DNA of 41,932 nt from Kiritimatiellia bacterium (GTDB lineage: Bacteria > Verrucomicrobiota > Kiritimatiellia > RFP12 > UBA1067). This document shows positions 1 to 41,932 of the stretch, in pieces. The notes beneath the pieces are model-generated. The model worked only from the letters and a program-made list of their open reading frames with translations. It made no database searches and was not told the DNA's origin. The stretch spans positions 1-41,932 of the forward strand of contig JAFUEM010000016.1 of the NCBI GenBank assembly GCA_017463935.1, given 5' to 3'. Every line of letters begins with the position of its first letter. Within the stretch, counting starts at the first letter, position 1. A program made the position numbers and the translations under genes.

Positions 1-1
1 C

Positions 2-766
2 GATCCGGGCTTTTCGGCCTCGGACGAACAGAAGGCCGTCGCCCGCGCGGCGCGCGCCACGGGCCACTGGCCGGGTCTGGACAACCCCGTGCGCGAGCGG
101 GTCATGGCGGCGGCCTGGCGCGGGGTGGAGCCGGACGCGGCGGCGGACGCGCTGCGCACCTTTGCCGCCGGGCCGCAGCCGGGCTTTGCCGGCATGAAGC
201 GAGGCGAGGCGTTCTACCGGCCGATGGTGGAGGTCGTGCGGTTTCTCGAGGCGAACGGATTCCTGGTGTACGTGTGCAGCGGAACGGAGCGTTTCGTCCT
301 GCGGGCGATCGTCGGGGAGGGCCTGGCGCTGCCGCCCCGGCAGGTCATCGGCACCGACTACGCGCTGGTCGCGGCGGCGCAGGACGGGCGCGACGGACTG
401 GCCTTCACGTACGGGACGAACGACGTCCTCGTCCTGGGCGGCACGCTCGCCGTCAAGAATCTCCAGATGAACAAGGTGGCCGCCCTTGCGCGGGAAATCG
501 GCGTGCGGCCCGTGCTGGCGTTCGGCAACAGCTTCAGCGACGCGAGCATGCTCAACTACGCCCTGCAGAACAGGCGGTACAGGTCGCTGGGCTTCATGCT
601 CCTGTGCGACGACACGGTGCGCGAATACGGAAACCCGGCCAAGGCGGAGGCGATGCGGGCGGCCTGCGCGGTCCACGGCTGGATTCCCGTCTCTATGCGC
701 GACGACTGGACGACGATCTACGGCCCCGGCGTGACGCGGGACCCCGGCCCGCCTGCCGCCGAGTGA
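2..766 (+). CDS. HAD-superfamily hydrolase, 5' truncated by window edge
   Basis: Frame is open from base 2 (DPGFSASDEQK...) into ORF 89..766. HAD-like motifs: YVCSGT (motif II) and AFGNSFSDASML (motif IV-like). Confidence 0.75.
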   Translation, partial: DPGFSASDEQKAVARAARATGHWPGLDNPVRERVMAAAWRGVEPDAAADALRTFAAGPQPGFAGMKRGEAFYRPMVEVVRFLEANGFLVYVCSGTERFVLRAIVGEGLALPPRQVIGTDYALVAAAQDGRDGLAFTYGTNDVLVLGGTLAVKNLQMNKVAALAREIGVRPVLAFGNSFSDASMLNYALQNRRYRSLGFMLLCDDTVREYGNPAKAEAMRAACAVHGWIPVSMRDDWTTIYGPGVTRDPGPPAAE

Positions 767-779
767 CGCGGGCGGCGCG

Positions 780-1913
780 TCACGTGACCGCCTGCGTTTC
801 GCGCCATCGGCCGGGTGTCATGCCGATCGACTGCCGGAAGACGTTGACGAAGTGGCCCGCGTTGCAGAACCCGCACGCCGCCGCCGTCTCGCGGATCGTC
901 GCCGTCCCGCCCGCCAGCAGCTCCTTCGCGCGCGCGAGCCTCATGCGCGTGACCTCGTTATGCATTGAGCGCCCCAGATGCGCCGCGAACAGCCTGTCGA
1001 GCGTCGCGCGCGAAACGCCGACGGCCTCCGACAGCTGGACCGCGCTCGGCGGATTGGCGATCCGCCGCTTGAGGTAGTCAAGCGCCCTGCGCAGAACCGG
1101 ACTGTCGACGGCGAGGATGTCCGTCGAGCGCCGCGCCGCCAGGCCCTGGCACGGCACGAGGAGGGGTTTCGTCGGCGGGCGGGCGCCGTCCATCAGCCGC
1201 TCCAGGAGCGCGGCGGCCTCGTAGCCGTTGCGTTCAAGGTTGTCCATCACGCTCGAAAGCGGGACGGTCTGGTTCTCGCAGAGGAAGGTATCGTTGCCGA
1301 TGCCGAGAATCGCGATTTCGTCGGGAACCTTGATGCCGAGCTCCAGGCAGAGCGCCAGGATGCGCGCGGCCTCCTCGTCGTTATAGGTCAGAATGCCGAC
1401 GGGCTTCTGGAGCGCGAGAAGGCGCGGGGCCATCACATCGGCGAAGCGGTCCACGTCGTCCAGCTTTGTCTTCGGCACGAGGGATGAGAGAACGATCTTC
1501 TGCGCCGTCGGCCACCGCTCGGAAAGTCCGTCGAAGAAAAGACTGTGGACATTCGTCCAGATTGTCGAGAACCATGCTACGTGCTTGAGGCCGACCTCGG
1601 CGAAATGCGCGCCGGCGAGGCGTCCGGCGGACGTATAGTCGGGGATGACGCGCGGCACCTCCACCTCGGGCATGTAGGAGGTGAGGTCGACGACGGGGAT
1701 GCGGGCCTTCGCAAGCCCCTCGACGAAGCGGGAGGTTTCCGCGTCGCCGCGCAGGGTCACGAGCGCGCCGTCGCCGTTCCATCCGCGCGGCGCGCGCACA
1801 AGCCTGTTCGCGAGCGTGAGATGCCAATTGTGTTCGCGGGCATATTTCACGATTCCGTCGAAGCGCAGAGGAATCGGCGGATTGATCATCAGCATCACCT
1901 GTCGCTGTTTCAT
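780..1913 (-). CDS. XylR-type transcriptional regulator (LacI-like sugar-binding domain plus C-terminal AraC HTH)
   Basis: VPDEIAILGIGND...LSSV is a periplasmic-binding-fold signature. C-terminal AraC double HTH (LSEAVGVSRATLDRLF...IRETAAACGFCNAGHFVNVFRQSIGMTPGRWR). Divergent from the downstream cluster. Confidence 0.9.
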   Translation of the reverse strand: MKQRQVMLMINPPIPLRFDGIVKYAREHNWHLTLANRLVRAPRGWNGDGALVTLRGDAETSRFVEGLAKARIPVVDLTSYMPEVEVPRVIPDYTSAGRLAGAHFAEVGLKHVAWFSTIWTNVHSLFFDGLSERWPTAQKIVLSSLVPKTKLDDVDRFADVMAPRLLALQKPVGILTYNDEEAARILALCLELGIKVPDEIAILGIGNDTFLCENQTVPLSSVMDNLERNGYEAAALLERLMDGARPPTKPLLVPCQGLAARRSTDILAVDSPVLRRALDYLKRRIANPPSAVQLSEAVGVSRATLDRLFAAHLGRSMHNEVTRMRLARAKELLAGGTATIRETAAACGFCNAGHFVNVFRQSIGMTPGRWRETQAVT

Positions 1914-1922
1914 TGTGCATAT

Positions 1923-1931
1923 ATTATATCA
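1923..1931 (-). promoter_or_regulatory. Extended -10 promoter (TGaTATAAT) for the regulator, probably leaderless
   Basis: Minus strand reads TGATATAAT, 9 nt, then ATG (1913). No Shine-Dalgarno in between. Confidence 0.55.
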
Positions 1932-2069
1932 TAATATTCCGGCATCGTGAGTGAATCGTGTAATCGTTTGAGTAAACAATATAATTGATAGGTTGCCTGT
2001 CTTATGATACACTTGAAAATGTCGGACAGGGGCGGCGGTCGCCCCTCGCGGCAAAAAGTCAAGGAGATT

Positions 2070-5000
2070 ATGCCAATGAAACTGACGAAAACAGTCGTGG
2101 TGCTCGCGCTGTCGGTGGCGGCCGGGGTGCCCGCCAGCGCATCGCTGACCTCGCGTTCGTATGTGCAGAAGGGCCTCGTCGCGCAGTATGACGGCATCAA
2201 CAACGCCGGCACCGGCTTGCACGATTCCAGCGCCACGACATGGAAGAACCTCACCGGCGACACGTCGCTGGACGGCACGTGCGATTCCAAATTGACGTGG
2301 AACGGCTCGAACGGCTGGTCGGTTTCGGGCGACTGCAAGCCCGTCACCGTCGGCAGCGGCCTCGCGGCGGCCATGAGCGCCGGTTCGTTTACCATTCAGT
2401 TTGCCGTCAAGCCGACCATGAGCAACAAGCGCGAGTGCTTCTTTGGACAGTACAAAGAAAATGACGGTATTAGTATTGAGCACAATGATGGCTCCACAAA
2501 GACAGGCTTTCTGCGCTGGTTTAGAAATAGCGGCACACTTAATAGCAATACGGCAGTACAAGGCTTCTCGGCAGTAAAGATCACCGCCAATCAGTTTGCT
2601 TCGGTGTCGGCGGAGTTTGATAGAACGGCGAACAAACAGACATTTCGTGCCAGAGGAGATTGCGGAGATATTTCGCAGCAAGCGAATACGTCCTTGGGAG
2701 AACTATCATCGACATGCGAAAGTGTGATCGGCGGGGAAGTTCAAAGGAGTGGACGAACGGATTCTAATTACACAAGTGGATATGGCGTCACTTTCCAAGG
2801 CACGTACCATGCCTTCCGTGTTTACGACCGCGTGCTGACCGATGCGGAGGTGAAGGTGAATGCGGCGGTCGATGCGATCCGATTCAATGGAGCGAACCCT
2901 GCCGATTTCACGCTGAGCGGCGGCTATTCATTTGACGACGACGGAGACCTGTGCGTTGATGTTTCCGCATCCGGCGAGCACGGCACGGTTGCAATCGACG
3001 GCGGTGCGGCACGCGTAGCTGTTAAACAGCATGACACGGTGACGCTCAAGGCGAAAGCTGAATATGGCTATGCCTTCGTGCGCTGGGAAGGCGCTGTCGA
3101 TGCCATTACATCCGGCAAGGTGAATGACGCCGTCATCAGCGTAACGCCGTCCGCACCCGTTGCACTCACGGCGGTGTTCGCCCCCGCTTCGACCTCGGCA
3201 TCTTATCTGTATGTCAATGACGGCCTTGTCGCGATGTATGACGGTATCAATAATGCCGGCACCGGCTCCCACGTCTCCTCTGCCACGACTTGGAAGAACC
3301 TTGCCGGAGACGCATCGCTCGACGGCACAATGGGTGCCTCAACCGAATGGACTGGCGGCAACGGTTGGCGGACTACCGGCAACACCAAGCCTTTCACGGT
3401 CGCGTCGCCGGGTCTCGCGCCCACGTTCGCCACGACGAATTTCACGGTGCAGTTCGCCTGTATCCCCGGCGTGGCGAACATGCGCATGTGTTACTTCGGG
3501 CAATACAAGACCGACGCCGGCATCAACATCGAGCAGTCAGCAGCCGGCAACCTGCGCTTCTACCGTAACGCCGGCCTCGGTCAGAGTAAGGCGTATGACA
3601 AGACGGCCTCGACAGCCACCGTTATCGCCGATTCGTACCTTTCGGCGGCCGTCTGCGTTGCACAATCCGGACTGACCCTTTACAACGGCGGGGCTCTCCT
3701 ACAGACGATCAACGGCACGCCTGGCGCAATAGCGAGTTCGTCGGATAGTGTAATTGGCGGCGAAGTGCAGGACGGGAGCAATCGGTCAAGCCTTGACGCC
3801 ACCTACGGCATCACCTTCCGTGGCACTTACCACGCCTTCCGCGTTTACGACCGCGTGTTGACGGCCACGGAAGTCGCCTGGAATGCGGGCCTTGACGCCG
3901 TGCGCTTCAACGGCGCGGATGCTGCAGCAACATTCGGCGAAGGGTATTCATACGATGCGGCAAAGGATGAGCTTTCGGTCGCTGTCAGCACCACGGCGAC
4001 GGCAGGCGGCAAGATTAAATTCATGGATGATGAAGCGGCGGACGCCGTTGCGGAAACGGCCGTCTGCGGGGGTGGAAATGTCGTCACGCTCGTTGCGGTT
4101 CCTGATGCGGGGTATGTGTTTGATTGCTGGAGCGGGGAGACGTCGTGCATTGCCGAGGGGTCGTTCATCACGCCGGAAATTACCCTGGTTCAGAACCGCC
4201 CCGTGACGCTTGTCGCCCATTTCCGCCGCAACGGCGACGCGGCGGACGGCCTTGTGACATCTGTTGCGTTCACCGGCGACAGCGCGGCGGACGGCGTCAG
4301 TTTCTCGACAACACAGGCCGAGAGCCAGCACGGCTACACGACGGCGGACGTGACGCTTCCCGTCATGCCGGCCGTTACAAACAAGGCTGCCCACTGCCTC
4401 TACTTCCCGTCGCCGTCCGATACGACAGCCGGAACGACCTACCGTCAGGATGCGCGTCTTGCCAACCGCGCGGTCACGGGAAGCGTTGCGACGCTGTTCG
4501 TGCGCTTCCGCTGGGATGGCTCGGTGCAGCCGGCAGTTGAGGATTTCCCGACAATCGTGATGAATGGCTATACGAGCTGGAATAACATCAAAGACGGGCA
4601 TGCCGACGGTTTTGCTGTCCGTCTGCGCGCCGGCGCGAATGCGACAACAGGATATCCGACCATTCTTGTGCCGAAGGTGGCTGTCGGTTACGCCAATAAG
4701 GGTATCACGACGACGGGCACGGCGTACATCACTGCCGGCAAATGGGTGGACATGTTCGTTTCGGTCTATCCGAGCCCGACGGATGACAGGCTTTCCAATG
4801 CCGATATCTGGTACTGCGAAACGCCGGCGTGGAACGACACGGGATACTTTGCCGCGCCGAAGATCAACCACCGTCACTTCGGCGACGCGTGCGGTATCAC
4901 GAATGTGGTGACGACGACGGCAGAACTGCGCTTCGGCTGCGAGCCCAATCCGCCGTCCGACGGCGGCGCGGATAACGGAGAGAATGCGAAGAAGGCGTTT

Positions 5001-5570
5001 CGCGGCGTCCTCGCCGGCGTGAAGGGCTGGAACCGGCTGCTCACCGAAAACGAGATGTGGACGGTCATGGCCGGATTCGACGGCGTGCAGACGTTCGACA
5101 ACGGCAGGCTGCACGCGCGTCCGGTCGCGAAGGTCGAGAATCTGGACGGCACGCCCAGCCAGGGTTCGACGGAGGGGCGGAATGTGACATCCACGTCGTT
5201 CCTGGGCGACACCGAGGCGGCGCACTTCCAGCGTTCGCTGACGACGACATACAACGCGGTCACGCTTCTCTTTGACGCGCCGAAAGGAAAAAAGACATAT
5301 CCGTATCGCTACAAGACGAAAATTGAGAATGTCAGGTCAAACGAAACCCATCCGATCCATCTTGACTTCAACGGCAAGACGGTCTGGTCGAGCGACGGCG
5401 TCGCCAAGGGCGACGAGATCACGGTCGAGCTCGCCGAGGAGGATGCCTTGCCGGGGCTCAATACGCTCACGTGGCATTACGATACCGAGTCCTCGGGCAA
5501 CTGGCTGACATTCAATTATCATTCGCTGAAAATCATGGCTCAGACCGGGCTGATCATTATTCTGCGGTAA
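2070..5570 (+). CDS. Large secreted protein with LamG/concanavalin-A-like domains, InlB-B-like repeats and C-terminal GLIIILR tail
   Basis: AAGGAG SD at 2061-2066 before ATG 2070. Signal peptide MPMKLTKTVVVLALSVAAGVPASA. LamG-type ends FRVYDRVLTDAEV, FRVYDRVLTATEV, KGWNRLLTENEM. B-repeat-like VTLKAKAEYGYAFVRWEG and VTLVAVPDAGYVFDCWSG. Confidence 0.8.
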   Translation: MPMKLTKTVVVLALSVAAGVPASASLTSRSYVQKGLVAQYDGINNAGTGLHDSSATTWKNLTGDTSLDGTCDSKLTWNGSNGWSVSGDCKPVTVGSGLAAAMSAGSFTIQFAVKPTMSNKRECFFGQYKENDGISIEHNDGSTKTGFLRWFRNSGTLNSNTAVQGFSAVKITANQFASVSAEFDRTANKQTFRARGDCGDISQQANTSLGELSSTCESVIGGEVQRSGRTDSNYTSGYGVTFQGTYHAFRVYDRVLTDAEVKVNAAVDAIRFNGANPADFTLSGGYSFDDDGDLCVDVSASGEHGTVAIDGGAARVAVKQHDTVTLKAKAEYGYAFVRWEGAVDAITSGKVNDAVISVTPSAPVALTAVFAPASTSASYLYVNDGLVAMYDGINNAGTGSHVSSATTWKNLAGDASLDGTMGASTEWTGGNGWRTTGNTKPFTVASPGLAPTFATTNFTVQFACIPGVANMRMCYFGQYKTDAGINIEQSAAGNLRFYRNAGLGQSKAYDKTASTATVIADSYLSAAVCVAQSGLTLYNGGALLQTINGTPGAIASSSDSVIGGEVQDGSNRSSLDATYGITFRGTYHAFRVYDRVLTATEVAWNAGLDAVRFNGADAAATFGEGYSYDAAKDELSVAVSTTATAGGKIKFMDDEAADAVAETAVCGGGNVVTLVAVPDAGYVFDCWSGETSCIAEGSFITPEITLVQNRPVTLVAHFRRNGDAADGLVTSVAFTGDSAADGVSFSTTQAESQHGYTTADVTLPVMPAVTNKAAHCLYFPSPSDTTAGTTYRQDARLANRAVTGSVATLFVRFRWDGSVQPAVEDFPTIVMNGYTSWNNIKDGHADGFAVRLRAGANATTGYPTILVPKVAVGYANKGITTTGTAYITAGKWVDMFVSVYPSPTDDRLSNADIWYCETPAWNDTGYFAAPKINHRHFGDACGITNVVTTTAELRFGCEPNPPSDGGADNGENAKKAFRGVLAGVKGWNRLLTENEMWTVMAGFDGVQTFDNGRLHARPVAKVENLDGTPSQGSTEGRNVTSTSFLGDTEAAHFQRSLTTTYNAVTLLFDAPKGKKTYPYRYKTKIENVRSNETHPIHLDFNGKTVWSSDGVAKGDEITVELAEEDALPGLNTLTWHYDTESSGNWLTFNYHSLKIMAQTGLIIILR
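2157..3917 (+). repeat. Intragenic domain duplication (about 2157-2894 and 3207-3917)
   Basis: GLVAQYDGINNAGTG...TWKNLTGDTSLDGT matches GLVAMYDGINNAGTG...TWKNLAGDASLDGT. VIGGEVQ...TYHAFRVYDRVLT...DA(I/V)RFNGA occurs in both copies. Confidence 0.9.
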
Positions 5571-5583
5571 AGGAACGGTTTCG

Positions 5584-7038
5584 ATGGAAACGACACGAAG
5601 GGACTTTTTGCGGTCGGCCGCGGCGCTTGCCGCGCTGACCGGATTCGGCGCGCTGCCGGGCTTCGCAACCGCCGTCCGGACGGGCGGCGGGGCGGCGCGT
5701 ACACGCTGGTACAAGGGCAATCTCCACACGCACACATTCTGGTCGGACGGCAAGGCGTTCCCCGAGGTGTCGATCGACTGGTACAGAAGCCGAGGCTACA
5801 ATTTCCTTGGCTTGAGCGATCACAATGTTTTCCAGGACGATCCCGACCGCTGGATCGGTTTGATCGGCAATGATGAGAAGGACGTCAAGCCCGACTGGGC
5901 GAAGAACCGTCCGCCCCGCTTCCTGTACAATGCCAGACGCCGCTATTTCGACATCTACCGCACGGCCTTCCCGGATGTCGTCACACGCACCGGCGCCGAC
6001 GGACGGACGGAGGTGCGGCTGTCGACGTTTGCGGAACTCTCGCAGCGCTTCAACATGCCGGGCGAATTTCTGCTCCTGCCGGATGTCGAGGCGACGCGCG
6101 TCGTTGATTACGCGGACGGCCGCAGCCATCAGCTGCACATGAACTACGTCAATCTGCCGGAGCTGCTGCCCTCCTTTGCCGCGCCGGATTTCGAGCGCAA
6201 GGTCCGCGATGTGCCGCTCCCCGCGTTTCTGGCCGCGCATCACCGTGAGGTCGCGTCGCGCAGCGCGGCGCGGGGCTGCCGGTCGCTGTTCATCCTGAAC
6301 CATCCGATCTGGATGTGGTACGACGTCGGGCCGGAGGTCTTGATCGAAACGCCGGACGTCCGCTTCTTTGAAGTGTGCAACGGCGGAGCCTCGTTCAAGG
6401 AGGCGGAAGGCCTGCCGGCCGACGGACTGGATACGGATCGCCTGTGGGATGTGGTCAATGCGTTCCGCGCGCGGCGCGGCTACCCGCTCATTCATGGAAT
6501 CGGCACGGACGACACGCATCATTACTGCGGCGAGGACAGGTACATGTGCATCCCCGGGAACGCCTGGGTGCGCGTGCGCGCCGAGTCGCTGGACGCGGGA
6601 TCGCTGATCGACGCGATGGTGCGCGGCGATTTTGTGACATGCGAGGGGCTGGAGCCGGACGACGTCTCGTTCGACCCGTCCGCCGGCCGCCTCGAAGTCG
6701 TCGTCGGGGCGGGCGTTGCGCCGCGCACCGTCCGGTTCATCGTTTCGAAGCGAGACTTCAGCGAAAAGCCCGTCGGCAAGGTGACGGTCCGTCCGGCGAA
6801 GCACAGGGACTCCATGCGCTATCAGCGGGAAATCGCCTTCTATGACGACAGGATCGGCCGCGTCGCGAAGACGGTGGAGATTCCGGCGGGCGAGGCGGCG
6901 CGCGTCGGCTACACGCTGGCCGACGACGATCTGTATGTCCGCGCGCGCATCGAGGAGAAGGGCGAGACGGTCTGCAAGGCGTCGCTCCATCCGAAGGGCC
7001 TGCGCTGCGCCTGGACGCAGCCGTATCGTGTCGGCTGA
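5584..7038 (+). CDS. Tat-exported PHP-fold metallohydrolase (histidinol-phosphatase/CehA-McbA-like)
   Basis: Twin-arginine signal TRRDFLRS. Metal-binding motifs WYKGNLHTHTFWSDG, LSDHN, LNHP and GTDDTH. Confidence 0.8.
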   Translation: METTRRDFLRSAAALAALTGFGALPGFATAVRTGGGAARTRWYKGNLHTHTFWSDGKAFPEVSIDWYRSRGYNFLGLSDHNVFQDDPDRWIGLIGNDEKDVKPDWAKNRPPRFLYNARRRYFDIYRTAFPDVVTRTGADGRTEVRLSTFAELSQRFNMPGEFLLLPDVEATRVVDYADGRSHQLHMNYVNLPELLPSFAAPDFERKVRDVPLPAFLAAHHREVASRSAARGCRSLFILNHPIWMWYDVGPEVLIETPDVRFFEVCNGGASFKEAEGLPADGLDTDRLWDVVNAFRARRGYPLIHGIGTDDTHHYCGEDRYMCIPGNAWVRVRAESLDAGSLIDAMVRGDFVTCEGLEPDDVSFDPSAGRLEVVVGAGVAPRTVRFIVSKRDFSEKPVGKVTVRPAKHRDSMRYQREIAFYDDRIGRVAKTVEIPAGEAARVGYTLADDDLYVRARIEEKGETVCKASLHPKGLRCAWTQPYRVG

Positions 7039-7042
7039 GACC

Positions 7043-7068
7043 GGTCTGGCAGTTTGGTCTGGCAGTTT
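7043..7068 (+). repeat. Perfect 13-bp tandem duplication GGTCTGGCAGTTT x2 in intergenic spacer
   Basis: Read directly: 7043-7055 equals 7056-7068. Confidence 0.9.
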
Positions 7069-7086
7069 ATAAAGGAGAGGACAGCC

Positions 7087-9006
7087 ATGAGAGGGATTCT
7101 GACTTTCGTGACATCGTGCGCGGCATTCGCCGTCGGGGCGTCGAATATGATGACGCCGTGGGGCGAGAAGGTGACGAGCGAGAATGCGTGGCGCGACTAT
7201 CCGCGTCCGCAGATGGTGCGTGAAAACTGGACGTGCCTCAACGGCGACTGGGACTACGCGATATGCGCCATCACCAATTCGTGCGCGCTGCCCGGAAAGG
7301 TCGATGGCCGCATCCGCGTGCCGTTCGCGCTGGAGGCGCCGCTTTCCGGGTGCGGCGGGCGGCTGCTGGAGCCGGACGAGTATCTGTGGTACACGCGCAC
7401 GGTCGATCTGGATCCGCAGCCGGGCGAACGGACGCTGCTTCACTTCGGGGCGGTCGACTACCGCGCGGTCGTGTATGTGGGGCACGATGAAGCGGCCGTC
7501 CATGACGGCGGCAATCTGCCGTTTACGGTTGACATCACGCCGTATGTGACGAAGGGCGCGAACCGGCTTTCGGTGCTCGTCTGGGATCCCACCGAAGATT
7601 TCATCCAGGCGCGCGGTAAGCAGGCGTTCCGCACGTATAACTGTTTCTACACGCGCTCGAGCGGCATCACGCAGACCGTGTGGCTGGAGACCGTGCCGGA
7701 GACGTATATCGCCGGCTACACCGTCACGACCGACATCGACAAGGGCGAGGTGACGATCGAGTTGAGAGTTGAAAGTGGAAAGTGTAGAGTTGAAGGCGAG
7801 GGGACGGTTGAAATCGAAAATCCTGTCAATCCTGTCAAAAAAGCATTCGCGCTTGGCGAGCCGGTGACGGTCAAGATGCCGAAGGACTTCGAGTGCTGGT
7901 CGCCGGAGAATCCGAAGCTCTACCATTTCACTGCGACCTTCGGCAAGGATGTCATTCGCGGTTACTTCGGCATGCGCAAGATCGAGAAACGTCGTGACGC
8001 GAAAGGCATCTGGCGCTTCTTCCTCAACAACCGCCCCTACTATATCATGGCGACGCTTGATCAGGGCTGGTGGCCCGACGGGCTCCTGACGCCGCCGAGC
8101 GAGGAGGCGATGGCGTTCGATATCCAGACGCTCAAAGACTGCGGGTTCAACACCCTGCGCAAGCATATCAAGGTCGAGCCGCTCCGGTATTACGCGCTTT
8201 GCGACAGGATGGGAATCCTGGTCTTGCAGGATATGCCGAGCACAAGCTTTGATGCGCAGACCGTCTACAAGGCGCAGTCCGTCAAGGGATACGGGCTCTT
8301 TCGCGAGGAGCTGAAAGGCATGATGGACCTTCTGCGCAACGTTCCTTCCATTGTCATGTGGATTCCCTACAATGAAGGCTGGGGACAGCACGATCCGCTT
8401 CTCACGCATACGACGCTGGATGCCGTCAAGCGCGCCGATCCGACGCGGCTTGTGGACGGGCCGTCCGGCTGGAACGACTTCGAGGGCGGCGAACACCGCA
8501 ATCCGCTGGGCTATCGCGTCAAGCCGTTGCTGTGGACGACGGAGCATCTGCCGGACGGCGTGTGCGAGGCGGCCGACATCGTCGATCTGCATCGCTACAG
8601 AGGGCCGGTCATGCCGGCGGTGAACGACCGGCGCATTTCGTTCCTCGGGGAATTCGGCGGGCTGGGGCACCCGGTGGAAGGGCATCTCTGGCGTGCGTTC
8701 GACCAGGCGGCCTCGCTGGGCGGCGAACGGACGGGCAACTGGGGCTACGGCGGCATCGAGGACACAAAGACGCGCGAAGGACTTGAAAGTGTCTATCTGG
8801 GCCTGATGGATCAGCTGGGCGGTCTGGCCGAGGCCGGTCTGGCCGGTTCCGTTTATACGCAGACCTCCGATGTCGAAATCGAGATCAACGGTCTGCTCAC
8901 CTACGACCGCAAGGTGCTCAAGTACAACCCCGCCGTGCTCAAGGCTGCGCATGAGGCCGTCATCCGGCGCTTCAACGCAAGCGTCGGCGACGCGTCGGCC
9001 GAGTGA
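7087..9006 (+). CDS. Glycoside hydrolase family 2 (secreted)
   Basis: SD AAAGGAGAGG before ATG 7087 and signal peptide. WRDYPRPQMVR, LDQGWWPDGLLTPPS, RKHIKVEP, acid/base YNEGWGQ, nucleophile GEFGG. Confidence 0.9.
   Translation: MRGILTFVTSCAAFAVGASNMMTPWGEKVTSENAWRDYPRPQMVRENWTCLNGDWDYAICAITNSCALPGKVDGRIRVPFALEAPLSGCGGRLLEPDEYLWYTRTVDLDPQPGERTLLHFGAVDYRAVVYVGHDEAAVHDGGNLPFTVDITPYVTKGANRLSVLVWDPTEDFIQARGKQAFRTYNCFYTRSSGITQTVWLETVPETYIAGYTVTTDIDKGEVTIELRVESGKCRVEGEGTVEIENPVNPVKKAFALGEPVTVKMPKDFECWSPENPKLYHFTATFGKDVIRGYFGMRKIEKRRDAKGIWRFFLNNRPYYIMATLDQGWWPDGLLTPPSEEAMAFDIQTLKDCGFNTLRKHIKVEPLRYYALCDRMGILVLQDMPSTSFDAQTVYKAQSVKGYGLFREELKGMMDLLRNVPSIVMWIPYNEGWGQHDPLLTHTTLDAVKRADPTRLVDGPSGWNDFEGGEHRNPLGYRVKPLLWTTEHLPDGVCEAADIVDLHRYRGPVMPAVNDRRISFLGEFGGLGHPVEGHLWRAFDQAASLGGERTGNWGYGGIEDTKTREGLESVYLGLMDQLGGLAEAGLAGSVYTQTSDVEIEINGLLTYDRKVLKYNPAVLKAAHEAVIRRFNASVGDASAE
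7760..7836 (+). repeat. AT-rich short tandem repeats inside GH2: 5 x heptamer AGT(T/G)(G/T)A(G/A) and 2 x AATCCTGTC
   Basis: agttgag-agttgaa-agtggaa-agtgtag-agttgaa at 7760-7794; aatcctgtc x2 at 7819-7836. The reading frame is intact. Confidence 0.85.
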
Positions 9007-9037
9007 TGCCGCGAACCGTTGGGGACGGGTCGCGGCA
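9007..9037. repeat. GC-rich inverted repeat just after the GH2 stop codon
   Basis: TGCCGCGA (9007-9014) pairs with TCGCGGCA (9030-9037), with an imperfect inner extension. There is no U-tract, so a terminator role is unproven. Confidence 0.6.
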
Positions 9038-9064
9038 CCCCAAATTTCCATGCCGTTCCGGCAG

Positions 9065-9094
9065 TTGACTGCCAGGCCGGCGGTATGGTATAAT
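9065..9094 (+). promoter_or_regulatory. Sigma70-type promoter for the GH84 gene
   Basis: TTGACT (9065-9070), 18 nt, TATAAT (9089-9094), with TGn extension at 9086-9088. Confidence 0.7.
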
Positions 9095-9124
9095 CCGTTC
9101 CTACGTATGAAGGGGGGAATCAGG

Positions 9125-11182
9125 ATGCAAAAGTCTTTTGTTGTTGTTGCGATGTGCCTGGTCTGTGCGGTTCTGCGTGGCGCTGACACGCCGGCAGGGA
9201 AGCAGGTGCGCGTCTATCCGACGCCGAAGCATCTTGAGCTGACGGGCGGCGTGTCGAAGGTGCGTCCGGGCGAGGTGAAATTCCGTCGCGTGGACGGGCT
9301 CGGCCCGGAAGGTTATCGGATCGTCGCCACCAGGGATGCCGTCACCGTGGAGGTTACCGCGAAGGCCGGCGGCTTCTATGCGAAACAGACGCTCCGCCAG
9401 CTGGCGGCGGACGGCGCGATTCCCTGCTGCACCGTCGAGGACGCGCCGGACGTTCCGCTGCGCGGCGTGGTCGAGGGGTTCTACGGCCGCCCGTGGGGCA
9501 CCGAAGGCCGGCTCGATCTGATGGACTTTATGGGGCGCTACAAGATGAACTGCCTGATCTACGGTCCCAAGGACGACCCCTATCATCAGGGCCGATGGAA
9601 GGATCTTTACCCCGACGGCCCTGTCGCGGACTTCCGGCGGCTGCTCAGCGCGGCGCGGAAGAACCACGTGAAGTTCTACTGGGCCGTCCATCTCGGCGAC
9701 GCCTTCAAGGATCCCGCGCCCGCCGCGCGCCAAGCCGAATATGCGGCGCTCTGGCGCAAGCTCGATTCCATGTACGACATCGGCTTCCGCTGTTTCGCCG
9801 TGTTTTTCGACGACTTCGGCCATGCCGACGCCGCGCTTCATGCGGAGATCAGCAATCGCGTCAAGCGTGATTTTCTCGATCGCAAGGGCGACTGCGCGCC
9901 GCTGATCGTCTGCCCGAACGATTATGTCGGCGACGATCGAAGCCCCTACAGCCATGTGATCGGCGAGAAGGCGGACAGGGACATCCGCATCATGTGGACG
10001 GGAATGGGCGTCTGCAGCGACATCACGGCCGCCGCCACCGAGCGGCGCGCGAAGGCGCTGCGCCGCACGCCGTTCATCTGGTGGAACTGGCCCGTCAACG
10101 ATTTCGTCCGGTGCAAGCTGCCCATGGGGCGGACGTACGGCGTGGACGACTACCCCTATTCCGGCTTCGTGTCGAACCCGATGGAGAATCTCGAGGCGTC
10201 CAAGGTCGCGCTCTTCGGCATCGCCGACATGCTCTGGAACAGGCGGGCGTTCAATTCCGAGCGCAACTGGCAGGACGCGATGAAGCATCTCTATCCGTTC
10301 GCGGCGCAGGCGATGCTGCGCTTCTGCGAGCACAACGCCGACCCGCACAAGGAGCCGGGCGCGACGGGCGGTTTCTGGCGCGAGGAGTCGGAGCGTTTCG
10401 CGGCGGCGTTTGCGGCGGAAGGCGCCTCCGCGCTCGCGCGCGAATGCGCGGCGAACGCCACCGCCGCCGAGGAGCTGGCGCGCGTCCTGCCTGAAAAGGC
10501 TCCGAAACTCTGGCGGGAAATCCGGTGGTGGGTGGCGTTCTTCGGTGCGCAGGCGCGCGAGGGTCTTGCGGCGGCGCGGGGCGACGCGGCTGCCTACGTC
10601 AAGGCCAAGGACGACTGCCGCGACATCCAGCAGCGGCAGAAGGCCTACTTCCAGTCGCTTGCGCCGGAGTGGGACCGGCGCCGCTGCACGGGGTGTGTCA
10701 CGGCGACGCGCCATCTGCAGAAGGCCATCGACGACTGCGCGAAGGCGGCCTTCCGCGAACGGCCGGACGTGTACGCGCGCTATTTCCCGACGCTGGGCAC
10801 GACCATCGGGACGATACCGGCCATCGCGGCCAAGGGGCAGCATTTCGAGCGCGGCGAGACGCTGCTGGTGCTCGACAACATCCTTGAGCAGCTGTCGGCC
10901 CGGCCGGGAGACTGGTTCGGGATGAAGATGTCGAAGACGGCGACGTTCAACTACATCTGGCTGCATTTCGACACGACGGAGGCCGTGACGAGCGGGCGTG
11001 TCGAGGTGTCGAAAGACGGCGGAAACACCTGGCAGAACGTTCAGCTGGAAACGGACGGACGCGGTTTGCTCTATGGCCGTGTGGCGGCGGAAGCCGGCTT
11101 CAATGCCGTGCGCTGGATCAATACGTCCGGCCGTCCGGTCAGTTTCAAAATCACGCGGTTCAATGTCGATCTGGTCAAGTGA
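9125..11182 (+). CDS. GH84 beta-N-acetylglucosaminidase (O-GlcNAcase/hyaluronidase-like) with C-terminal beta-sandwich
   Basis: RGVVEGFYGRPW, YGPKDDPYH, catalytic VFFDDF, WWNWPVND. Purine-rich SD before ATG 9125 and signal peptide. Confidence 0.9.
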   Translation: MQKSFVVVAMCLVCAVLRGADTPAGKQVRVYPTPKHLELTGGVSKVRPGEVKFRRVDGLGPEGYRIVATRDAVTVEVTAKAGGFYAKQTLRQLAADGAIPCCTVEDAPDVPLRGVVEGFYGRPWGTEGRLDLMDFMGRYKMNCLIYGPKDDPYHQGRWKDLYPDGPVADFRRLLSAARKNHVKFYWAVHLGDAFKDPAPAARQAEYAALWRKLDSMYDIGFRCFAVFFDDFGHADAALHAEISNRVKRDFLDRKGDCAPLIVCPNDYVGDDRSPYSHVIGEKADRDIRIMWTGMGVCSDITAAATERRAKALRRTPFIWWNWPVNDFVRCKLPMGRTYGVDDYPYSGFVSNPMENLEASKVALFGIADMLWNRRAFNSERNWQDAMKHLYPFAAQAMLRFCEHNADPHKEPGATGGFWREESERFAAAFAAEGASALARECAANATAAEELARVLPEKAPKLWREIRWWVAFFGAQAREGLAAARGDAAAYVKAKDDCRDIQQRQKAYFQSLAPEWDRRRCTGCVTATRHLQKAIDDCAKAAFRERPDVYARYFPTLGTTIGTIPAIAAKGQHFERGETLLVLDNILEQLSARPGDWFGMKMSKTATFNYIWLHFDTTEAVTSGRVEVSKDGGNTWQNVQLETDGRGLLYGRVAAEAGFNAVRWINTSGRPVSFKITRFNVDLVK

Positions 11183-11496
11183 AAAATGGCGGCTGTACGT
11201 CGCGCTCGTCGCCGGTCTGCTACTCAGCGCCGCCGCGTCTGCGCGCGGGCTGCACGACCTCTTCCCGTTCCGGCTGGACGTGGCGGTGAGCAACGCGCAG
11301 ATCGCGGACGCGCCGGACCGTGAGCTCGCGCTCATCGCGCGGCATTTCAATTCGGTGACGCCGGAGAACGCGCTGAAGCCCCAGCCGCTCCAGCCGGGAC
11401 AGCTGGCTCAACGACTTCCCCGTGCGCGGGCGCACGGACTATCCGCTCCTCTTCGACCGCGAACTCAGGCTCAAGCGCTGGGTGACGCGCCTTTAG
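11163..11496 (+). pseudogene. GH10 endo-xylanase remnant: N-terminus joined out of frame to C-terminus
   Basis: One frame gives a signal peptide and [21 protein letters not shown] (to 11399). Another frame from 11398 gives [21 protein letters not shown]...stop 11496. These are the two characteristic GH10 termini. The start is uncertain. Confidence 0.85.
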
Positions 11497-11772
11497 CGCA
11501 GCCGGCAGAGCTCCGGTTGGTTCCGCGCGGCTTCGCGCCCGCCCGCACGTAAACACGCATATTCGCGTTTGCGGGGAGGACCGCGCCCCGTCGCGGCCGT
11601 ATTAATTGGGGATATTCCAAAAACCACGCCGCGTGATTTTTTGGTATAATATAGCACGTCTTCCATAATACGTCTTCAAAATACATCTTCAAACCGCAAA
11701 CTAAAAAAAGGAATGTTGATAACGAAACAGTAAAACGGTCATAGGCGGGCAACCGCCACGGTCGCCACATTG

Positions 11773-11798
11773 GTAGGGCGCGATGTCCTCATCGCGCC
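11773..11798 (+). repeat. GTAG-type REP-like palindrome
   Basis: GTAG (11773-11776) immediately followed by a perfect 9-bp stem, GGCGCGATG-TCCT-CATCGCGCC. Confidence 0.6.
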
Positions 11799-12027
11799 GA
11801 AAACCGATGGAGCGTGGCAGAATCAATTTGCAATGCTGCAAAGCAGTCGTTTGTTGAAACCTAGTAAATTTCATGTTAGACGACACCTTGCAGAGGAAAC
11901 GCATGTGCGTTTGCCTCTCTTCGTGTTTCTAACAGGGCAATACTAGGGCCTCAACAAAGACACAAAGGGAGGCTTTCCATATCCTCGATTCGTGTCAGAC
12001 CGCCGAGCGGTAGAACGGATCGAGCGA

Positions 12028-12678
12028 ATGAAAACAGAAACAGACATAGGAACTGATGCTGCGTTTATCCGAAGGATGGACGCAATAGATCGCCACGACA
12101 TGGTTGTCCTTTTGAAGGATGGCAATGACGATGCGTGGCGTTATGTCCTTTTTCGAGCAGTAGTGCCTGTACTGCACCGCCCAATGTTGGCTAAAATCAA
12201 GTCGGATCGGCATCTTTCGGATTTGGATGTATTAGGGATGCTGTTTGAGCAACTTATCCAGAAAAACGATATAGACAACTATGCCTGCAAGTGTCCAATT
12301 ATCTATTGGATTCGCCCGTATGTGTTCAAGGTGGTGATGGAGTACTGCAAGAAAAACGATGCTCCTGTGTCAGACGAGGACTTCCTTAGCGTCTTAAAGG
12401 ACGAAGCAACGCCAATACCGAACACCGAAATGTTCGAGGAGGCGAGAATGTGTTTCAACCGATTGTGGAAAGAAGATCAATTGAAAGCGAGAGTTCATTA
12501 TCTGAAGACGGTAAGCGAGATGTCGTCACGCGACATCATGCGATTGCTTCATATTTCATCAGAGGCAAATGTCAATCAGTTATTCTCTCGTGCTTGCAGA
12601 TTAATGCGTTCATACAGGGATGAATTACGACAGATGCCGGCAGAACAAGGGAAGGAGGTTCTGTATGCGCTGTCCTGA
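12028..12678 (+). CDS. Divergent ECF-type sigma-70-like factor
   Basis: About 216 aa. LLKDGNDDAWRYV (ECF region 1.2/2-like) and region-4-like HTH ARVHYLKTVSEMSSRDIMRLLHISSEANVNQLFSRA. Overlaps a zinc-finger anti-sigma-like gene. Confidence 0.6.
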   Translation: MKTETDIGTDAAFIRRMDAIDRHDMVVLLKDGNDDAWRYVLFRAVVPVLHRPMLAKIKSDRHLSDLDVLGMLFEQLIQKNDIDNYACKCPIIYWIRPYVFKVVMEYCKKNDAPVSDEDFLSVLKDEATPIPNTEMFEEARMCFNRLWKEDQLKARVHYLKTVSEMSSRDIMRLLHISSEANVNQLFSRACRLMRSYRDELRQMPAEQGKEVLYALS

Positions 12679-14125
12679 CATAGAGGAGTTGATACAATTC
12701 GCCCGGCAGCAAGCATCAGAACGTGATGCTGCCATTGTCGATCATATTGCGGTGTGCGAAAAGTGCCGCCATGAACTGCGAATCATAAACGAAACGCTGG
12801 CGGCAGATGATTGGATGATGCCAGATGGATATGATGATGTCGGAAGCGTTATCCCCAAATGTCGTGACGATGTGCGGCGGTACATTAAAATCGCCTCGAA
12901 AGTAACGGCGGATCGTTGGGGCAAAATGACGATTGCGCCCGGAGACCGTATGATTGTTGATCCGGTGACGAAAGAATGTGTGCCGGCGACCAAGGAGAAT
13001 GTAGAATTGTTCAAGTGCAATGGGATGAGCCTTTACATCAATCCTGACACTGATATGCAGTCCAATCTGAATGTCATGCGAAATTGCACGAGAGGATTCG
13101 GTACCGCACTTGGAATGAACATGGAGGCGCTTAAGGGTGCGGCAATCCCAGATTACAATCTGCCGTGGTGGGTAAAGCTCGTGCCGTCGCCGCTGCAAGT
13201 TAGTTTCCGAAATTGTCGAGAAATCCCAGTGCGACAAAGCGATTTTATAGAGCATCTTGGACGGCGAGGTGTCATACCCTCATCTGATGACATTCGCCAT
13301 GATGTTTGGGAAGACATCAAAAATTCAAATCTCTTCCGGGTATATGAACTTCGAGGATGGGGCGTAGTTTTCCATGTCTATTCAATCTTCGTTACGCACA
13401 TTGCTGTTGAAAAACACTGTGGCATAACAAAGTTGCTCATAAAACCAGCAGGAGATAAAGTCTATAAAGCGGTGGCGGACTTTGTAAAGGCATGGAAAGG
13501 GCATTTGGAGAAACCTAATTGTAAGTGCCTGTCCATAGGGGCATTCGGTGGATGGGATAAAATGAATGTCGTAGAATTGCCTGACAGTGTTCAGGTGTTG
13601 TCGTCGCCGAACAATGATGGTTCAGGAACATGGACGGTAAGACACAATTCGCTTGAACACATGCGCCCAATTTATCGGACGCTTGTCTATCGCCTTTATC
13701 CTGAATCTTGGGCGACTTGGCACGACAGAATCTGTGAAGTCCTTAAGCATGACTCTTTCGAATGCAGCATGACAGTGGCTCGCATGGCAGACATTTCCAA
13801 AGTGCCGCAATATTGTGTTGCGGAGATTTTCGAGGATTTGCGGAAAAGTGACAAAAGATGGCGTTCGGTGAAGAACAAGGTTACAGGCGAATTGGCGCTT
13901 GCGCCTGCCAACGGGAGTTCGGATGCCGGTTCTTTTGTGTCATTGCAAAGCAAGTGGCCGTGGCTTATGCTGGATGGGTCGTTGCTTGTCCTCCAGACGT
14001 TATTGATACAAAGCATTTGCAGGGAAATAAAACTGTGGAATGTTTTGGGTGCCTCAACGGTGTTTTTTGTCTTGATAGTATTTCTCGTTCTAAAAAACAA
14101 TATGCAAAGGAAAATCAAGGAATAA
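12665..14125 (+). CDS. Membrane protein with N-terminal ZAS (zf-HC2) zinc finger, putative winged helix and two C-terminal TM helices
   Basis: SD GGAGG, then MRCP...HIAVCEKC (Cx..Hx3Cx2C). wH-like segment about 13718-13910. Hydrophobic WPWLMLDGSLLVLQTLLI and LWNVLGASTVFFVLIVFLVL. Confidence 0.65.
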   Translation: MRCPDIEELIQFARQQASERDAAIVDHIAVCEKCRHELRIINETLAADDWMMPDGYDDVGSVIPKCRDDVRRYIKIASKVTADRWGKMTIAPGDRMIVDPVTKECVPATKENVELFKCNGMSLYINPDTDMQSNLNVMRNCTRGFGTALGMNMEALKGAAIPDYNLPWWVKLVPSPLQVSFRNCREIPVRQSDFIEHLGRRGVIPSSDDIRHDVWEDIKNSNLFRVYELRGWGVVFHVYSIFVTHIAVEKHCGITKLLIKPAGDKVYKAVADFVKAWKGHLEKPNCKCLSIGAFGGWDKMNVVELPDSVQVLSSPNNDGSGTWTVRHNSLEHMRPIYRTLVYRLYPESWATWHDRICEVLKHDSFECSMTVARMADISKVPQYCVAEIFEDLRKSDKRWRSVKNKVTGELALAPANGSSDAGSFVSLQSKWPWLMLDGSLLVLQTLLIQSICREIKLWNVLGASTVFFVLIVFLVLKNNMQRKIKE

Positions 14126-14143
14126 ACGGAAAGAGGTGCAGAA

Positions 14144-14725
14144 ATGGCGCTAAACGACGTTCTAAATGAAGTTGCAAAGCAACTTGGACTGAGAGACACG
14201 CGGATAGACACGCTGCGTAGAAAGCAAGCGGAACTTTCCGAATCCATACGAGACAACCATGACAGATTGGAGGCGCTGAAGAAACGCGTTGACGATCTTG
14301 ATTCTCGGCTCATCAAGAAAAAGCACGAGTATGATGCTGCAGGCCCCGGAAGGAAAAGGATTATAAAGGAAGAGATCAAGTTGCTCTTTGCGCAACAGGA
14401 TCGAATCACGGAGCCTGTGTCAGCCATTGCAGACCGCATACGGCTTGATGAGCTTGTAAAAGACAAGATAGACATTCTCATATTTGCCGAAGAGAATCCT
14501 TCGCGTACGGAGGAGATTGATGAGATGACGCTTGACATGAAGGAATGGCTTGACGAGCAGAAGGTCCAGTCCAAGGCTTCTGCGGAATTGGGCGACGCTT
14601 CGTATTCTCATCAAGAGGACGAAGCAGAACTCGACAGTCGCCTAAATGCGATAGACGGAGTGGATGAAACGGCTAAGGCATCTCACACCGATCCTATTGA
14701 CGAGCGAATCGCTCAATTGGGATAA
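14144..14725 (+). CDS. ESCRT-III/Snf7/PspA-superfamily-like coiled-coil protein
   Basis: All-helical with a basic N-half and acidic C-half. EEIDEMTLDMKEWLDEQ...EDEAELDSRLNAI resembles Snf7 helices 3-5. C-terminal DPIDERIAQLG is MIM1-like. Confidence 0.55.
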   Translation: MALNDVLNEVAKQLGLRDTRIDTLRRKQAELSESIRDNHDRLEALKKRVDDLDSRLIKKKHEYDAAGPGRKRIIKEEIKLLFAQQDRITEPVSAIADRIRLDELVKDKIDILIFAEENPSRTEEIDEMTLDMKEWLDEQKVQSKASAELGDASYSHQEDEAELDSRLNAIDGVDETAKASHTDPIDERIAQLG

Positions 14726-14765
14726 TCTGATTTACTGGTAACAACCTAAAGAAAGGAATCAAAAA

Positions 14766-15425
14766 ATGGGTATTGCTGATCTGTTCAAGTCCTCCAAGGA
14801 AATTGAACGCGAAAAGAACCGCGCTCGCCGTAGGGCGTTGCGCGATGTTGAACGCGCTTCTGACGTCGTCAAGGATCGCATTGCGACCTTGAAAAAGGAA
14901 CGCGATGCTGCATGGACACAGGCCCGTGAGTATCTACGCGATGGGCAGAAGTCGGCTGCTCAAAGATGCCTTCAGTCCGTACAGGCGAACGAACTGATGA
15001 TGGGCAAGCTCGAACGCAAGAGTTGGGTGTTCAGCCAGTTGGCGACAAAGATGGAAATGGCGAAGACCGATCAGGAGTTTGCCGCCGCTCTTGGCAATCT
15101 GAACACTACGCTCGAAATTGACCCCGACAAGGTTGCTGATGTGCTTGGTGACGTTGACGGTACGCTTTCAGAGCAGGGTGATATCGACAAGATATGGGAG
15201 AAGGAATACGGGAAGGAAATGAATGGACTTTCCCAATCCGATGCCATTCCGTCGGTAGAGGAGATGATGGCTAACCTTGAGAAAGAGGTTGTCGCCGATG
15301 TCACGGGCGGAAAGTCGGTGGCGGGGAAGGTCTTGTCAGCCGGAAGGGATGCCGTGGGTGGAATTGCCGAGGCTATAGGTGAGGGGCGCCGCAGGCTTAA
15401 GGCTCTGATGGACGGAAAGAAATAA
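14766..15425 (+). CDS. ESCRT-III (Snf7/Vps2/Vps24-like) protein
   Basis: MGIADLF N-terminal amphipathic start. RRALRDVER...GQKSAAQRCLQ resembles Vps2-type RALERTQRE...GQVAAAK. IDPDKVADVLGDV (helix 3/4), SVEEMMANLEKEV (helix 5), terminal RRRLKAL. Confidence 0.75.
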   Translation: MGIADLFKSSKEIEREKNRARRRALRDVERASDVVKDRIATLKKERDAAWTQAREYLRDGQKSAAQRCLQSVQANELMMGKLERKSWVFSQLATKMEMAKTDQEFAAALGNLNTTLEIDPDKVADVLGDVDGTLSEQGDIDKIWEKEYGKEMNGLSQSDAIPSVEEMMANLEKEVVADVTGGKSVAGKVLSAGRDAVGGIAEAIGEGRRRLKALMDGKK

Positions 15426-15449
15426 CCCTATTCCTTGGGAGGTAAGCGC

Positions 15450-16643
15450 ATGAGTAGTTTCAATGCGGACAAGAAGCGGGAACATGAGGCGTTGGCGGAA
15501 AAGGCGCTTGCGGCAGGAGACTACGCAAAGGCATTCTTCCATACGGCGCAAGCGGCAGAGTTCACGTTCAACCTCGCAGACCAGAGCGATGGTGATGTGG
15601 CCAGGGCTTATCTTGAAGACGCAAATGAATTGGTGAACATTGCAGCTTCGTTTAAGGAAAAGGCCGCTAAGTCTGGTGCCCGAGTGAATAAAGAAGAGTC
15701 GGGAGGTGCCGAGGTTGATGCGTCTGCAAAAGGTAAGTGGACTGTCACATCTGTCGGCGACATCCTTTTGGATGATGTAAAGGGTCTGACCGAGGCAAAG
15801 GCCGTTGTAATGGATGCATTGATTAATCCCGTTAACCATCCCGACATCTACAAGACACTTAAGGTCAAGCCGGGCACGGGACTCTTATTGTATGGCCCTC
15901 CCGGAACAGGCAAGACTATGTTTGCAAAGGCTATCGCCAATGAGATGAAGACAACGTTCATGCATGTGAAGCTGAACGAACTCAAGAGCAAATATGTAGG
16001 AGAGACGGAGCAGAACATAGCGGAGATGTTCCGTGAGGCCAGGTCCTACAAGAAATGCGTTCTGTTCCTCGATGAATGCGAATCCATGTTGCGCAAGCGC
16101 GGCAATCAAAAGGTCTGCATGGTTGAACAGTTCCTTGTCGAACTTGACGGTTTCAAGAAAGACGATGGCAATCAACTGTTTGTCCTTCTCGCCACAAACA
16201 GGCCTTGGATGCTCGACAGCGCCATTACCCGAAGCGGACGCATCAGCACGGCTGTATATGTTGGGTTGCCAGAAAAGGAGACAAGGCGGCTGATTATCGA
16301 TTCTGCACTCAAGGACGTGCCGCTTTCGCCAGATGTGGATCTTGACAAACTGTCCGACTTGACTGAGGGCTTCAGTGGAGCGGAAATCAGTCACAAGGAG
16401 AATGGCGGTGGCGTATGCGACGATGCTCGGAAGTTTGCGGCAAGAAGATGGATCGAAAGGCGGAAAAGTCAGGCGGAAGGTTCTGAAGAATGGGCAAAGA
16501 TCGAACCAGTTACATGGGCTGATTTTGACCGCGCGTTGAAAACGGTAGTTCCAACATCGAAACGTGATGCAGAAATTATACAGAAGAATCTTGCGTTTCG
16601 TGATTCGGGTGGGAATGTAAGTGACGACTCGGACTCTGATTGA
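15450..16643 (+). CDS. Single-ring AAA+ ATPase with N-terminal MIT-like domain (Vps4/CdvC-like)
   Basis: SD GGAGG. MIT-like AGDYAKAFFHTAQAAEF...ELVNIAASFKEK. DDVKGLTEAK, Walker A GPPGTGKT, pore loop SKYVGE, Walker B LFLDE, ATNRPWMLDSAI, C-terminal VTWADFDRALKTVVPT. Confidence 0.85.
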   Translation: MSSFNADKKREHEALAEKALAAGDYAKAFFHTAQAAEFTFNLADQSDGDVARAYLEDANELVNIAASFKEKAAKSGARVNKEESGGAEVDASAKGKWTVTSVGDILLDDVKGLTEAKAVVMDALINPVNHPDIYKTLKVKPGTGLLLYGPPGTGKTMFAKAIANEMKTTFMHVKLNELKSKYVGETEQNIAEMFREARSYKKCVLFLDECESMLRKRGNQKVCMVEQFLVELDGFKKDDGNQLFVLLATNRPWMLDSAITRSGRISTAVYVGLPEKETRRLIIDSALKDVPLSPDVDLDKLSDLTEGFSGAEISHKENGGGVCDDARKFAARRWIERRKSQAEGSEEWAKIEPVTWADFDRALKTVVPTSKRDAEIIQKNLAFRDSGGNVSDDSDSD

Positions 16644-16669
16644 GATTTTAACATGAAAGGATCTTGAAT

Positions 16670-17584
16670 ATGGAAGAACGTTTCATAGGCAATATGTTGG
16701 GACTATCATTTATGAAGTGGTGGTTCCTGCTGATTCCAAAGGTAGGCATGACGTTGTTCGTCGGCTATGTTTGCTACATGGGTTGGACGAATCTTGGGCC
16801 ACACAAGCCCATTCCGGATGTCGCCAGAATGAAAGCCGCCGACCATGCTGTGGATAAAATCGTTGATTCCATACAGCATAACCGAGGAGGGATGCGAAGC
16901 GCGGCGCTTTGTCATTTCGCCAACGACACGACGGACTACTTTTCGCGGAAACTTCGTGAGCGTATAGAGCAGTCGAACATCCTCGATCTGTCTGACATTG
17001 ACTTCTCCGAGAAGTTGCGTACTGTTTTGAATCTTCGCAACAAAGGTGCAACATCTGCTGACGAGGCTCGGTCAGCAACAAAAAGAGAAAATGTTGACTG
17101 TGTTTTATGGGGTAGTCTTGACAGATTCGAGTCTATAAAAGGCGGGGCAACGCTCACGGGTGAGTGGCAATTAGTAGATAAGAATACAGGCGTTGTCGTT
17201 TGCGGTGGACAAATTCATGAGGGAGCGGGATCGTCAAATTTTGTAGAAGCAATTTCGACGTTGGGGCAGTCTGCCGACGATGTCGAAATTGCCGCATCAG
17301 TCGTTCCGTGGTATATGAGACTTTTGGGTTTTGTTCTTCTTGTTCTGTTGTTGCCAATCGTTACGATATCGTTCATCAGGACAATGGTTGCGAAGCGCTC
17401 AAACAAGGTCAACGCATTTATGCTAGGTGTATACACGGTAATCGACATGATTCTTGCCTTTTTCATGGTCGGAGGAACCTTTTGTTCGTTTGCGCCGGTA
17501 GCAGTATTTCTTGGTGCATCAATGCTCGCCTTCCTCTACAATGTGTCGCTAATGTCATTTGCATTGCGTCTGGAAACGGAATAA
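16670..17584 (+). CDS. Membrane protein: N-terminal TM, CsgG/LpoB-like extracytoplasmic domain, three C-terminal TMs
   Basis: Hydrophobic stretches at both ends. ALCHFANDT...VDCVLWGSL...WQLVDKNTGVVV pattern typical of the CsgG/LpoB/TolB-N fold. Confidence 0.55.
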   Translation: MEERFIGNMLGLSFMKWWFLLIPKVGMTLFVGYVCYMGWTNLGPHKPIPDVARMKAADHAVDKIVDSIQHNRGGMRSAALCHFANDTTDYFSRKLRERIEQSNILDLSDIDFSEKLRTVLNLRNKGATSADEARSATKRENVDCVLWGSLDRFESIKGGATLTGEWQLVDKNTGVVVCGGQIHEGAGSSNFVEAISTLGQSADDVEIAASVVPWYMRLLGFVLLVLLLPIVTISFIRTMVAKRSNKVNAFMLGVYTVIDMILAFFMVGGTFCSFAPVAVFLGASMLAFLYNVSLMSFALRLETE

Positions 17585-17598
17585 TCAAGGAGAGCGAC

Positions 17599-17910
17599 AT
17601 GGTTTTGGCAGAGCTAATCTGGCTTGTTCTTGCGACAGCAGGAGCTGTATGCGGCGGAGGGTGGCCGTTTTTGCTCTTTGCCGTCAACATTGGTGTGTTG
17701 CTTCTGTTCGGTTGCGACAAGCGAGCTGCTATAAAACGTCTGCCTCGAATTCCAGAAAAGGAACTTTTGTTTTGGACGGCGTTGGGAGGGTCTGCCGGTG
17801 CTATGATAGGGATCCTGCTCTTTAAGCACAAAAGCTCCAAATGGTCGATGACAGGCTGGGTTGTAATCCTGTTTGTATTTCATTGCGCATTGCTTGCATA
17901 CCTTGCATAG
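17599..17910 (+). CDS. DUF1294 family membrane protein
   Basis: SD AAGGAG. FGCDKRAA...RIPEKELLFWTALGGSAGAMIGILLFKHKSSK matches the DUF1294 consensus. Confidence 0.85.
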   Translation: MVLAELIWLVLATAGAVCGGGWPFLLFAVNIGVLLLFGCDKRAAIKRLPRIPEKELLFWTALGGSAGAMIGILLFKHKSSKWSMTGWVVILFVFHCALLAYLA

Positions 17911-17923
17911 AAAGGAGAGCGTC

Positions 17924-19717
17924 ATGTCTGAAGTATTGATAAAGCGGTTACAAGATGGAGATAAAAAGTTATTGAAACGTCTTCTTGATTCGCAGCGTGA
18001 ACTGCATGGGTTTTATTCTGTCAAAGCATTGTCTAGTGGCGCGGAAATTCAAAAAGTGTGGACGATGGATAAGGCCAAAGATGCTTTAAGTCGAAATAGG
18101 TTGTATCAGGTTTTATCAACCGAATTTGTTTGCGAGTATGTAGAACGTAATTGGGAAGATTGCGATGTGTCAATACGGTTGCGGTTGCAAATATATCCTG
18201 AAGGCGAAGGGTTTGCCAGATGGCTTTTGTGCAATCGTGATTCGTGGAACGCTGATGCCACAATGATATTTGCGCCAGCGCTGGAAGCTGCATTGCAAAC
18301 TGATGCCCAGTATGGATTGTCATCTTATGTCCGTTCGTGTCGGCATAAGACCAAACTTGAGCGACTGAGAGAAATGGGAGCAGATGCGTGGCCATGGCAA
18401 GGTACTGAATTCTTACGCGCCAAGTGGCTTGGAGTCGTTGATGTAGAAGAGGTGCGTGTCACTTCGCACGAACCGATTAAGCGGCCTATTGTCGTTTGTG
18501 AAGGTGCAATTCTGAACGGACAATATAAGCTTATCCGAAAACTAGGACAAGGTGGAATGGGCGAGGTATGGTTGTCTGAAGACATCTATTGGGAGAAGGA
18601 CGGAGAAGAGAAGGAGAAATTTGCCATCAAGGTTCTTTTGCCGACTCTCGACAGGGATGTGCGCGAACGGATAAAGCATGAAGCGGCCATGCAGAAGAAA
18701 CTGAAGCATGATAATATTGCCTGCATCCGCAATTGCCATATAGATGAGGGCAATTCGTTTCTAGTCATAGACTATATAGACGGTCTCACGTTGTCAGATT
18801 ATCTTGAAAAGCGGGGAGGTTGCCTTTCTCCGGAGAAAGCGAAGAAAATTCTTCTACCAATAGCAAAGGCCATAGATTTCGCACATGAAAAGGGAGTCGT
18901 TCACCGTGATATTAAGCCAGACAACATTATGGTTGAGACGGGGGATGATGGAGTGGAAACGCCGTATATTCTTGATTTTGGACTTGCAAGACGATCATCC
19001 GTATCCCGCAGGGTATCAGTCTGTGGAACCGAACCTTACATGCCGCGTGAGCTATTACTGGAAGATGATGATGTCCTTAATTCGGCCGAAGTGCTACGCA
19101 AGATAGATGTTTATAGTTTTGCCGTAACAGCGTACCAGTGCTTAACGGGCAATCTACCTTTTATAAACAGAAAAGAGATTCTTGATTTAAGCATACAACC
19201 AGTGCCATTAGGTGACGAAGTGATATATGGCAGGAGTATCATGCAGGGTTTGAGCAAGGATCCAAATCTCCGTCCTAAAAGGTGCGTGGAACTATTGAAT
19301 GCACCTCAACGCAAGCCGCAACCGCCACCACCTGATGAAGTTGTTCTTTCGTGGGAAGAAATCGTGCGCGATTACCAAGATATGCTTAAGGCTTGCGATA
19401 TGTTTGACAAATGGCAGATGATTGAGAGAGCTCATGTCGTAAGCCGCAATTTACGAACGGGTGACGTGCGGATTCTTTCGGTAAGCGCGTTCCTTGACTT
19501 TTTGACGAAGATGCCGACGTTTGTCTCTTTGGTTAAAACAAAAAACAAGGCTAGAACGCCACGTTACAATCTAGAATGCTGGTTTACGGCGGTAAAACGA
19601 TGGAACGACCAAAGCAAAAGGGATGAGCTTCGGTCAGAGTTTGGAGAAGCGAAATTCGCCGTGTTGGACGCTATATACAACAGCATCACTAAAACAAATG
19701 AGGAGGAATGGACATGA
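17924..19717 (+). CDS. Hanks-type Ser/Thr protein kinase with N-terminal SPFH-like domain and unknown C-terminal domain
   Basis: LGQGGMGEVW, AIKVL, HRDIKPDNI, DFGLA, GTEPYMPRE, DVYSFAV. No TM seen. The N-terminal 190 aa are homologous to the N-terminus of 25169..27715. Confidence 0.9.
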   Translation: MSEVLIKRLQDGDKKLLKRLLDSQRELHGFYSVKALSSGAEIQKVWTMDKAKDALSRNRLYQVLSTEFVCEYVERNWEDCDVSIRLRLQIYPEGEGFARWLLCNRDSWNADATMIFAPALEAALQTDAQYGLSSYVRSCRHKTKLERLREMGADAWPWQGTEFLRAKWLGVVDVEEVRVTSHEPIKRPIVVCEGAILNGQYKLIRKLGQGGMGEVWLSEDIYWEKDGEEKEKFAIKVLLPTLDRDVRERIKHEAAMQKKLKHDNIACIRNCHIDEGNSFLVIDYIDGLTLSDYLEKRGGCLSPEKAKKILLPIAKAIDFAHEKGVVHRDIKPDNIMVETGDDGVETPYILDFGLARRSSVSRRVSVCGTEPYMPRELLLEDDDVLNSAEVLRKIDVYSFAVTAYQCLTGNLPFINRKEILDLSIQPVPLGDEVIYGRSIMQGLSKDPNLRPKRCVELLNAPQRKPQPPPPDEVVLSWEEIVRDYQDMLKACDMFDKWQMIERAHVVSRNLRTGDVRILSVSAFLDFLTKMPTFVSLVKTKNKARTPRYNLECWFTAVKRWNDQSKRDELRSEFGEAKFAVLDAIYNSITKTNEEEWT

Positions 19718-20793
19718 AAATCAATCTTGCGATATGGACAGCCGTGGATGGCTACGATTGGCAACCCGGAAGCATTTATTCTCCAAAGGAACTTGCGGAC
19801 TTTAAGGACGAAATAGGGCCGCTCGTTCCTGACTCACTTCCGATCGGCGGGTTGTTTCTCAAGGATGGCACAGTGGTGTTCTACCGGGTCCAGATTGCGG
19901 ATCGAATGGACTCCCATGGGCGCGGCGCAATCTATTGTGTCCTTGGTACCTTGCCAGAGGACAAGGCCGGTGACGTAGATTTCTCTGTTGTGTTTAATTC
20001 GCCTGAAATGGCCGTCCCGAAGAAACCGTTTCCCTTGTCCATCGACTATCAAGGTGGACCGTCAACACACAACACATCATTGGGGCGAGACGGATTCTCG
20101 GAGAGACGCTTCAACGGTACGGATACATTCTGCGAACTGGGCGGATGGTGTAACGAAGCGAAGGCTGGTAAACTCAAAGTACGGATAACAGGAACGATGG
20201 ACGCCCCTCTGTTCGTAGTTGACTACAAGCCTCATGTCGAACCCGTTGTCGAGCCGCCAAAGCCGCCGCCGCAACCGTTTTATATGGCAGCGAGTGAACA
20301 GCAACAGCCACCGTCGTCGCTGCATCTGCACAAGCGAGTCTCGACGTCGCCGTCTTCGTGGCCAGAACCGGAGATGCCGAATCAGCAGAATCGGGCGAGC
20401 ATGTCTGCCAGCACAGCGCTAGCTCGCCCACAAGACGGTCTCAAGGCGTTTTGCAGCGGAGCGATTCTTGGTTTTGTAGGTGGAGTTTTTTTAACGGCAC
20501 TTGTAGTCTGGCTATGGCCGTCCACAAAAGTTGAGAAGTCGCCAGACGGAACGGCTTCTGTTCTTTCAATGAAAGGTGATGATGCGGTAAATGTCCGGAA
20601 ACAGAAGGAGCATAAAGATGGCGATGTAAGAATTCCGTCAGACGATGGCCGGCGAAGCGATGCCATGAATGAGTCTCCAAAGAACCAATGGTATAAGTGT
20701 CCAGGTTGCAAGGGCGCGGGTCGTGTTCGTTCTTTCCGTGGATATGTCACGTGCACAGAATGCAATGGAATGGGGAAAGTTGCAATGCCATGA
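19714..20793 (+). CDS. Single-pass membrane protein: GAP1-N-like N-terminal domain, Pro-rich linker, TM, DnaJ-type zinc finger
   Basis: ATGA overlap with the kinase stop. RMDSHGRGAIYCVLG motif, PPKPPPQP linker, TM AILGFVGGVFLTALVVWLWP, CPGCKGAG and CTECNGMG. Confidence 0.6.
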   Translation: MKINLAIWTAVDGYDWQPGSIYSPKELADFKDEIGPLVPDSLPIGGLFLKDGTVVFYRVQIADRMDSHGRGAIYCVLGTLPEDKAGDVDFSVVFNSPEMAVPKKPFPLSIDYQGGPSTHNTSLGRDGFSERRFNGTDTFCELGGWCNEAKAGKLKVRITGTMDAPLFVVDYKPHVEPVVEPPKPPPQPFYMAASEQQQPPSSLHLHKRVSTSPSSWPEPEMPNQQNRASMSASTALARPQDGLKAFCSGAILGFVGGVFLTALVVWLWPSTKVEKSPDGTASVLSMKGDDAVNVRKQKEHKDGDVRIPSDDGRRSDAMNESPKNQWYKCPGCKGAGRVRSFRGYVTCTECNGMGKVAMP

Positions 20794-22958
20794 AGAAGGT
20801 GGCAATAGTCGGGGTCAAGGGTAGCGGCAAGACCGTCCTCATGGCGGTCATGGGGGATCGTTATCGTAAGCCGAGAGAAGATGGACTATTTCTGTATGCG
20901 AAAAGCCGTGCGACCATTAACTATTGCAATGAACAGATTAATCAGCTACGCAATGAGGGCGCATGGCCAGATGCGACTGCACCTGATGAACTTGTTGATC
21001 TAGAATGGACGCTTTTCCGGCGTTCCGGCGGTGGCGTAAAGCCTGAAAAAGTTTGCGAAATTTCTTTTCTCGACTTTGCAGGTGAGATATATAATCTCGC
21101 CTTTGACGATGCGGTAGATGAGGATTCGCAACGAAAGAGAAGGTCTTACAGCGCACAGATTGAAGCACTTAAGTCGCATTTGCGTGATGCCGAATCCACG
21201 ATAGTGCTCGTGAACCTTGATGATATCATACGTTCGCAGGGGGTCGCTAAAGAGGCGACGGAGATGGAGTGGTTGTCTCAAAAGATATTCGAGTTCGTTT
21301 TTGCCGAAACGTCAGCACGGCGAGTCGCCATTGTCTTTACTCAGAAGGATTTATATGCCAATATCATCTCGAAGTACGGCGGACTTGACGGCGTTTTTGC
21401 AGAGTACCTTCCCGCGGTATTCTATCGGCATGAATCGCAGATAAAACCTTTTGCCTTGACTGCCGTAAACAAGACGATTCCCGGCTTGGATGGGGTATTA
21501 ATACCAGATCCCAAATTCGAGTCGGAAGGATTGGAAGAATTGATGTTGTGGATTGCCGATAGTAAGAGCATTCATGACACTGAACGTCTCCGTGCCAACA
21601 GAGCTAAGTTTGTAGTTGCAGACAAGTGTGAGATTGCCGAAACTGGTGATTTTGTGGAGATTGATTACGCGGGATTTATTGACGGCAAACCGATAGTTGA
21701 GAAATTTCCAGATGCAGCGACTTTGGCGGAAGGACAGGGCCTTTGGATACAGATTGATGAGGGATGCTTTATTCCTGAAATACTAGGCGCTGTGGAGGGC
21801 ATGAAGGTCGGTGAAACAAAATCCGACGTCAATGTAAAGTTCAACAAATACGGCGTACCAGATTCGCTTAAAGGCAAGAACGCTGTATACGTCGTTACAC
21901 TTAAAGGGTTACGTCGCCGTGTTTTTCCGACAGATACGGAAGTCGCTACGCGAAAGAAAGTTGAGAGTTTTGATGAGAATAAGAATGAAATTCATGAGCC
22001 GTCTGAACAGAATTTTACATTGAGGAAGAGCGGCGAGGAGAAGACATTGATATTGCCAGGCGGGGCGAGGATGGATATGATCTACGTCGTGCCAGGATCG
22101 TTTATGATGGGAAGTCCGCTATTAGAGTGGGGACGAGATTGGGACGAGAAGCGTCATAAAGTGGTTTTAACCAAGGGCTATTGGCTTGGCAAGTATGAAG
22201 TCACGCAGGAACAATGGCAGAGTGTAATGGGCGGAAACCCGTCGTCCTTCAAGTGTGGGCGAAATCCTGTCGAAATGGTTTCTTGGGATGACTGCCAACA
22301 ATTCATTCAGAAGGTCAATGCGCAATTGAACTGTGGTGCAAGACTGCCGACAGAGGCCGAGTGGGAATTCGCCTGTCGTGCTGGGACATCATCTGCCTAT
22401 TATTGGGGCACTGCGCTCAATGGTAACGCGGCTAACTGCGACGGGAATTATCCACGTGGAACAAGAGAAAAAGGCCCTTGCAAACAACAGACAACACCCG
22501 TTGGTAGTTACACGGCGAATGCATGGGGCTTCTACGATATGTCTGGCAATGTCTGGGAGTGGTGTAATGATTGGTATGGAAGCTACAGCAGCAATGAGAT
22601 TGACCCACAGGGGCCAATATTTGGGTCGAGTCGAGTGCTGCGTGGAGGTTGCTGGTTTAGCCCTGCAGAATTTAGTCGCTCCTCGTGTCGTCGTAACGAT
22701 TCTCCAGATAGTCGATCTTCATGTCAGGGATTTCGACTGTGTTGCTCACAAGAATATAATTTCGATGAAAAAGGACAGACTGATACAATAAATGAAACAG
22801 AACAGTCTGCGCCCTATGGTGAAGAGTCTTTTGCTACAGTAGAATTGCAAAGACAGAAAAAGGGTGAATCTGAAGGCATAAATTTCTGGGAAACATTGAA
22901 ATTCATTATAGGAATTATGATTGTTGCTGTAGTTCTCTATTTCTCCTTCTGCAAATAA
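20790..22958 (+). CDS. TRAFAC-class GTPase fused to trigger-factor-like FKBP domain, FGE-sulfatase (SUMF1-like) domain and C-terminal TM
   Basis: G1 GVKGSGKT, G2 WPDAT, G3 DFAGE, G4 TQKD, G5 TAV. FKBP-like GDFVEIDYAGFIDG...FIPEILGAVEGMKVGE. FGE motifs FMMGS, YEVTQEQW, RLPTEAEWEFACR, YDMSGNVWEWC, RGGCW, GFRL. Confidence 0.85.
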   Translation: MKKVAIVGVKGSGKTVLMAVMGDRYRKPREDGLFLYAKSRATINYCNEQINQLRNEGAWPDATAPDELVDLEWTLFRRSGGGVKPEKVCEISFLDFAGEIYNLAFDDAVDEDSQRKRRSYSAQIEALKSHLRDAESTIVLVNLDDIIRSQGVAKEATEMEWLSQKIFEFVFAETSARRVAIVFTQKDLYANIISKYGGLDGVFAEYLPAVFYRHESQIKPFALTAVNKTIPGLDGVLIPDPKFESEGLEELMLWIADSKSIHDTERLRANRAKFVVADKCEIAETGDFVEIDYAGFIDGKPIVEKFPDAATLAEGQGLWIQIDEGCFIPEILGAVEGMKVGETKSDVNVKFNKYGVPDSLKGKNAVYVVTLKGLRRRVFPTDTEVATRKKVESFDENKNEIHEPSEQNFTLRKSGEEKTLILPGGARMDMIYVVPGSFMMGSPLLEWGRDWDEKRHKVVLTKGYWLGKYEVTQEQWQSVMGGNPSSFKCGRNPVEMVSWDDCQQFIQKVNAQLNCGARLPTEAEWEFACRAGTSSAYYWGTALNGNAANCDGNYPRGTREKGPCKQQTTPVGSYTANAWGFYDMSGNVWEWCNDWYGSYSSNEIDPQGPIFGSSRVLRGGCWFSPAEFSRSSCRRNDSPDSRSSCQGFRLCCSQEYNFDEKGQTDTINETEQSAPYGEESFATVELQRQKKGESEGINFWETLKFIIGIMIVAVVLYFSFCK

Positions 22959-22968
22959 GAATAAATTT

Positions 22969-25029
22969 ATGAAAACAATGAGAAAAGTGGCGATAGTTGG
23001 GGTTGAAGGCAGCGGTAAGACCGTCTTGATGTCTGTCATGGGCGACAAGTACGAATCGCCAGACATCAATGGTGTATTCCTCCAGCCAATGAACCGTGAA
23101 ACCTATTCGTACTACACGAAGGAGACGGCAAAGTTGCGAGACGGCAAGTGGCCGCTTGCAACGGAAAGCATTGTCTTGGAATTGGATTGGATGCTGATGA
23201 GGCAATCGAGTTCTGATGCGCATCAAGAAAAACTTGGACAGATTTCTTTTCTCGATTTTGGCGGTGAGGTCTATAGGATCGCTTTTGCCGACAAATCGCA
23301 GCAAGAATTGAATGCCATAGAGGAACAGAGGCGAAACGCGGCAGAGCGTCTTAGGGCGCATGTGCAGGATGCGGATGTGTTGATTGTCCTCATCAACCTA
23401 AGTGATATCATTAATGGTAAGCAAGGGGAAGATCGGACAATTGAGATGAATTGGCTTTCGCAGGCGATATTATCATACGCTTACGAAAAAGCGGGAAAAA
23501 CCAATGTCGCGCTTGTGTTCACGCAGACGGACTTGTACGCCCCCACGATAGAAAAATGCGGAGGATTGCGCGGTACTCTTGCTGCTTGCATGCGTACTGT
23601 CAATTCAAGATATGGGAACCGACTTTCGCTCTTTTCTGTTTCTGCGGTGAAGTCGGTTCCTTCTCGCGATGGCACTGGCGCTCAAGTTCCAATACCCGAT
23701 TTTAAGCCGCAGGGTCTTGAACAGTTAATTGGATGGATAGTGGAGGGCATAGACGAAGAGCGTAATAGACGTGAAGCGGATTGCGCTGCTGTAGCTAGGG
23801 ATGAAGAAAAGAGGCGTAAAAGATGGAAAATTGCCGCTGGGCTGATAGGACTATTAGGGATTTTAGGGTTTGGATCATGGATTGGCTACAATGCCAACAC
23901 AGACTTAAAGAACTTCATTGATGGACACTTGATGGCTTGGGGTTGGATGCACCAAGAGGCACCTGCCACATCTGAATCGCGTCCTGTTGTTGTGTCAGCA
24001 AAGCCTGTTGAAATATCGACAAATGTTGTGCCGGTGCAGACAAAGCCGCCGACCGTAACTCCAGACCCTCCGAAACCCAAACCAAGGTGGATAGTGGGAG
24101 CAAGTAATCCGAACAACCCTAATCTTATTGCTGGTGAGAGCCGCGACACTTGGGTCGCAAACAGACCGGGTTATGTTTGGGTCAGAGGAACGGACAGGGA
24201 CGAGTGGAAACAGGGGTTGCGCCATCCTGAAAACTCTAAACTTGTGTCTGATTGGAAAGAGGGCACGTGGAAGTCAACGCAGGCTGGGTATGTTTGGACA
24301 GGAGGCAATCAGACCGAATGGCGTGAAAATTTGAAACATCCCGATTGGCCGCATGTCCTTTCAAGCCCCGAAGAGAACAATTGGCACGCAGAGGAAGGAT
24401 ACAAGTGGGTTGACCCAGATGCGAAAAATGATTTCTCTGTGGCATGGAACCCAGGCAAGATTATAAATGGAAGGAAAACAGCATCGTCTCCTGGTCAATG
24501 GCTGAAAAAGTGTTCTGCGTGTAATGGGCGCGGAAAAAAGGACTGTTGGAAATGTGATGGTGACGGTAGGATCAATTGCACTAGTTGTAGTGGTTCTGGT
24601 AGGGTTGAGACAACGGAATCTGAAAAATGCTGGATGTGTAATGGGCGGGGACGGATAACCGAAAGTTGTTCCAACTCTGATTGCATAATCTGGCCGAATC
24701 CTTTAAATCCCCACTATGGCAAACATTGTGAGATATGCTCACTTTGCGAAGGGAATGGCGGTCGCTTTGTTCCTGGTCCATGGGGGCCGGTAGCCGTGAA
24801 CTGTACGGCTTGTGTTGGAGGAGTGCGAAGATTATGTCCTACATGTGGCGGTGATAACAAGGTGATTGTTGATTGCAATAATTGCGACAATGGCTATCGC
24901 ACACGACAAACTACGAAGAAATGCTCTGACTGTTCTGGGCGTGGTACGGTTATCTGCCCACGTTCGGAATGCCACAGCGGAAAAGTCTCATGTTCCTCAT
25001 GCAACGGTGATGGTTGGATTGCTGAGTGA
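22969..25029 (+). CDS. TRAFAC-class GTPase fused to TM, Trp-rich repeats and multiple CxxCxGxG zinc fingers
   Basis: G1 GVEGSGKT, WPLAT, DFGGE, TQTD, SAV; paralog of the previous gene. TM about 23824-23889. Seven perfect CxxCxGxG motifs from 24511. Confidence 0.85.
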   Translation: MKTMRKVAIVGVEGSGKTVLMSVMGDKYESPDINGVFLQPMNRETYSYYTKETAKLRDGKWPLATESIVLELDWMLMRQSSSDAHQEKLGQISFLDFGGEVYRIAFADKSQQELNAIEEQRRNAAERLRAHVQDADVLIVLINLSDIINGKQGEDRTIEMNWLSQAILSYAYEKAGKTNVALVFTQTDLYAPTIEKCGGLRGTLAACMRTVNSRYGNRLSLFSVSAVKSVPSRDGTGAQVPIPDFKPQGLEQLIGWIVEGIDEERNRREADCAAVARDEEKRRKRWKIAAGLIGLLGILGFGSWIGYNANTDLKNFIDGHLMAWGWMHQEAPATSESRPVVVSAKPVEISTNVVPVQTKPPTVTPDPPKPKPRWIVGASNPNNPNLIAGESRDTWVANRPGYVWVRGTDRDEWKQGLRHPENSKLVSDWKEGTWKSTQAGYVWTGGNQTEWRENLKHPDWPHVLSSPEENNWHAEEGYKWVDPDAKNDFSVAWNPGKIINGRKTASSPGQWLKKCSACNGRGKKDCWKCDGDGRINCTSCSGSGRVETTESEKCWMCNGRGRITESCSNSDCIIWPNPLNPHYGKHCEICSLCEGNGGRFVPGPWGPVAVNCTACVGGVRRLCPTCGGDNKVIVDCNNCDNGYRTRQTTKKCSDCSGRGTVICPRSECHSGKVSCSSCNGDGWIAE

Positions 25030-25049
25030 CAATTTTAACAGGAGATTTG

Positions 25050-25121
25050 ATGAGCAATGTTGCTATAGTGGGAGTTGAGCAAAGCGGCAAGACCGCGCTC
25101 ATGACTTCATGGGGATGCTAG
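25050..25121 (+). pseudogene. Remnant of a third GTPase paralog (G1 motif only)
   Basis: SD AGGAG, then MSNVAIVGVEQSGKTALMTSWGC-stop. Matches the N-termini MKKVAIVGVKGSGKTVLMAVMG and MRKVAIVGVEGSGKTVLMSVMG. Absent from the ORF track. Confidence 0.85.
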
Positions 25122-25168
25122 TGCAAAGAAATGAAAAGTCACTTGGAGCTAATTCGGGAGATATTGCC

Positions 25169-27715
25169 ATGTCGTCAAATATCGAAACTGTTTTGATAAA
25201 GCGAATCAGGTCTTTGTCGGAGATTACACCTGAGACAAAAGACTTCGTCTATACGTTGGATTCAAAGGATGGCGTGTGGCGAGTAAGGCCATCAACAATC
25301 GGAAGGAAAGACATAAGAGACGGCAGGCTGTTCTACATTGCAAACTTCGAGTTTGATGCGCCAATCTCCTTCGAGAAGGTTTGGCACCATGACAGGCCGA
25401 GCGGGATAAATGCCACAGCAGTCTTCAGGTTCAGGCTGAGGATTGGCGCAAGCGGGGATGGTGGCTTCGAACAATGGCTTGCCGCCAACCAAAGTCGGGA
25501 TGAAGTGACAATTGGCGATTTAGTTGCAGATGTCCATTCGGCGCTTGAAGCATATTTCAAACACGGAATAGATGCAAATTCTCTTGATTTAATACTGACG
25601 CATCGTTTTGAGGCCTTTATTGATTCTAAGAAAGATGCAGATAGACTTCTGCCGAAGTGGCTTGACTTAATCGAGATAAAGGACTTGTATGCCACGCCGC
25701 TGCCGACGGAAGAGGAGATCAAGCTCGAAGAAGAGAAACGGCATCGCGCCGAGCTGGCGAAACGGTTGCGCGACATTGATGATCAATTTAATGTTCAAAT
25801 TGCCCTGAACAAACTTGATGACGCAGAAAAGGAGTATAAGAACCGTTGCGAACTGAGGGAGAAGTTGCATGAGCAGACTCTGAAGGCGATTGAAATTGCT
25901 CGAAGGAAAGCAGAACTTGAACTTGAAGAGCAACAGACGACGACGGAAATAGAAAAAGAGCGTCTTAAAAAGGCTGTGGCAGAGACAGAAAAAGTTTATG
26001 CAGAAATCAAGAGAGAAAATAAGAGGCTTGAGCAAGAGATAAAAGAAAGCAATGCGCGGATTGTTTTAAATTCGTGGTGGTTCAAGTTGCTACATAGTAC
26101 GTATTCGCATTTTGTCTTGGGGGTTGTTCTATTTGGCGTGGTTGTTGCGTCTGTTGCATATATATTTAAATCACAGGGACGAGAAGAAATGTTACGCAAA
26201 TGCGATGCCCTAGGCGAGAAAGTTCATGAGTTGAAATGTCTCGGATATTCAGAGGTCCGTTTCGGATTTACGAATGAAATAGCCAAAGTCCGCAGGCTTT
26301 GCGATTCACAGCGAATTGTCTTTCATGCGGTTGAGGCTAAACGACTTATGTCATATGCTGATAATGCAATAGAGCAACTGGAAAGGGCTTCGGGAGAAAT
26401 CGATCCAAGAGAAAGTGACTATGTGGCTGATTTTGCTTATATGCGAGATGCTTTGTCTCGTTTGATTGAGATTGTTCCAGATAGAATTGCGAACAAAGAA
26501 AAGAGTAAGCGATTGCGCTTAGATATTGATAATCTACTCAAGGGGATGACTTATTGCAAGGGACAAAAGCAAATATCTGTTCTGACCTCAGATAAGTATG
26601 AACATATCAAATCCAGATACCAAGAGATTATGGAATTCAATTATTATGCAGATTTGGCAATACGGTTGAATCGGTATAGCGAAGATGGGATGCCTATGGA
26701 GCTAATTCAACAGAAGCAAACAATCTTGAGGAGGTTGCAAGATTTTCGACGTGATGCCGACTATTTCAAGGATGTGTTAAGGGGTGAGAATCTTTGTGAT
26801 ACATTGCTTGCTTATCCTGTTTTTATGATTGAAATGAATGGTTTGGATCGACTGGTTGGTGATATGCAAAAATCAGGATGCCCAAATACAAATGCGGTGG
26901 TGAGGGCAAAGGATTTATTGATGAAGAGTGCTCAGAAGTATGTAGTTGAAGGCGGAAGAAAGTTCAATTGGGATAATCTTATTGCAGAGGCAGGCAAGAC
27001 AAACGCAACATATGCACTGAGTCTCGAAGTGTTTAAGGATGAGATAGGGAAGCTTCAACATCAATTGATTTCATTGTATGTAAAAAAGAATTGGAGTGGG
27101 CTTCAACAATTGTTGAATGCGAATCGAGATAACATCGGTCGTGACATTTTGAACCGGTGGGAGGGAATTGCGCGCATCGTCGAAGTGGACTGCGAAACTA
27201 TCAAAATGATAGGCGAGATCAAAAAGAGCGAGCCTGCATTTTGCAGGGCGTTTTGGGACTTTTACAATAATCAGTCTTCAATAAAATTGTCACGATCAGC
27301 AAAAGATCGATTTGGATCAGGATTGTTGGACATATTGAAATCATATCCAAAAGAGTCTGAGATAAACGCGAGCAATGCCTATTTGCGAAGCCTTGACTGT
27401 AGGGGGATTGATGAGCAGAGAATGTATTTTAATAAGGGACTTTTACTTGAAATGCTTTATTTGATCGATAAAACGGCGCTCAAGGAATCTGATGTTAGGG
27501 CGGCATATGAAAAGGCACCATCAATAGGGGAGAGTTGGTATAGATTGTCAAAAATTGCTAAATGGGGGTTGTATGGCAACTCGTCGACGCTGGACGGCAA
27601 GACTGTCAAAGATGTTTTGTTCCGGCTGAGGCAGTCTAGCCGTAATTGTATGTGGCTTGATGAAAGGAAACATAAATATTGGGATGGTGTTATGACAAGA
27701 GAACTTGGGATATAA
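25169..27715 (+). CDS. Membrane protein: SPFH/band-7-like N-terminal domain, long coiled coil, TM, large helical C-terminal region
   Basis: SD GGAG before ATG 25169. E/K/R-rich coiled coil (EEEIKLEEEKRHRAEL...EQEIKESNAR). TM FVLGVVLFGVVVASVAYIF. The SPFH call is pattern-based. Confidence 0.6.
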   Translation: MSSNIETVLIKRIRSLSEITPETKDFVYTLDSKDGVWRVRPSTIGRKDIRDGRLFYIANFEFDAPISFEKVWHHDRPSGINATAVFRFRLRIGASGDGGFEQWLAANQSRDEVTIGDLVADVHSALEAYFKHGIDANSLDLILTHRFEAFIDSKKDADRLLPKWLDLIEIKDLYATPLPTEEEIKLEEEKRHRAELAKRLRDIDDQFNVQIALNKLDDAEKEYKNRCELREKLHEQTLKAIEIARRKAELELEEQQTTTEIEKERLKKAVAETEKVYAEIKRENKRLEQEIKESNARIVLNSWWFKLLHSTYSHFVLGVVLFGVVVASVAYIFKSQGREEMLRKCDALGEKVHELKCLGYSEVRFGFTNEIAKVRRLCDSQRIVFHAVEAKRLMSYADNAIEQLERASGEIDPRESDYVADFAYMRDALSRLIEIVPDRIANKEKSKRLRLDIDNLLKGMTYCKGQKQISVLTSDKYEHIKSRYQEIMEFNYYADLAIRLNRYSEDGMPMELIQQKQTILRRLQDFRRDADYFKDVLRGENLCDTLLAYPVFMIEMNGLDRLVGDMQKSGCPNTNAVVRAKDLLMKSAQKYVVEGGRKFNWDNLIAEAGKTNATYALSLEVFKDEIGKLQHQLISLYVKKNWSGLQQLLNANRDNIGRDILNRWEGIARIVEVDCETIKMIGEIKKSEPAFCRAFWDFYNNQSSIKLSRSAKDRFGSGLLDILKSYPKESEINASNAYLRSLDCRGIDEQRMYFNKGLLLEMLYLIDKTALKESDVRAAYEKAPSIGESWYRLSKIAKWGLYGNSSTLDGKTVKDVLFRLRQSSRNCMWLDERKHKYWDGVMTRELGI

Positions 27716-27758
27716 CCAATATCATAAACCTTAAATTTAACCGAAGGAAACAAACAGT

Positions 27759-30167
27759 ATGAAAGCAAAATTACTAATAACAACACTGGCGGTTGCCTCA
27801 TTGCCAATCATGGGCTACGCCGGAAGTCTTAGTCTTGACAAGACGACAGCGACACAGCAGGCAAAGGTTGCTTATGAATCCGGAAACTATGGTTTGGCAT
27901 TCAAGCTTGCGCAACAAGGTGATATGGACGATGGGCGGAATTTGTATTATCTTGCGGATATGTATTATAACGGAAGAGGTTGCTCGGTTGACAGGCAATT
28001 GGGACTGGAGCTAATGCAAAAAAGTGCAGAAAAGGGGGACCCTTTCGCCAATGCGTGGATCGGTCATTTTATTGATATACCTAAAGGCGATTACAAGTCC
28101 GCGGAGGGGCATCTGCGGATTGCTGTTGACCAAAAAAATTCTTTGGGCTACTTTGCGCTTGGCCGTATGTACGAGAAGGGTCAAATAAATGGAACCCCAG
28201 ATAAAGGAGAGGCGCTTAGATATTATCGTAAGGCCGTCACCGAAAGTGACAATCCAATGCCATGGATCTTGACAGCAGTTGGCGAGAGGCTTGCTGATAA
28301 TGGAGAGAACTCGTCCGCACTAGCGCTTTTCCGGCGGGCAGCAGAAAAGAAATTCCCATCTGCTCTGTTTATTCTTGGGCGAGCATACAAGTATGAATGG
28401 TACGGTCTGGTAAAGAATTTTGGAGAGGCGGAAAGATACTTAAAGGAAGCTATAGCTTGTGCCGAGCAATTAACAGCTGAGAGTACGGAATTGTCTGCAA
28501 TAATGGAATTGATTGGCCTTTATGGTGAACGAATGTCGTCTGGCGATTGTTCGGATTCAATTAGAGGGGCCATATATAAATATCATGAACGCCTATCTAG
28601 TTTAGACGCCAAGCATGAAGGCGATAAAGAGACTTTGGGTAGAGCATATTTATCACTTGGATTAATATATTGTGCGTATCTGGAAGACTATAAGCGTGGC
28701 TTTGAAGCATACACTGCGGCAGCAAATCTAGACAATGGTGATGCATGGGCTGATTTGGGGATTATGTATGAAAACGGTGAGTATGTTGCGAAGTCAGAGG
28801 AAGAAGCCAGAAAATGCTATGAGAGGGGGGCGAGTCTTAAGAGCGCTTGCTGTATGTGGAATCTTGCTGGAATTTACGATAAAGAAGGGGATAAAAACAA
28901 GGCGTTAGCTTTTCTTGTTGAGGCGCACTATCTCGATAAAGACGATGTCTTGATATTGGGCACATTGTTGAAAGTGCTGCAACGTGAAGGCAGGATACAG
29001 GAATTTAAACATATAGTTAGTCGAATTGATGTAGAAGCAACAGTTAGGAAGGCCATAGAGTCGGATGTGGATTGGTTGAAATTCAATTTTGCAACGTATC
29101 TAGATAATGGGTTGTTCCCGCTTGATAAAGGGAAATCCAGTGCAATGATGGCAGAGCTTTCTAAGAAAAGTGATTGTTGTGCAAGCGCACATATGGCTCA
29201 TGAAGCGATACTCAAGGGAGACAACAAAAAAGCTTTCGACTTGCTGACTATGGCTTATAAAGAAAATCCAAACTGTCCGAATGTGCTCAAGTTGTTGGGA
29301 GTAGGATGCCTTAATAGGCGTTGGCAAACGCCTAGGGATGGAATTGCATATCTTGCAAAGGCTGCTACACAAAAATCTCAATCTGCATGTATTACACTTG
29401 CCTGTTGCTATGCGTTTCCTCCAAAAGAACTTAATCTTGGCATCGTGAAGGATTATAAAAAGGCGAGGTTGTATGCGGAAATGGCCGCACAAGAAGAGGA
29501 ATTAAAGCCATATGCCGATGTGCTTATTGCATGGATTGATATTGGCGAGTCTGATATGATGCCGCAGTCTGAAAAATGCAAGAAAGCATTCAATGTAATC
29601 AAGAAGAACGCAGATGATGGCCGGGTTATGGCTTTTGGGCTCCTGGCGGCTTGTTACCAAAATGGTTGGGGGACATCTAAGAATCGTGCGAAAGCAGATG
29701 AGTGGTATGAGAAGGCAAGAAATTATCAAGGCCCTTCATTTATGATGGAAGGCTATAAAAGAAGCTTAGAGAAAATAGACGCTGGGAAAAAGAAATTTGA
29801 CAATTCTGAGAATGGATCGGATGTTGAAACGAGCAATAAGAGTGGCGACAAAGGAAAGTCGGTTGAAGCCTCGGTAGGTTATCCTCACGAATGGCCGATG
29901 CCCTTGGGGATGTTTCGTGGTGTGTTTGAGATTTGTGTTTCGCCAATTGATGCGTTTAGGGGGCTTGTTACAAAGCCATTTACCCATTTGTTCGGAGCTG
30001 TTGATCTAATTGAACGGGTTGGCGCTGGTGTCGCAGACATTTGTACTTTTGGTTGGGTTGGCAACAAACTGTATGGAATAAGTCGAGACTTTGAGATTTG
30101 GCCTTGGGGTTGTAATTGCGATGGTTGTAAGGTGTATTGGCGCGAAAAGAATATTGGTGGAAGATGA
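27759..30167 (+). CDS. Secreted SEL1-like (TPR) repeat protein
   Basis: Signal peptide. Repeats such as YYLADMYYNGRGCSVDRQLGLELMQKSAEKG, LGRMYEKG, LGIMYENGEYVAKSEEEARKCYERGA, LAACYQNGWGTSKNRAKADEWYEKA. Confidence 0.9.
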   Translation: MKAKLLITTLAVASLPIMGYAGSLSLDKTTATQQAKVAYESGNYGLAFKLAQQGDMDDGRNLYYLADMYYNGRGCSVDRQLGLELMQKSAEKGDPFANAWIGHFIDIPKGDYKSAEGHLRIAVDQKNSLGYFALGRMYEKGQINGTPDKGEALRYYRKAVTESDNPMPWILTAVGERLADNGENSSALALFRRAAEKKFPSALFILGRAYKYEWYGLVKNFGEAERYLKEAIACAEQLTAESTELSAIMELIGLYGERMSSGDCSDSIRGAIYKYHERLSSLDAKHEGDKETLGRAYLSLGLIYCAYLEDYKRGFEAYTAAANLDNGDAWADLGIMYENGEYVAKSEEEARKCYERGASLKSACCMWNLAGIYDKEGDKNKALAFLVEAHYLDKDDVLILGTLLKVLQREGRIQEFKHIVSRIDVEATVRKAIESDVDWLKFNFATYLDNGLFPLDKGKSSAMMAELSKKSDCCASAHMAHEAILKGDNKKAFDLLTMAYKENPNCPNVLKLLGVGCLNRRWQTPRDGIAYLAKAATQKSQSACITLACCYAFPPKELNLGIVKDYKKARLYAEMAAQEEELKPYADVLIAWIDIGESDMMPQSEKCKKAFNVIKKNADDGRVMAFGLLAACYQNGWGTSKNRAKADEWYEKARNYQGPSFMMEGYKRSLEKIDAGKKKFDNSENGSDVETSNKSGDKGKSVEASVGYPHEWPMPLGMFRGVFEICVSPIDAFRGLVTKPFTHLFGAVDLIERVGAGVADICTFGWVGNKLYGISRDFEIWPWGCNCDGCKVYWREKNIGGR

Positions 30168-30386
30168 CCGTGAAAAATGTAATTGACGGCTGATTAATTA
30201 TTGCGATGGTAATGGCCATGCGGATTCTCCCCGGTAGCAATCCAGCTAACGGGGAGAATATTCTAATGCAAGGAGTAAGCGGTGAACTAGATGAAGTTAT
30301 AATGCTCCACTCTGAATGTCAGATTTTGCCTTTCCCACCGTCTCTATTGCTGTGAAGAACAAACGAAATAAGCAAAGGAGGCTGAT

Positions 30387-30635
30387 ATGGCGCTGCTAAA
30401 AGGTTTATGGTGGGTGGTAAAGTCAACGTTTAAACTGGCATTGGTCTTTATCTTGGTGTTAGGAGCGATGTGGGCGTTTGGTTTCGTCTCGGCGGCTATC
30501 GATGGTGGAGCGTCGCCTGCGAATCCTGTCACGATTGCGGAGTTGCGTCTACGCCAGAATCTCAGCGACCGCAATTCCTTGACCCGACATGGCTATAAGA
30601 CGTATGTCGACCTTGTCGCGAAAGCGATGAAATGA
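30387..30635 (+). CDS. Small single-pass membrane protein, unknown function
   Basis: Strong SD AAGGAGG. Hydrophobic LALVFILVLGAMWAFGFV. Confidence 0.6.
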   Translation: MALLKGLWWVVKSTFKLALVFILVLGAMWAFGFVSAAIDGGASPANPVTIAELRLRQNLSDRNSLTRHGYKTYVDLVAKAMK

Positions 30636-30899
30636 CTGCCGGAATCTTGAATGTACGGATTTAAACTTTATGACTTACATTGCAAGGCGTTGGCATTGGT
30701 CACGAAAGCAAAGGATGCCTACATGGATTAACGCTGTCAAAGCAGATAGGCTATGCATAAATATGGAATATATCCAGCATGAACAGATTTTCAACGTGCT
30801 GGGCGGAAATGCGTTCCGTATAGGGGTTGTGAATTGCGAGGGAATATGGTCCACTCGCTCCAAAATGACTTTCCCTGTTAAGATAATGGAGGATGCAAT

Positions 30900-31379
30900 A
30901 TGATGACAAAAAGAAAAATTCCCGTTCTCGCGGCAGGAATTGCCTTGGCGCTGTGTCTTGCGGCGGTTTTCGGCGGGAGCTGCCTGCCATACGATCCTGC
31001 GGGGGCGGGAGGCGACGAGTCGTTTCTTGAGTGTTGTGCCGTGTGTTGTGTCGTCGCCGGGGTGATGTTTCTCCCCGTTGCGTCGGTGTGCTTTGCGAAA
31101 AGGCTGTTCGCCGGACGCAGGTTCCGCTTCATTCTTTCATGGCTTGTTGGATTCCTAATTCCTTGGTTGTTGCTTGTTTATGAAACGTACTTTCCTCAAG
31201 TTCCGCCTGAAGGCAGCTATTGTACGGAAGTAGAGCAATGTTTTCAATTTGCAATATTTATCGCCATTATAACAGGCGTGGTCAACGCCGTCGATTCGCT
31301 TGTGGAGCGGTTGCTTTGTAAGCTTTCAACTCAAAGAAAGGATCCATCAAATGAAAATGAAGTGTCCATTAACGCTTAA
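30900..31379 (+). CDS. Hypothetical membrane protein (about 4 TM)
   Basis: SD GGAGG. Four hydrophobic segments. Confidence 0.55.
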   Translation: MMTKRKIPVLAAGIALALCLAAVFGGSCLPYDPAGAGGDESFLECCAVCCVVAGVMFLPVASVCFAKRLFAGRRFRFILSWLVGFLIPWLLLVYETYFPQVPPEGSYCTEVEQCFQFAIFIAIITGVVNAVDSLVERLLCKLSTQRKDPSNENEVSINA

Positions 31380-33570
31380 AATCTGCCACACATTGATTCT
31401 ATCTTCAGCCATGCTGTCTGGATGTATTTCCGGCAACAGCGACAGCGGCGATGCCAATGCGGAAGCAGAAGCGGAGAATATCGTCAAAACCATTTCTTCT
31501 TGGCTTGAACCGTACAAAGGCAAATTGGGCACTCTGGTTAAGCGTGAGGGCGCAACAACATATCTTTACGGTAGTTTTGGGACTTTCCAGTCTGTATTCA
31601 ATAGATTTCATCTTACCTTTGTCATTGATGCGGAGGATCGTGAAGTTCAATGCTATGGTTATCTGCCTACGATAGTATGCGAAAACCGGCGCAGAGAGAT
31701 GATAGAGTTCATCTTTCGCGGCGAATTTGAATACGGACTTTCCACGGCATCGATGGTTCTTGAAGATGACGGGAGCGTGAGATGCCAGGCGTGGTCGCCG
31801 TTCGAGAGCTTTGCGCTCCAACCAAAGGAGACGCAATGGCGACTGATAGGCGCAGTTGTTGACAAACTTTTGTCGTTCTCCGAGGGCGTGGCAGGCGTTG
31901 CGCTTGGCGGCGACCCGGCAGAGGCGGCGGGAGAGATAGAGCGCAAATCCTTCTTCGAGAGAATGGACGAGACGTCTGCTCTTGAAAGGGCGGCGGATGC
32001 CGATACGAAGATTGTCCTTGAGAGGTGCTTCGACAAGGATGACGAGATAGAGGTCTCGGATTCTGGTGACAAATGGCTCGGTGCATTTGCCAGACGTGGC
32101 TGGGACGCCCGTGTCGGGATCATCAATGGACATTTTGAGGATGTTGTCCGCGATGTTGGCGGACTGTATGACGTACTTCCCTATTCACTTGTGGTGAGAG
32201 ATGGCATGGTGTGGAATATTTGCAATGTTCCAGACGAGTGTCCCAACGAGGCAATTGGTGAAGTCGCCGAAGCGTTGATGAAGATAAACCAGAGCTTGAG
32301 GTGCGCGACGTTCGGAATCGATTTCAATACCGGCAAGATGTGGAGTCATTATGCAGTTCCGGTGTCGGTTATTCCAAGTTGGGATGAAAGACCGCATGGA
32401 AACCTTTACGGTGCGTTCATAAAAACAAAAGCGGTCGGGAGCGTTGCGAAGAATTCAGAGGCTTTGCATTCGACAATGGTCAAGGTTCTGCTTCGTGCGG
32501 ATGATGCCGAAGTGTCCGCCATGGTGAGCAGAGAATCGCTGTCGCGGCAAGCCGAGATGGTCGCCGCTTGGTTGCGGGAGCATTTGAATGAGACGAAGTG
32601 GGAAGTCGCCACGAACAGGCTTGGACGAATCTGCGTGTTCGGGGTGGTGCGTGGACTTGGATCGAATGCCGACGATTGTTCGTTAGGCTTCGACCTTGAC
32701 GATGTAGGCGGGGAACTTGTCTGCCGTGGTGTGCTGACAAAAGCCGTGCCAGAAGAAAAGCGGACGGATGTTCAGAAATTGCTGTTCCATTATGGTTTTA
32801 GAAGTCGCATCGGCGCATTGTCGCTTGACAAGGACGGGCGGGTGCGTTGCATCGTGTCGGTTCCGCTGCTCGCTTTGCGAAACGATCCGGACGGCACGGT
32901 CCGCAGGCTCTCCATCAATGTCTTGATTCCCACACTGGTACTTTCGGATGCTGTTATGCGCGTCTGTCGAGATGGGCAGAAGCCGGAGGAGGCGTTGGAC
33001 GCCGCGGAATTTCCGCGCGATGTGGAGCGGGCGCTCATGGGTTTAGACGATGATTCCTGTGATGCAACCTACGAAGAGGAAAAGGTGATAGAGTCGTGGT
33101 TCAATGCCTTTGGCGTCAGGTACGAACGAGGAATCGAAACAGAGCTGACGGTTTACTACCGTAACAAGGACGATGTCGGTCAGGGCTTGCAGGAGTGTTT
33201 CGTCATGTACGGGGCTATGGTTCTGTCCCAATGCCGCTTGAAGATAGAGATACCCGAAGACCGACGCGAAGCCGTTACCGCTTTTGTGTTAGCGTACAAC
33301 GCGACGCATTCCGTCGTCAACATTCACATGGGATATGTCAGTGATCCGGGCGATACTATCTATTTCCAGTACGTCATGCCGGCTTCTGTTCTGCGGGCGC
33401 AGAAGCGCAATCCTGTTGCGGAGGAGCATTTCAGGCGTCTGATGGATACTGCTTACAGTCACGCATTGGAAGAGTTTGCGAAGATTCAGGAGATCGTGCG
33501 AGGCCAACAGGGGTTGGACACGAACGGCGTCAACGACGGCCCGGCCTGTCATTCGTCGACAAATCGGTAA
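31351..33570 (+). CDS. Putative lipoprotein with four YbjN/T3SS-chaperone-like domains
   Basis: Lipobox-like LSGC. Four repeats of the pattern (V/I)PE..R..V..hh...N......h.hD..G.h, e.g. VPEEKRTDVQKLL...LSLDKDGRV and IPEDRREAVTAFVLAYN. Confidence 0.65.
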   Translation: MKMKCPLTLKICHTLILSSAMLSGCISGNSDSGDANAEAEAENIVKTISSWLEPYKGKLGTLVKREGATTYLYGSFGTFQSVFNRFHLTFVIDAEDREVQCYGYLPTIVCENRRREMIEFIFRGEFEYGLSTASMVLEDDGSVRCQAWSPFESFALQPKETQWRLIGAVVDKLLSFSEGVAGVALGGDPAEAAGEIERKSFFERMDETSALERAADADTKIVLERCFDKDDEIEVSDSGDKWLGAFARRGWDARVGIINGHFEDVVRDVGGLYDVLPYSLVVRDGMVWNICNVPDECPNEAIGEVAEALMKINQSLRCATFGIDFNTGKMWSHYAVPVSVIPSWDERPHGNLYGAFIKTKAVGSVAKNSEALHSTMVKVLLRADDAEVSAMVSRESLSRQAEMVAAWLREHLNETKWEVATNRLGRICVFGVVRGLGSNADDCSLGFDLDDVGGELVCRGVLTKAVPEEKRTDVQKLLFHYGFRSRIGALSLDKDGRVRCIVSVPLLALRNDPDGTVRRLSINVLIPTLVLSDAVMRVCRDGQKPEEALDAAEFPRDVERALMGLDDDSCDATYEEEKVIESWFNAFGVRYERGIETELTVYYRNKDDVGQGLQECFVMYGAMVLSQCRLKIEIPEDRREAVTAFVLAYNATHSVVNIHMGYVSDPGDTIYFQYVMPASVLRAQKRNPVAEEHFRRLMDTAYSHALEEFAKIQEIVRGQQGLDTNGVNDGPACHSSTNR

Positions 33571-33654
33571 ACTAAGGATAAATGGTTCTGCTTTCTGTTT
33601 TGATGCTGGGGATTGTCTCCGTAGCGGAGTTAATGATATGAAAGGATCTTGAAA

Positions 33655-35669
33655 ATGAAAAAGAGCAATGCAATTGTTATTGTCCTAACGGGTTCGGCGA
33701 TTGTTTTGGCGGCGATGGGATGCTGGTTCTGCTGGCATTGTCCGTCGCGGATATATCCGCCGCACGGCCTCTTTTGGCGGCAGCTGGCGTGGAACGGCGT
33801 GGGGCTGGCCGTGTTCGCCGGGGCGTGGCTCGCCGGTTGGCGACGGCTTCTCAAGGCCGCGCCGTGGCTGATGGCCGCATGGCTCGTCGCGATTACCGCC
33901 GCGCAGTTTTTCCATCCCGTTTGCGGCGCACACAAGTGGCTCTCCTTTGGCCCGCTTCGCGTCAACGTGGCGATGTGCTTCATGCCCGTGTTCGCGCTCT
34001 TCGCCGCATGGCTGCGGGACAGAAAGCGGTTGCGCCCATGGATGTGCTGGGCGGTTCTGTCTCTGTCCGCTGCCTGGGCAGTCTGGCACGTCGCAGGGGA
34101 TGGCGGGCGCATGGAGCGGCTGGCGGCGTTTTTCAATCCCCGCGACTATTGGATGCAGGACAGGATGTATATGTCGCGGCAGCTTCTGGCGGCGTTTGGC
34201 GCGTCGCGCTGGTTCGGCGACGCCGGCAGGAGCCTCGGTCTTCTGCCCTGCCCGGAGAGCGACGGGATGATGTCCGCGTCCGCGCTGATGTTCGGCAAAT
34301 GGTTCCCGGCGGTACTCGTGGGGATTTTCACGGTCGTCGGCGCATCACTGACATTGCTCTGGAAAGGCACGGGCGACACGGCCAAGCGCATGTTTGCGAT
34401 TCTCTTCGGACTATGGCTGATCGTGCCTGCGGCATACTGCTTCCTCCATTCTCTTGCGCTTCTGCCCGTAGCGGGAATGTCGCCCGCATTGGCCGGATAC
34501 GGCGGCACGGCGGTCGTAATGGCGTGGTTCGGAATCGGCATTCTCTCTGCGATGGTAGGGAGATGTGCGCCGGAGAGTGGCTGTGACACCGGGACTCGGA
34601 TCGGGGTTATGGCGGTGTTGGGCATTTGCGGCGCATGGATAGGCATTGCGGTTCTGGGGGTTGGTGTGCTTGTTTTGAGGTGCCTATCTGTTGAGGCGGA
34701 GAATCTGAAGTTCGCCGAGCCGAGGCCGTCGGACATGGAGTTCGGCGAGTTCGGCCTTGTCCCGAAGCGCGGACGGATTCTCGCCGCAGACGGGTCGCCG
34801 CTCGCCTACACGGTGCGGTCGTGAAGCTTCCATGTCGACCCACGTGTTCCGGAGGCAAAAACCGGCGACTCCTGCCGCTTCGCGGAGGCGGTGGCGCTCG
34901 GTTTTCGTCTGAATCCGAATGATGTCCGCGACGCTTATCAAAACACGCAGTCGCGTTACGTGCCGATACGGGAGGCGGACGACAAGAGTTCCGAAAATGA
35001 CTGGTACGAGCGGAACCGCCGATTGGCAAAGAAAGCCGGAATCATCCGCGAGCCTGTCCAGAAGCGCATCTATCCTCTTGGCGAGGCGGCGACGGCTGTG
35101 GTCGGCTTCATGCACGGCGGTGCGCATACGGACACGCCGCAGGGGGCGGGCGGTCTAGAGTGGGCTTTTGACAAGACGCTTGCCGGGACGAACGGCGCAG
35201 ACGATGCCAGCCTCCGCCTGGACGAGCGCGCACGACGCGTCCCGCCCGCGCCCGGCGCGGACGTCCGTGCGACCATCGTCCCCGACATCCAGAAGGCCGC
35301 GTGGGGGGCGCTCTCGCCGCCGCCTGCGCGACGAACGGCGCGGAGTCCGCATTTGCGCTCGTGATGAAGGTGCCGTCCGGCGAAATCGCGGCGATGGCGT
35401 CGTGGCCGTCGTTCGATCCGTCCAGGCGCAGGAAACTCGGCACATGGGACTTTTCAATGGCCGCCAACCGCGCCGCGCAGACCGTGTTCGAGCCGGGCGG
35501 GCTCGCGCGGCCGATGATCGAGGCGATCGCGCTTGATTCGGGCGTCGAGGCTGACGTCACGAACATCGTCTCTTGGGTGGGCGCGGAAAAGTTCCATGCC
35601 GCGCTGCGGTCCGTATTCATGGACATCCTGAATCTGCTGTCGCGGAACACAGGTCGCTCCCGGCGGTAA
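33655..35669 (+). pseudogene. Decayed FtsW/RodA (SEDS)-class B PBP fusion gene
   Basis: SEDS motifs (GAHKWLSFGPLRV, RLAAFFNP, LPCPESD, PALAGYGGT) run into PBP PKRGRILAADG. In-frame TGA at 34822-34824; the same frame continues RIYP...GLEWAFDKTLAG. Frameshift near 35303-35315 into GEIAAMASWPSFDP...VFEPG, which lacks SxxK. Confidence 0.8.
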
Positions 35670-35723
35670 GGAACGGCCGGCCGCGCGTTCGGCAGGGCCG
35701 GAGTCCCCAAGCCGTCCAAAATA

Positions 35724-35732
35724 TGATATAAT
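35724..35732 (+). promoter_or_regulatory. Extended -10 promoter (TGaTATAAT) for etfB, probably leaderless
   Basis: TGATATAAT, 8 nt, then ATG 35741. No SD. Confidence 0.55.
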
Positions 35733-35740
35733 AGCGGCCT

Positions 35741-36613
35741 ATGGCAACCGATACGAACAAGTCCGGCCGCAGCGGCGGCTACACGTCTGTGGTCTGCATC
35801 AAGCAGGTCCCCGACACCAAGCAGGTGACCGGCGAGGCCATGAAGGCTGACGGCACCATCAACCGCGCGGCGCTGCCCGCGATTTTCAACCCCGAGGACC
35901 GCAACGCCCTGGAGGCCGCGCTGTCCGTCCGCGACCGTTGCGGCGGCAAGGTGATCGCCCTCGCGATGGGCCTGCCGGCCGCGTGCGCGATCCTGCGCGA
36001 GGCGCTCATGTGCGGCGCGGACGAGGCCTACCTCGTCACCGACCGCAAGGCCGCGGGCTCGGATACGCTCGCGACGAGCTACATCCTCTCGCAGGCCGTC
36101 CGGCGCTTCAACCCCGACCTCGTCTTCTGCGGCCGCCAGGCCATCGACGGCGACACGGCCCAGACGGGCCCGCAGATCGCCGAGAAGCTCGGCTACGCGG
36201 CGATCACCTACCTCGAGAAGCTGGAGATGGACGGCGACTGGGCGATCGCGACGCGCGACATCGGCACGGGCATCGAGACCGACCGTGTCAAGCTCCCCGC
36301 GCTCTTCACCGTGACCGAGAAGTTCGGCGACCTGCGGCCCTACGAGATGCGCCGCGTCATGAAGTACAAGAAGGCGAAGGCGCCGGTCGAGAACGGCGGC
36401 GCCGCGCCGGAGGGTGCGGCCGCGATCGGGCAGCTCAGCTGCGACGACATCGGCTGCGACCCGGCGCGCTGCGGCTTCGCGGGCTCGCCCACGAGCGTCC
36501 ACAGGATCGTCTCGGTCGTGCTGGCGGGCGGCGACTACAAGGAGGTCGCCGCGACGGACGAGGGAATCAACGGCTTGATCGGCGAGCTGATCGCGGATCA
36601 CACCATCGGCTGA
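35741..36613 (+). CDS. etfB: Electron transfer flavoprotein beta subunit
   Basis: VVCIKQVPDT, NPEDRNALEAAL, GSDTLATS, CGRQAIDGDTAQTGPQIAE. Confidence 0.95.
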   Translation: MATDTNKSGRSGGYTSVVCIKQVPDTKQVTGEAMKADGTINRAALPAIFNPEDRNALEAALSVRDRCGGKVIALAMGLPAACAILREALMCGADEAYLVTDRKAAGSDTLATSYILSQAVRRFNPDLVFCGRQAIDGDTAQTGPQIAEKLGYAAITYLEKLEMDGDWAIATRDIGTGIETDRVKLPALFTVTEKFGDLRPYEMRRVMKYKKAKAPVENGGAAPEGAAAIGQLSCDDIGCDPARCGFAGSPTSVHRIVSVVLAGGDYKEVAATDEGINGLIGELIADHTIG

Positions 36614-36639
36614 GAATCCGGGAAAGAAAGGCTTAAGAC

Positions 36640-37671
36640 ATGATGGAAGACAGAAGCAGGGGCGAGGTCTGGGTCTTCGCCGAACAGGAAGACGGCCGGC
36701 TGAGCGACGTTCCGCGCGAACTGCTCGGCAAGGGGCGCGCGCTCGCCGATCGGCTCGGCGTGCCGCTCGCGGCGGTGCTGATGGGCGACAGGGTGGAAGG
36801 TCTCGCGGCGACGCTCTTTGCGGCGGGCGCGGACAAGGTGCATCTCGTCGAGGATCCGGCGCTCGCGGTGTTCCGCGGCAAGGCGTACCGGCATGCGTTC
36901 GTGCGGCTCATCAGGGACTGCGCGCCGCAGATCGTCATCTTCGGCGCGACGCACATGGGGCGCGACCTCGCGCCGGCGGTCGCCTCGGAGCTGCGCTGCG
37001 GCCTGACGGCGGACTGCACCGACCTGCAGATCGGCGACTACGTCGACCCCAAGACGAAGGAGGAGTTCAAGAACGTCCTGCTCCAGATCCGTCCGGCGTT
37101 CGGCGGCAACATCATCGCCACCATCGTCAACGCGCGCAACTGGCCGCAGATGGCGACGGTGCGCGAAGGCGTGATGAAGCCCCTGGATCCGCAGCCGGGC
37201 CGCACGGGCGAGCTCGTGCGCCACGCGGCGGGGCTGGACGGCGTGGAGATTCCGGTGGAGGTCGTCGAGATCATCCGCCGGCAGTCGACCGTCAACCTCA
37301 AGGGGTCGCGCATCATCGTCTGCGGCGGCGCGGGCGTGGGCTCGAAGGAGAACTTCAGGCTCCTGCACGACCTCGCGGCGGTCCTCGGCGGCGCGGTGGG
37401 CGGCTCGCGCGCGGCGGTCGACCTCGGCTACTGCGAGCACGAGCGGCAGATCGGCCAGACGGGCGTGACGGTCCGTCCCGCGCTCATGATCAGTTGCGGC
37501 GTGTCGGGCGCGGTCCAGCACCTCGCGGGCATGCAGGACTCGGCGAAGATCATCGCCATCAACACCGACAGGGACGCGCCGATCTTCAAGGTCGCGCACT
37601 ACGGCATCGTCGGCGACCTCAACGTGGTCGTTCCGAAGCTTATCAAGGCCATCAAGCAGAAGGGCGCGTGA
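36640..37671 (+). CDS. etfA: Electron transfer flavoprotein alpha subunit
   Basis: VWVFAEQ, GLTADCT, QIRPAFGGN, QIGQTG.TVRP, GVSGAVQHLAGM, IAINTD..APIF. Confidence 0.95.
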   Translation: MMEDRSRGEVWVFAEQEDGRLSDVPRELLGKGRALADRLGVPLAAVLMGDRVEGLAATLFAAGADKVHLVEDPALAVFRGKAYRHAFVRLIRDCAPQIVIFGATHMGRDLAPAVASELRCGLTADCTDLQIGDYVDPKTKEEFKNVLLQIRPAFGGNIIATIVNARNWPQMATVREGVMKPLDPQPGRTGELVRHAAGLDGVEIPVEVVEIIRRQSTVNLKGSRIIVCGGAGVGSKENFRLLHDLAAVLGGAVGGSRAAVDLGYCEHERQIGQTGVTVRPALMISCGVSGAVQHLAGMQDSAKIIAINTDRDAPIFKVAHYGIVGDLNVVVPKLIKAIKQKGA

Positions 37672-37676
37672 TCGTC

Positions 37677-38354
37677 ATGCCGACGAGCCGATATCCCGTG
37701 GCGCTGATGGAACGGTTCGAGTTCCACAGCTACGGTCATGCCCTGGAGATCCTGACCGGGTCGTTTCCACTGTGCTGGAGAGAGCTGTGCGAATCACTTG
37801 ACCGCTTCCGCATAACGACCGACGAGCTTCTGGCGGCGGGCGGAAACGAAACGGCCATCCCGAAGAAATTCGACGACGTTCTCTATCCGCTTGGATGGAA
37901 GGAGATCAAGATAACCGGGGATCTGCTGATCAAGATGTATCCGCGCAAGGCCAATCAGCGGGGGCGTTTTTCCGAGCAGCCGTTTGACGAGAAGAGCATC
38001 GCCGGATGGATCGACGGGCACAACATCGACTTCATCAAGAATAAGGTGGCGTTCGACCTTGAATGGAACAGCAAGGACCAGACGTTCGACCGCGACCTTC
38101 TGGCGATGCGCACCTACTTCGACTGCGGGTTGATCGACGTCGGCGTGATCGTCACGCGCTCGGAGGAGCTGAATGACGTCTTTCGCGCATTGAAGGACGG
38201 ACGAGGCGAGCCGCTCATCAAGAAATACGGAGCGTCTACGACCTGGATGGGCAAGTTGCTCCCCCGGCTCAACAGCCGTCGCAACGGCGGATGTCCGATC
38301 CTCGCCGTGGGCATCCGCAAGCCCTGCGTCATCGACTGGAAGGAGGGGTCATGA
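37677..38354 (+). CDS. BglII/BstYI-like type II restriction endonuclease
   Basis: IDFIKNKVAFDLEWNSKDQTFDRDL, a PD-(D/E)xK-variant site typical of this family. ATGA overlap with the methylase. Confidence 0.75.
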   Translation: MPTSRYPVALMERFEFHSYGHALEILTGSFPLCWRELCESLDRFRITTDELLAAGGNETAIPKKFDDVLYPLGWKEIKITGDLLIKMYPRKANQRGRFSEQPFDEKSIAGWIDGHNIDFIKNKVAFDLEWNSKDQTFDRDLLAMRTYFDCGLIDVGVIVTRSEELNDVFRALKDGRGEPLIKKYGASTTWMGKLLPRLNSRRNGGCPILAVGIRKPCVIDWKEGS

Positions 38355-39001
38355 CTTCTCTCGAGCAGACCGTGACCGACTTCGTCCATTTCACCGCGGG
38401 CAAGAACTACCAGACCGTCTACGCGGATCCCCCGTGGCGGTTCGCCAACCGTACGGGCAAGATGGCGCCGGAGCACAAACGCCTCAGCCGGTATGCGACG
38501 ATGGATGTCGACGAGATCAAGGCGCTGCCCGTTGGTGCCGTGACGGCGGAGAAGGCGCACTTGTATCTCTGGGTCCCCAACGCGCTTCTTCCCGAAGGCC
38601 TCGCCGTCATGAAGTCGTGGGGCTTCGAATACAAGACGAATCTCATCTGGGAGAAGGTGCGCAAGGACGGAATGCCGGATGGCCGCGGCGTTGGTTTTTA
38701 TTTCCGCAATGTCACGGAGATGCTGCTGTTCGGAATCAAGGGGACGAAGAACAGGACACGCGCGAGCGGCCGTTCGCAGGTCAACCTCCTGCGGACGATG
38801 AAGCGCGAACATTCGCGCAAGCCCGACGAATTCGTCAATCTGATCGAGGAATGTTCCTCCGCGCCTCGTCTTGAGATGTTCGCGCGGGGGGACAGGGACG
38901 GATGGGACATGTGGGGCAATCAGGCTAACGATGCTTACGAGCCGACATGGCCGACTTACGCAAATCACACAACGGCAAAAGTCAAATCGAAACGCAAGTA
39001 A
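38351..39001 (+). CDS. MT-A70 family amino-methyltransferase
   Basis: YADPPW, HLYLWVPN, WGFEYKTNLIWEK, GFYFRNVTE.LLFG, REHSRKPDE, LEMFAR...GW..WGNQ. Confidence 0.9.
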   Translation: MTSLEQTVTDFVHFTAGKNYQTVYADPPWRFANRTGKMAPEHKRLSRYATMDVDEIKALPVGAVTAEKAHLYLWVPNALLPEGLAVMKSWGFEYKTNLIWEKVRKDGMPDGRGVGFYFRNVTEMLLFGIKGTKNRTRASGRSQVNLLRTMKREHSRKPDEFVNLIEECSSAPRLEMFARGDRDGWDMWGNQANDAYEPTWPTYANHTTAKVKSKRK

Positions 39002-39010
39002 GGAGAACAA

Positions 39011-40744
39011 ATGGGCAATTTCTACAGGGACAACAAGGACATCGAGGAGACGATCGACCTTCTCGACCTCACCGAGGTCGCGACGCTCCTGGAGGAGGAC
39101 TTCAAGTTCGCGAAGGAGTACGATTTCGCGCCGGCGGACGCCGCGGACGCGATCGACAACTACAAGCGCGCGATCGACCTCACGGGCGACATCATGGCCA
39201 ACCGCATCGCCCCGCTCGCGGAGGAGACGGACCTCGTCGGCAACACGCTGAACGAGGACGGCTCCGTGACGCGCGCGCCGGGGATGAAGCTCGCCATCGA
39301 GCTCTTCGGCAAGACGGGCCTCATGGGCGTGACGATCCCCTACTACCTCGGCGGCCTCAACATGCCGTGCACCGTCCTCACCGCGTGCAACGACATCGTC
39401 AGCCGCGGCGACGCCGGGCTCATGAACCTCTTCGGGCTCCAGGGCATCGCCGAGACGATCAACTGGTTCGCCGACGAGGACATCAAGAAGGAATACGTCC
39501 CGCGCCTCGTCACCGGCGAATGGACGGGCGCGATGGTGCTCACCGAGCCGGACGCGGGCAGCGACCTCCAGTCCGTCAAGACGTCCGCGTACCAGGACAA
39601 GGACGGCGTCTGGCGCGTCAACGGCGTCAAGCGCTTCATCACGAACGGCTGCGGCGAGGTGCTGCTCGTCCTCGCGCGCACGGAGCCCGAGTTCAGCGAC
39701 GGCCGCGGCCTGAGCTGCCTGCTGGTCGAGAAGGGCCCGTGGGTCAAGGTGCGCCGCCTCGAGAACAAGCTCGGCATCCACGGCTCGCCGACGTGCGAGA
39801 TGGTCTTCACCGAGGCGCCGGCGAAGCTGATCGGCCTCCGGAAGCGCGGCCTCATCACCTACGTCATGGCGCTCATGAACGGCGCGCGCATGGGCATCGC
39901 GGCGCAGGGCACCGGCATCGCCGAGGCCGCCTACCGCGCGGCGCGCGACTACGCCGCGGCGCGCAGGCAGTTCGGCGTGACGATCGATACGTTCCCGGCG
40001 CTGCGCGAACTCATGTCCACGATGTCGGTTGAGCTCCAGGCGTCGCGCCTGCTGACCTACTACTCGGCCAAGAACGTCGACCTCGAAGCGGGCCTCGGCC
40101 GCAAGTTCGAGACGCTCAAGGGCTCGCCCGAGGCGCCCGCCGTCCGCGCCCGCCTCAAGAAGCACGCGGCGTTCAACAAGATGCTGACGCCCATGGCGAA
40201 GTACTACGGCTCGGAGCTCTCCATGCGCAACGCGCAGGGCGCGATCGCCGTTCTGGGCGGCTCGGGCTTCATGAAGGACTATCCGTGCGAGCGGTACCTG
40301 CGCGACAGCCGCATCACGACGATCTACGAGGGCACCTCGCAGCTCCAGGTCGTCGCGGCCATCGCGGGCGTGACGGGCGGGCTCGTCAAGGACGTCATCG
40401 CCGACATCCTCGGCACGGACGCGTGGCAGGGCGACCATCCGCGCATGGCGGCGCTCCTGAAGGAGCTGGACGACGCGATCGAATTCGTGAAGGGCCGCGC
40501 GGACGCGAAGACGTACCACGACCTGTCGGCGCGCAAGCTCGTCGACGCCGCGATCGCGCTCGTCGTCGCCGCGCTGTTCGTGAAGGCCGCGGCCCGCTAC
40601 GAACACAAGAAGGCGTCGCTCGCGTTCTGGCTCAACATGGAGTTCCCGCGCGTCAGGGCCGGCCTCGCGCAGGTCATGTCCGGCTACGCCGGGGCGACCG
40701 ACGACTTCGAGACGCTCGCGCCGGCGGTCACGCTCGCGGACTGA
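39011..40744 (+). CDS. Acyl-CoA dehydrogenase (long type, ETF-linked)
   Basis: MVLTEPDAGSDL, NGVKRFITNG, KLGIHGSPTCE, RRQFG, QGAIAVLGGSGF, RDSRITTIYEGTSQLQ. Confidence 0.92.
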   Translation: MGNFYRDNKDIEETIDLLDLTEVATLLEEDFKFAKEYDFAPADAADAIDNYKRAIDLTGDIMANRIAPLAEETDLVGNTLNEDGSVTRAPGMKLAIELFGKTGLMGVTIPYYLGGLNMPCTVLTACNDIVSRGDAGLMNLFGLQGIAETINWFADEDIKKEYVPRLVTGEWTGAMVLTEPDAGSDLQSVKTSAYQDKDGVWRVNGVKRFITNGCGEVLLVLARTEPEFSDGRGLSCLLVEKGPWVKVRRLENKLGIHGSPTCEMVFTEAPAKLIGLRKRGLITYVMALMNGARMGIAAQGTGIAEAAYRAARDYAAARRQFGVTIDTFPALRELMSTMSVELQASRLLTYYSAKNVDLEAGLGRKFETLKGSPEAPAVRARLKKHAAFNKMLTPMAKYYGSELSMRNAQGAIAVLGGSGFMKDYPCERYLRDSRITTIYEGTSQLQVVAAIAGVTGGLVKDVIADILGTDAWQGDHPRMAALLKELDDAIEFVKGRADAKTYHDLSARKLVDAAIALVVAALFVKAAARYEHKKASLAFWLNMEFPRVRAGLAQVMSGYAGATDDFETLAPAVTLAD

Positions 40745-40789
40745 CGGCAGGGCACCATGGTCCGGCGGCGATAGGTTGAGGGCGAAAGG

Positions 40790-41932
40790 ATGAGCGACTT
40801 CGTCCATCTTCATCTGCACACCACCTATTCGCTGCTGGACGGGCAGTGCCAGATCGCGCCGCTCGTGGAGCGCGCGCGGCGGCTCGGGATGCGCGCCCTG
40901 GCCGTCACCGACCACGGCAACCTCTTTGCGCTCAAATCGTTCCACGAGACGTGCAGGTCGAAGAAGAAGCAGTTCGCCGACCTGCCGCCGATCAAGCCGA
41001 TCCTCGGGTGCGAGACGTACGTCACCTCGACGGGCGACTACACGACGCGCGACAAGAACGAGTTCCGCCACCACCTCTGCCTGCACGCGAAGAACGCGGT
41101 CGGCTACCACAACCTCGTGCGGCTCATCTCCGAGTCGCACATCCACGGCTTCTACGGCCGTCCGCGCATCGACCATGCGCTGCTGGAGAAGTACCATGAA
41201 GGGCTGCACTGCTCGGCGGCGTGCATCGCGGGCGAGGTGCCGCACGCGCTCGACACGGGGAACATGGCCGAGGCCGAGAAGATCGCCAAATGGTACAAGG
41301 ATCTCTTCGGCGACGACTACTCGCTCGAGGTGATGCTCCACAAGGCGGTGAAGGCCGGTCCCGACATCCCGCCCGCCGCGCAGAACGAGTTCGCGGATCT
41401 CTATCAGCGTCAGCTGAAGATCGTCCAGGGGATGCTCGCGCTCGGCCGGAAGCTCGACATCCGCGTGATCGCGACGAACGACGTCCACTTCCTCGACGCG
41501 GAAGACGACGATTCGCACGACGTGCTGCTCGCGCTGTCGACCGGCAAGAAGATGTCGGACGCGGGGCGCATGATCTACACGGGGCAGGAATACTTCAAGA
41601 CGGCGGACGAGATGGCGGCGCTCTTCGCGGAGAACCCCGAGCTCCTCGCCAACACGCTCGAGGTTGCCGAGCGCATCGAGGACTACAAGCTCGACTCCGA
41701 CCCGATCATGCCGAAGTTCGCGATTCCCGAATCGTTCGGCACCGAGGAGGGCACGCGCGCGAAATACGACCTCGACGCGCTCACGTCGCTGTACCCCGCC
41801 GGGCGCGTCGACAAGCTCGGCGGCTACGACAAGGTGATCCGCATCCAGTTCGAGGCAGAGTATCTCGCCTCGCTCGTGTGGGCGGGCGCGCAGCGGCGAT
41901 GGGGCGCGGCACCGGGCGCGGCACCGGGCGCG
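40790..41932 (+). CDS. dnaE: DNA polymerase III alpha subunit, 3' truncated by window edge
   Basis: SD AAAGG, then MSDFVHLHLHTTYSLLDG, AVTDHGNLF, KPILGCETYV, HLCLHAKN..GYHNL, ATNDVHF, QEYFKT. Open to the window end; not in the ORF track. Confidence 0.95.
   Translation, partial: MSDFVHLHLHTTYSLLDGQCQIAPLVERARRLGMRALAVTDHGNLFALKSFHETCRSKKKQFADLPPIKPILGCETYVTSTGDYTTRDKNEFRHHLCLHAKNAVGYHNLVRLISESHIHGFYGRPRIDHALLEKYHEGLHCSAACIAGEVPHALDTGNMAEAEKIAKWYKDLFGDDYSLEVMLHKAVKAGPDIPPAAQNEFADLYQRQLKIVQGMLALGRKLDIRVIATNDVHFLDAEDDDSHDVLLALSTGKKMSDAGRMIYTGQEYFKTADEMAALFAENPELLANTLEVAERIEDYKLDSDPIMPKFAIPESFGTEEGTRAKYDLDALTSLYPAGRVDKLGGYDKVIRIQFEAEYLASLVWAGAQRRWGAAPGAAPGA

Follow-up and report, generated by a model that had tools for sequence, protein, structure and literature searches.

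The window analysed here, a stretch of DNA of 41,932 nucleotides, was found to carry a string of 13 genes (g1 to g13, all on the + strand, 11992-30167) in which Snf7-type ESCRT-III-like proteins are paired with an AAA+ ATPase. Recent reviews hold that bacteria do not have this pairing. From sequence comparison, we conclude that the whole string is a horizontally acquired, mobile, two-part system in which a conserved core is joined to an exchangeable tail. The string looks like a membrane-surveillance or defence system. We give about an even chance to the reading that this two-part system acts in conflict or defence, or in a response to envelope damage, by sealing, shedding or sacrificing membrane.

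The junctions of the string were read directly. The genes g1 and g2 overlap by 14 nt (12665-12678), and ATGA start/stop overlaps join g8 to g9 (19714-19717) and g9 to g10 (20790-20793), exactly as the first-pass annotation had reported. That annotation had also counted about 14 co-oriented genes with gaps of 10-47 nt; the co-orientation and the tight packing stand, but there are 13 genes, and between g2 and g13 the remaining genes lie 10-79 nt apart. Most starts are preceded by Shine-Dalgarno-like purine runs. Promoter and terminator signals inside the string did not exceed those of shuffled controls, and the first large gap is the 732 nt that follow g13.

The whole string lies within a low-GC genomic island of 22 kb (about 11600..33750, no strand assigned), with ~47% GC compared with 63% in the flanks and the genome. 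The host of the island is an uncultured gut Lentisphaeria bacterium. DNA homology to a relative, locus L012, begins at 11688. The island is flanked by CAZyme genes upstream and by FtsW, ETF and DnaE genes downstream; the window holds no tRNA gene, and a search for flanking direct repeats of at least 13 nt gave none. The genes g14 (a 4-TM protein) and g15 (a lipoprotein with a weak YbjN-like region) at 30900..33570 (+ strand) are island cargo outside the conserved system, and their homologues are absent from every related locus searched. Window positions 10490-15818 are present a second time in the assembly, as the redundant contig C178.

The core consists of g3, g4 and g5. The Snf7-family ESCRT-III-like protein is encoded by g4 (14766..15425), which matches PF03357 with 29.9 bits against a cut-off of 27.3. 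Snf7 was matched by 19 of 22 members of the g4 family and PspA by none of the 22; the family is a clade of its own, small in size (233 representative clusters). Its conserved ends are an N-terminal MGxxDLFKS and a C-terminal IGEGRRRLKALM helix that is MIM1-like, and the charge of g4 is split +9/-10. The coiled-coil partner of the Snf7-like protein, g3 (14144..14725; 24/27 complete loci), has a basic N-terminal half and an acidic C-terminal half (+4/-18), and ends in a tail, DPIDERIAQLG, that is conserved among the short forms. The charge asymmetry of g3 and g4 resembles that of ESCRT-III proteins, and their tails resemble MIM1. Both had previously been annotated as ESCRT-III proteins. For g4 this holds by the above-cut-off match; g3 has no Pfam Snf7 match, aligns colinearly with the g4 family at an hhalign probability of only 61% (E 8e-5), and is possibly a second ESCRT-III-like subunit.

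The third core gene, g5 (15450..16643), encodes a single-domain classical AAA+ ATPase (PF00004, E 2e-37) with a conserved 75-aa helical N-terminal domain that is kept in 39/46 loci. The Walker A and B motifs, the pore loop KYVGE, sensor 1 and RSGR are all intact, and the best matches are to Cdc48 D2 and PAN. An assignment as CdvC equivalog was rejected, as CdvC scored 166 bits against a cut-off of 650 and Cdc48 and PAN scored higher; g5 was likewise rejected as a clear Vps4 orthologue, being Vps4-like in layout only. Of the earlier description as a MIT-AAA protein, the AAA part is retained, but Pfam MIT matched 0/26 N-domains of the g5 family. Pfam Vps4_C found no match in g5. Comparison of the N-domain with the VPS4B MIT domain (PDB) gave E 0.46-1.9 at best, and these weak matches were lost when a wider N-domain profile was used.

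Upstream of the core lies a sigma-like/anti-sigma pair. The product of g1 (11992..12678; the start is uncertain, and 12028 was taken earlier) is probably a divergent ECF-type sigma factor. It has no Pfam match, and the NCBIfam ECF sigma matches are colinear but weak (E 0.013-0.08), so that the previous call of a sigma factor is backed only by these and by the adjacent ZAS gene, upstream of which g1 is kept in L003, L006, L007, L008, L012 and L074. The gene g2 (12665..14125) is predicted to encode a membrane-anchored anti-sigma-like protein with a ZAS motif (HIAVCEKC), a 280-aa alpha/beta middle domain without known relative, a winged helix and, after it, a 2-TM hairpin (434-475); the earlier ZAS/winged-helix-TM description thus holds. 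The AF2 model of g2 (pLDDT 80) gave only local winged-helix matches in Foldseek, such as Zalpha with a TM score of 0.80 over 67 columns, and no global match at E<0.06. In L003, L005, L015 and L024 the middle domain is joined to Peptidase_C1 in place of ZAS.

Two membrane proteins follow the core. The AF2 model of g6 (16670..17584; pLDDT 78) and Foldseek (LpoB 4q6l, E 4.6e-6; PelC, 4e-5) indicate a 4-TM inner-membrane protein with a periplasmic domain of the LpoB/PelC/TolB-N/CsgG class, in agreement with the CsgG-like label given before; its orientation was derived from the TM positions and a positive-inside loop. It was found in 12/27 loci. The small membrane protein g7 (17599..17910) is a DUF1294 protein, as annotated (PF06961, E 2.4e-17), and a DUF1294 gene comes after g6 in L012, L029, L030 and L074.

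The tail begins with g8 (17924..19717), a soluble Ser/Thr kinase (Pkinase, E 1e-39) that is predicted to be active, since the motifs FAIK, HRDIKPDN and DFG are intact. Its N-terminal domain X (residues 12-188) is also found in g12 and, in 8 other loci, in the first of the variable genes. The next gene, g9 (19714..20793), encodes a GTPase-associated single-pass membrane protein that has a 180-aa N-domain, a Pro-rich linker, a TM helix and two CxxCxGxG motifs. Only 46 g9 clusters were found among 5.8 billion proteins, and the gene always lies directly upstream of a DO-GTPase2-type gene (L010, L011, L012, L028, L029, L074, L075, L076 and L090). The N-domain has no Pfam match even at E<=5, and the previous label of GAP1-N-like is not upheld.

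The gene g10 (20790..22958) encodes a tail-anchored DO-GTPase2-type GTPase (29.1 bits, above the cut-off in a six-frame search) with the motifs GVKGSGKT, DFAGE and TQKD, trigger-factor-type FKBP and FGE-sulfatase domains by Pfam, an NCBIfam tig match (E 2e-17) and a TM helix at 703-721. Its paralogue g11 (22969..25029; DO-GTPase2 20.3 bits, E 4.8e-4) is a single-pass GTPase in which the GTPase motifs are present, the TM helix (288-306) is preceded by 7 K/R residues and the C-terminal region is extracytoplasmic, Trp-rich and CxxCxGxG-rich; it is 77% identical to its counterpart in L012. The relic 5' end of a third GTPase gene (25050..25121, + strand) consists of an ATG at 25050, 23 codons (MSNVAIVGVEQSGKTALMTSWGC) and a stop. 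Compared with intact third GTPase genes in L012 and L028, the DNA is conserved to ~25117 and then breaks, and we take the relic to mark a recombination joint. The kinase and the two GTPases with a relic had all been recognised in the first-pass annotation.

The gene g12 (25169..27715, or from 25109 in an alternative ORF) encodes domain X (residues 24-205 of the long ORF), a coiled coil, a TM helix (328-346) and a 520-aa extracytoplasmic helical region; none of the fetched loci contains a relative of this C-terminal part. The proposal that g12 is SPFH-like was not supported: hhalign against Band_7 gave a probability of 0.5%. The final gene, g13 (27759..30167), encodes a secreted, lineage-specific Sel1-repeat protein (Sel1, E 1e-21, as annotated) with a signal-like N-terminus and no counterpart in the related loci searched. 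Most tail proteins are single-pass, with a conserved cytoplasmic domain (X, the g9 N-domain or the GTPase) and a variable extracytoplasmic part.

We found the core in 46 species-level genomes from several phyla. Among the complete species-level loci, g3, g4 and the AAA gene are near-universal and adjacent (24-25/27, spanning Verrucomicrobiota, Planctomycetota, Hydrogenedentota, Chloroflexota and Desulfobacterota), and g6, DUF1294 and the sigma-like/ZAS pair are often beside them. Kinases are next to the core in 15/27 complete loci; the GTPase/g9 module accompanies it in 2/27, and in several metagenome loci. The order sigma-like gene, ZAS gene, g3, g4, AAA gene, g6, DUF1294, X-kinase, g9 and GTPases is repeated in L012, L028, L029 and L074 between unrelated flanks. 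The core is again joined to g9 and DO-GTPase2 genes in the distant L010, L011, L075 and L076, which have an ATPase domain of ~60% identity or a core that can hardly be recognised, and loci of g9 homologues sampled at 39-63% identity again hold the core.

The nearest relatives share 87-98% identity in the core and 36-77% in tail genes, or have swapped tail genes; relative to L012, these values are 87-98% for the core, 36% for the kinase, 46% for g9 and 59% for the first GTPase, with a swapped C-terminus. Tails in other loci contain caspases, DUF4384, LysM/vWA/Sel1 proteins and receptor kinases with an FGE-sulfatase domain. The X-domain gene always comes directly after g6 or DUF1294 and is duplicated with g6 in L003/L037. 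Close copies are located at three or more distinct positions in chromosomes. Of 401 genomes sampled from the phylum, 15 (~4%) carry the Snf7-like gene; the three genomes sampled from the same genus lack it, yet it reaches 91% identity in another family.

Elsewhere the core has as neighbours caspases, papain-like and trypsin peptidases, FHA proteins, DUF4143 ATPases (PADLOC PDC-S01) and reverse transcriptases, and true Band_7 genes occur in three related loci. In L049, two receptor kinases encoded directly upstream of g3/g4 have FGE domains that are mutated by a diversity-generating retroelement, with 25/26 and 20/26 of the mismatches at template adenines. The island in the window sits between housekeeping and CAZyme genes and not in a defence island. 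PADLOC recognised no system in the window, as had been anticipated, and its matches there were limited to generic AAA and kinase models. Phage, IMG/VR and plasmid collections yielded no member of the family, which gives no direct tie to phages.

In the mechanism that we infer, g4 and the similarly built coiled-coil protein g3 would form polymers at the inner membrane, on its cytoplasmic side, and the helical N-domain of g5 would grip their conserved C-terminal amphipathic tails, so that the polymer is remodelled or disassembled. This docking is proposed by analogy only, because g5 scores higher with Cdc48 and PAN than with CdvC. The g6 and DUF1294 proteins may supply a membrane platform or periplasmic input, and the sigma-like g1 and the membrane-tethered ZAS anti-sigma g2 would make the operon inducible. 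The tail would be an exchangeable sensor/switch cassette anchored in the same membrane: the g8 kinase and the receptor-like g12 protein, both carrying X as a putative adaptor domain, together with g9, two DO-GTPase2-type GTPases with variable C-terminal domains and the secreted Sel1 protein. A cue from the envelope or from outside the cell would be sensed by the variable domains, and the ESCRT-III-like assembly would then be started or localised through phosphorylation and GTP switching.

Other explanations were weighed against this proposal. The string might be a mosaic of independent modules that share an island, with an ESCRT-like operon (g1-g7), a kinase and DO-GTPase conflict module (g8-g11) and unrelated cargo (g12-g15). 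The GTPases are indeed missing from the core in 25/27 loci, g13, g14, g15 and the C-terminal part of g12 have no counterpart in the related loci searched, and g9-plus-GTPase or GTPase-only loci occur with no recognisable core (L090, L091 and L095-L097). In the 401-genome sample, DO-GTPase2 is present in 15 genomes and the Snf7-like gene in 15, with both in 3 of the 27 that hold either. The independent occurrence that the first-pass annotation had named as counter-evidence to a single coupled system is thus found in part. However, all three co-occurrences are physically adjacent, and chance alone predicts 0.56 co-occurrences; the g7-g8 gap is 13 nt with no terminator; the order of core, X-kinase, g9 and GTPase is kept in at least five loci with different flanks and rebuilt in the distant L010, L011, L075 and L076; and the X-domain gene is without exception linked to g6. 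We consider a mosaic quite unlikely. The ESCRT-like genes and the kinase do move as a group, joined in this lineage by the g9/GTPase genes, but the 18-kb unit proposed earlier is not fixed.

It is unlikely, too, that the string serves only in an envelope-stress repair of the Psp/Lia kind with no role in conflict, in which the sigma/anti-sigma pair senses damage, the polymer seals the inner membrane, the ATPase recycles it and the kinases and GTPases tune the response to niche stresses. [quoted passage not shown] Such a function does not predict the rarity in the phylum, the absence from the three sampled same-genus genomes or the horizontal arrival, and it leaves unexplained the caspase, papain and reverse-transcriptase neighbours, the DGR-diversified receptors and the cassette-like turnover of tails between near-identical cores (96-98%). 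We regard as very unlikely a vesicle-budding or cargo-sorting machine, in which polymer and ATPase bud the inner membrane outward and the variable single-pass proteins are cargo or effectors for competitors or host (g9, g11, g12 and Sel1 here; LysM, vWA and caspase proteins elsewhere). Kinases and GTPases are switches and not typical cargo, g8 and g10 are wholly cytoplasmic, toxin/immunity pairs were not recognised in the window, and release of an inner-membrane bud from a diderm envelope is non-trivial. This is set against the release of vesicles by archaeal ESCRT systems (reviewed in PMC7619361), the single-pass build of most tail proteins, with conserved cytoplasmic and variable extracytoplasmic parts, and the suitability of a common adaptor domain X for cargo recognition.

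The two-part conflict or envelope-response system that we favour can be compared with several known systems. In archaeal ESCRT systems (CdvB/ESCRT-III and CdvC/Vps4; euryarchaeal clades in Makarova et al. 2024, PMC11188069), one or more Snf7-family genes likewise adjoin that of a single-ring AAA+ ATPase whose N-domain is small and helical, the C-terminal tails of the Snf7-like proteins are amphipathic, winged-helix and membrane proteins share the operon, and some clades have kinase or SPFH partners. The window system differs in being bacterial and horizontally mobile, in an ATPase that falls short of the CdvC equivalog (166 vs 650 bits) and is without Pfam MIT and Vps4_C, in the small separate clade of its Snf7-like family, and in its wiring to a sigma/anti-sigma pair, an LpoB-like 4-TM protein and a variable sensor cassette. 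With PspA/Vipp1/LiaH systems it shares an inner-membrane ESCRT-III-superfamily polymer encoded with its own transcription control and membrane partners; however, g4 matches Snf7 and not PspA_IM30, the core has an adjacent dedicated classical AAA+ ATPase, the family is rare and patchy, and the partners are kinases, caspases and GTPases and not PspBC or LiaIF.

Ravi et al. 2024 (PMC11237479) described Vps4-like AAA+ ATPases from Verrucomicrobia and Planctomycetes, as well as bacterial AAA+ ATPases that have a divergent Snf7 protein next to them. In their Vps4-like operons, unlike the window, a TPR-6TM protein replaces the snf7 gene, and their Snf7/PspA context has a two-domain ATPase and ABC transporter genes; the set of g3, Snf7-like protein, single AAA, LpoB-like 4TM, DUF1294, sigma/ZAS-wH and X-domain cassette is absent from that work. 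The DO-GTPase/GAP1 ternary conflict systems of the GAP1-N2 type (Kaur et al. 2020, PMC7159879, with no mention of ESCRT, Snf7 or Vps4) resemble the tail in several respects. They encode pairs of TRAFAC GTPase paralogues in which Walker B reads DxxGE and Pfam DO-GTPase2 is matched, as well as a dedicated partner gene upstream or adjacent; they have TM anchors, and their variable domains are of the FGE-sulfatase (FGS) and Sel1 types. They are likewise found in planctomycetes and verrucomicrobia and follow a constant-core-plus-variable-effector grammar. In contrast, GAP1-N, GAP1-M and GAP1-C are not detectable in g9, the window has no FNIII or GASH component and its GTPases have no N-terminal zinc ribbons; in the window system it is the ESCRT-like core that stays constant, and the GTPases are among the parts that vary.

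The protein encoded by g4 was found to belong to the Snf7 family. Its score against PF03357 was 29.9 bits (cut-off 27.3), and the ESCRT-III label given to it in the first-pass annotation is thus upheld above a curated threshold. Nineteen of the 22 members of the g4 family matched Snf7, with a best E-value of 8.6e-11, and none matched PspA. The family is small; a search of 1.84 billion proteins at E ≤ 1e-3 yielded 233 representative clusters. The coiled-coil protein encoded by g3 gave no match to Snf7 or to any other family. An alignment of g3 with the g4 family using hhalign returned a probability of 61% and an E-value of 8e-5 over 145 colinear columns. Both proteins have the charge distribution that is typical of ESCRT-III, with a basic N-terminal half and an acidic C-terminal half (+9/–10 for g4 and +4/–18 for g3). 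A C-terminal amphipathic helix is kept in both families, namely IGEGRRRLKALM in g4 and DPIDERIAQLG in g3. The MIM1 motif has the pattern (D/E)xxLxxRLxxL(K/R), and we take the apparent resemblance of the g4 and g3 tails to this pattern to be a lead. In a series of distant loci (L017–L023 and others), the g3 homologues are 300–340 residues in length and carry an N-terminal zinc-ribbon-like extension (CCICGxxLPNR). These long forms do not have the MIM-like tail of the short forms.

The g5 protein contains one classical AAA+ domain in which every catalytic motif is intact. It is like Vps4 and CdvC in having a single classical AAA domain that is encoded beside ESCRT-III genes. It is unlike these enzymes in having no match to the Vps4_C domain and a CdvC score (166 bits) that is below the NCBIfam cut-off of 650. 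The corresponding scores for CDC48 and PAN were 198 and 176 bits, respectively, and the best PDB matches were to the D2 domain of p97/Cdc48. Judged by its sequence, g5 is not demonstrably a Vps4, since Cdc48 D2 and PAN outscore CdvC. The helical N-domain of g5 (75 residues) is kept in 39 of 46 related loci and had previously been labeled as MIT. This assignment does not appear to hold, because none of 26 N-domains from the g5 family matched Pfam MIT at E ≤ 10, and the PDB profile matches to the MIT domain of VPS4B/SKD1 (E-values of 0.46 and 1.9 only) were lost with a wider profile.

According to current reviews, archaea and eukaryotes alone combine Snf7-type ESCRT-III with an ATPase dedicated to its disassembly, and one from 2025 notes an apparent absence of Vps4-like ATPases from bacteria (PMC7619361). 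Makarova et al. (2024) likewise reported that ESCRT components were not found in bacteria (PMC11188069). Ravi et al. (2024) described Vps4-like ATPases from Verrucomicrobia and Planctomycetes with a TPR-6TM gene in place of snf7, as well as a divergent Snf7 that adjoins genes for a two-domain ATPase and an ABC transporter (PMC11237479). The gene set of the window corresponds to neither of these contexts. A literature search returned no paper that describes this system. The system is best classed as an ESCRT-III-like polymer with an AAA+ partner in the grammar of conflict systems, into which DO-GTPase2-type switches were recruited in this lineage.

All thirteen genes (g1–g13, 11992–30167) are located on the + strand within a low-GC island. 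The GC content of the window was determined to be 41–50% within approximately 11.6–33.75 kb and 63–67% outside. The tightly packed, co-oriented gene string noted at the outset was confirmed: g1 shares its last 14 nt with g2, ATGA overlaps are found at 19714–19717 and 20790–20793, and the remaining gaps are 10–79 nt in length, with purine runs that resemble ribosome-binding sites at most of them. The first long gap is the 732 nt after g13. Consensus scans of the string detected no internal terminator above the shuffled background, and promoter signals were no higher than that background. The island is flanked by housekeeping genes, with CAZyme genes on one side and ftsW on the other. No att-like repeats of at least 13 nt were found at the island ends, and neither a tRNA nor a reverse transcriptase is found within the window. 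Reconstruction of the empty site was attempted with same-genus genomes, which are too diverged for this purpose (66–69% DNA identity in the flanks). An origin in phages or plasmids was rejected, as g4 relatives are absent from the phage, IMG/VR, and plasmid collections. The source genome is metagenome-assembled (2.8 Mb, 85% complete), and the names carried by close homologues assign it to Lentisphaeria/Victivallales. An apparent second copy of the locus, on the 5.3-kb contig C178 of the same assembly, was rejected as redundant because positions 1–5329 are 99.98% identical to 10490–15818 of the window.

The contexts of related genes were taken from ATPase homologues, from Snf7-like matches in 401 genomes of the phylum, and from 46 species-level GTDB genomes. 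The related loci were annotated with profiles built from the window locus, using our own ORF calls. The Snf7-like gene is patchy in its distribution. It is present in 15 of the 401 phylum genomes and absent from all three of the other same-genus genomes sampled, and a copy that is 91% identical occurs in a different family. The hosts among the 46 species-level genomes include Lentisphaeria, Kiritimatiellia, other Verrucomicrobiota, Planctomycetota, Hydrogenedentota, Anaerolineales, and Desulfobacteraceae. One close copy of the locus (L012) follows PurL-TopA-integrase, and another (L074) is located between rpoD and rpsT. The locus is a chromosomal island that has spread by horizontal transfer.

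Neighbors on the same strand were counted under a 10-kb rule, with custom profiles, in 27 loci whose flanks extend for 5 kb or more on either side. The AAA ATPase gene adjoins g4 in 25 of these loci, and g3 is found in 24. The kinase is found in 15 loci, g6 in 12, the FGE-sulfatase domain in 9, the middle domain of g2 in 6, a caspase in 5, domain X (the N-terminal domain common to g8 and g12) in 4, and the pair of g9 and a GTPase in 2. In the window and some 46 species-level relatives, a bacterial Snf7-family protein is almost always encoded beside a single-ring AAA+ ATPase, and the pair is horizontally mobile. The mobile island has a constant core that consists of the Snf7-like g4, g3, and the AAA+ ATPase, often with an LpoB-like 4-TM protein and with a ZAS-winged helix protein and its sigma-like partner, and the kinase, GTPase, and repeat proteins, which are membrane-anchored, make up an exchangeable cassette.

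The comparison with L012 illustrates this division. The core proteins of the two loci are 87–98% identical (92, 87, 91, 96, 98, and 97% for g1 through g6, respectively). In the tail, the kinase is 36% identical, g9 is 46% identical, and the second GTPase is 77% identical. In the first GTPase, identity is limited to the N-domain (59%), and the copy in L012 ends in Sel1 repeats rather than in FKBP and FGE domains. At the DNA level, a similarity of 89.6% extends across 11688–17915 and is then broken up. Both L012 and L028, a further related locus, contain one more intact GTPase gene 3′ of the g11 counterpart. A relic of this third gene was identified at 25050–25121 of the window, where a ribosome-binding site is followed by 23 codons, MSNVAIVGVEQSGKTALMTSWGC, and then a stop codon. 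The ribosome-binding site and P-loop of the relic are 90% identical to those of the intact genes, and the homology stops at approximately 25117, where the g12 sequence starts. The relic is a recombination joint at which g12 replaced the remainder of the third GTPase gene.

In other relatives, the slot after g6 or the DUF1294 gene is occupied by an X-DUF4384 fusion, by domain X fused to a Sel1/LysM/kinase/vWA protein of 1400–1800 residues, or by a caspase-X fusion. The X-domain gene is directly 3′ of g6 or the DUF1294 gene in every locus that possesses one, and in L003 and L037, where g6 is duplicated, there is a separate X-domain gene behind each copy. Domain X may therefore be an adaptor that docks variable proteins onto a g6 platform. 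It spans 180 residues, has no Pfam match, and had been called SPFH-like in the first-pass annotation. The latter designation was rejected at the level of profiles, where hhalign gave a probability of 0.5% against the Band_7 proteins of this and related genomes. A word-indexed search for domain X returned only 5 close kinases, which says little about how widely the domain is spread.

The putative platform and regulators are encoded at the start of the string. The structural model of g6 (pLDDT 78) consists of an N-terminal TM helix, a soluble domain, and three additional TM helices. The soluble domain is predicted to be periplasmic by the positive-inside pattern, and Foldseek matched it to LpoB (E-value of 4.6e-6, target TM-score of 0.65), PelC (4e-5), the N-terminal domain of TolB (2e-3), and CsgG (7e-3). 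The g7 protein is a DUF1294 protein. The N-terminus of g2 contains a ZAS motif of the HxxxCxxC type (HIAVCEKC) that is kept in relatives. The model of g2 (pLDDT 80) includes this ZAS, an alpha/beta domain of 280 residues, a winged helix, and a two-helix membrane hairpin. The models of g2 and g6 were built from shallow alignments of 11–15 sequences. Foldseek returned no PDB structure with the overall fold of the g2 middle domain at an E-value below 0.06. For g1, only weak colinear matches to ECF sigma factors were obtained in NCBIfam (E-values of 0.013–0.08), and a check for sigma-70 regions 2 and 4 gave no Pfam or PDB profile match at all. The assignment of g1 as a probable sigma factor follows mainly from its translational coupling to the ZAS protein g2. 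In four related loci (L003:6680–8686, L005:2949–5363, L015:17254–19242, and L024:16412–18808), a papain-like Peptidase_C1 domain takes the place of the ZAS motif as the fusion partner of the g2 middle domain, and in two of them, L003 and L015, a separate protein of 218 residues bears the motif. These fusions hint at proteolytic control of the anti-sigma factor.

The g8 protein is a Ser/Thr kinase that is predicted to be active. The first 180 residues of g9, previously labeled as GAP1-N, have no Pfam match at E ≤ 5, and the label is therefore withdrawn. The g9 family is tiny (46 clusters among 5.8 billion proteins). The paralogous GTPases g10 and g11 contain the motifs GxxGxGKT, DxxGE, and TQxD, with DFAGE and DFGGE present. 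The scores against PF19993 (DO-GTPase2) were 20.3 bits for g11 and 26.6 bits for g10 by hmmscan, with the latter rising to 29.1 bits, over the cut-off, in a six-frame search. The g10 protein is tail-anchored, with an FKBP domain of the trigger factor type and an FGE-sulfatase domain; g11 is a single-pass protein with a Cys-rich extracytoplasmic region. The FKBP domain of g10 (21603–22050, residues 265–413) most closely matches the trigger factor PPIase domain (NCBIfam tig, E-value of 2e-17) and is found without the ribosome-binding and C-terminal domains of that protein. The last gene of the string, g13, encodes a Sel1-repeat protein with a signal-like N-terminal sequence.

The DO-GTPase/GAP1 systems reported by Kaur et al. 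(2020) were described with tubulin, HSP70, or kinase themes and with no mention of ESCRT, Snf7, or Vps4 (PMC7159879). The window resembles these systems in the Glu that follows the Walker B DxxG, and it contains two paralogues and the relic. In contrast to the GAP1 partner with its GAP1-N, -M, and -C domains, g9 is analogous only in its position beside the GTPase. A third component with GASH or FNIII repeats is absent from all genes of the window.

The anticipated lack of a full match to any defense system was confirmed in PADLOC-DB v2 for g1–g6 and g8–g11, which gave generic matches only (IetA-type AAA and PD-T4-6/mad6 kinase models). The neighbors of the core are nonetheless company that is typical of conflict systems. 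Papain-like peptidases are fused to the g2 middle domain in several loci, and there are multiple caspases. Many of the associated kinases are receptor-like, with a kinase domain, a TM helix, and an FGE-sulfatase domain, and there are often several per locus. In raw counts, uncorrected for any background rate, 125 otherwise unannotated neighbors included six AAA_14-DUF4143 ATPases (PADLOC PDC-S01), two trypsins, and three each of reverse transcriptases, FHA proteins, and true Band_7 proteins. A diversity-generating retroelement (DGR) is located beside the ESCRT-like genes in L049 (2801–7027), from the Victivallales MAG contig CAZKRK010000022.1. It consists of a YMDD reverse transcriptase (3527–4726), a template repeat (4724–4890), and variable repeats at the 3′ ends of two kinase-TM-FGE-sulfatase genes, in which 25 of 26 and 20 of 26 mismatches are at template adenines. 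The g3 and g4 genes follow, starting at 9037 and 9716, respectively. The deliberate hypermutation of sensors argues for the recognition of changing ligands.

The earlier proposal that the entire string forms one system was examined by asking whether its parts occur independently. In the sample of 401 genomes, DO-GTPase2 is found in 15, as is the Snf7-like gene, and the two occur together in 3, where 0.56 would be expected by chance. All three co-occurrences are physically adjacent. The three sampled homologues of g9 (39–63% identity; L074, L075, and L076) are all from core-like loci. Each of these loci encodes the two small helical proteins and the ATPase, along with a protein resembling g6, and has DO-GTPase2 genes accompanied by kinases or caspases. 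The same arrangement is found in L010 and L011. Conversely, loci of the GTPase subfamily without a recognizable core were found in L090 (g9 and a GTPase), L091 (a kinase-GTPase fusion), and L095–L097, and the GTPases are not obligatorily tied to the ESCRT-like core. The recurrence of the combination, together with these core-free loci, indicates that the linkage of core and GTPases is real and recurrent, yet a lineage-specific elaboration of a modular system. The ground named at the outset for refuting the proposal, that the two gene groups are found independently in other genomes, is borne out in part. It is quite unlikely, in our estimation, that these are independent modules that share one island.

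We propose that g3 and g4 would polymerize at the inner membrane and that their tails would be engaged by g5, which would remodel the polymer. The site or a periplasmic input may be provided by g6 and g7, and expression would be inducible through g1 and g2. A cue from the envelope or the cell exterior would be sensed by the variable proteins, which would turn on the assembly via phosphorylation and GTP cycles. A role for such a system in conflict or envelope damage is given an even chance. Psp-like stress repair is possible and rather unlikely. Vesicle or cargo export is improbable. The core is joined to signaling parts of the conflict-system type, namely kinases, caspases, DO-type GTPases, and FGE domains (diversified by a DGR in one relative). 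If the proposed coupling of core and sensors is real, the locus would provide a tractable bacterial model of regulated ESCRT-III dynamics and a new class of membrane-acting defense or damage-response system. In addition, an ESCRT-like polymer would be added to the cytoskeleton-like assemblies whose regulation has been ascribed to DO-GTPases. A more speculative and doubtful reading is that a mobile module resembling innate immunity is passed among PVC bacteria and members of a few other phyla. The ESCRT-III-like polymer and AAA+ ATPase would be the effector arm, and hypervariable membrane-receptor arrays would detect phage or envelope attack and elicit local scission, shedding, or sealing of the membrane. 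The arrays would be composed of receptor kinases (DGR-diversified in one relative), DO-GTPase2-type switches, X-domain adaptors, and caspases. This would be a prokaryotic counterpart of the ESCRT-dependent membrane repair in eukaryotic pyroptosis and necroptosis.

Among the loci with g9, L010, L011, and L076 form a more distant subfamily with two tandem sets of two small helical proteins and an AAA ATPase, together with several caspases and pairs of g9 and DO-GTPase2. In L075, a DUF4011/AAA_11/AAA_12/MTES_1575 helicase-nuclease gene (1–3630) flanks the locus and an AAA_15/AAA_21 ATPase gene (14731–16845) is located between the GTPase genes. Both gene types are common in defense islands.

The low-GC island of the window extends beyond g13 to two genes that have no counterpart in any related locus. 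These are g14 (30900–31379), which encodes a 4-TM protein, and g15 (31354–33570), whose product begins with a lipobox (LSGC) and contains a weak YbjN-like region. At the left edge of the island (11183–11600), a short high-GC ORF remnant encodes a signal peptide and a GH10-like motif before the frame is lost, and this may be a glycoside hydrolase gene that was truncated by the island insertion.

Follow-up and report, generated by a model that had tools for sequence, protein, structure and literature searches.

In the described pairs of an ECF sigma factor and a zinc anti-sigma (ZAS) protein, namely RsiW-SigW, RsrA-SigR, RslA-SigL, ChrR-SigE and DdvA-DdvS, the anti-sigma factor bears an N-terminal cysteine and an HxxxCxxC motif at the junction of helices 2 and 3, and its gene lies directly after, and overlaps, that of the ECF-type sigma factor. 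In the PspA-PspF system an ESCRT-III-superfamily component holds a transcription factor that is released on stress to induce the system (PMC7619361). ESCRT-II (Vps22/Vps25/Vps36), the winged-helix (wH) proteins of Asgard archaea and CdvA-CdvB each place a wH protein beside ESCRT-III and an AAA ATPase at the membrane (PMC11237479, PMC7619361), and according to a recent review bacteria appear to be without a Vps4-like ATPase (PMC7619361). The DO-GTPase NTP-dependent conflict systems are marked by proteins of the GTPase/FGE-sulfatase/zinc-ribbon type together with kinase and Sel1/TPR hallmarks (Kaur et al. 2020, PMC7159879).

A locus from an uncultured bacterium of the PVC group (Kiritimatiellia; the window is the whole 41,932-nt stretch analysed, positions 1 to 41,932 of contig JAFUEM010000016.1) can be set against each of these systems. 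It shares with the ZAS/ECF pairs both the cysteine/HxxxCxxC signature and the gene order, but the 275-aa cytoplasmic domain, the wH and the C-terminal transmembrane (TM) hairpin of its anti-sigma candidate are without counterpart in known anti-sigma factors, an extracytoplasmic sensor is lacking, the sigma has diverged much further than typical ECFs and the pair is dedicated to Snf7/AAA operons. The hold-and-release logic that we infer here is that of PspA-PspF (and LiaIH/LiaFSR). In Psp, however, the ESCRT-III protein itself binds the sigma-54 activator, an AAA+ protein, whereas in the present locus the holding of an ECF-type sigma would fall to a distinct protein anchored in the membrane, the ESCRT-III protein is of the Snf7 type, the AAA+ protein belongs to the classical clade, and the regulators show no homology to those of Psp. 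In comparison with ESCRT-II, anchoring is by integral membrane helices instead of lipid or ubiquitin binding, and many related Snf7-AAA loci have no copy of the protein; the wH of the Cdv system resides on CdvB and not on the recruiter. As in the DO-GTPase systems, the surrounding island encodes DO-GTPase2-type GTPases fused to FGE-sulfatase and zinc-ribbon arrays, a Ser/Thr kinase and Sel1/TPR proteins, and related loci additionally share with them caspase-like, papain-like and Lit-like (U49) peptidases and FHA proteins. No regulatory head of sigma and ZAS belongs to the conflict systems as described, and Snf7 and sigma factors have 0 occurrences each in the text of PMC7159879.

We propose a model for this locus in which a cognate, divergent ECF-type sigma is paired with a cytoplasmic, hairpin-tethered ZAS anti-sigma built on a core-wH-anchor body, the body being an accessory subunit, specific to this family, of Snf7/AAA operons in bacteria; we hold this model as a whole to be probable, though well short of assured. 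The ZAS head and the sigma would form an optional unit that is gained and lost together. In the resting state the ZAS head would hold the sigma at the inner membrane, while the core-wH body may sense a change in the ESCRT-like machinery or in the membrane, such as stress or phage attack; oxidation of the Zn-thiolate site, or phosphorylation by the Ser/Thr kinase of the operon, could act as alternative triggers. The freed sigma would activate the promoter of its own operon, and perhaps further ones, in a feed-forward loop, and the pairing would most likely link transcription to the membrane-remodelling genes. What the analysis shows in silico is the gene pairing, the conserved motif, the folds of sigma and wH, the topology and the synteny; that the head binds zinc and the sigma, what the signal is and which promoter is targeted are inferred. 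The genes concerned are the following.

12028-12678, plus strand: 216-aa protein, most likely a very divergent sigma-70 family member of the ECF type (group 4-like), from fold search and relatives
12665-14125, plus strand: candidate membrane-anchored zinc anti-sigma gene, 486 aa, from the ZAS motif and coupling to the sigma gene
14144-14725, plus strand: coiled-coil protein, 193 aa, with weak coiled-coil matches only (Pfam, NCBIfam)
14766-15425, plus strand: Snf7-type ESCRT-III protein, 219 aa (Pfam Snf7, E 5.5e-7)
15435-16643, plus strand: classical-clade AAA+ ATPase, 402 aa (Pfam AAA, 2.1e-37, plus AAA_lid_3)

The ESCRT-III-like operon is horizontally acquired; att-like direct repeats or tRNA genes were looked for at the island ends and none were found. 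As the first-pass annotation had stated, the 486-aa gene lies directly upstream of ESCRT-III-like genes, the coiled-coil gene being the first of an invariant module on its 3′ side and the Snf7 gene following it. A coiled-coil homologue of approximately 193-207 aa comes directly after the homologue of the 486-aa gene in most loci inspected, and the Snf7 gene is kept downstream of that homologue in all loci. The Pfam Snf7 match of the 219-aa protein scores 29.9 bits against a gathering cut-off of 27.3, and the top PDB sequence matches of the 402-aa AAA+ protein are Cdc48/p97-class ATPases.

That the first gene encodes an ECF sigma, as had been read from the sequence at first pass, is supported by fold search and by relatives, but the protein itself passes no Pfam sigma model. 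Neither it nor the 486-aa protein gives anything significant in Pfam, NCBIfam, PADLOC, PHROGs or PDB sequences, and the NCBIfam ECF matches of the 216-aa protein are weak (E 0.013-0.08, far under the cut-offs). With its AF2 model (pLDDT 71.6) as query, the top 50 Foldseek matches in the PDB are all of the sigma-70 family and mostly ECF, SigH, AlgU, SigE, SigW and SigL among them, at probabilities of 0.9-0.98 over 170-210 aligned columns but with weak E-values (0.03-0.3). The full-length structural matches include sigma/anti-sigma complexes, and the Foldseek matches support a two-domain architecture of sigma2 and sigma4. Twelve members of the sigma family were compared with Pfam: Sigma70_r4_2 matches five (best 4.4e-7), Sigma70_r4 three and Sigma70_ECF one, with no region-2 match in any of the twelve. 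The family is extended at the N-terminus and has invariant Cys residues that are unusual, and every member whose context was inspected lies in a Snf7/AAA operon. Given the fold search and the Pfam matches of relatives, the product of 12028-12678 is most likely a very divergent ECF-type sigma factor.

At the junction with the second gene and in the N-terminal part of its product the following features are found.

12650-12658, plus strand: ribosome-binding site GGAAGGAGG of the anti-sigma gene, inside the end of the sigma gene, read from the sequence
12665-12799, plus strand: ZAS-type anti-sigma domain, aa 1-45, with putative Zn ligands and three modelled helices
12671-12673, 12743-12745, 12755-12757 and 12764-12766, plus strand: putative Zn ligands C3, H27, C31 and C34, respectively
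12800-12871, plus strand: acidic disordered linker, aa 46-69 (pLDDT <50 for residues 48-67)

The true start of the 486-aa gene is ATG 12665, which public gene calls also chose, rather than the longest-ORF start at 12620. It has a strong ribosome-binding site and overlaps the sigma gene (stop 12676-12678) by 14 nt, the two genes being translationally coupled, and an identical 14-nt overlap of sigma and anti-sigma genes is present in L019-L023. Counted from this ATG, the HIAVCEKC string in which the first-pass annotation had recognised a zinc-finger anti-sigma falls exactly where it was placed, at 12743-12766, and supplies H27, C31 and C34, with C3 lying 24 residues upstream. All four residues are invariant in 12 diverse family members, down to approximately 28% overall identity, so that the HxxxCxxC motif is not a chance match. 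The 486-aa protein has no match to Pfam zf-HC2 (PF13490; gathering score 22.2 bits) even at E<=10, while zf-HC2 is matched by nine of 12 relatives, all below threshold (best E 0.005), and sub-threshold matches to the anti-sigmas DdvA, RslA and RsiW are among the only 14 returned for the family profile against the PDB. The model of the head, at a pLDDT of only 60-79, has helices at 6-14, 21-30 and 32-45; H27 falls at the end of the second helix and C31/C34 where the third begins; a fourth helix is not clear and Foldseek gives no domain-level match. The linker behind it has a net charge of -5, an invariant W50 and a nearly invariant P53. The reading as an anti-sigma ZAS is thus carried by invariant ligands, sub-threshold zf-HC2 and anti-sigma matches, gene coupling and co-variation, although the scores stay below the curated threshold, and the product of 12665-14125 is most likely a membrane-anchored ZAS-class anti-sigma and putative zinc binder.

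The co-variation is seen in about 12 independent loci, in all of which sigma and ZAS are together present or together absent; the counts are small and the correction for phylogeny is partial, and all loci are metagenome assemblies. Both are present in the window and in L003, L010, L011, L019-21, L022-23 and L024, the ZAS is a separate gene accompanied by the sigma in L013, L040 and L042, and both are missing in L001/2/9/18, L005, L007 and L012, with no sigma-only case among the loci compared. This joint gain and loss supports a sigma/anti-sigma pair. The ZAS-less forms are nested within the ZAS-bearing clade, which points to repeated secondary losses, and in L008, the closest relative (83% identical), the ZAS is kept while the sigma survives only as a frameshifted C-terminal remnant, so a ZAS can outlast its sigma for some time. 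The N-terminal domain is variable in the family as a whole, being a ZAS, a papain-like peptidase or none, and whichever it is, the members inspected, to approximately 20% identity, lie directly upstream of coiled-coil/Snf7/AAA genes or, in the one weak case of L041, beside them. The family comprises 31 representatives at 50% identity among 1.84 billion proteins, occurs in three of 301 genomes of the phylum and has no characterised member; a scan of the genome collection with alignment A1 gave two loci and a metagenome scan one. A second match in the same genome, on contig C178, was rejected as a paralogue, being a redundant contig of window positions 10490-15818 with one mismatch. Among eight further Snf7-AAA loci of the phylum, five have no homologue of the 486-aa protein and carry other upstream genes, which argues for an accessory adaptor or regulator and not an obligate nucleator.

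The body of the 486-aa protein, behind the linker, is made up as follows.

12872-13699, plus strand: conserved alpha/beta core domain, aa 70-345 (pLDDT mostly 85-97)
13709-13906, plus strand: single predicted winged helix, aa 349-414 (AF2 pLDDT about 86-95)
13907-13951, plus strand: conserved motif NG..DAGAF close to the membrane, after the wH and before the anchor
13952-14119, plus strand: two-helix transmembrane hairpin at the C-terminus (helices 430-454 and 459-485 in the model)

At first pass this part had been described as about 300 aa of unknown domains, a presumed wH beginning at ICEVLK and running into a beta-hairpin, and two C-terminal TM segments, a description that our analysis upholds. 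The core, of approximately 275 aa, is the defining part of the family and has no match in Pfam, NCBIfam, PADLOC, PHROGs or PDB sequences; in fold searches with the complete 486-aa model against PDB and BFVD no match to it was found at E<0.04, the alignments being of the wH only. Matches of the core to Esa1 and chimallin are noise (probability 0.08-0.23, rmsd >14 A). H237, C286 and C288, considered as a catalytic site, are kept in close relatives and not in distant ones, so an enzymatic active site in the core is not supported.

The segment ICEVLK...FEDLR is modelled, at a pLDDT of about 90, as helix-helix-helix-strand-wing-strand (H1 349-362, H2 371-378, H3 382-395, strands 399-403 and 410-414), and the only high-probability Foldseek matches of the protein are winged-helix domains, over 64-72 columns at an rmsd of 1.5-3.5 A. 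They include Z-alpha (TMt 0.80, rmsd 2.4), MarR, Fur, IclR and PCI, with probabilities up to 1.0, and in BFVD the wH matches phage wH proteins. The domain has a net charge of 0, an acidic recognition helix (QYCVAEIFEDLRKS, net -1) with conserved H3 positions E387, F389 and R393, and a wing with several Lys and Arg; the segment is kept family-wide, papain-fused members included. Judged from the model, it is a generic wH, best matched by MarR, Z-alpha and PCI. A 1475-aa protein with five apparent repeats of the wH segment (P0065) proved spurious, as it is a repetitive coiled-coil protein and the match spans 30 residues.

Alignment A1 shows no variation at G422 and F424 of the membrane-proximal motif. 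Both helices of the hairpin give hydropathy peaks and are kept in homologues, including the papain-fused ones; they are joined by a 4-residue loop and end in a basic tail, KNNMQRKIKE. Neither the model nor hydropathy shows a TM segment before residue 430. As a ZAS is necessarily cytoplasmic and the hairpin holds the only TM segments, we take the whole 486-aa protein, as modelled, to face the cytoplasm.

A protein of this build could do more than hold a sigma, and the first-pass annotation had proposed that its wH nucleates ESCRT-III in the manner of ESCRT-II or Cdv. By this account, which we consider unlikely, the wH near the anchor would directly recruit or nucleate the Snf7-type filament, after the analogues of Vps20 recruitment by the Vps25 wH and of the CdvA-CdvB wH contact, and filament assembly would free the ZAS-held sigma. 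The fold is confidently predicted and conserved, its acidic recognition helix and net charge of 0 suit a protein-binding role more than a DNA-binding one, its matches include the protein-protein modules of the PCI wH type, the gene invariably adjoins coiled-coil/Snf7/AAA genes, and archaeal ESCRT-III and Vps4 are accompanied by wH proteins (PMC7619361, PMC11237479). The AF2 model, however, predicts only one wH where ESCRT-II subunits have a tandem pair, and profile similarity is lacking, ESCRT-II families being absent both among the Pfam matches of 16 wH segments at E<=10 and from a PDB profile search with the wH. The Foldseek check for likeness to Vps25, Vps22 or CdvB, made with the whole-protein model, likewise returned no ESCRT-II or Cdv structure among the top 50 PDB matches, but generic MarR, Z-alpha and Fur folds, and the five of eight Snf7-AAA loci without the protein show that it is not generally needed to seed a filament. 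The nucleator claim is not supported by these comparisons. In a wider form of the same idea, by analogy, core, wH and TM hairpin would together be a bacterial counterpart of ESCRT-II or CdvA that docks the Snf7-type filament through wH or core while the ZAS sequesters the sigma, which we likewise doubt; it is equally improbable, in our estimate, that filament assembly or AAA remodelling would then physically free the sigma and induce a defence or repair island. If true, this would amount to a direct mechanical-to-transcriptional relay of an origin independent of PspA-PspF.

Release of the sigma might instead require no partner of the body at all, with thiol oxidation of the ZAS freeing the sigma as in a cytoplasmic switch of the RsrA kind and the remainder serving only as an anchor. 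The protein is predicted to be wholly cytoplasmic, its 4-residue periplasmic loop leaves no substrate for RsiW-type site-1 proteolysis, and its extra N-terminal Cys resembles that of RsrA and the redox-active ZAS proteins. Most ZAS proteins, however, are not redox-sensitive, and the large conserved core-wH body survives without the ZAS and with other N-terminal domains, which argues that it has a function of its own onto which the ZAS was grafted as a readout; a purely redox-driven switch is, in our view, quite unlikely. Binding of DNA by the wH, as in a membrane-tethered transcription factor of the ToxR/CadC kind or a tether of DNA at the membrane, would agree with neighbours (MarR, Fur, IclR, Z-alpha) that are mostly nucleic-acid binders and with the Lys and Arg of the modelled wing, but the acidic recognition helix, the absence of net charge, conserved H3 residues that do not form a basic or polar reading head, and the presence in the operon of a dedicated sigma render it very unlikely. 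The HxxxCxxC head might also be a structural zinc finger that serves a different partner, and the sigma a sigma-like decoy or PhyR-type adaptor that does not work as an initiation factor. Its failure to pass any curated sigma model, a region 2 undetectable by sequence, the unusual invariant Cys residues and N-terminal extension, and a faint PhyR_sigma-like match in one relative (E 0.21) could be read in this way; against them stand full-length structural matches to bona fide ECF sigmas, sigma/anti-sigma complexes included, significant region 4 matches in relatives, the canonical order of sigma before anti-sigma with overlap, and the strict co-variation of sigma and ZAS, and we regard a decoy as highly improbable.

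The pairing of a cognate sigma and anti-sigma, which we prefer, has several consequences. A Snf7-type protein and a classical AAA ATPase, the latter classed by sequence match, occur together in the island, for which sigma and anti-sigma probably serve as the control head. Should the pairing prove correct, this would be the second independent ESCRT-III-family system wired to transcription after PspA-PspF; a coupling of remodelling to transcription, as foreseen at first pass, gains support as a functional link from the invariant adjacency but is, given PspA-PspF, not new in principle. In the full-text library searched, the top-ranked papers on bacterial ESCRT-III or Snf7 leave anti-sigma factors unmentioned. 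The anti-sigma architecture would also be new, being fully cytoplasmic and tail-anchored with a putative sensor domain whose fold has no match. Furthermore, sigma, anti-sigma and promoter would provide a genetic handle for heterologous induction and for a search for the stimulus.

A candidate for that promoter lies upstream of the sigma gene, where a scan for sigma-70 promoters and terminators gave nothing distinctive.

11846-11907, plus strand: conserved non-coding block, tentatively a promoter or operator, approximately 170 nt upstream of the sigma gene
11855-11860, plus strand: ECF -35-like TGAAAC, inside the conserved block
11881-11884, plus strand: CGAC, 20 nt beyond TGAAAC

An autoregulated promoter of the ECF type would have an AAC -35 and a CGT-like -10 element, and the block is a tentative candidate for one. 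L003, whose sigma is 47% identical, and L024 carry the same TGAAAC...CGAC block ahead of their sigma genes, the pattern having been derived from these same three sequences, and the spacing of its two elements is 19-20 nt in all three, longer than the usual 16-18 nt.

We propose a model in which a zinc-binding anti-sigma (ZAS) domain would be grafted onto a membrane-anchored accessory subunit of a bacterial Snf7/AAA (ESCRT-like) system, and in which the condition of this system, or of the membrane, would govern a dedicated sigma factor. A grafted anti-sigma on a Snf7/AAA accessory subunit is the best-supported picture of the 486-aa protein. Its gene lies in an island of ~47% GC (about 11.9 to 33.6 kb of the window; flanks 63-67% GC), whose large genes are all on the plus strand and tightly packed:

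12028-12678, +, 216-aa sigma-like protein
12665-14125, +, 486-aa target protein
third gene, +, 193-aa coiled-coil protein
fourth gene, +, 219-aa protein, above the Pfam Snf7 threshold
fifth gene, +, classical AAA+ ATPase
sixth gene, +, 306-aa membrane protein
seventh gene, +, DUF1294 protein
eighth gene, +, Ser/Thr kinase
ninth gene, +, protein bearing DnaJ-type zinc motifs
next genes, +, two DO-GTPase2-type GTPases, one with fused FKBP and FGE-sulfatase domains
remaining genes, +, additional large proteins

The 486-aa gene starts at ATG 12665, as also in public gene calls, with a GGAAGGAGG site 6 nt upstream, and overlaps the sigma stop by 14 nt. Counted from this ATG, the HIAVCEKC motif that the first-pass annotation placed at 12743-12766 is exact and corresponds to H27-C34, with an additional Cys at position 3. 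The AlphaFold2 model, for which 33 homologues served as input, was good (mean pLDDT 84.8, pTM 0.76) and has the following layout:

residues 6-45, three short helices
residues 48-67, acidic disordered linker
residues 70-345, large alpha/beta domain
residues 349-414, helix-helix-helix-strand-wing-strand unit
residues 430-454 and 459-485, two long terminal helices

High-probability Foldseek matches were confined to the 349-414 unit, which over 64-72 columns resembled winged-helix (wH) domains, namely Z-alpha (TMt 0.80, rmsd 2.4 A), MarR, Fur, IclR and PCI domains and phage wH proteins, as anticipated for a winged helix following the large domain. The large domain itself, previously described as ~300 aa of unidentified domains, had no significant Foldseek match in PDB or viral models. 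The two predicted C-terminal TM segments coincide with the terminal helices of the model, and hydropathy agrees, both here and in homologues. The features described beforehand are confirmed, with the identity of the sigma qualified.

The four putative ligands of the head (C3, H27, C31 and C34) are invariant, as are L9, I10, A13 and W50, in 12 members as distant from the window protein as ~28% overall identity. Pfam zf-HC2 was matched below threshold by 9/12 N-terminal segments (best E 0.005), and a head-segment profile gave 14 PDB matches at E<=10, three of them the anti-sigma factors DdvA, RslA and RsiW. The strongest evidence for the putative ZAS reading is comparative, every fetched locus having been scanned with HMMs for sigma, ZAS head and body (core domain, wH and TM hairpin). 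Sigma and ZAS were found together in the window and in relatives' loci L003, L010, L011, L019-21, L022-23 and L024, and also in L013, L040 and L042, where a small free-standing ZAS protein stands between sigma and a papain-fused body; neither was found in L001/2/9/18, L005, L007 and L012. None of the scanned loci had sigma without ZAS, and ZAS without an intact sigma occurred only in L008/L017, where the sigma gene survives as a frameshifted C-terminal remnant. In the body-region tree the ZAS-less forms nest within the ZAS-bearing clade and are therefore repeated secondary losses, and sigma is likewise absent in each ZAS-less lineage open to inspection. The 14-nt overlap is kept in loci whose sigma is ~58% identical. 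Given this co-variation, the losses and the conserved overlap, the best reading is a putative cognate sigma/anti-sigma pair. The earlier proposal of a sigma-holding ZAS protein is thereby favoured by the invariant ligands, the sub-threshold zf-HC2 matches and the joint presence or absence of the two. The co-variation counts are small, all loci come from metagenome assemblies and the analysis is in silico; weak but converging signals and strong conservation together underlie the sigma and ZAS assignments.

The 216-aa protein, initially called an ECF sigma, matched no Pfam model, and NCBIfam ECF models only at E 0.013-0.08. The claim stands through fold and relatives: the best 50 PDB fold matches of its structure model (pLDDT 71.6) were all of the sigma-70 family, mostly ECF (SigH, AlgU, SigE, SigW, SigL), with probability 0.9-0.98 over 170-210 columns and weak E-values of 0.03-0.3. 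Its family is small (24 clusters); among 12 members, five matched Sigma70_r4_2 (best E 4.4e-7), three Sigma70_r4 and one Sigma70_ECF, with region 2 matched in none. We conclude that it is probably a very divergent ECF-type sigma, by fold and transitive homology rather than by direct curated match. Unusually for ECF sigmas, C89-P90, W94 and C107 are invariant in this family (alignments A4, A8), which also has a likewise unusual N-terminal extension of ~25 aa and a conserved C-terminal KEVxxELS tail encoded within the stretch overlapping the anti-sigma start. Motif and gene order of the sigma/ZAS pair are those diagnostic of ECF/ZAS systems, as is the predicted fold of the sigma, but the pair stays below the curated profile cut-offs for such systems and is therefore filed as a divergent new variant.

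The body family is rare: clustering at 50% identity leaves 31 representatives out of 1.84 billion proteins, and it occurs in 3/301 genomes of the phylum. Its N-terminus is modular, carrying either a ZAS head or a papain-family peptidase, or no such addition. For every family member with an inspected locus, whatever the N-terminus and even at ~20% identity, the body lies directly upstream of coiled-coil (~195-205 aa), Snf7-type and AAA ATPase genes, which bears out the position just upstream of ESCRT-III-like genes noted for the window and marks the body as a dedicated companion of the ESCRT-like module. It had also been proposed to nucleate ESCRT-III. Snf7 homologues occur in 11/301 phylum genomes, and three of the loci were already known. 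Of the eight others examined, sigma comes with a separate ZAS protein and a body protein in two, a weak body-like protein is differently placed in one, and sigma, ZAS and body are all missing from five. An obligate nucleator is thus not what these loci indicate; other heads stand in its place, and the target protein is an accessory adaptor or regulator, one head among several that Snf7-AAA modules can carry. Upstream of Snf7, three of the five body-less loci (L037:5905-9522, L038:2965-6457 and L039:4156-9057) have a small excisionase/MerR-like HTH protein that ends with a zinc ribbon, along with two large zinc-ribbon proteins; this other type of head may likewise contain a transcription regulator.

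Kinship of the wH to Vps25/Vps22/CdvB found no support, with no ESCRT-II or Cdv chain among the best 50 whole-model Foldseek PDB matches. The model has a single wH, 16 wH segments matched only scattered sub-threshold generic HTH families in Pfam, and a PDB profile search gave no relevant match to the wH; no specific link to ESCRT-II or Cdv emerges, and the 486-aa protein falls outside the ESCRT-II family. Its net charge of 0, acidic recognition helix and PCI-type structural neighbours favour a protein-protein role over DNA binding for the predicted wH.

Model and sequence place no TM segment ahead of residue 430, with an inter-helix loop of four residues and a basic tail. As the ZAS head can reach the sigma only in the cytoplasm, the entire protein is predicted to be cytoplasm-facing and tail-anchored, and we infer that the periplasmic site-1 cleavage route of RsiW-type anti-sigmas is ruled out. 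The trigger for sigma release would instead be conformational, redox, phosphorylation or cytoplasmic proteolysis. The window operon encodes a kinase. Extra components in one or another related operon are FHA proteins, a Lit-like U49 peptidase, a caspase-like peptidase and a papain domain that forms part of the body protein. In L013:1309-4594, L040:10416-14252 and L042:9659-12965, sigma is followed by a separate ZAS protein (~220-250 aa) and a body of ~630-810 aa, papain-fused in L013, then by Snf7 and AAA, and the scans of L013 and L040 also showed the coiled-coil protein; a peptidase beside a free-standing anti-sigma suggests release by proteolysis. In L010:175-6246 and L019/L022/L023:1-5985 the pair lies mid-operon. 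The genes ahead of it encode a Band_7 or DZR zinc-ribbon protein, an FHA protein, two unknown proteins and Peptidase_U49 (Lit-like), which hints at phospho-signalling and an abortive-infection-type protease.

PspA-PspF (PMC7619361) follows the same functional logic as the proposed circuit with unrelated parts. The remainder of the island is made up of components of the DO-GTPase conflict systems described in Kaur et al. 2020 (PMC7159879), a text that mentions neither Snf7 nor sigma factors. The portions of a PSP survey cited here note bacterial Snf7 and VPS4-like transfers and describe no such regulator (PMC11237479). Among the papers ranked highest in full-text searches on bacterial ESCRT-III or Snf7, none mentioned an anti-sigma factor.

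A conserved block of ~60 nt, ~170 nt ahead of the sigma start, is common to the window, L024 and the distant L003, and reads TGAAAC (GGAAAC in L024), 19-20 nt, CGAC (CGAT in L024). The -35-like element resembles ECF promoters, and the 19-20 nt spacing exceeds the usual 16-18 nt. This candidate promoter is only a lead, its pattern being derived from the same three sequences; the sigma gene is mid-operon in several relatives, so the relevant promoter may lie elsewhere.

The window's genome (G000) is metagenome-assembled, 2.8 Mb and 85%-complete, and the nearest locus-bearing relatives are labelled Kiritimatiellia and Lentisphaeraceae. Its 5.3-kb contig C178 (L016) equals window 10490-15818 save one mismatch, and was rejected as a second locus copy in favour of a redundant assembly duplicate; as it spans the island's left junction, that junction has been assembled twice. 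A 34-nt direct repeat, 79% identical (16642-16675 and 33627-33660), covers two start regions, one belonging to the 306-aa membrane-protein gene and the other to the first high-GC gene on the island's right edge, and may be chance or tied to the island junction. The island's only long gap without a listed ORF (30167-30900, ~730 nt) lies between a Sel1-repeat gene and a small membrane-protein gene. In L008:9660-10011 (a Kiritimatiellia MAG; also L017) the frameshifted sigma remnant, ~75 codons, directly follows housekeeping genes (pseudouridine synthase-like, beta-lactamase-like); the ZAS head is intact, and the anti-sigma, 83% identical, is the closest relative. The L008 genome is ~47% GC throughout, equal to the island, and so resembles the kind of donor behind it.

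Follow-up and report, generated by a model that had tools for sequence, protein, structure and literature searches.

We propose that this region of a Kiritimatiellia genome, lying on a 41,932-nucleotide stretch of contig JAFUEM010000016.1 (the window), encodes a membrane-anchored platform-plus-GTPase switch coupled to membrane remodelling, a reading to which we give a probability of about 55%. Two GTPases and the partner protein P0001 form its core, next to a Ser/Thr kinase gene; the membrane topology of the locus proteins was taken from a simple hydropathy scan. The features are as follows:

17873..19717, + strand: Ser/Thr protein kinase of 614 aa, part of the module context (Pfam Pkinase, E 1.2e-39)
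19714..20793, + strand: partner protein P0001, 359 aa from its MKI start (homologues and AF2 model)
19714..20247, + strand: conserved N-domain of the partner, residues 3-180 of the 19708 frame (pLDDT, Foldseek, invariant columns)
20437..20523, + strand: single TM helix of the partner, residues 244-272 (hydropathy scan; model helix 244-269)
20692..20778, + strand: two CxxCxGxG zinc-finger-type motifs of the partner, C-terminal to the TM helix (Pfam DnaJ_CXXCXGXG, weak, E 0.0026)
20790..21590, + strand: GTPase domain 1 with G1 GVKGSGKT, switch I WPDAT, G3 DFAGE, G4 TQKD, and G5 TAV
21633..21902, + strand: FKBP-type (trigger-factor-like) PPIase domain on GTPase 1 (Pfam FKBP_C, E 4.1e-7)
22074..22739, + strand: FGE-sulfatase (formylglycine-generating-enzyme-like) domain on GTPase 1 (Pfam PF03781, E 1.2e-48)
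22875..22955, + strand: hydrophobic C-terminal tail anchor of GTPase 1, residues 696-722 (hydropathy scan)
22969..23775, + strand: GTPase domain 2 with GVEGSGKT, WPLAT, DFGGE, TQTD, and SAV
23827..23886, + strand: TM helix of GTPase 2, residues 287-306, with RRKRWK just before it (hydropathy scan)
24091..25029, + strand: part of GTPase 2 predicted to be extracytoplasmic, with Trp-rich repeats followed by a CxxCxGxG array
25050..25118, + strand: relic N-terminus of a third GTPase, 22 codons (MSNVAIVGVEQSGKTALMTSWGC, then stop; tblastn match to the N-terminus of GTPase 1, 64% identical)

The kinase gene, which occupies the same position at 10 related loci, overlaps the start of the partner gene with its stop codon in an ATGA (19714-19717), and the two are, as read from the sequence, translationally coupled. 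A second ATGA (20790-20793) joins the partner stop to the start of GTPase 1; the original prediction had called the partner gene "coupled", and the word proves literal on both sides of that gene. The partner ORF, to which it had assigned a motif, contains DSHGRGAIYCVLG, and homologues begin at MKI, i.e., at 19714, where the predicted span also began; the proposed end, 23750, is where the second gene's GTPase domain stops, short of the end of the gene itself. GTPase 1 runs from its true start at ATG 20790 to 22958, and GTPase 2 from 22969 to 25029.

All GTPase motifs quoted in the original prediction are found in the translations of both proteins, and their tandem paralogy lies far above chance, with 42% identity over 270 residues (E 5e-61). 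To judge from profile matches, motifs, and phylogeny, these are TRAFAC GTPases that form their own clade akin to the DO-GTPases. The anticipated kinship was borne out by Pfam, with DO-GTPase2 as the top family match for both (26.7 and 20.3 bits vs a cut-off of 27; 29.1 bits in a six-frame search); across the family, DO-GTPase2 is matched by 77/89 members and DO-GTPase1 by 51/89. D95, G98, E99, and Q185 are invariant in the 89 aligned sequences, which thus all keep the Walker B (DxxGE) glutamate that defines DO-GTPases. The Lys-to-Gln change in G4, predicted for both GTPases, is present in each and extends to 89/89 aligned members, giving [ST]QxD where six canonical DO-GTPases of this phylum have [ST]KxD. 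The original prediction suggested that nucleotide preference may shift with this change; the guanine-specifying Asp is kept in at least 90% of family members. Tree support for the split from canonical DO-GTPases is 97/99.

P0001 founds a family that has no annotation and is confined to Kiritimatiellia and Lentisphaeria, with 175 homologues, none of which carries a Pfam domain. Its predicted layout consists of a cytoplasmic N-domain, a Pro-rich linker, one TM helix, and a short tail with the two CxxCxGxG motifs (found in 10/37 homologues); Cys-rich zinc-finger motifs are unusual outside the cytoplasm, a caveat on this topology. The AF2 model reaches pLDDT >90 over residues 1-180 and places a longin/PAS-like α/β core (1-102) ahead of a second small α/β subdomain. 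The N-domain (~175 residues) is thus predicted to be longin/PAS-like in fold, with the caveats on the longin assignment that the AF2 models behind it drew on shallow alignments of 37 and 29 sequences and that PAS-like folds are widespread. Its invariant positions are WTA..GY.WQ and D68..G71-R72.A.Y76, the latter in the β4-β5 hairpin. Foldseek returned TagF (9t0n) as the top match (E 8e-5, probability 1.0), followed by weak matches (E 0.1-0.8) to longin subunits of GATOR1/SEAC, FLCN-FNIP2, Fuzzy-Inturned, Mon1-Ccz1, and DENND10.

The closest described systems are the "GTPase-centric" ternary conflict systems of DO-GTPases and GAP1 proteins (Kaur, Burroughs, Iyer, and Aravind 2020, PMC7159879; Pfam PF19993, PF19975, PF20012, and PF20013). 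Common to both are TRAFAC GTPases that bear the Walker B glutamate, often come as several paralogues, and are placed near the membrane, a constant partner encoded beside them, hypervariable modules including FGE, and a patchy, island-like distribution. The present clade differs from them in its G4 and in having no N-terminal zinc ribbons, its copies are recent tandem duplicates, and its GTPases carry the variable modules as direct fusions; its partner is short, is predicted to be a single-pass membrane protein, and has no detectable GAP1-N/-M/-C sequence similarity. The module here also comes without a GASH or FNIII component, and its ESCRT-III/Vps4/kinase or dynamin-like linkage finds no mention in PMC7159879.

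The proposal that the partner is a GAP1-N protein was not upheld at the sequence level. Across 37 partner members (E<=10), 8 divergent members (E<=1), and the six-frame translation of the full genome, nothing matched GAP1-N1 or GAP1-N2; canonical loci within this phylum give these models 106 bits and 38-96 bits. Profile-profile comparison of the partner with GAP1-N by hhalign was not significant (P 0.06-0.44, probability <=1%), the observed scores being reached by 46/300 shuffles against GAP1-N1 and by 10/300 against GAP1-N2, and searches for GAP1-M or GAP1-C regions in the partner and for a GASH or FNIII component in the locus found none. No sequence test identifies the partner as a GAP1, a negative that carries little weight because hhalign also fails to join GAP1-N1 with GAP1-N2. 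Of the suggested effector-swapped relative of the GAP1/DO-GTPase module, the GTPase kinship and the variable C-terminal modules stand, and the GAP1 identity of the partner by sequence does not.

A divergent true member of these conflict systems, in which the partner would be a shortened GAP1 with a GAP1-N-type domain alone and the effectors would have moved onto the GTPases, is on balance unlikely. Along with the absent profile matches and the missing GAP1-M, GAP1-C, GASH, and FNIII components, it has against it the separate GTPase clade with its different G4, copies that are recent duplicates and not an old DO-GTPase1 plus DO-GTPase2 pair, and genomes that do not overlap (31 with GAP1-N2, of which 0 are among the 8 module genomes). 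The Pfam matches to DO-GTPase2 and DO-GTPase1 and the Walker B Glu point the other way, as does the naming of FGE domains among the effectors of planctomycete GAP1-N2 systems. The AlphaFold model of GAP1-N2 likewise repeats the β-β-α-β-β-β-α order of the partner N-domain and has a conserved D...R loop in the corresponding hairpin; TagF and the longin domain of FNIP2 are among the structural matches of both. A weak collinear hhalign alignment of 92 columns to GAP1-N1 (GY and DF aligned), a GAP1-N2 score reached by 10/300 shuffles, and two divergent loci (L074 and L075) in which the partner gene comes after the GTPases, like GAP1, add to this side.

The wider GTPase family comprises 803 representatives at E<1e-3, each with an N-terminal GTPase and an overall length of 200-1380 aa. 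C-termini differ widely among the 89 members, with fusions including Sel1, FGE (recurring in 11/89), DUF805, DnaJ-type zinc fingers, TPR, and L12_C; most carry C-termini of unrelated kinds, such as Sel1, DUF805, TPR, or L12_C, or have none. Such highly variable modules match the expectation for conflict systems. Arrays hold two copies here and 1-4 across related loci, each copy with a distinct C-terminal module and its own predicted membrane anchor: FKBP, FGE, and the tail anchor on GTPase 1 (where NCBIfam trigger factor also matches residues 265-413, E 2.1e-17), and the TM helix, Trp repeats, and CxxCxGxG array on GTPase 2. Same-locus copies cluster in the tree, indicating recent duplication, and the arrays grow via recent tandem duplication and module swapping.

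Kiritimatiellia have many sulfatases, and the FKBP/FGE/DnaJ-type modules might instead make the GTPases regulated folding or modification factors (e.g., for these sulfatases) beside an unrelated membrane protein. The strength of the FGE-sulfatase match, its recurrence in the family, the trigger-factor-type PPIase, and the CxxCxGxG motifs are in keeping with this; we nevertheless regard it as very improbable, given that C-termini are unrelated or absent in most members, that conflict systems also employ FGE-like domains as effectors or in non-catalytic roles, and that strict co-occurrence with the partner family would be left unexplained.

That co-occurrence is marked. The two families are found in an identical set of 8/301 genomes sampled from the phylum, share a contig in 7/8 of these, and adjoin one another in 11/13 informative loci; minimal loci consist of the two families alone, with the genes in either order. 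The Trp-repeat/CxxCxGxG module is common to both families, partner-family members P0036 and P0010 carrying it. From gene neighbourhood and distribution, partner and GTPases thus appear functionally paired.

Snf7-type ESCRT-III and Vps4/CdvC-like ATPase genes lie in the same operon here, an arrangement kept in seven loci with the conserved order Snf7, AAA, kinase, partner, GTPases; two loci (L008 and L013) have the partner gene with the kinase/ESCRT module and no GTPase downstream. At L077, the single locus with a dynamin association, the ESCRT module gives way to a pair of Dynamin_N genes plus one for trypsin. Archaeal ESCRT loci similarly combine ESCRT-III, a Vps4-type ATPase, and membrane Ser/Thr kinases, in Asgard archaea also with longin-domain proteins (Makarova et al. 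2024, PMC10936438); the host here is bacterial and the GTPases are DO-GTPase-like. Because ESCRT components are stated there not to be identifiable in bacteria, the ESCRT/kinase/longin-like/GTPase combination is undescribed in that survey.

The conserved operon order, the archaeal parallel, and the housekeeping flanks without an integrase would also suit GTPases and a partner that steer bacterial ESCRT-III/Vps4 to membrane sites (e.g., in division, vesicles, or envelope repair in PVC-group bacteria) with no conflict role. We hold this to be quite unlikely, since the module is patchy (just 8/301 genomes), sits on an island of ~46% GC between flanks of ~65% GC, varies in copy number and C-terminal modules among close relatives, and also exists as a partner-GTPase pair without ESCRT genes.

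Returning to the platform-plus-GTPase switch, a platform or regulator role towards GTPases has been shown for MglB/roadblock and eukaryotic longin GAPs and proposed for GAP1-N. With MglB-MglA, the longin GAPs FLCN-FNIP, GATOR1 Nprl2-Nprl3, and C9orf72-SMCR8, and the GEFs Mon1-Ccz1 and Fuzzy-Inturned, the partner shares the predicted core, and it matches several subunits weakly; like mglAB, it is encoded beside its presumed GTPase, and its model exposes a conserved Arg in a loop, recalling the longin GAPs that use arginine fingers (PMC12290439). It differs from these regulators in lacking sequence similarity, in the weakness of its structural matches, in its membrane anchor, and in presumed clients that are DO-GTPase-like and not of the Ras/Arf/Rag superfamily; a GAP or GEF role is one we infer. 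TagF (PDB 9t0n and 2qnu), its best structural match, is a post-translational type VI secretion regulator and a protein-binding platform in a Ser/Thr-kinase-governed pathway, paralleling the kinase gene coupled to the partner gene here, although the two proteins have no sequence similarity and the window showed no type VI secretion genes. TagF itself is a soluble protein with no known action on a GTPase.

Neither the GTPases nor the partner is covered by a PADLOC model. The low-GC island, patchy distribution, recent duplication, and relic third copy are conflict-like traits; with no integrase in the island and housekeeping genes on both sides, the argument for defence is circumstantial. In the proposed mechanism, the longin-like domain would bind the GTPases as a platform or regulator (GAP- or GEF-like), with the invariant D68/R72 hairpin as a candidate contact or catalytic loop, and the variable C-terminal modules would detect envelope or invader-derived ligands or act upon them. 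The GTP state would then be relayed, probably with the coupled Ser/Thr kinase, to co-encoded membrane-remodelling genes, i.e., Snf7-type ESCRT-III and the Vps4-like ATPase here, and a dynamin-like pair with a trypsin-like protease in one relative. A diversifying envelope-defence or conflict function would fit such a switch somewhat better than a housekeeping one.

The partner, a membrane protein with a cytoplasmic N-domain and one transmembrane (TM) helix, and the two GTPases encoded next to it belong to two strictly paired families. With thresholds of E<=1e-15 for the GTPase clade and E<=1e-5 for the partner family, both were found in an identical set of 8 of the 301 genomes sampled from the phylum, and in seven of these eight they share one contig. 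Moreover, one to four GTPase genes directly adjoin the partner gene in 11 of the 13 related loci with enough sequence. Four loci (L074, L075, L076 and L077) hold a partner–GTPase pair without ESCRT or kinase genes. Two others (L008 and L013) retain the genes for Snf7, the kinase and the partner, and tblastn found no recognisable GTPase downstream (past 11038 in L008 and past 11206 in L013).

The window, which is contig C327 of a metagenome-assembled genome (2.8 Mb, 85% complete), carries the pair within an island at 11.5-34 kb (11500-34000) of approximately 46% GC, vs approximately 65% GC in the flanks, which encode glycoside hydrolases, ETF and acyl-CoA dehydrogenase. The island reads entirely on the + strand, with its genes in the following order.

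Gene order of the island
First part, +, two unknown proteins, then two small proteins, one being the Snf7-family protein of the next row
14144-16643, +, Snf7-family protein (Pfam Snf7, E 5.5e-7) and CdvC/Vps4-like AAA ATPase (NCBIfam CdvC, E 8.9e-49) in the same operon
16664-17584, +, 306-aa multi-pass membrane protein without family match
Next, +, Ser/Thr kinase
19714-20793, +, partner
20790-22958, +, GTPase 1
22969-25029, +, GTPase 2
25050-25118, +, probable relic of a third GTPase, 22 codons, MSNVAIVGVEQSGKTALMTSWGC then stop, with 64% identity to the start of GTPase 1
End, +, 868-aa unknown protein, Sel1/TPR protein, further unknown proteins

The island was also considered as a classical mobile element, a reading that was rejected because no integrase, transposase or tRNA was found in the window, island borders included. 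The 306-aa membrane protein keeps its position between AAA ATPase and kinase in all related loci. ATGA overlaps join the kinase stop to the partner start and the partner stop to the start of GTPase 1, the latter being the ATG at 20790 and not the upstream GTG of the longest open reading frame; the partner gene itself most likely starts at 19714, given that its homologues begin MKI. The original prediction, of a coupled upstream gene followed by two tandem paralogous GTPases, is thus borne out in its gene layout: over 270 residues the two GTPase domains share 42% identity (E 5e-61), and all of the motifs it quoted, for the GTPases as for the upstream gene, are present in the translations. It had ended the feature at 23750; GTPase 2 continues to 25029.

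Both are TRAFAC GTPases related to the DO-GTPases (Pfam PF19993 / PF19975). Their best Pfam match is DO-GTPase2, with scores at or near the cut-off of 27 bits (26.7 and 20.3 bits, with 29.1 bits in a six-frame search), whereas a maximum-likelihood tree places them in a separate, monophyletic clade (support 97/99) on a long branch apart from the canonical DO-GTPases. Among 89 representatives of their relatives, 77 match DO-GTPase2 at E<=0.01 (best 1.4e-11) and 51 match DO-GTPase1. The Walker B motif DxxGE, the glutamate of which is the feature defining DO-GTPases in Kaur et al. (PMC7159879), reads DFAGE in GTPase 1 and DFGGE in GTPase 2. Searched exhaustively with HMMER, the two GTPase domains gave 803 cluster representatives at E<1e-3 (188 at E<1e-30), almost all of them with the GTPase at the N-terminus of a protein of 200-1380 aa. 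This distinct clade has intact G1-G5 motifs; across 89 members, the P-loop Lys, switch-I W59-P60, Walker B D95, G98 and E99, and Q185 are invariant, the switch-I Thr (T63) is close to invariant, and the G4 Asp (D187) is retained in at least 90%. The replacement of the G4 Lys by Gln, first noticed in the two window genes, extends to every member of their clade ([ST]QxD), vs Lys in 6/6 canonical DO-GTPases ([ST]KxD). Judging from these motifs, GTP would still be the expected substrate of the clade, because the guanine-specifying Asp is kept. Guanylate-binding proteins likewise have no G4 lysine (T[LV]RD), yet bind guanine nucleotides.

GTPase copy number varies from one to four per locus and same-locus copies usually cluster in the tree (L002, L006, L004, L009, L011), from which it follows that the arrays reflect recent duplication and not an old DO-GTPase1/DO-GTPase2 pair; both window genes have DO-GTPase2 as their best match. 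A fixed heterodimeric "double GTPase" was dismissed on the same grounds, i.e., variable copy number and the clustering of copies by locus. The short reading frame at 25050-25118 was probably left behind when the array contracted. Beyond the GTPase domain, the 89 representatives carry C-terminal modules that include Sel1 (13), FGE-sulfatase (11) and DUF805 (5), with DnaJ-type zinc fingers, TPR, L12_C and others also present. The Trp-repeat/CxxCxGxG module of GTPase 2 is carried as well by a partner-family protein (P0036, L002 10001-11788), and the last ~35 residues of another (P0010) are identical to the GTPase 2 C-terminus. This presence of one module on both families suggests that modules move between them. 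Membrane anchors are predicted by hydropathy scan on the partner, GTPase 1 and GTPase 2 alike.

The partner has 37 close homologues, and 175 with a broadened profile, drawn from metagenomes, Kiritimatiellia MAGs and Lentisphaeria MAGs and nothing else. Conservation is confined to the first ~175 residues; beyond them come a Pro-rich linker, a single TM helix and a variable tail, often with two terminal CxxCxGxG motifs. Scans of the partner against Pfam, NCBIfam and PADLOC gave nothing beyond a weak DnaJ-type zinc-finger match in the tail (Pfam), and a PDB sequence search found no match for either the partner or the GTPase family. The broadened family, assembled in search of a bridging sequence, showed no Pfam domain in any of the 120 listed of its 175 members.

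The upstream gene had been proposed to be GAP1-N-like; the partner is not a GAP1, as it has neither GAP1-M nor GAP1-C, nor any sequence match. The Pfam models for GAP1-N1 and GAP1-N2 (PF20012 and PF20013) found nothing at E<=10 in the 37 partner members, at E<=1 in divergent members, or in a six-frame search of the genome. As positive controls, GAP1-N models scored 38-96 bits at other loci of the phylum and 106 bits in the following canonical system, likewise from the phylum.

Canonical GAP1-N1 control system
L042 (G081:C18), 4922-18017, Metallophos-GAAD, GASH, DO-GTPase2 (124 bits), DO-GTPase1 (157 bits), GAP1 (GAP1-N1, 106 bits)

This control system has a fragment of an IS66 transposase on one side and a pair of error-prone polymerase genes (DnaE2-like, ImuB-like) on the other. 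GAP1-N2 matches occur in 31 of the 301 sampled genomes (30 above cut-off), with zero overlap between these and the genomes that bear the module. Where a GAP1 would have GAP1-M and GAP1-C, the partner has its Pro-rich linker, TM helix and zinc-finger tail. Its gene is upstream of the GTPases here and in most loci, vs the typical downstream GAP1; only in L074 and L075 is it downstream. None of the 14 island proteins matches a GASH or FNIII component, whereas the control locus shows both GASH and GAAD. The proposal of a relative of the GTPase ternary conflict systems is therefore partly supported: (i) the kinship of the GTPases, (ii) their Walker B glutamate, and (iii) a constant core with variable modules and patchy distribution (variable C-termini, 8/301 genomes, a low-GC island) speak for it, and the absence of GAP1-M/C and of GASH/FNIII speaks against it. 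We place the module as a new variant of GTPase-centric systems, outside the GAP1 ternary family.

A possible more remote relationship between the partner N-domain and GAP1-N was examined with profile alignments and predicted structures. With GAP1-N2 aligned from 29 loci of the phylum and GAP1-N1 from 120 sequences, hhalign gave P 0.06-0.44 (probability <=1%), a comparison of little power because the N1-versus-N2 control was also undetectable (P 0.34). After column-shuffle calibration, the observed score was reached by 10 of 300 shuffles for GAP1-N2 and 46 of 300 for GAP1-N1, a weak excess. The alignment with GAP1-N1 is collinear over 92 columns, with GY and DF motifs paired, and is not significant. 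The predicted GAP1-N2 structure (pLDDT 91) has the same order of elements as the partner N-domain model, and its nearly invariant D86, R90 and N92 are in the beta4-beta5 hairpin, the location of the invariant D68, G71 and R72 in the partner family.

In the AlphaFold2 model of the partner N-domain (pLDDT >90), residues 1-102 are predicted to form beta-beta-alpha-beta-beta-beta-alpha, the order of a longin/roadblock alpha/beta sandwich, with a second small alpha/beta unit next. Foldseek returned TagF (9t0n, E 8e-5) as the sole significant PDB match, with weak matches to PAS/LOV domains and to longin subunits of SEAC/GATOR1 (Nprl), FLCN-FNIP2, Fuzzy-Inturned, Mon1-Ccz1 and DENND10 (E 0.1-0.8 and probability 0.3-0.75 for the longin matches). 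For the GAP1-N2 model, all matches were weak, with nothing at E<=0.001; they include TagF, at probability 0.96, and, at 0.95, the longin domain of FNIP2, both of which the partner model retrieved too. No sequence match to known longin domains was found by Pfam scan of the 37 partner homologues or by PDB sequence search. The likeness to TagF is one of structure alone: no TagF model appears in the E<=10 Pfam listing of the partner or in the 25 families that its 37 homologues matched most often, and no window protein scanned against Pfam matches a type VI secretion family. That TagF might itself be a DENN/longin protein is an idea unsupported by Zhang et al. 2012 and the TagF preprint, and is not claimed here.

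The order Snf7-like protein, AAA ATPase, membrane protein, kinase, partner and GTPases recurs in seven loci. In L004, a distant locus, a large DUF4011/AAA_11/AAA_12/MTES_1575 helicase gene (1-3824) is found ahead of the operon; helicases of this type are frequent in defence islands. At L077 (G112:C43, from a Lentisphaeria MAG; 11194-14888, - strand), a trypsin-like protease gene and two Dynamin_N genes are upstream of the pair, so that dynamin-family and protease genes stand in for those of ESCRT-III, Vps4 and the kinase, in this single case. This one case suggests that the shared output of the loci is membrane remodelling. Snf7, ESCRT and Vps4 receive no mention in Kaur et al. (PMC7159879). 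Makarova et al. (PMC10936438) report Ser/Thr kinases at archaeal ESCRT loci, along with Asgard longin proteins, and state that ESCRT components were not identifiable in bacteria.

Co-occurrence (8/8 genomes) and adjacency suggest that the partner may bind the GTPase and alter its rate of hydrolysis or exchange. Its N-domain would be the platform or regulator of the GTPases, and their C-terminal modules would act as sensors or effectors, with the signal passed via the Ser/Thr kinase to ESCRT-III/Vps4. Longin-domain GAPs use an arginine finger (PMC12290439), which makes the invariant R72 a reasonable candidate for such a residue. In its fullest form, the partner would be a bacterial longin-type GAP or GEF, the GTPase switch would direct a true ESCRT-III/Vps4 machine, or interchangeably a dynamin-like one, to sites on the membrane, and GAP1-N would belong to the same longin-like superfamily; we regard this as unlikely as a whole, with roughly one chance in five of being correct. 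If true, PVC-group bacteria would possess a self-contained "longin regulator - GTPase - kinase - ESCRT" circuit, the logic of which is that of Asgard and eukaryotic endomembrane regulation.

Ultimately, our analysis reveals a sizeable unannotated DO-GTPase branch (803 cluster representatives), the base-recognition motif of which has Gln fixed in place of Lys, together with a strictly co-occurring partner family that previously had no name. The longin/PAS-like fold predicted for both the partner and GAP1-N2 provides a concrete, testable idea for the "third component" of GTPase-centric conflict systems, which may be a platform for GTPases that bears a conserved Asp/Arg loop. The association with a bacterial Snf7/Vps4 module, along with one dynamin-like case, suggests that these GTPase switches control membrane remodelling, with implications for the bacterial regulation of ESCRT-like machines and for how longins and GTPases came to be paired in deep evolutionary time.
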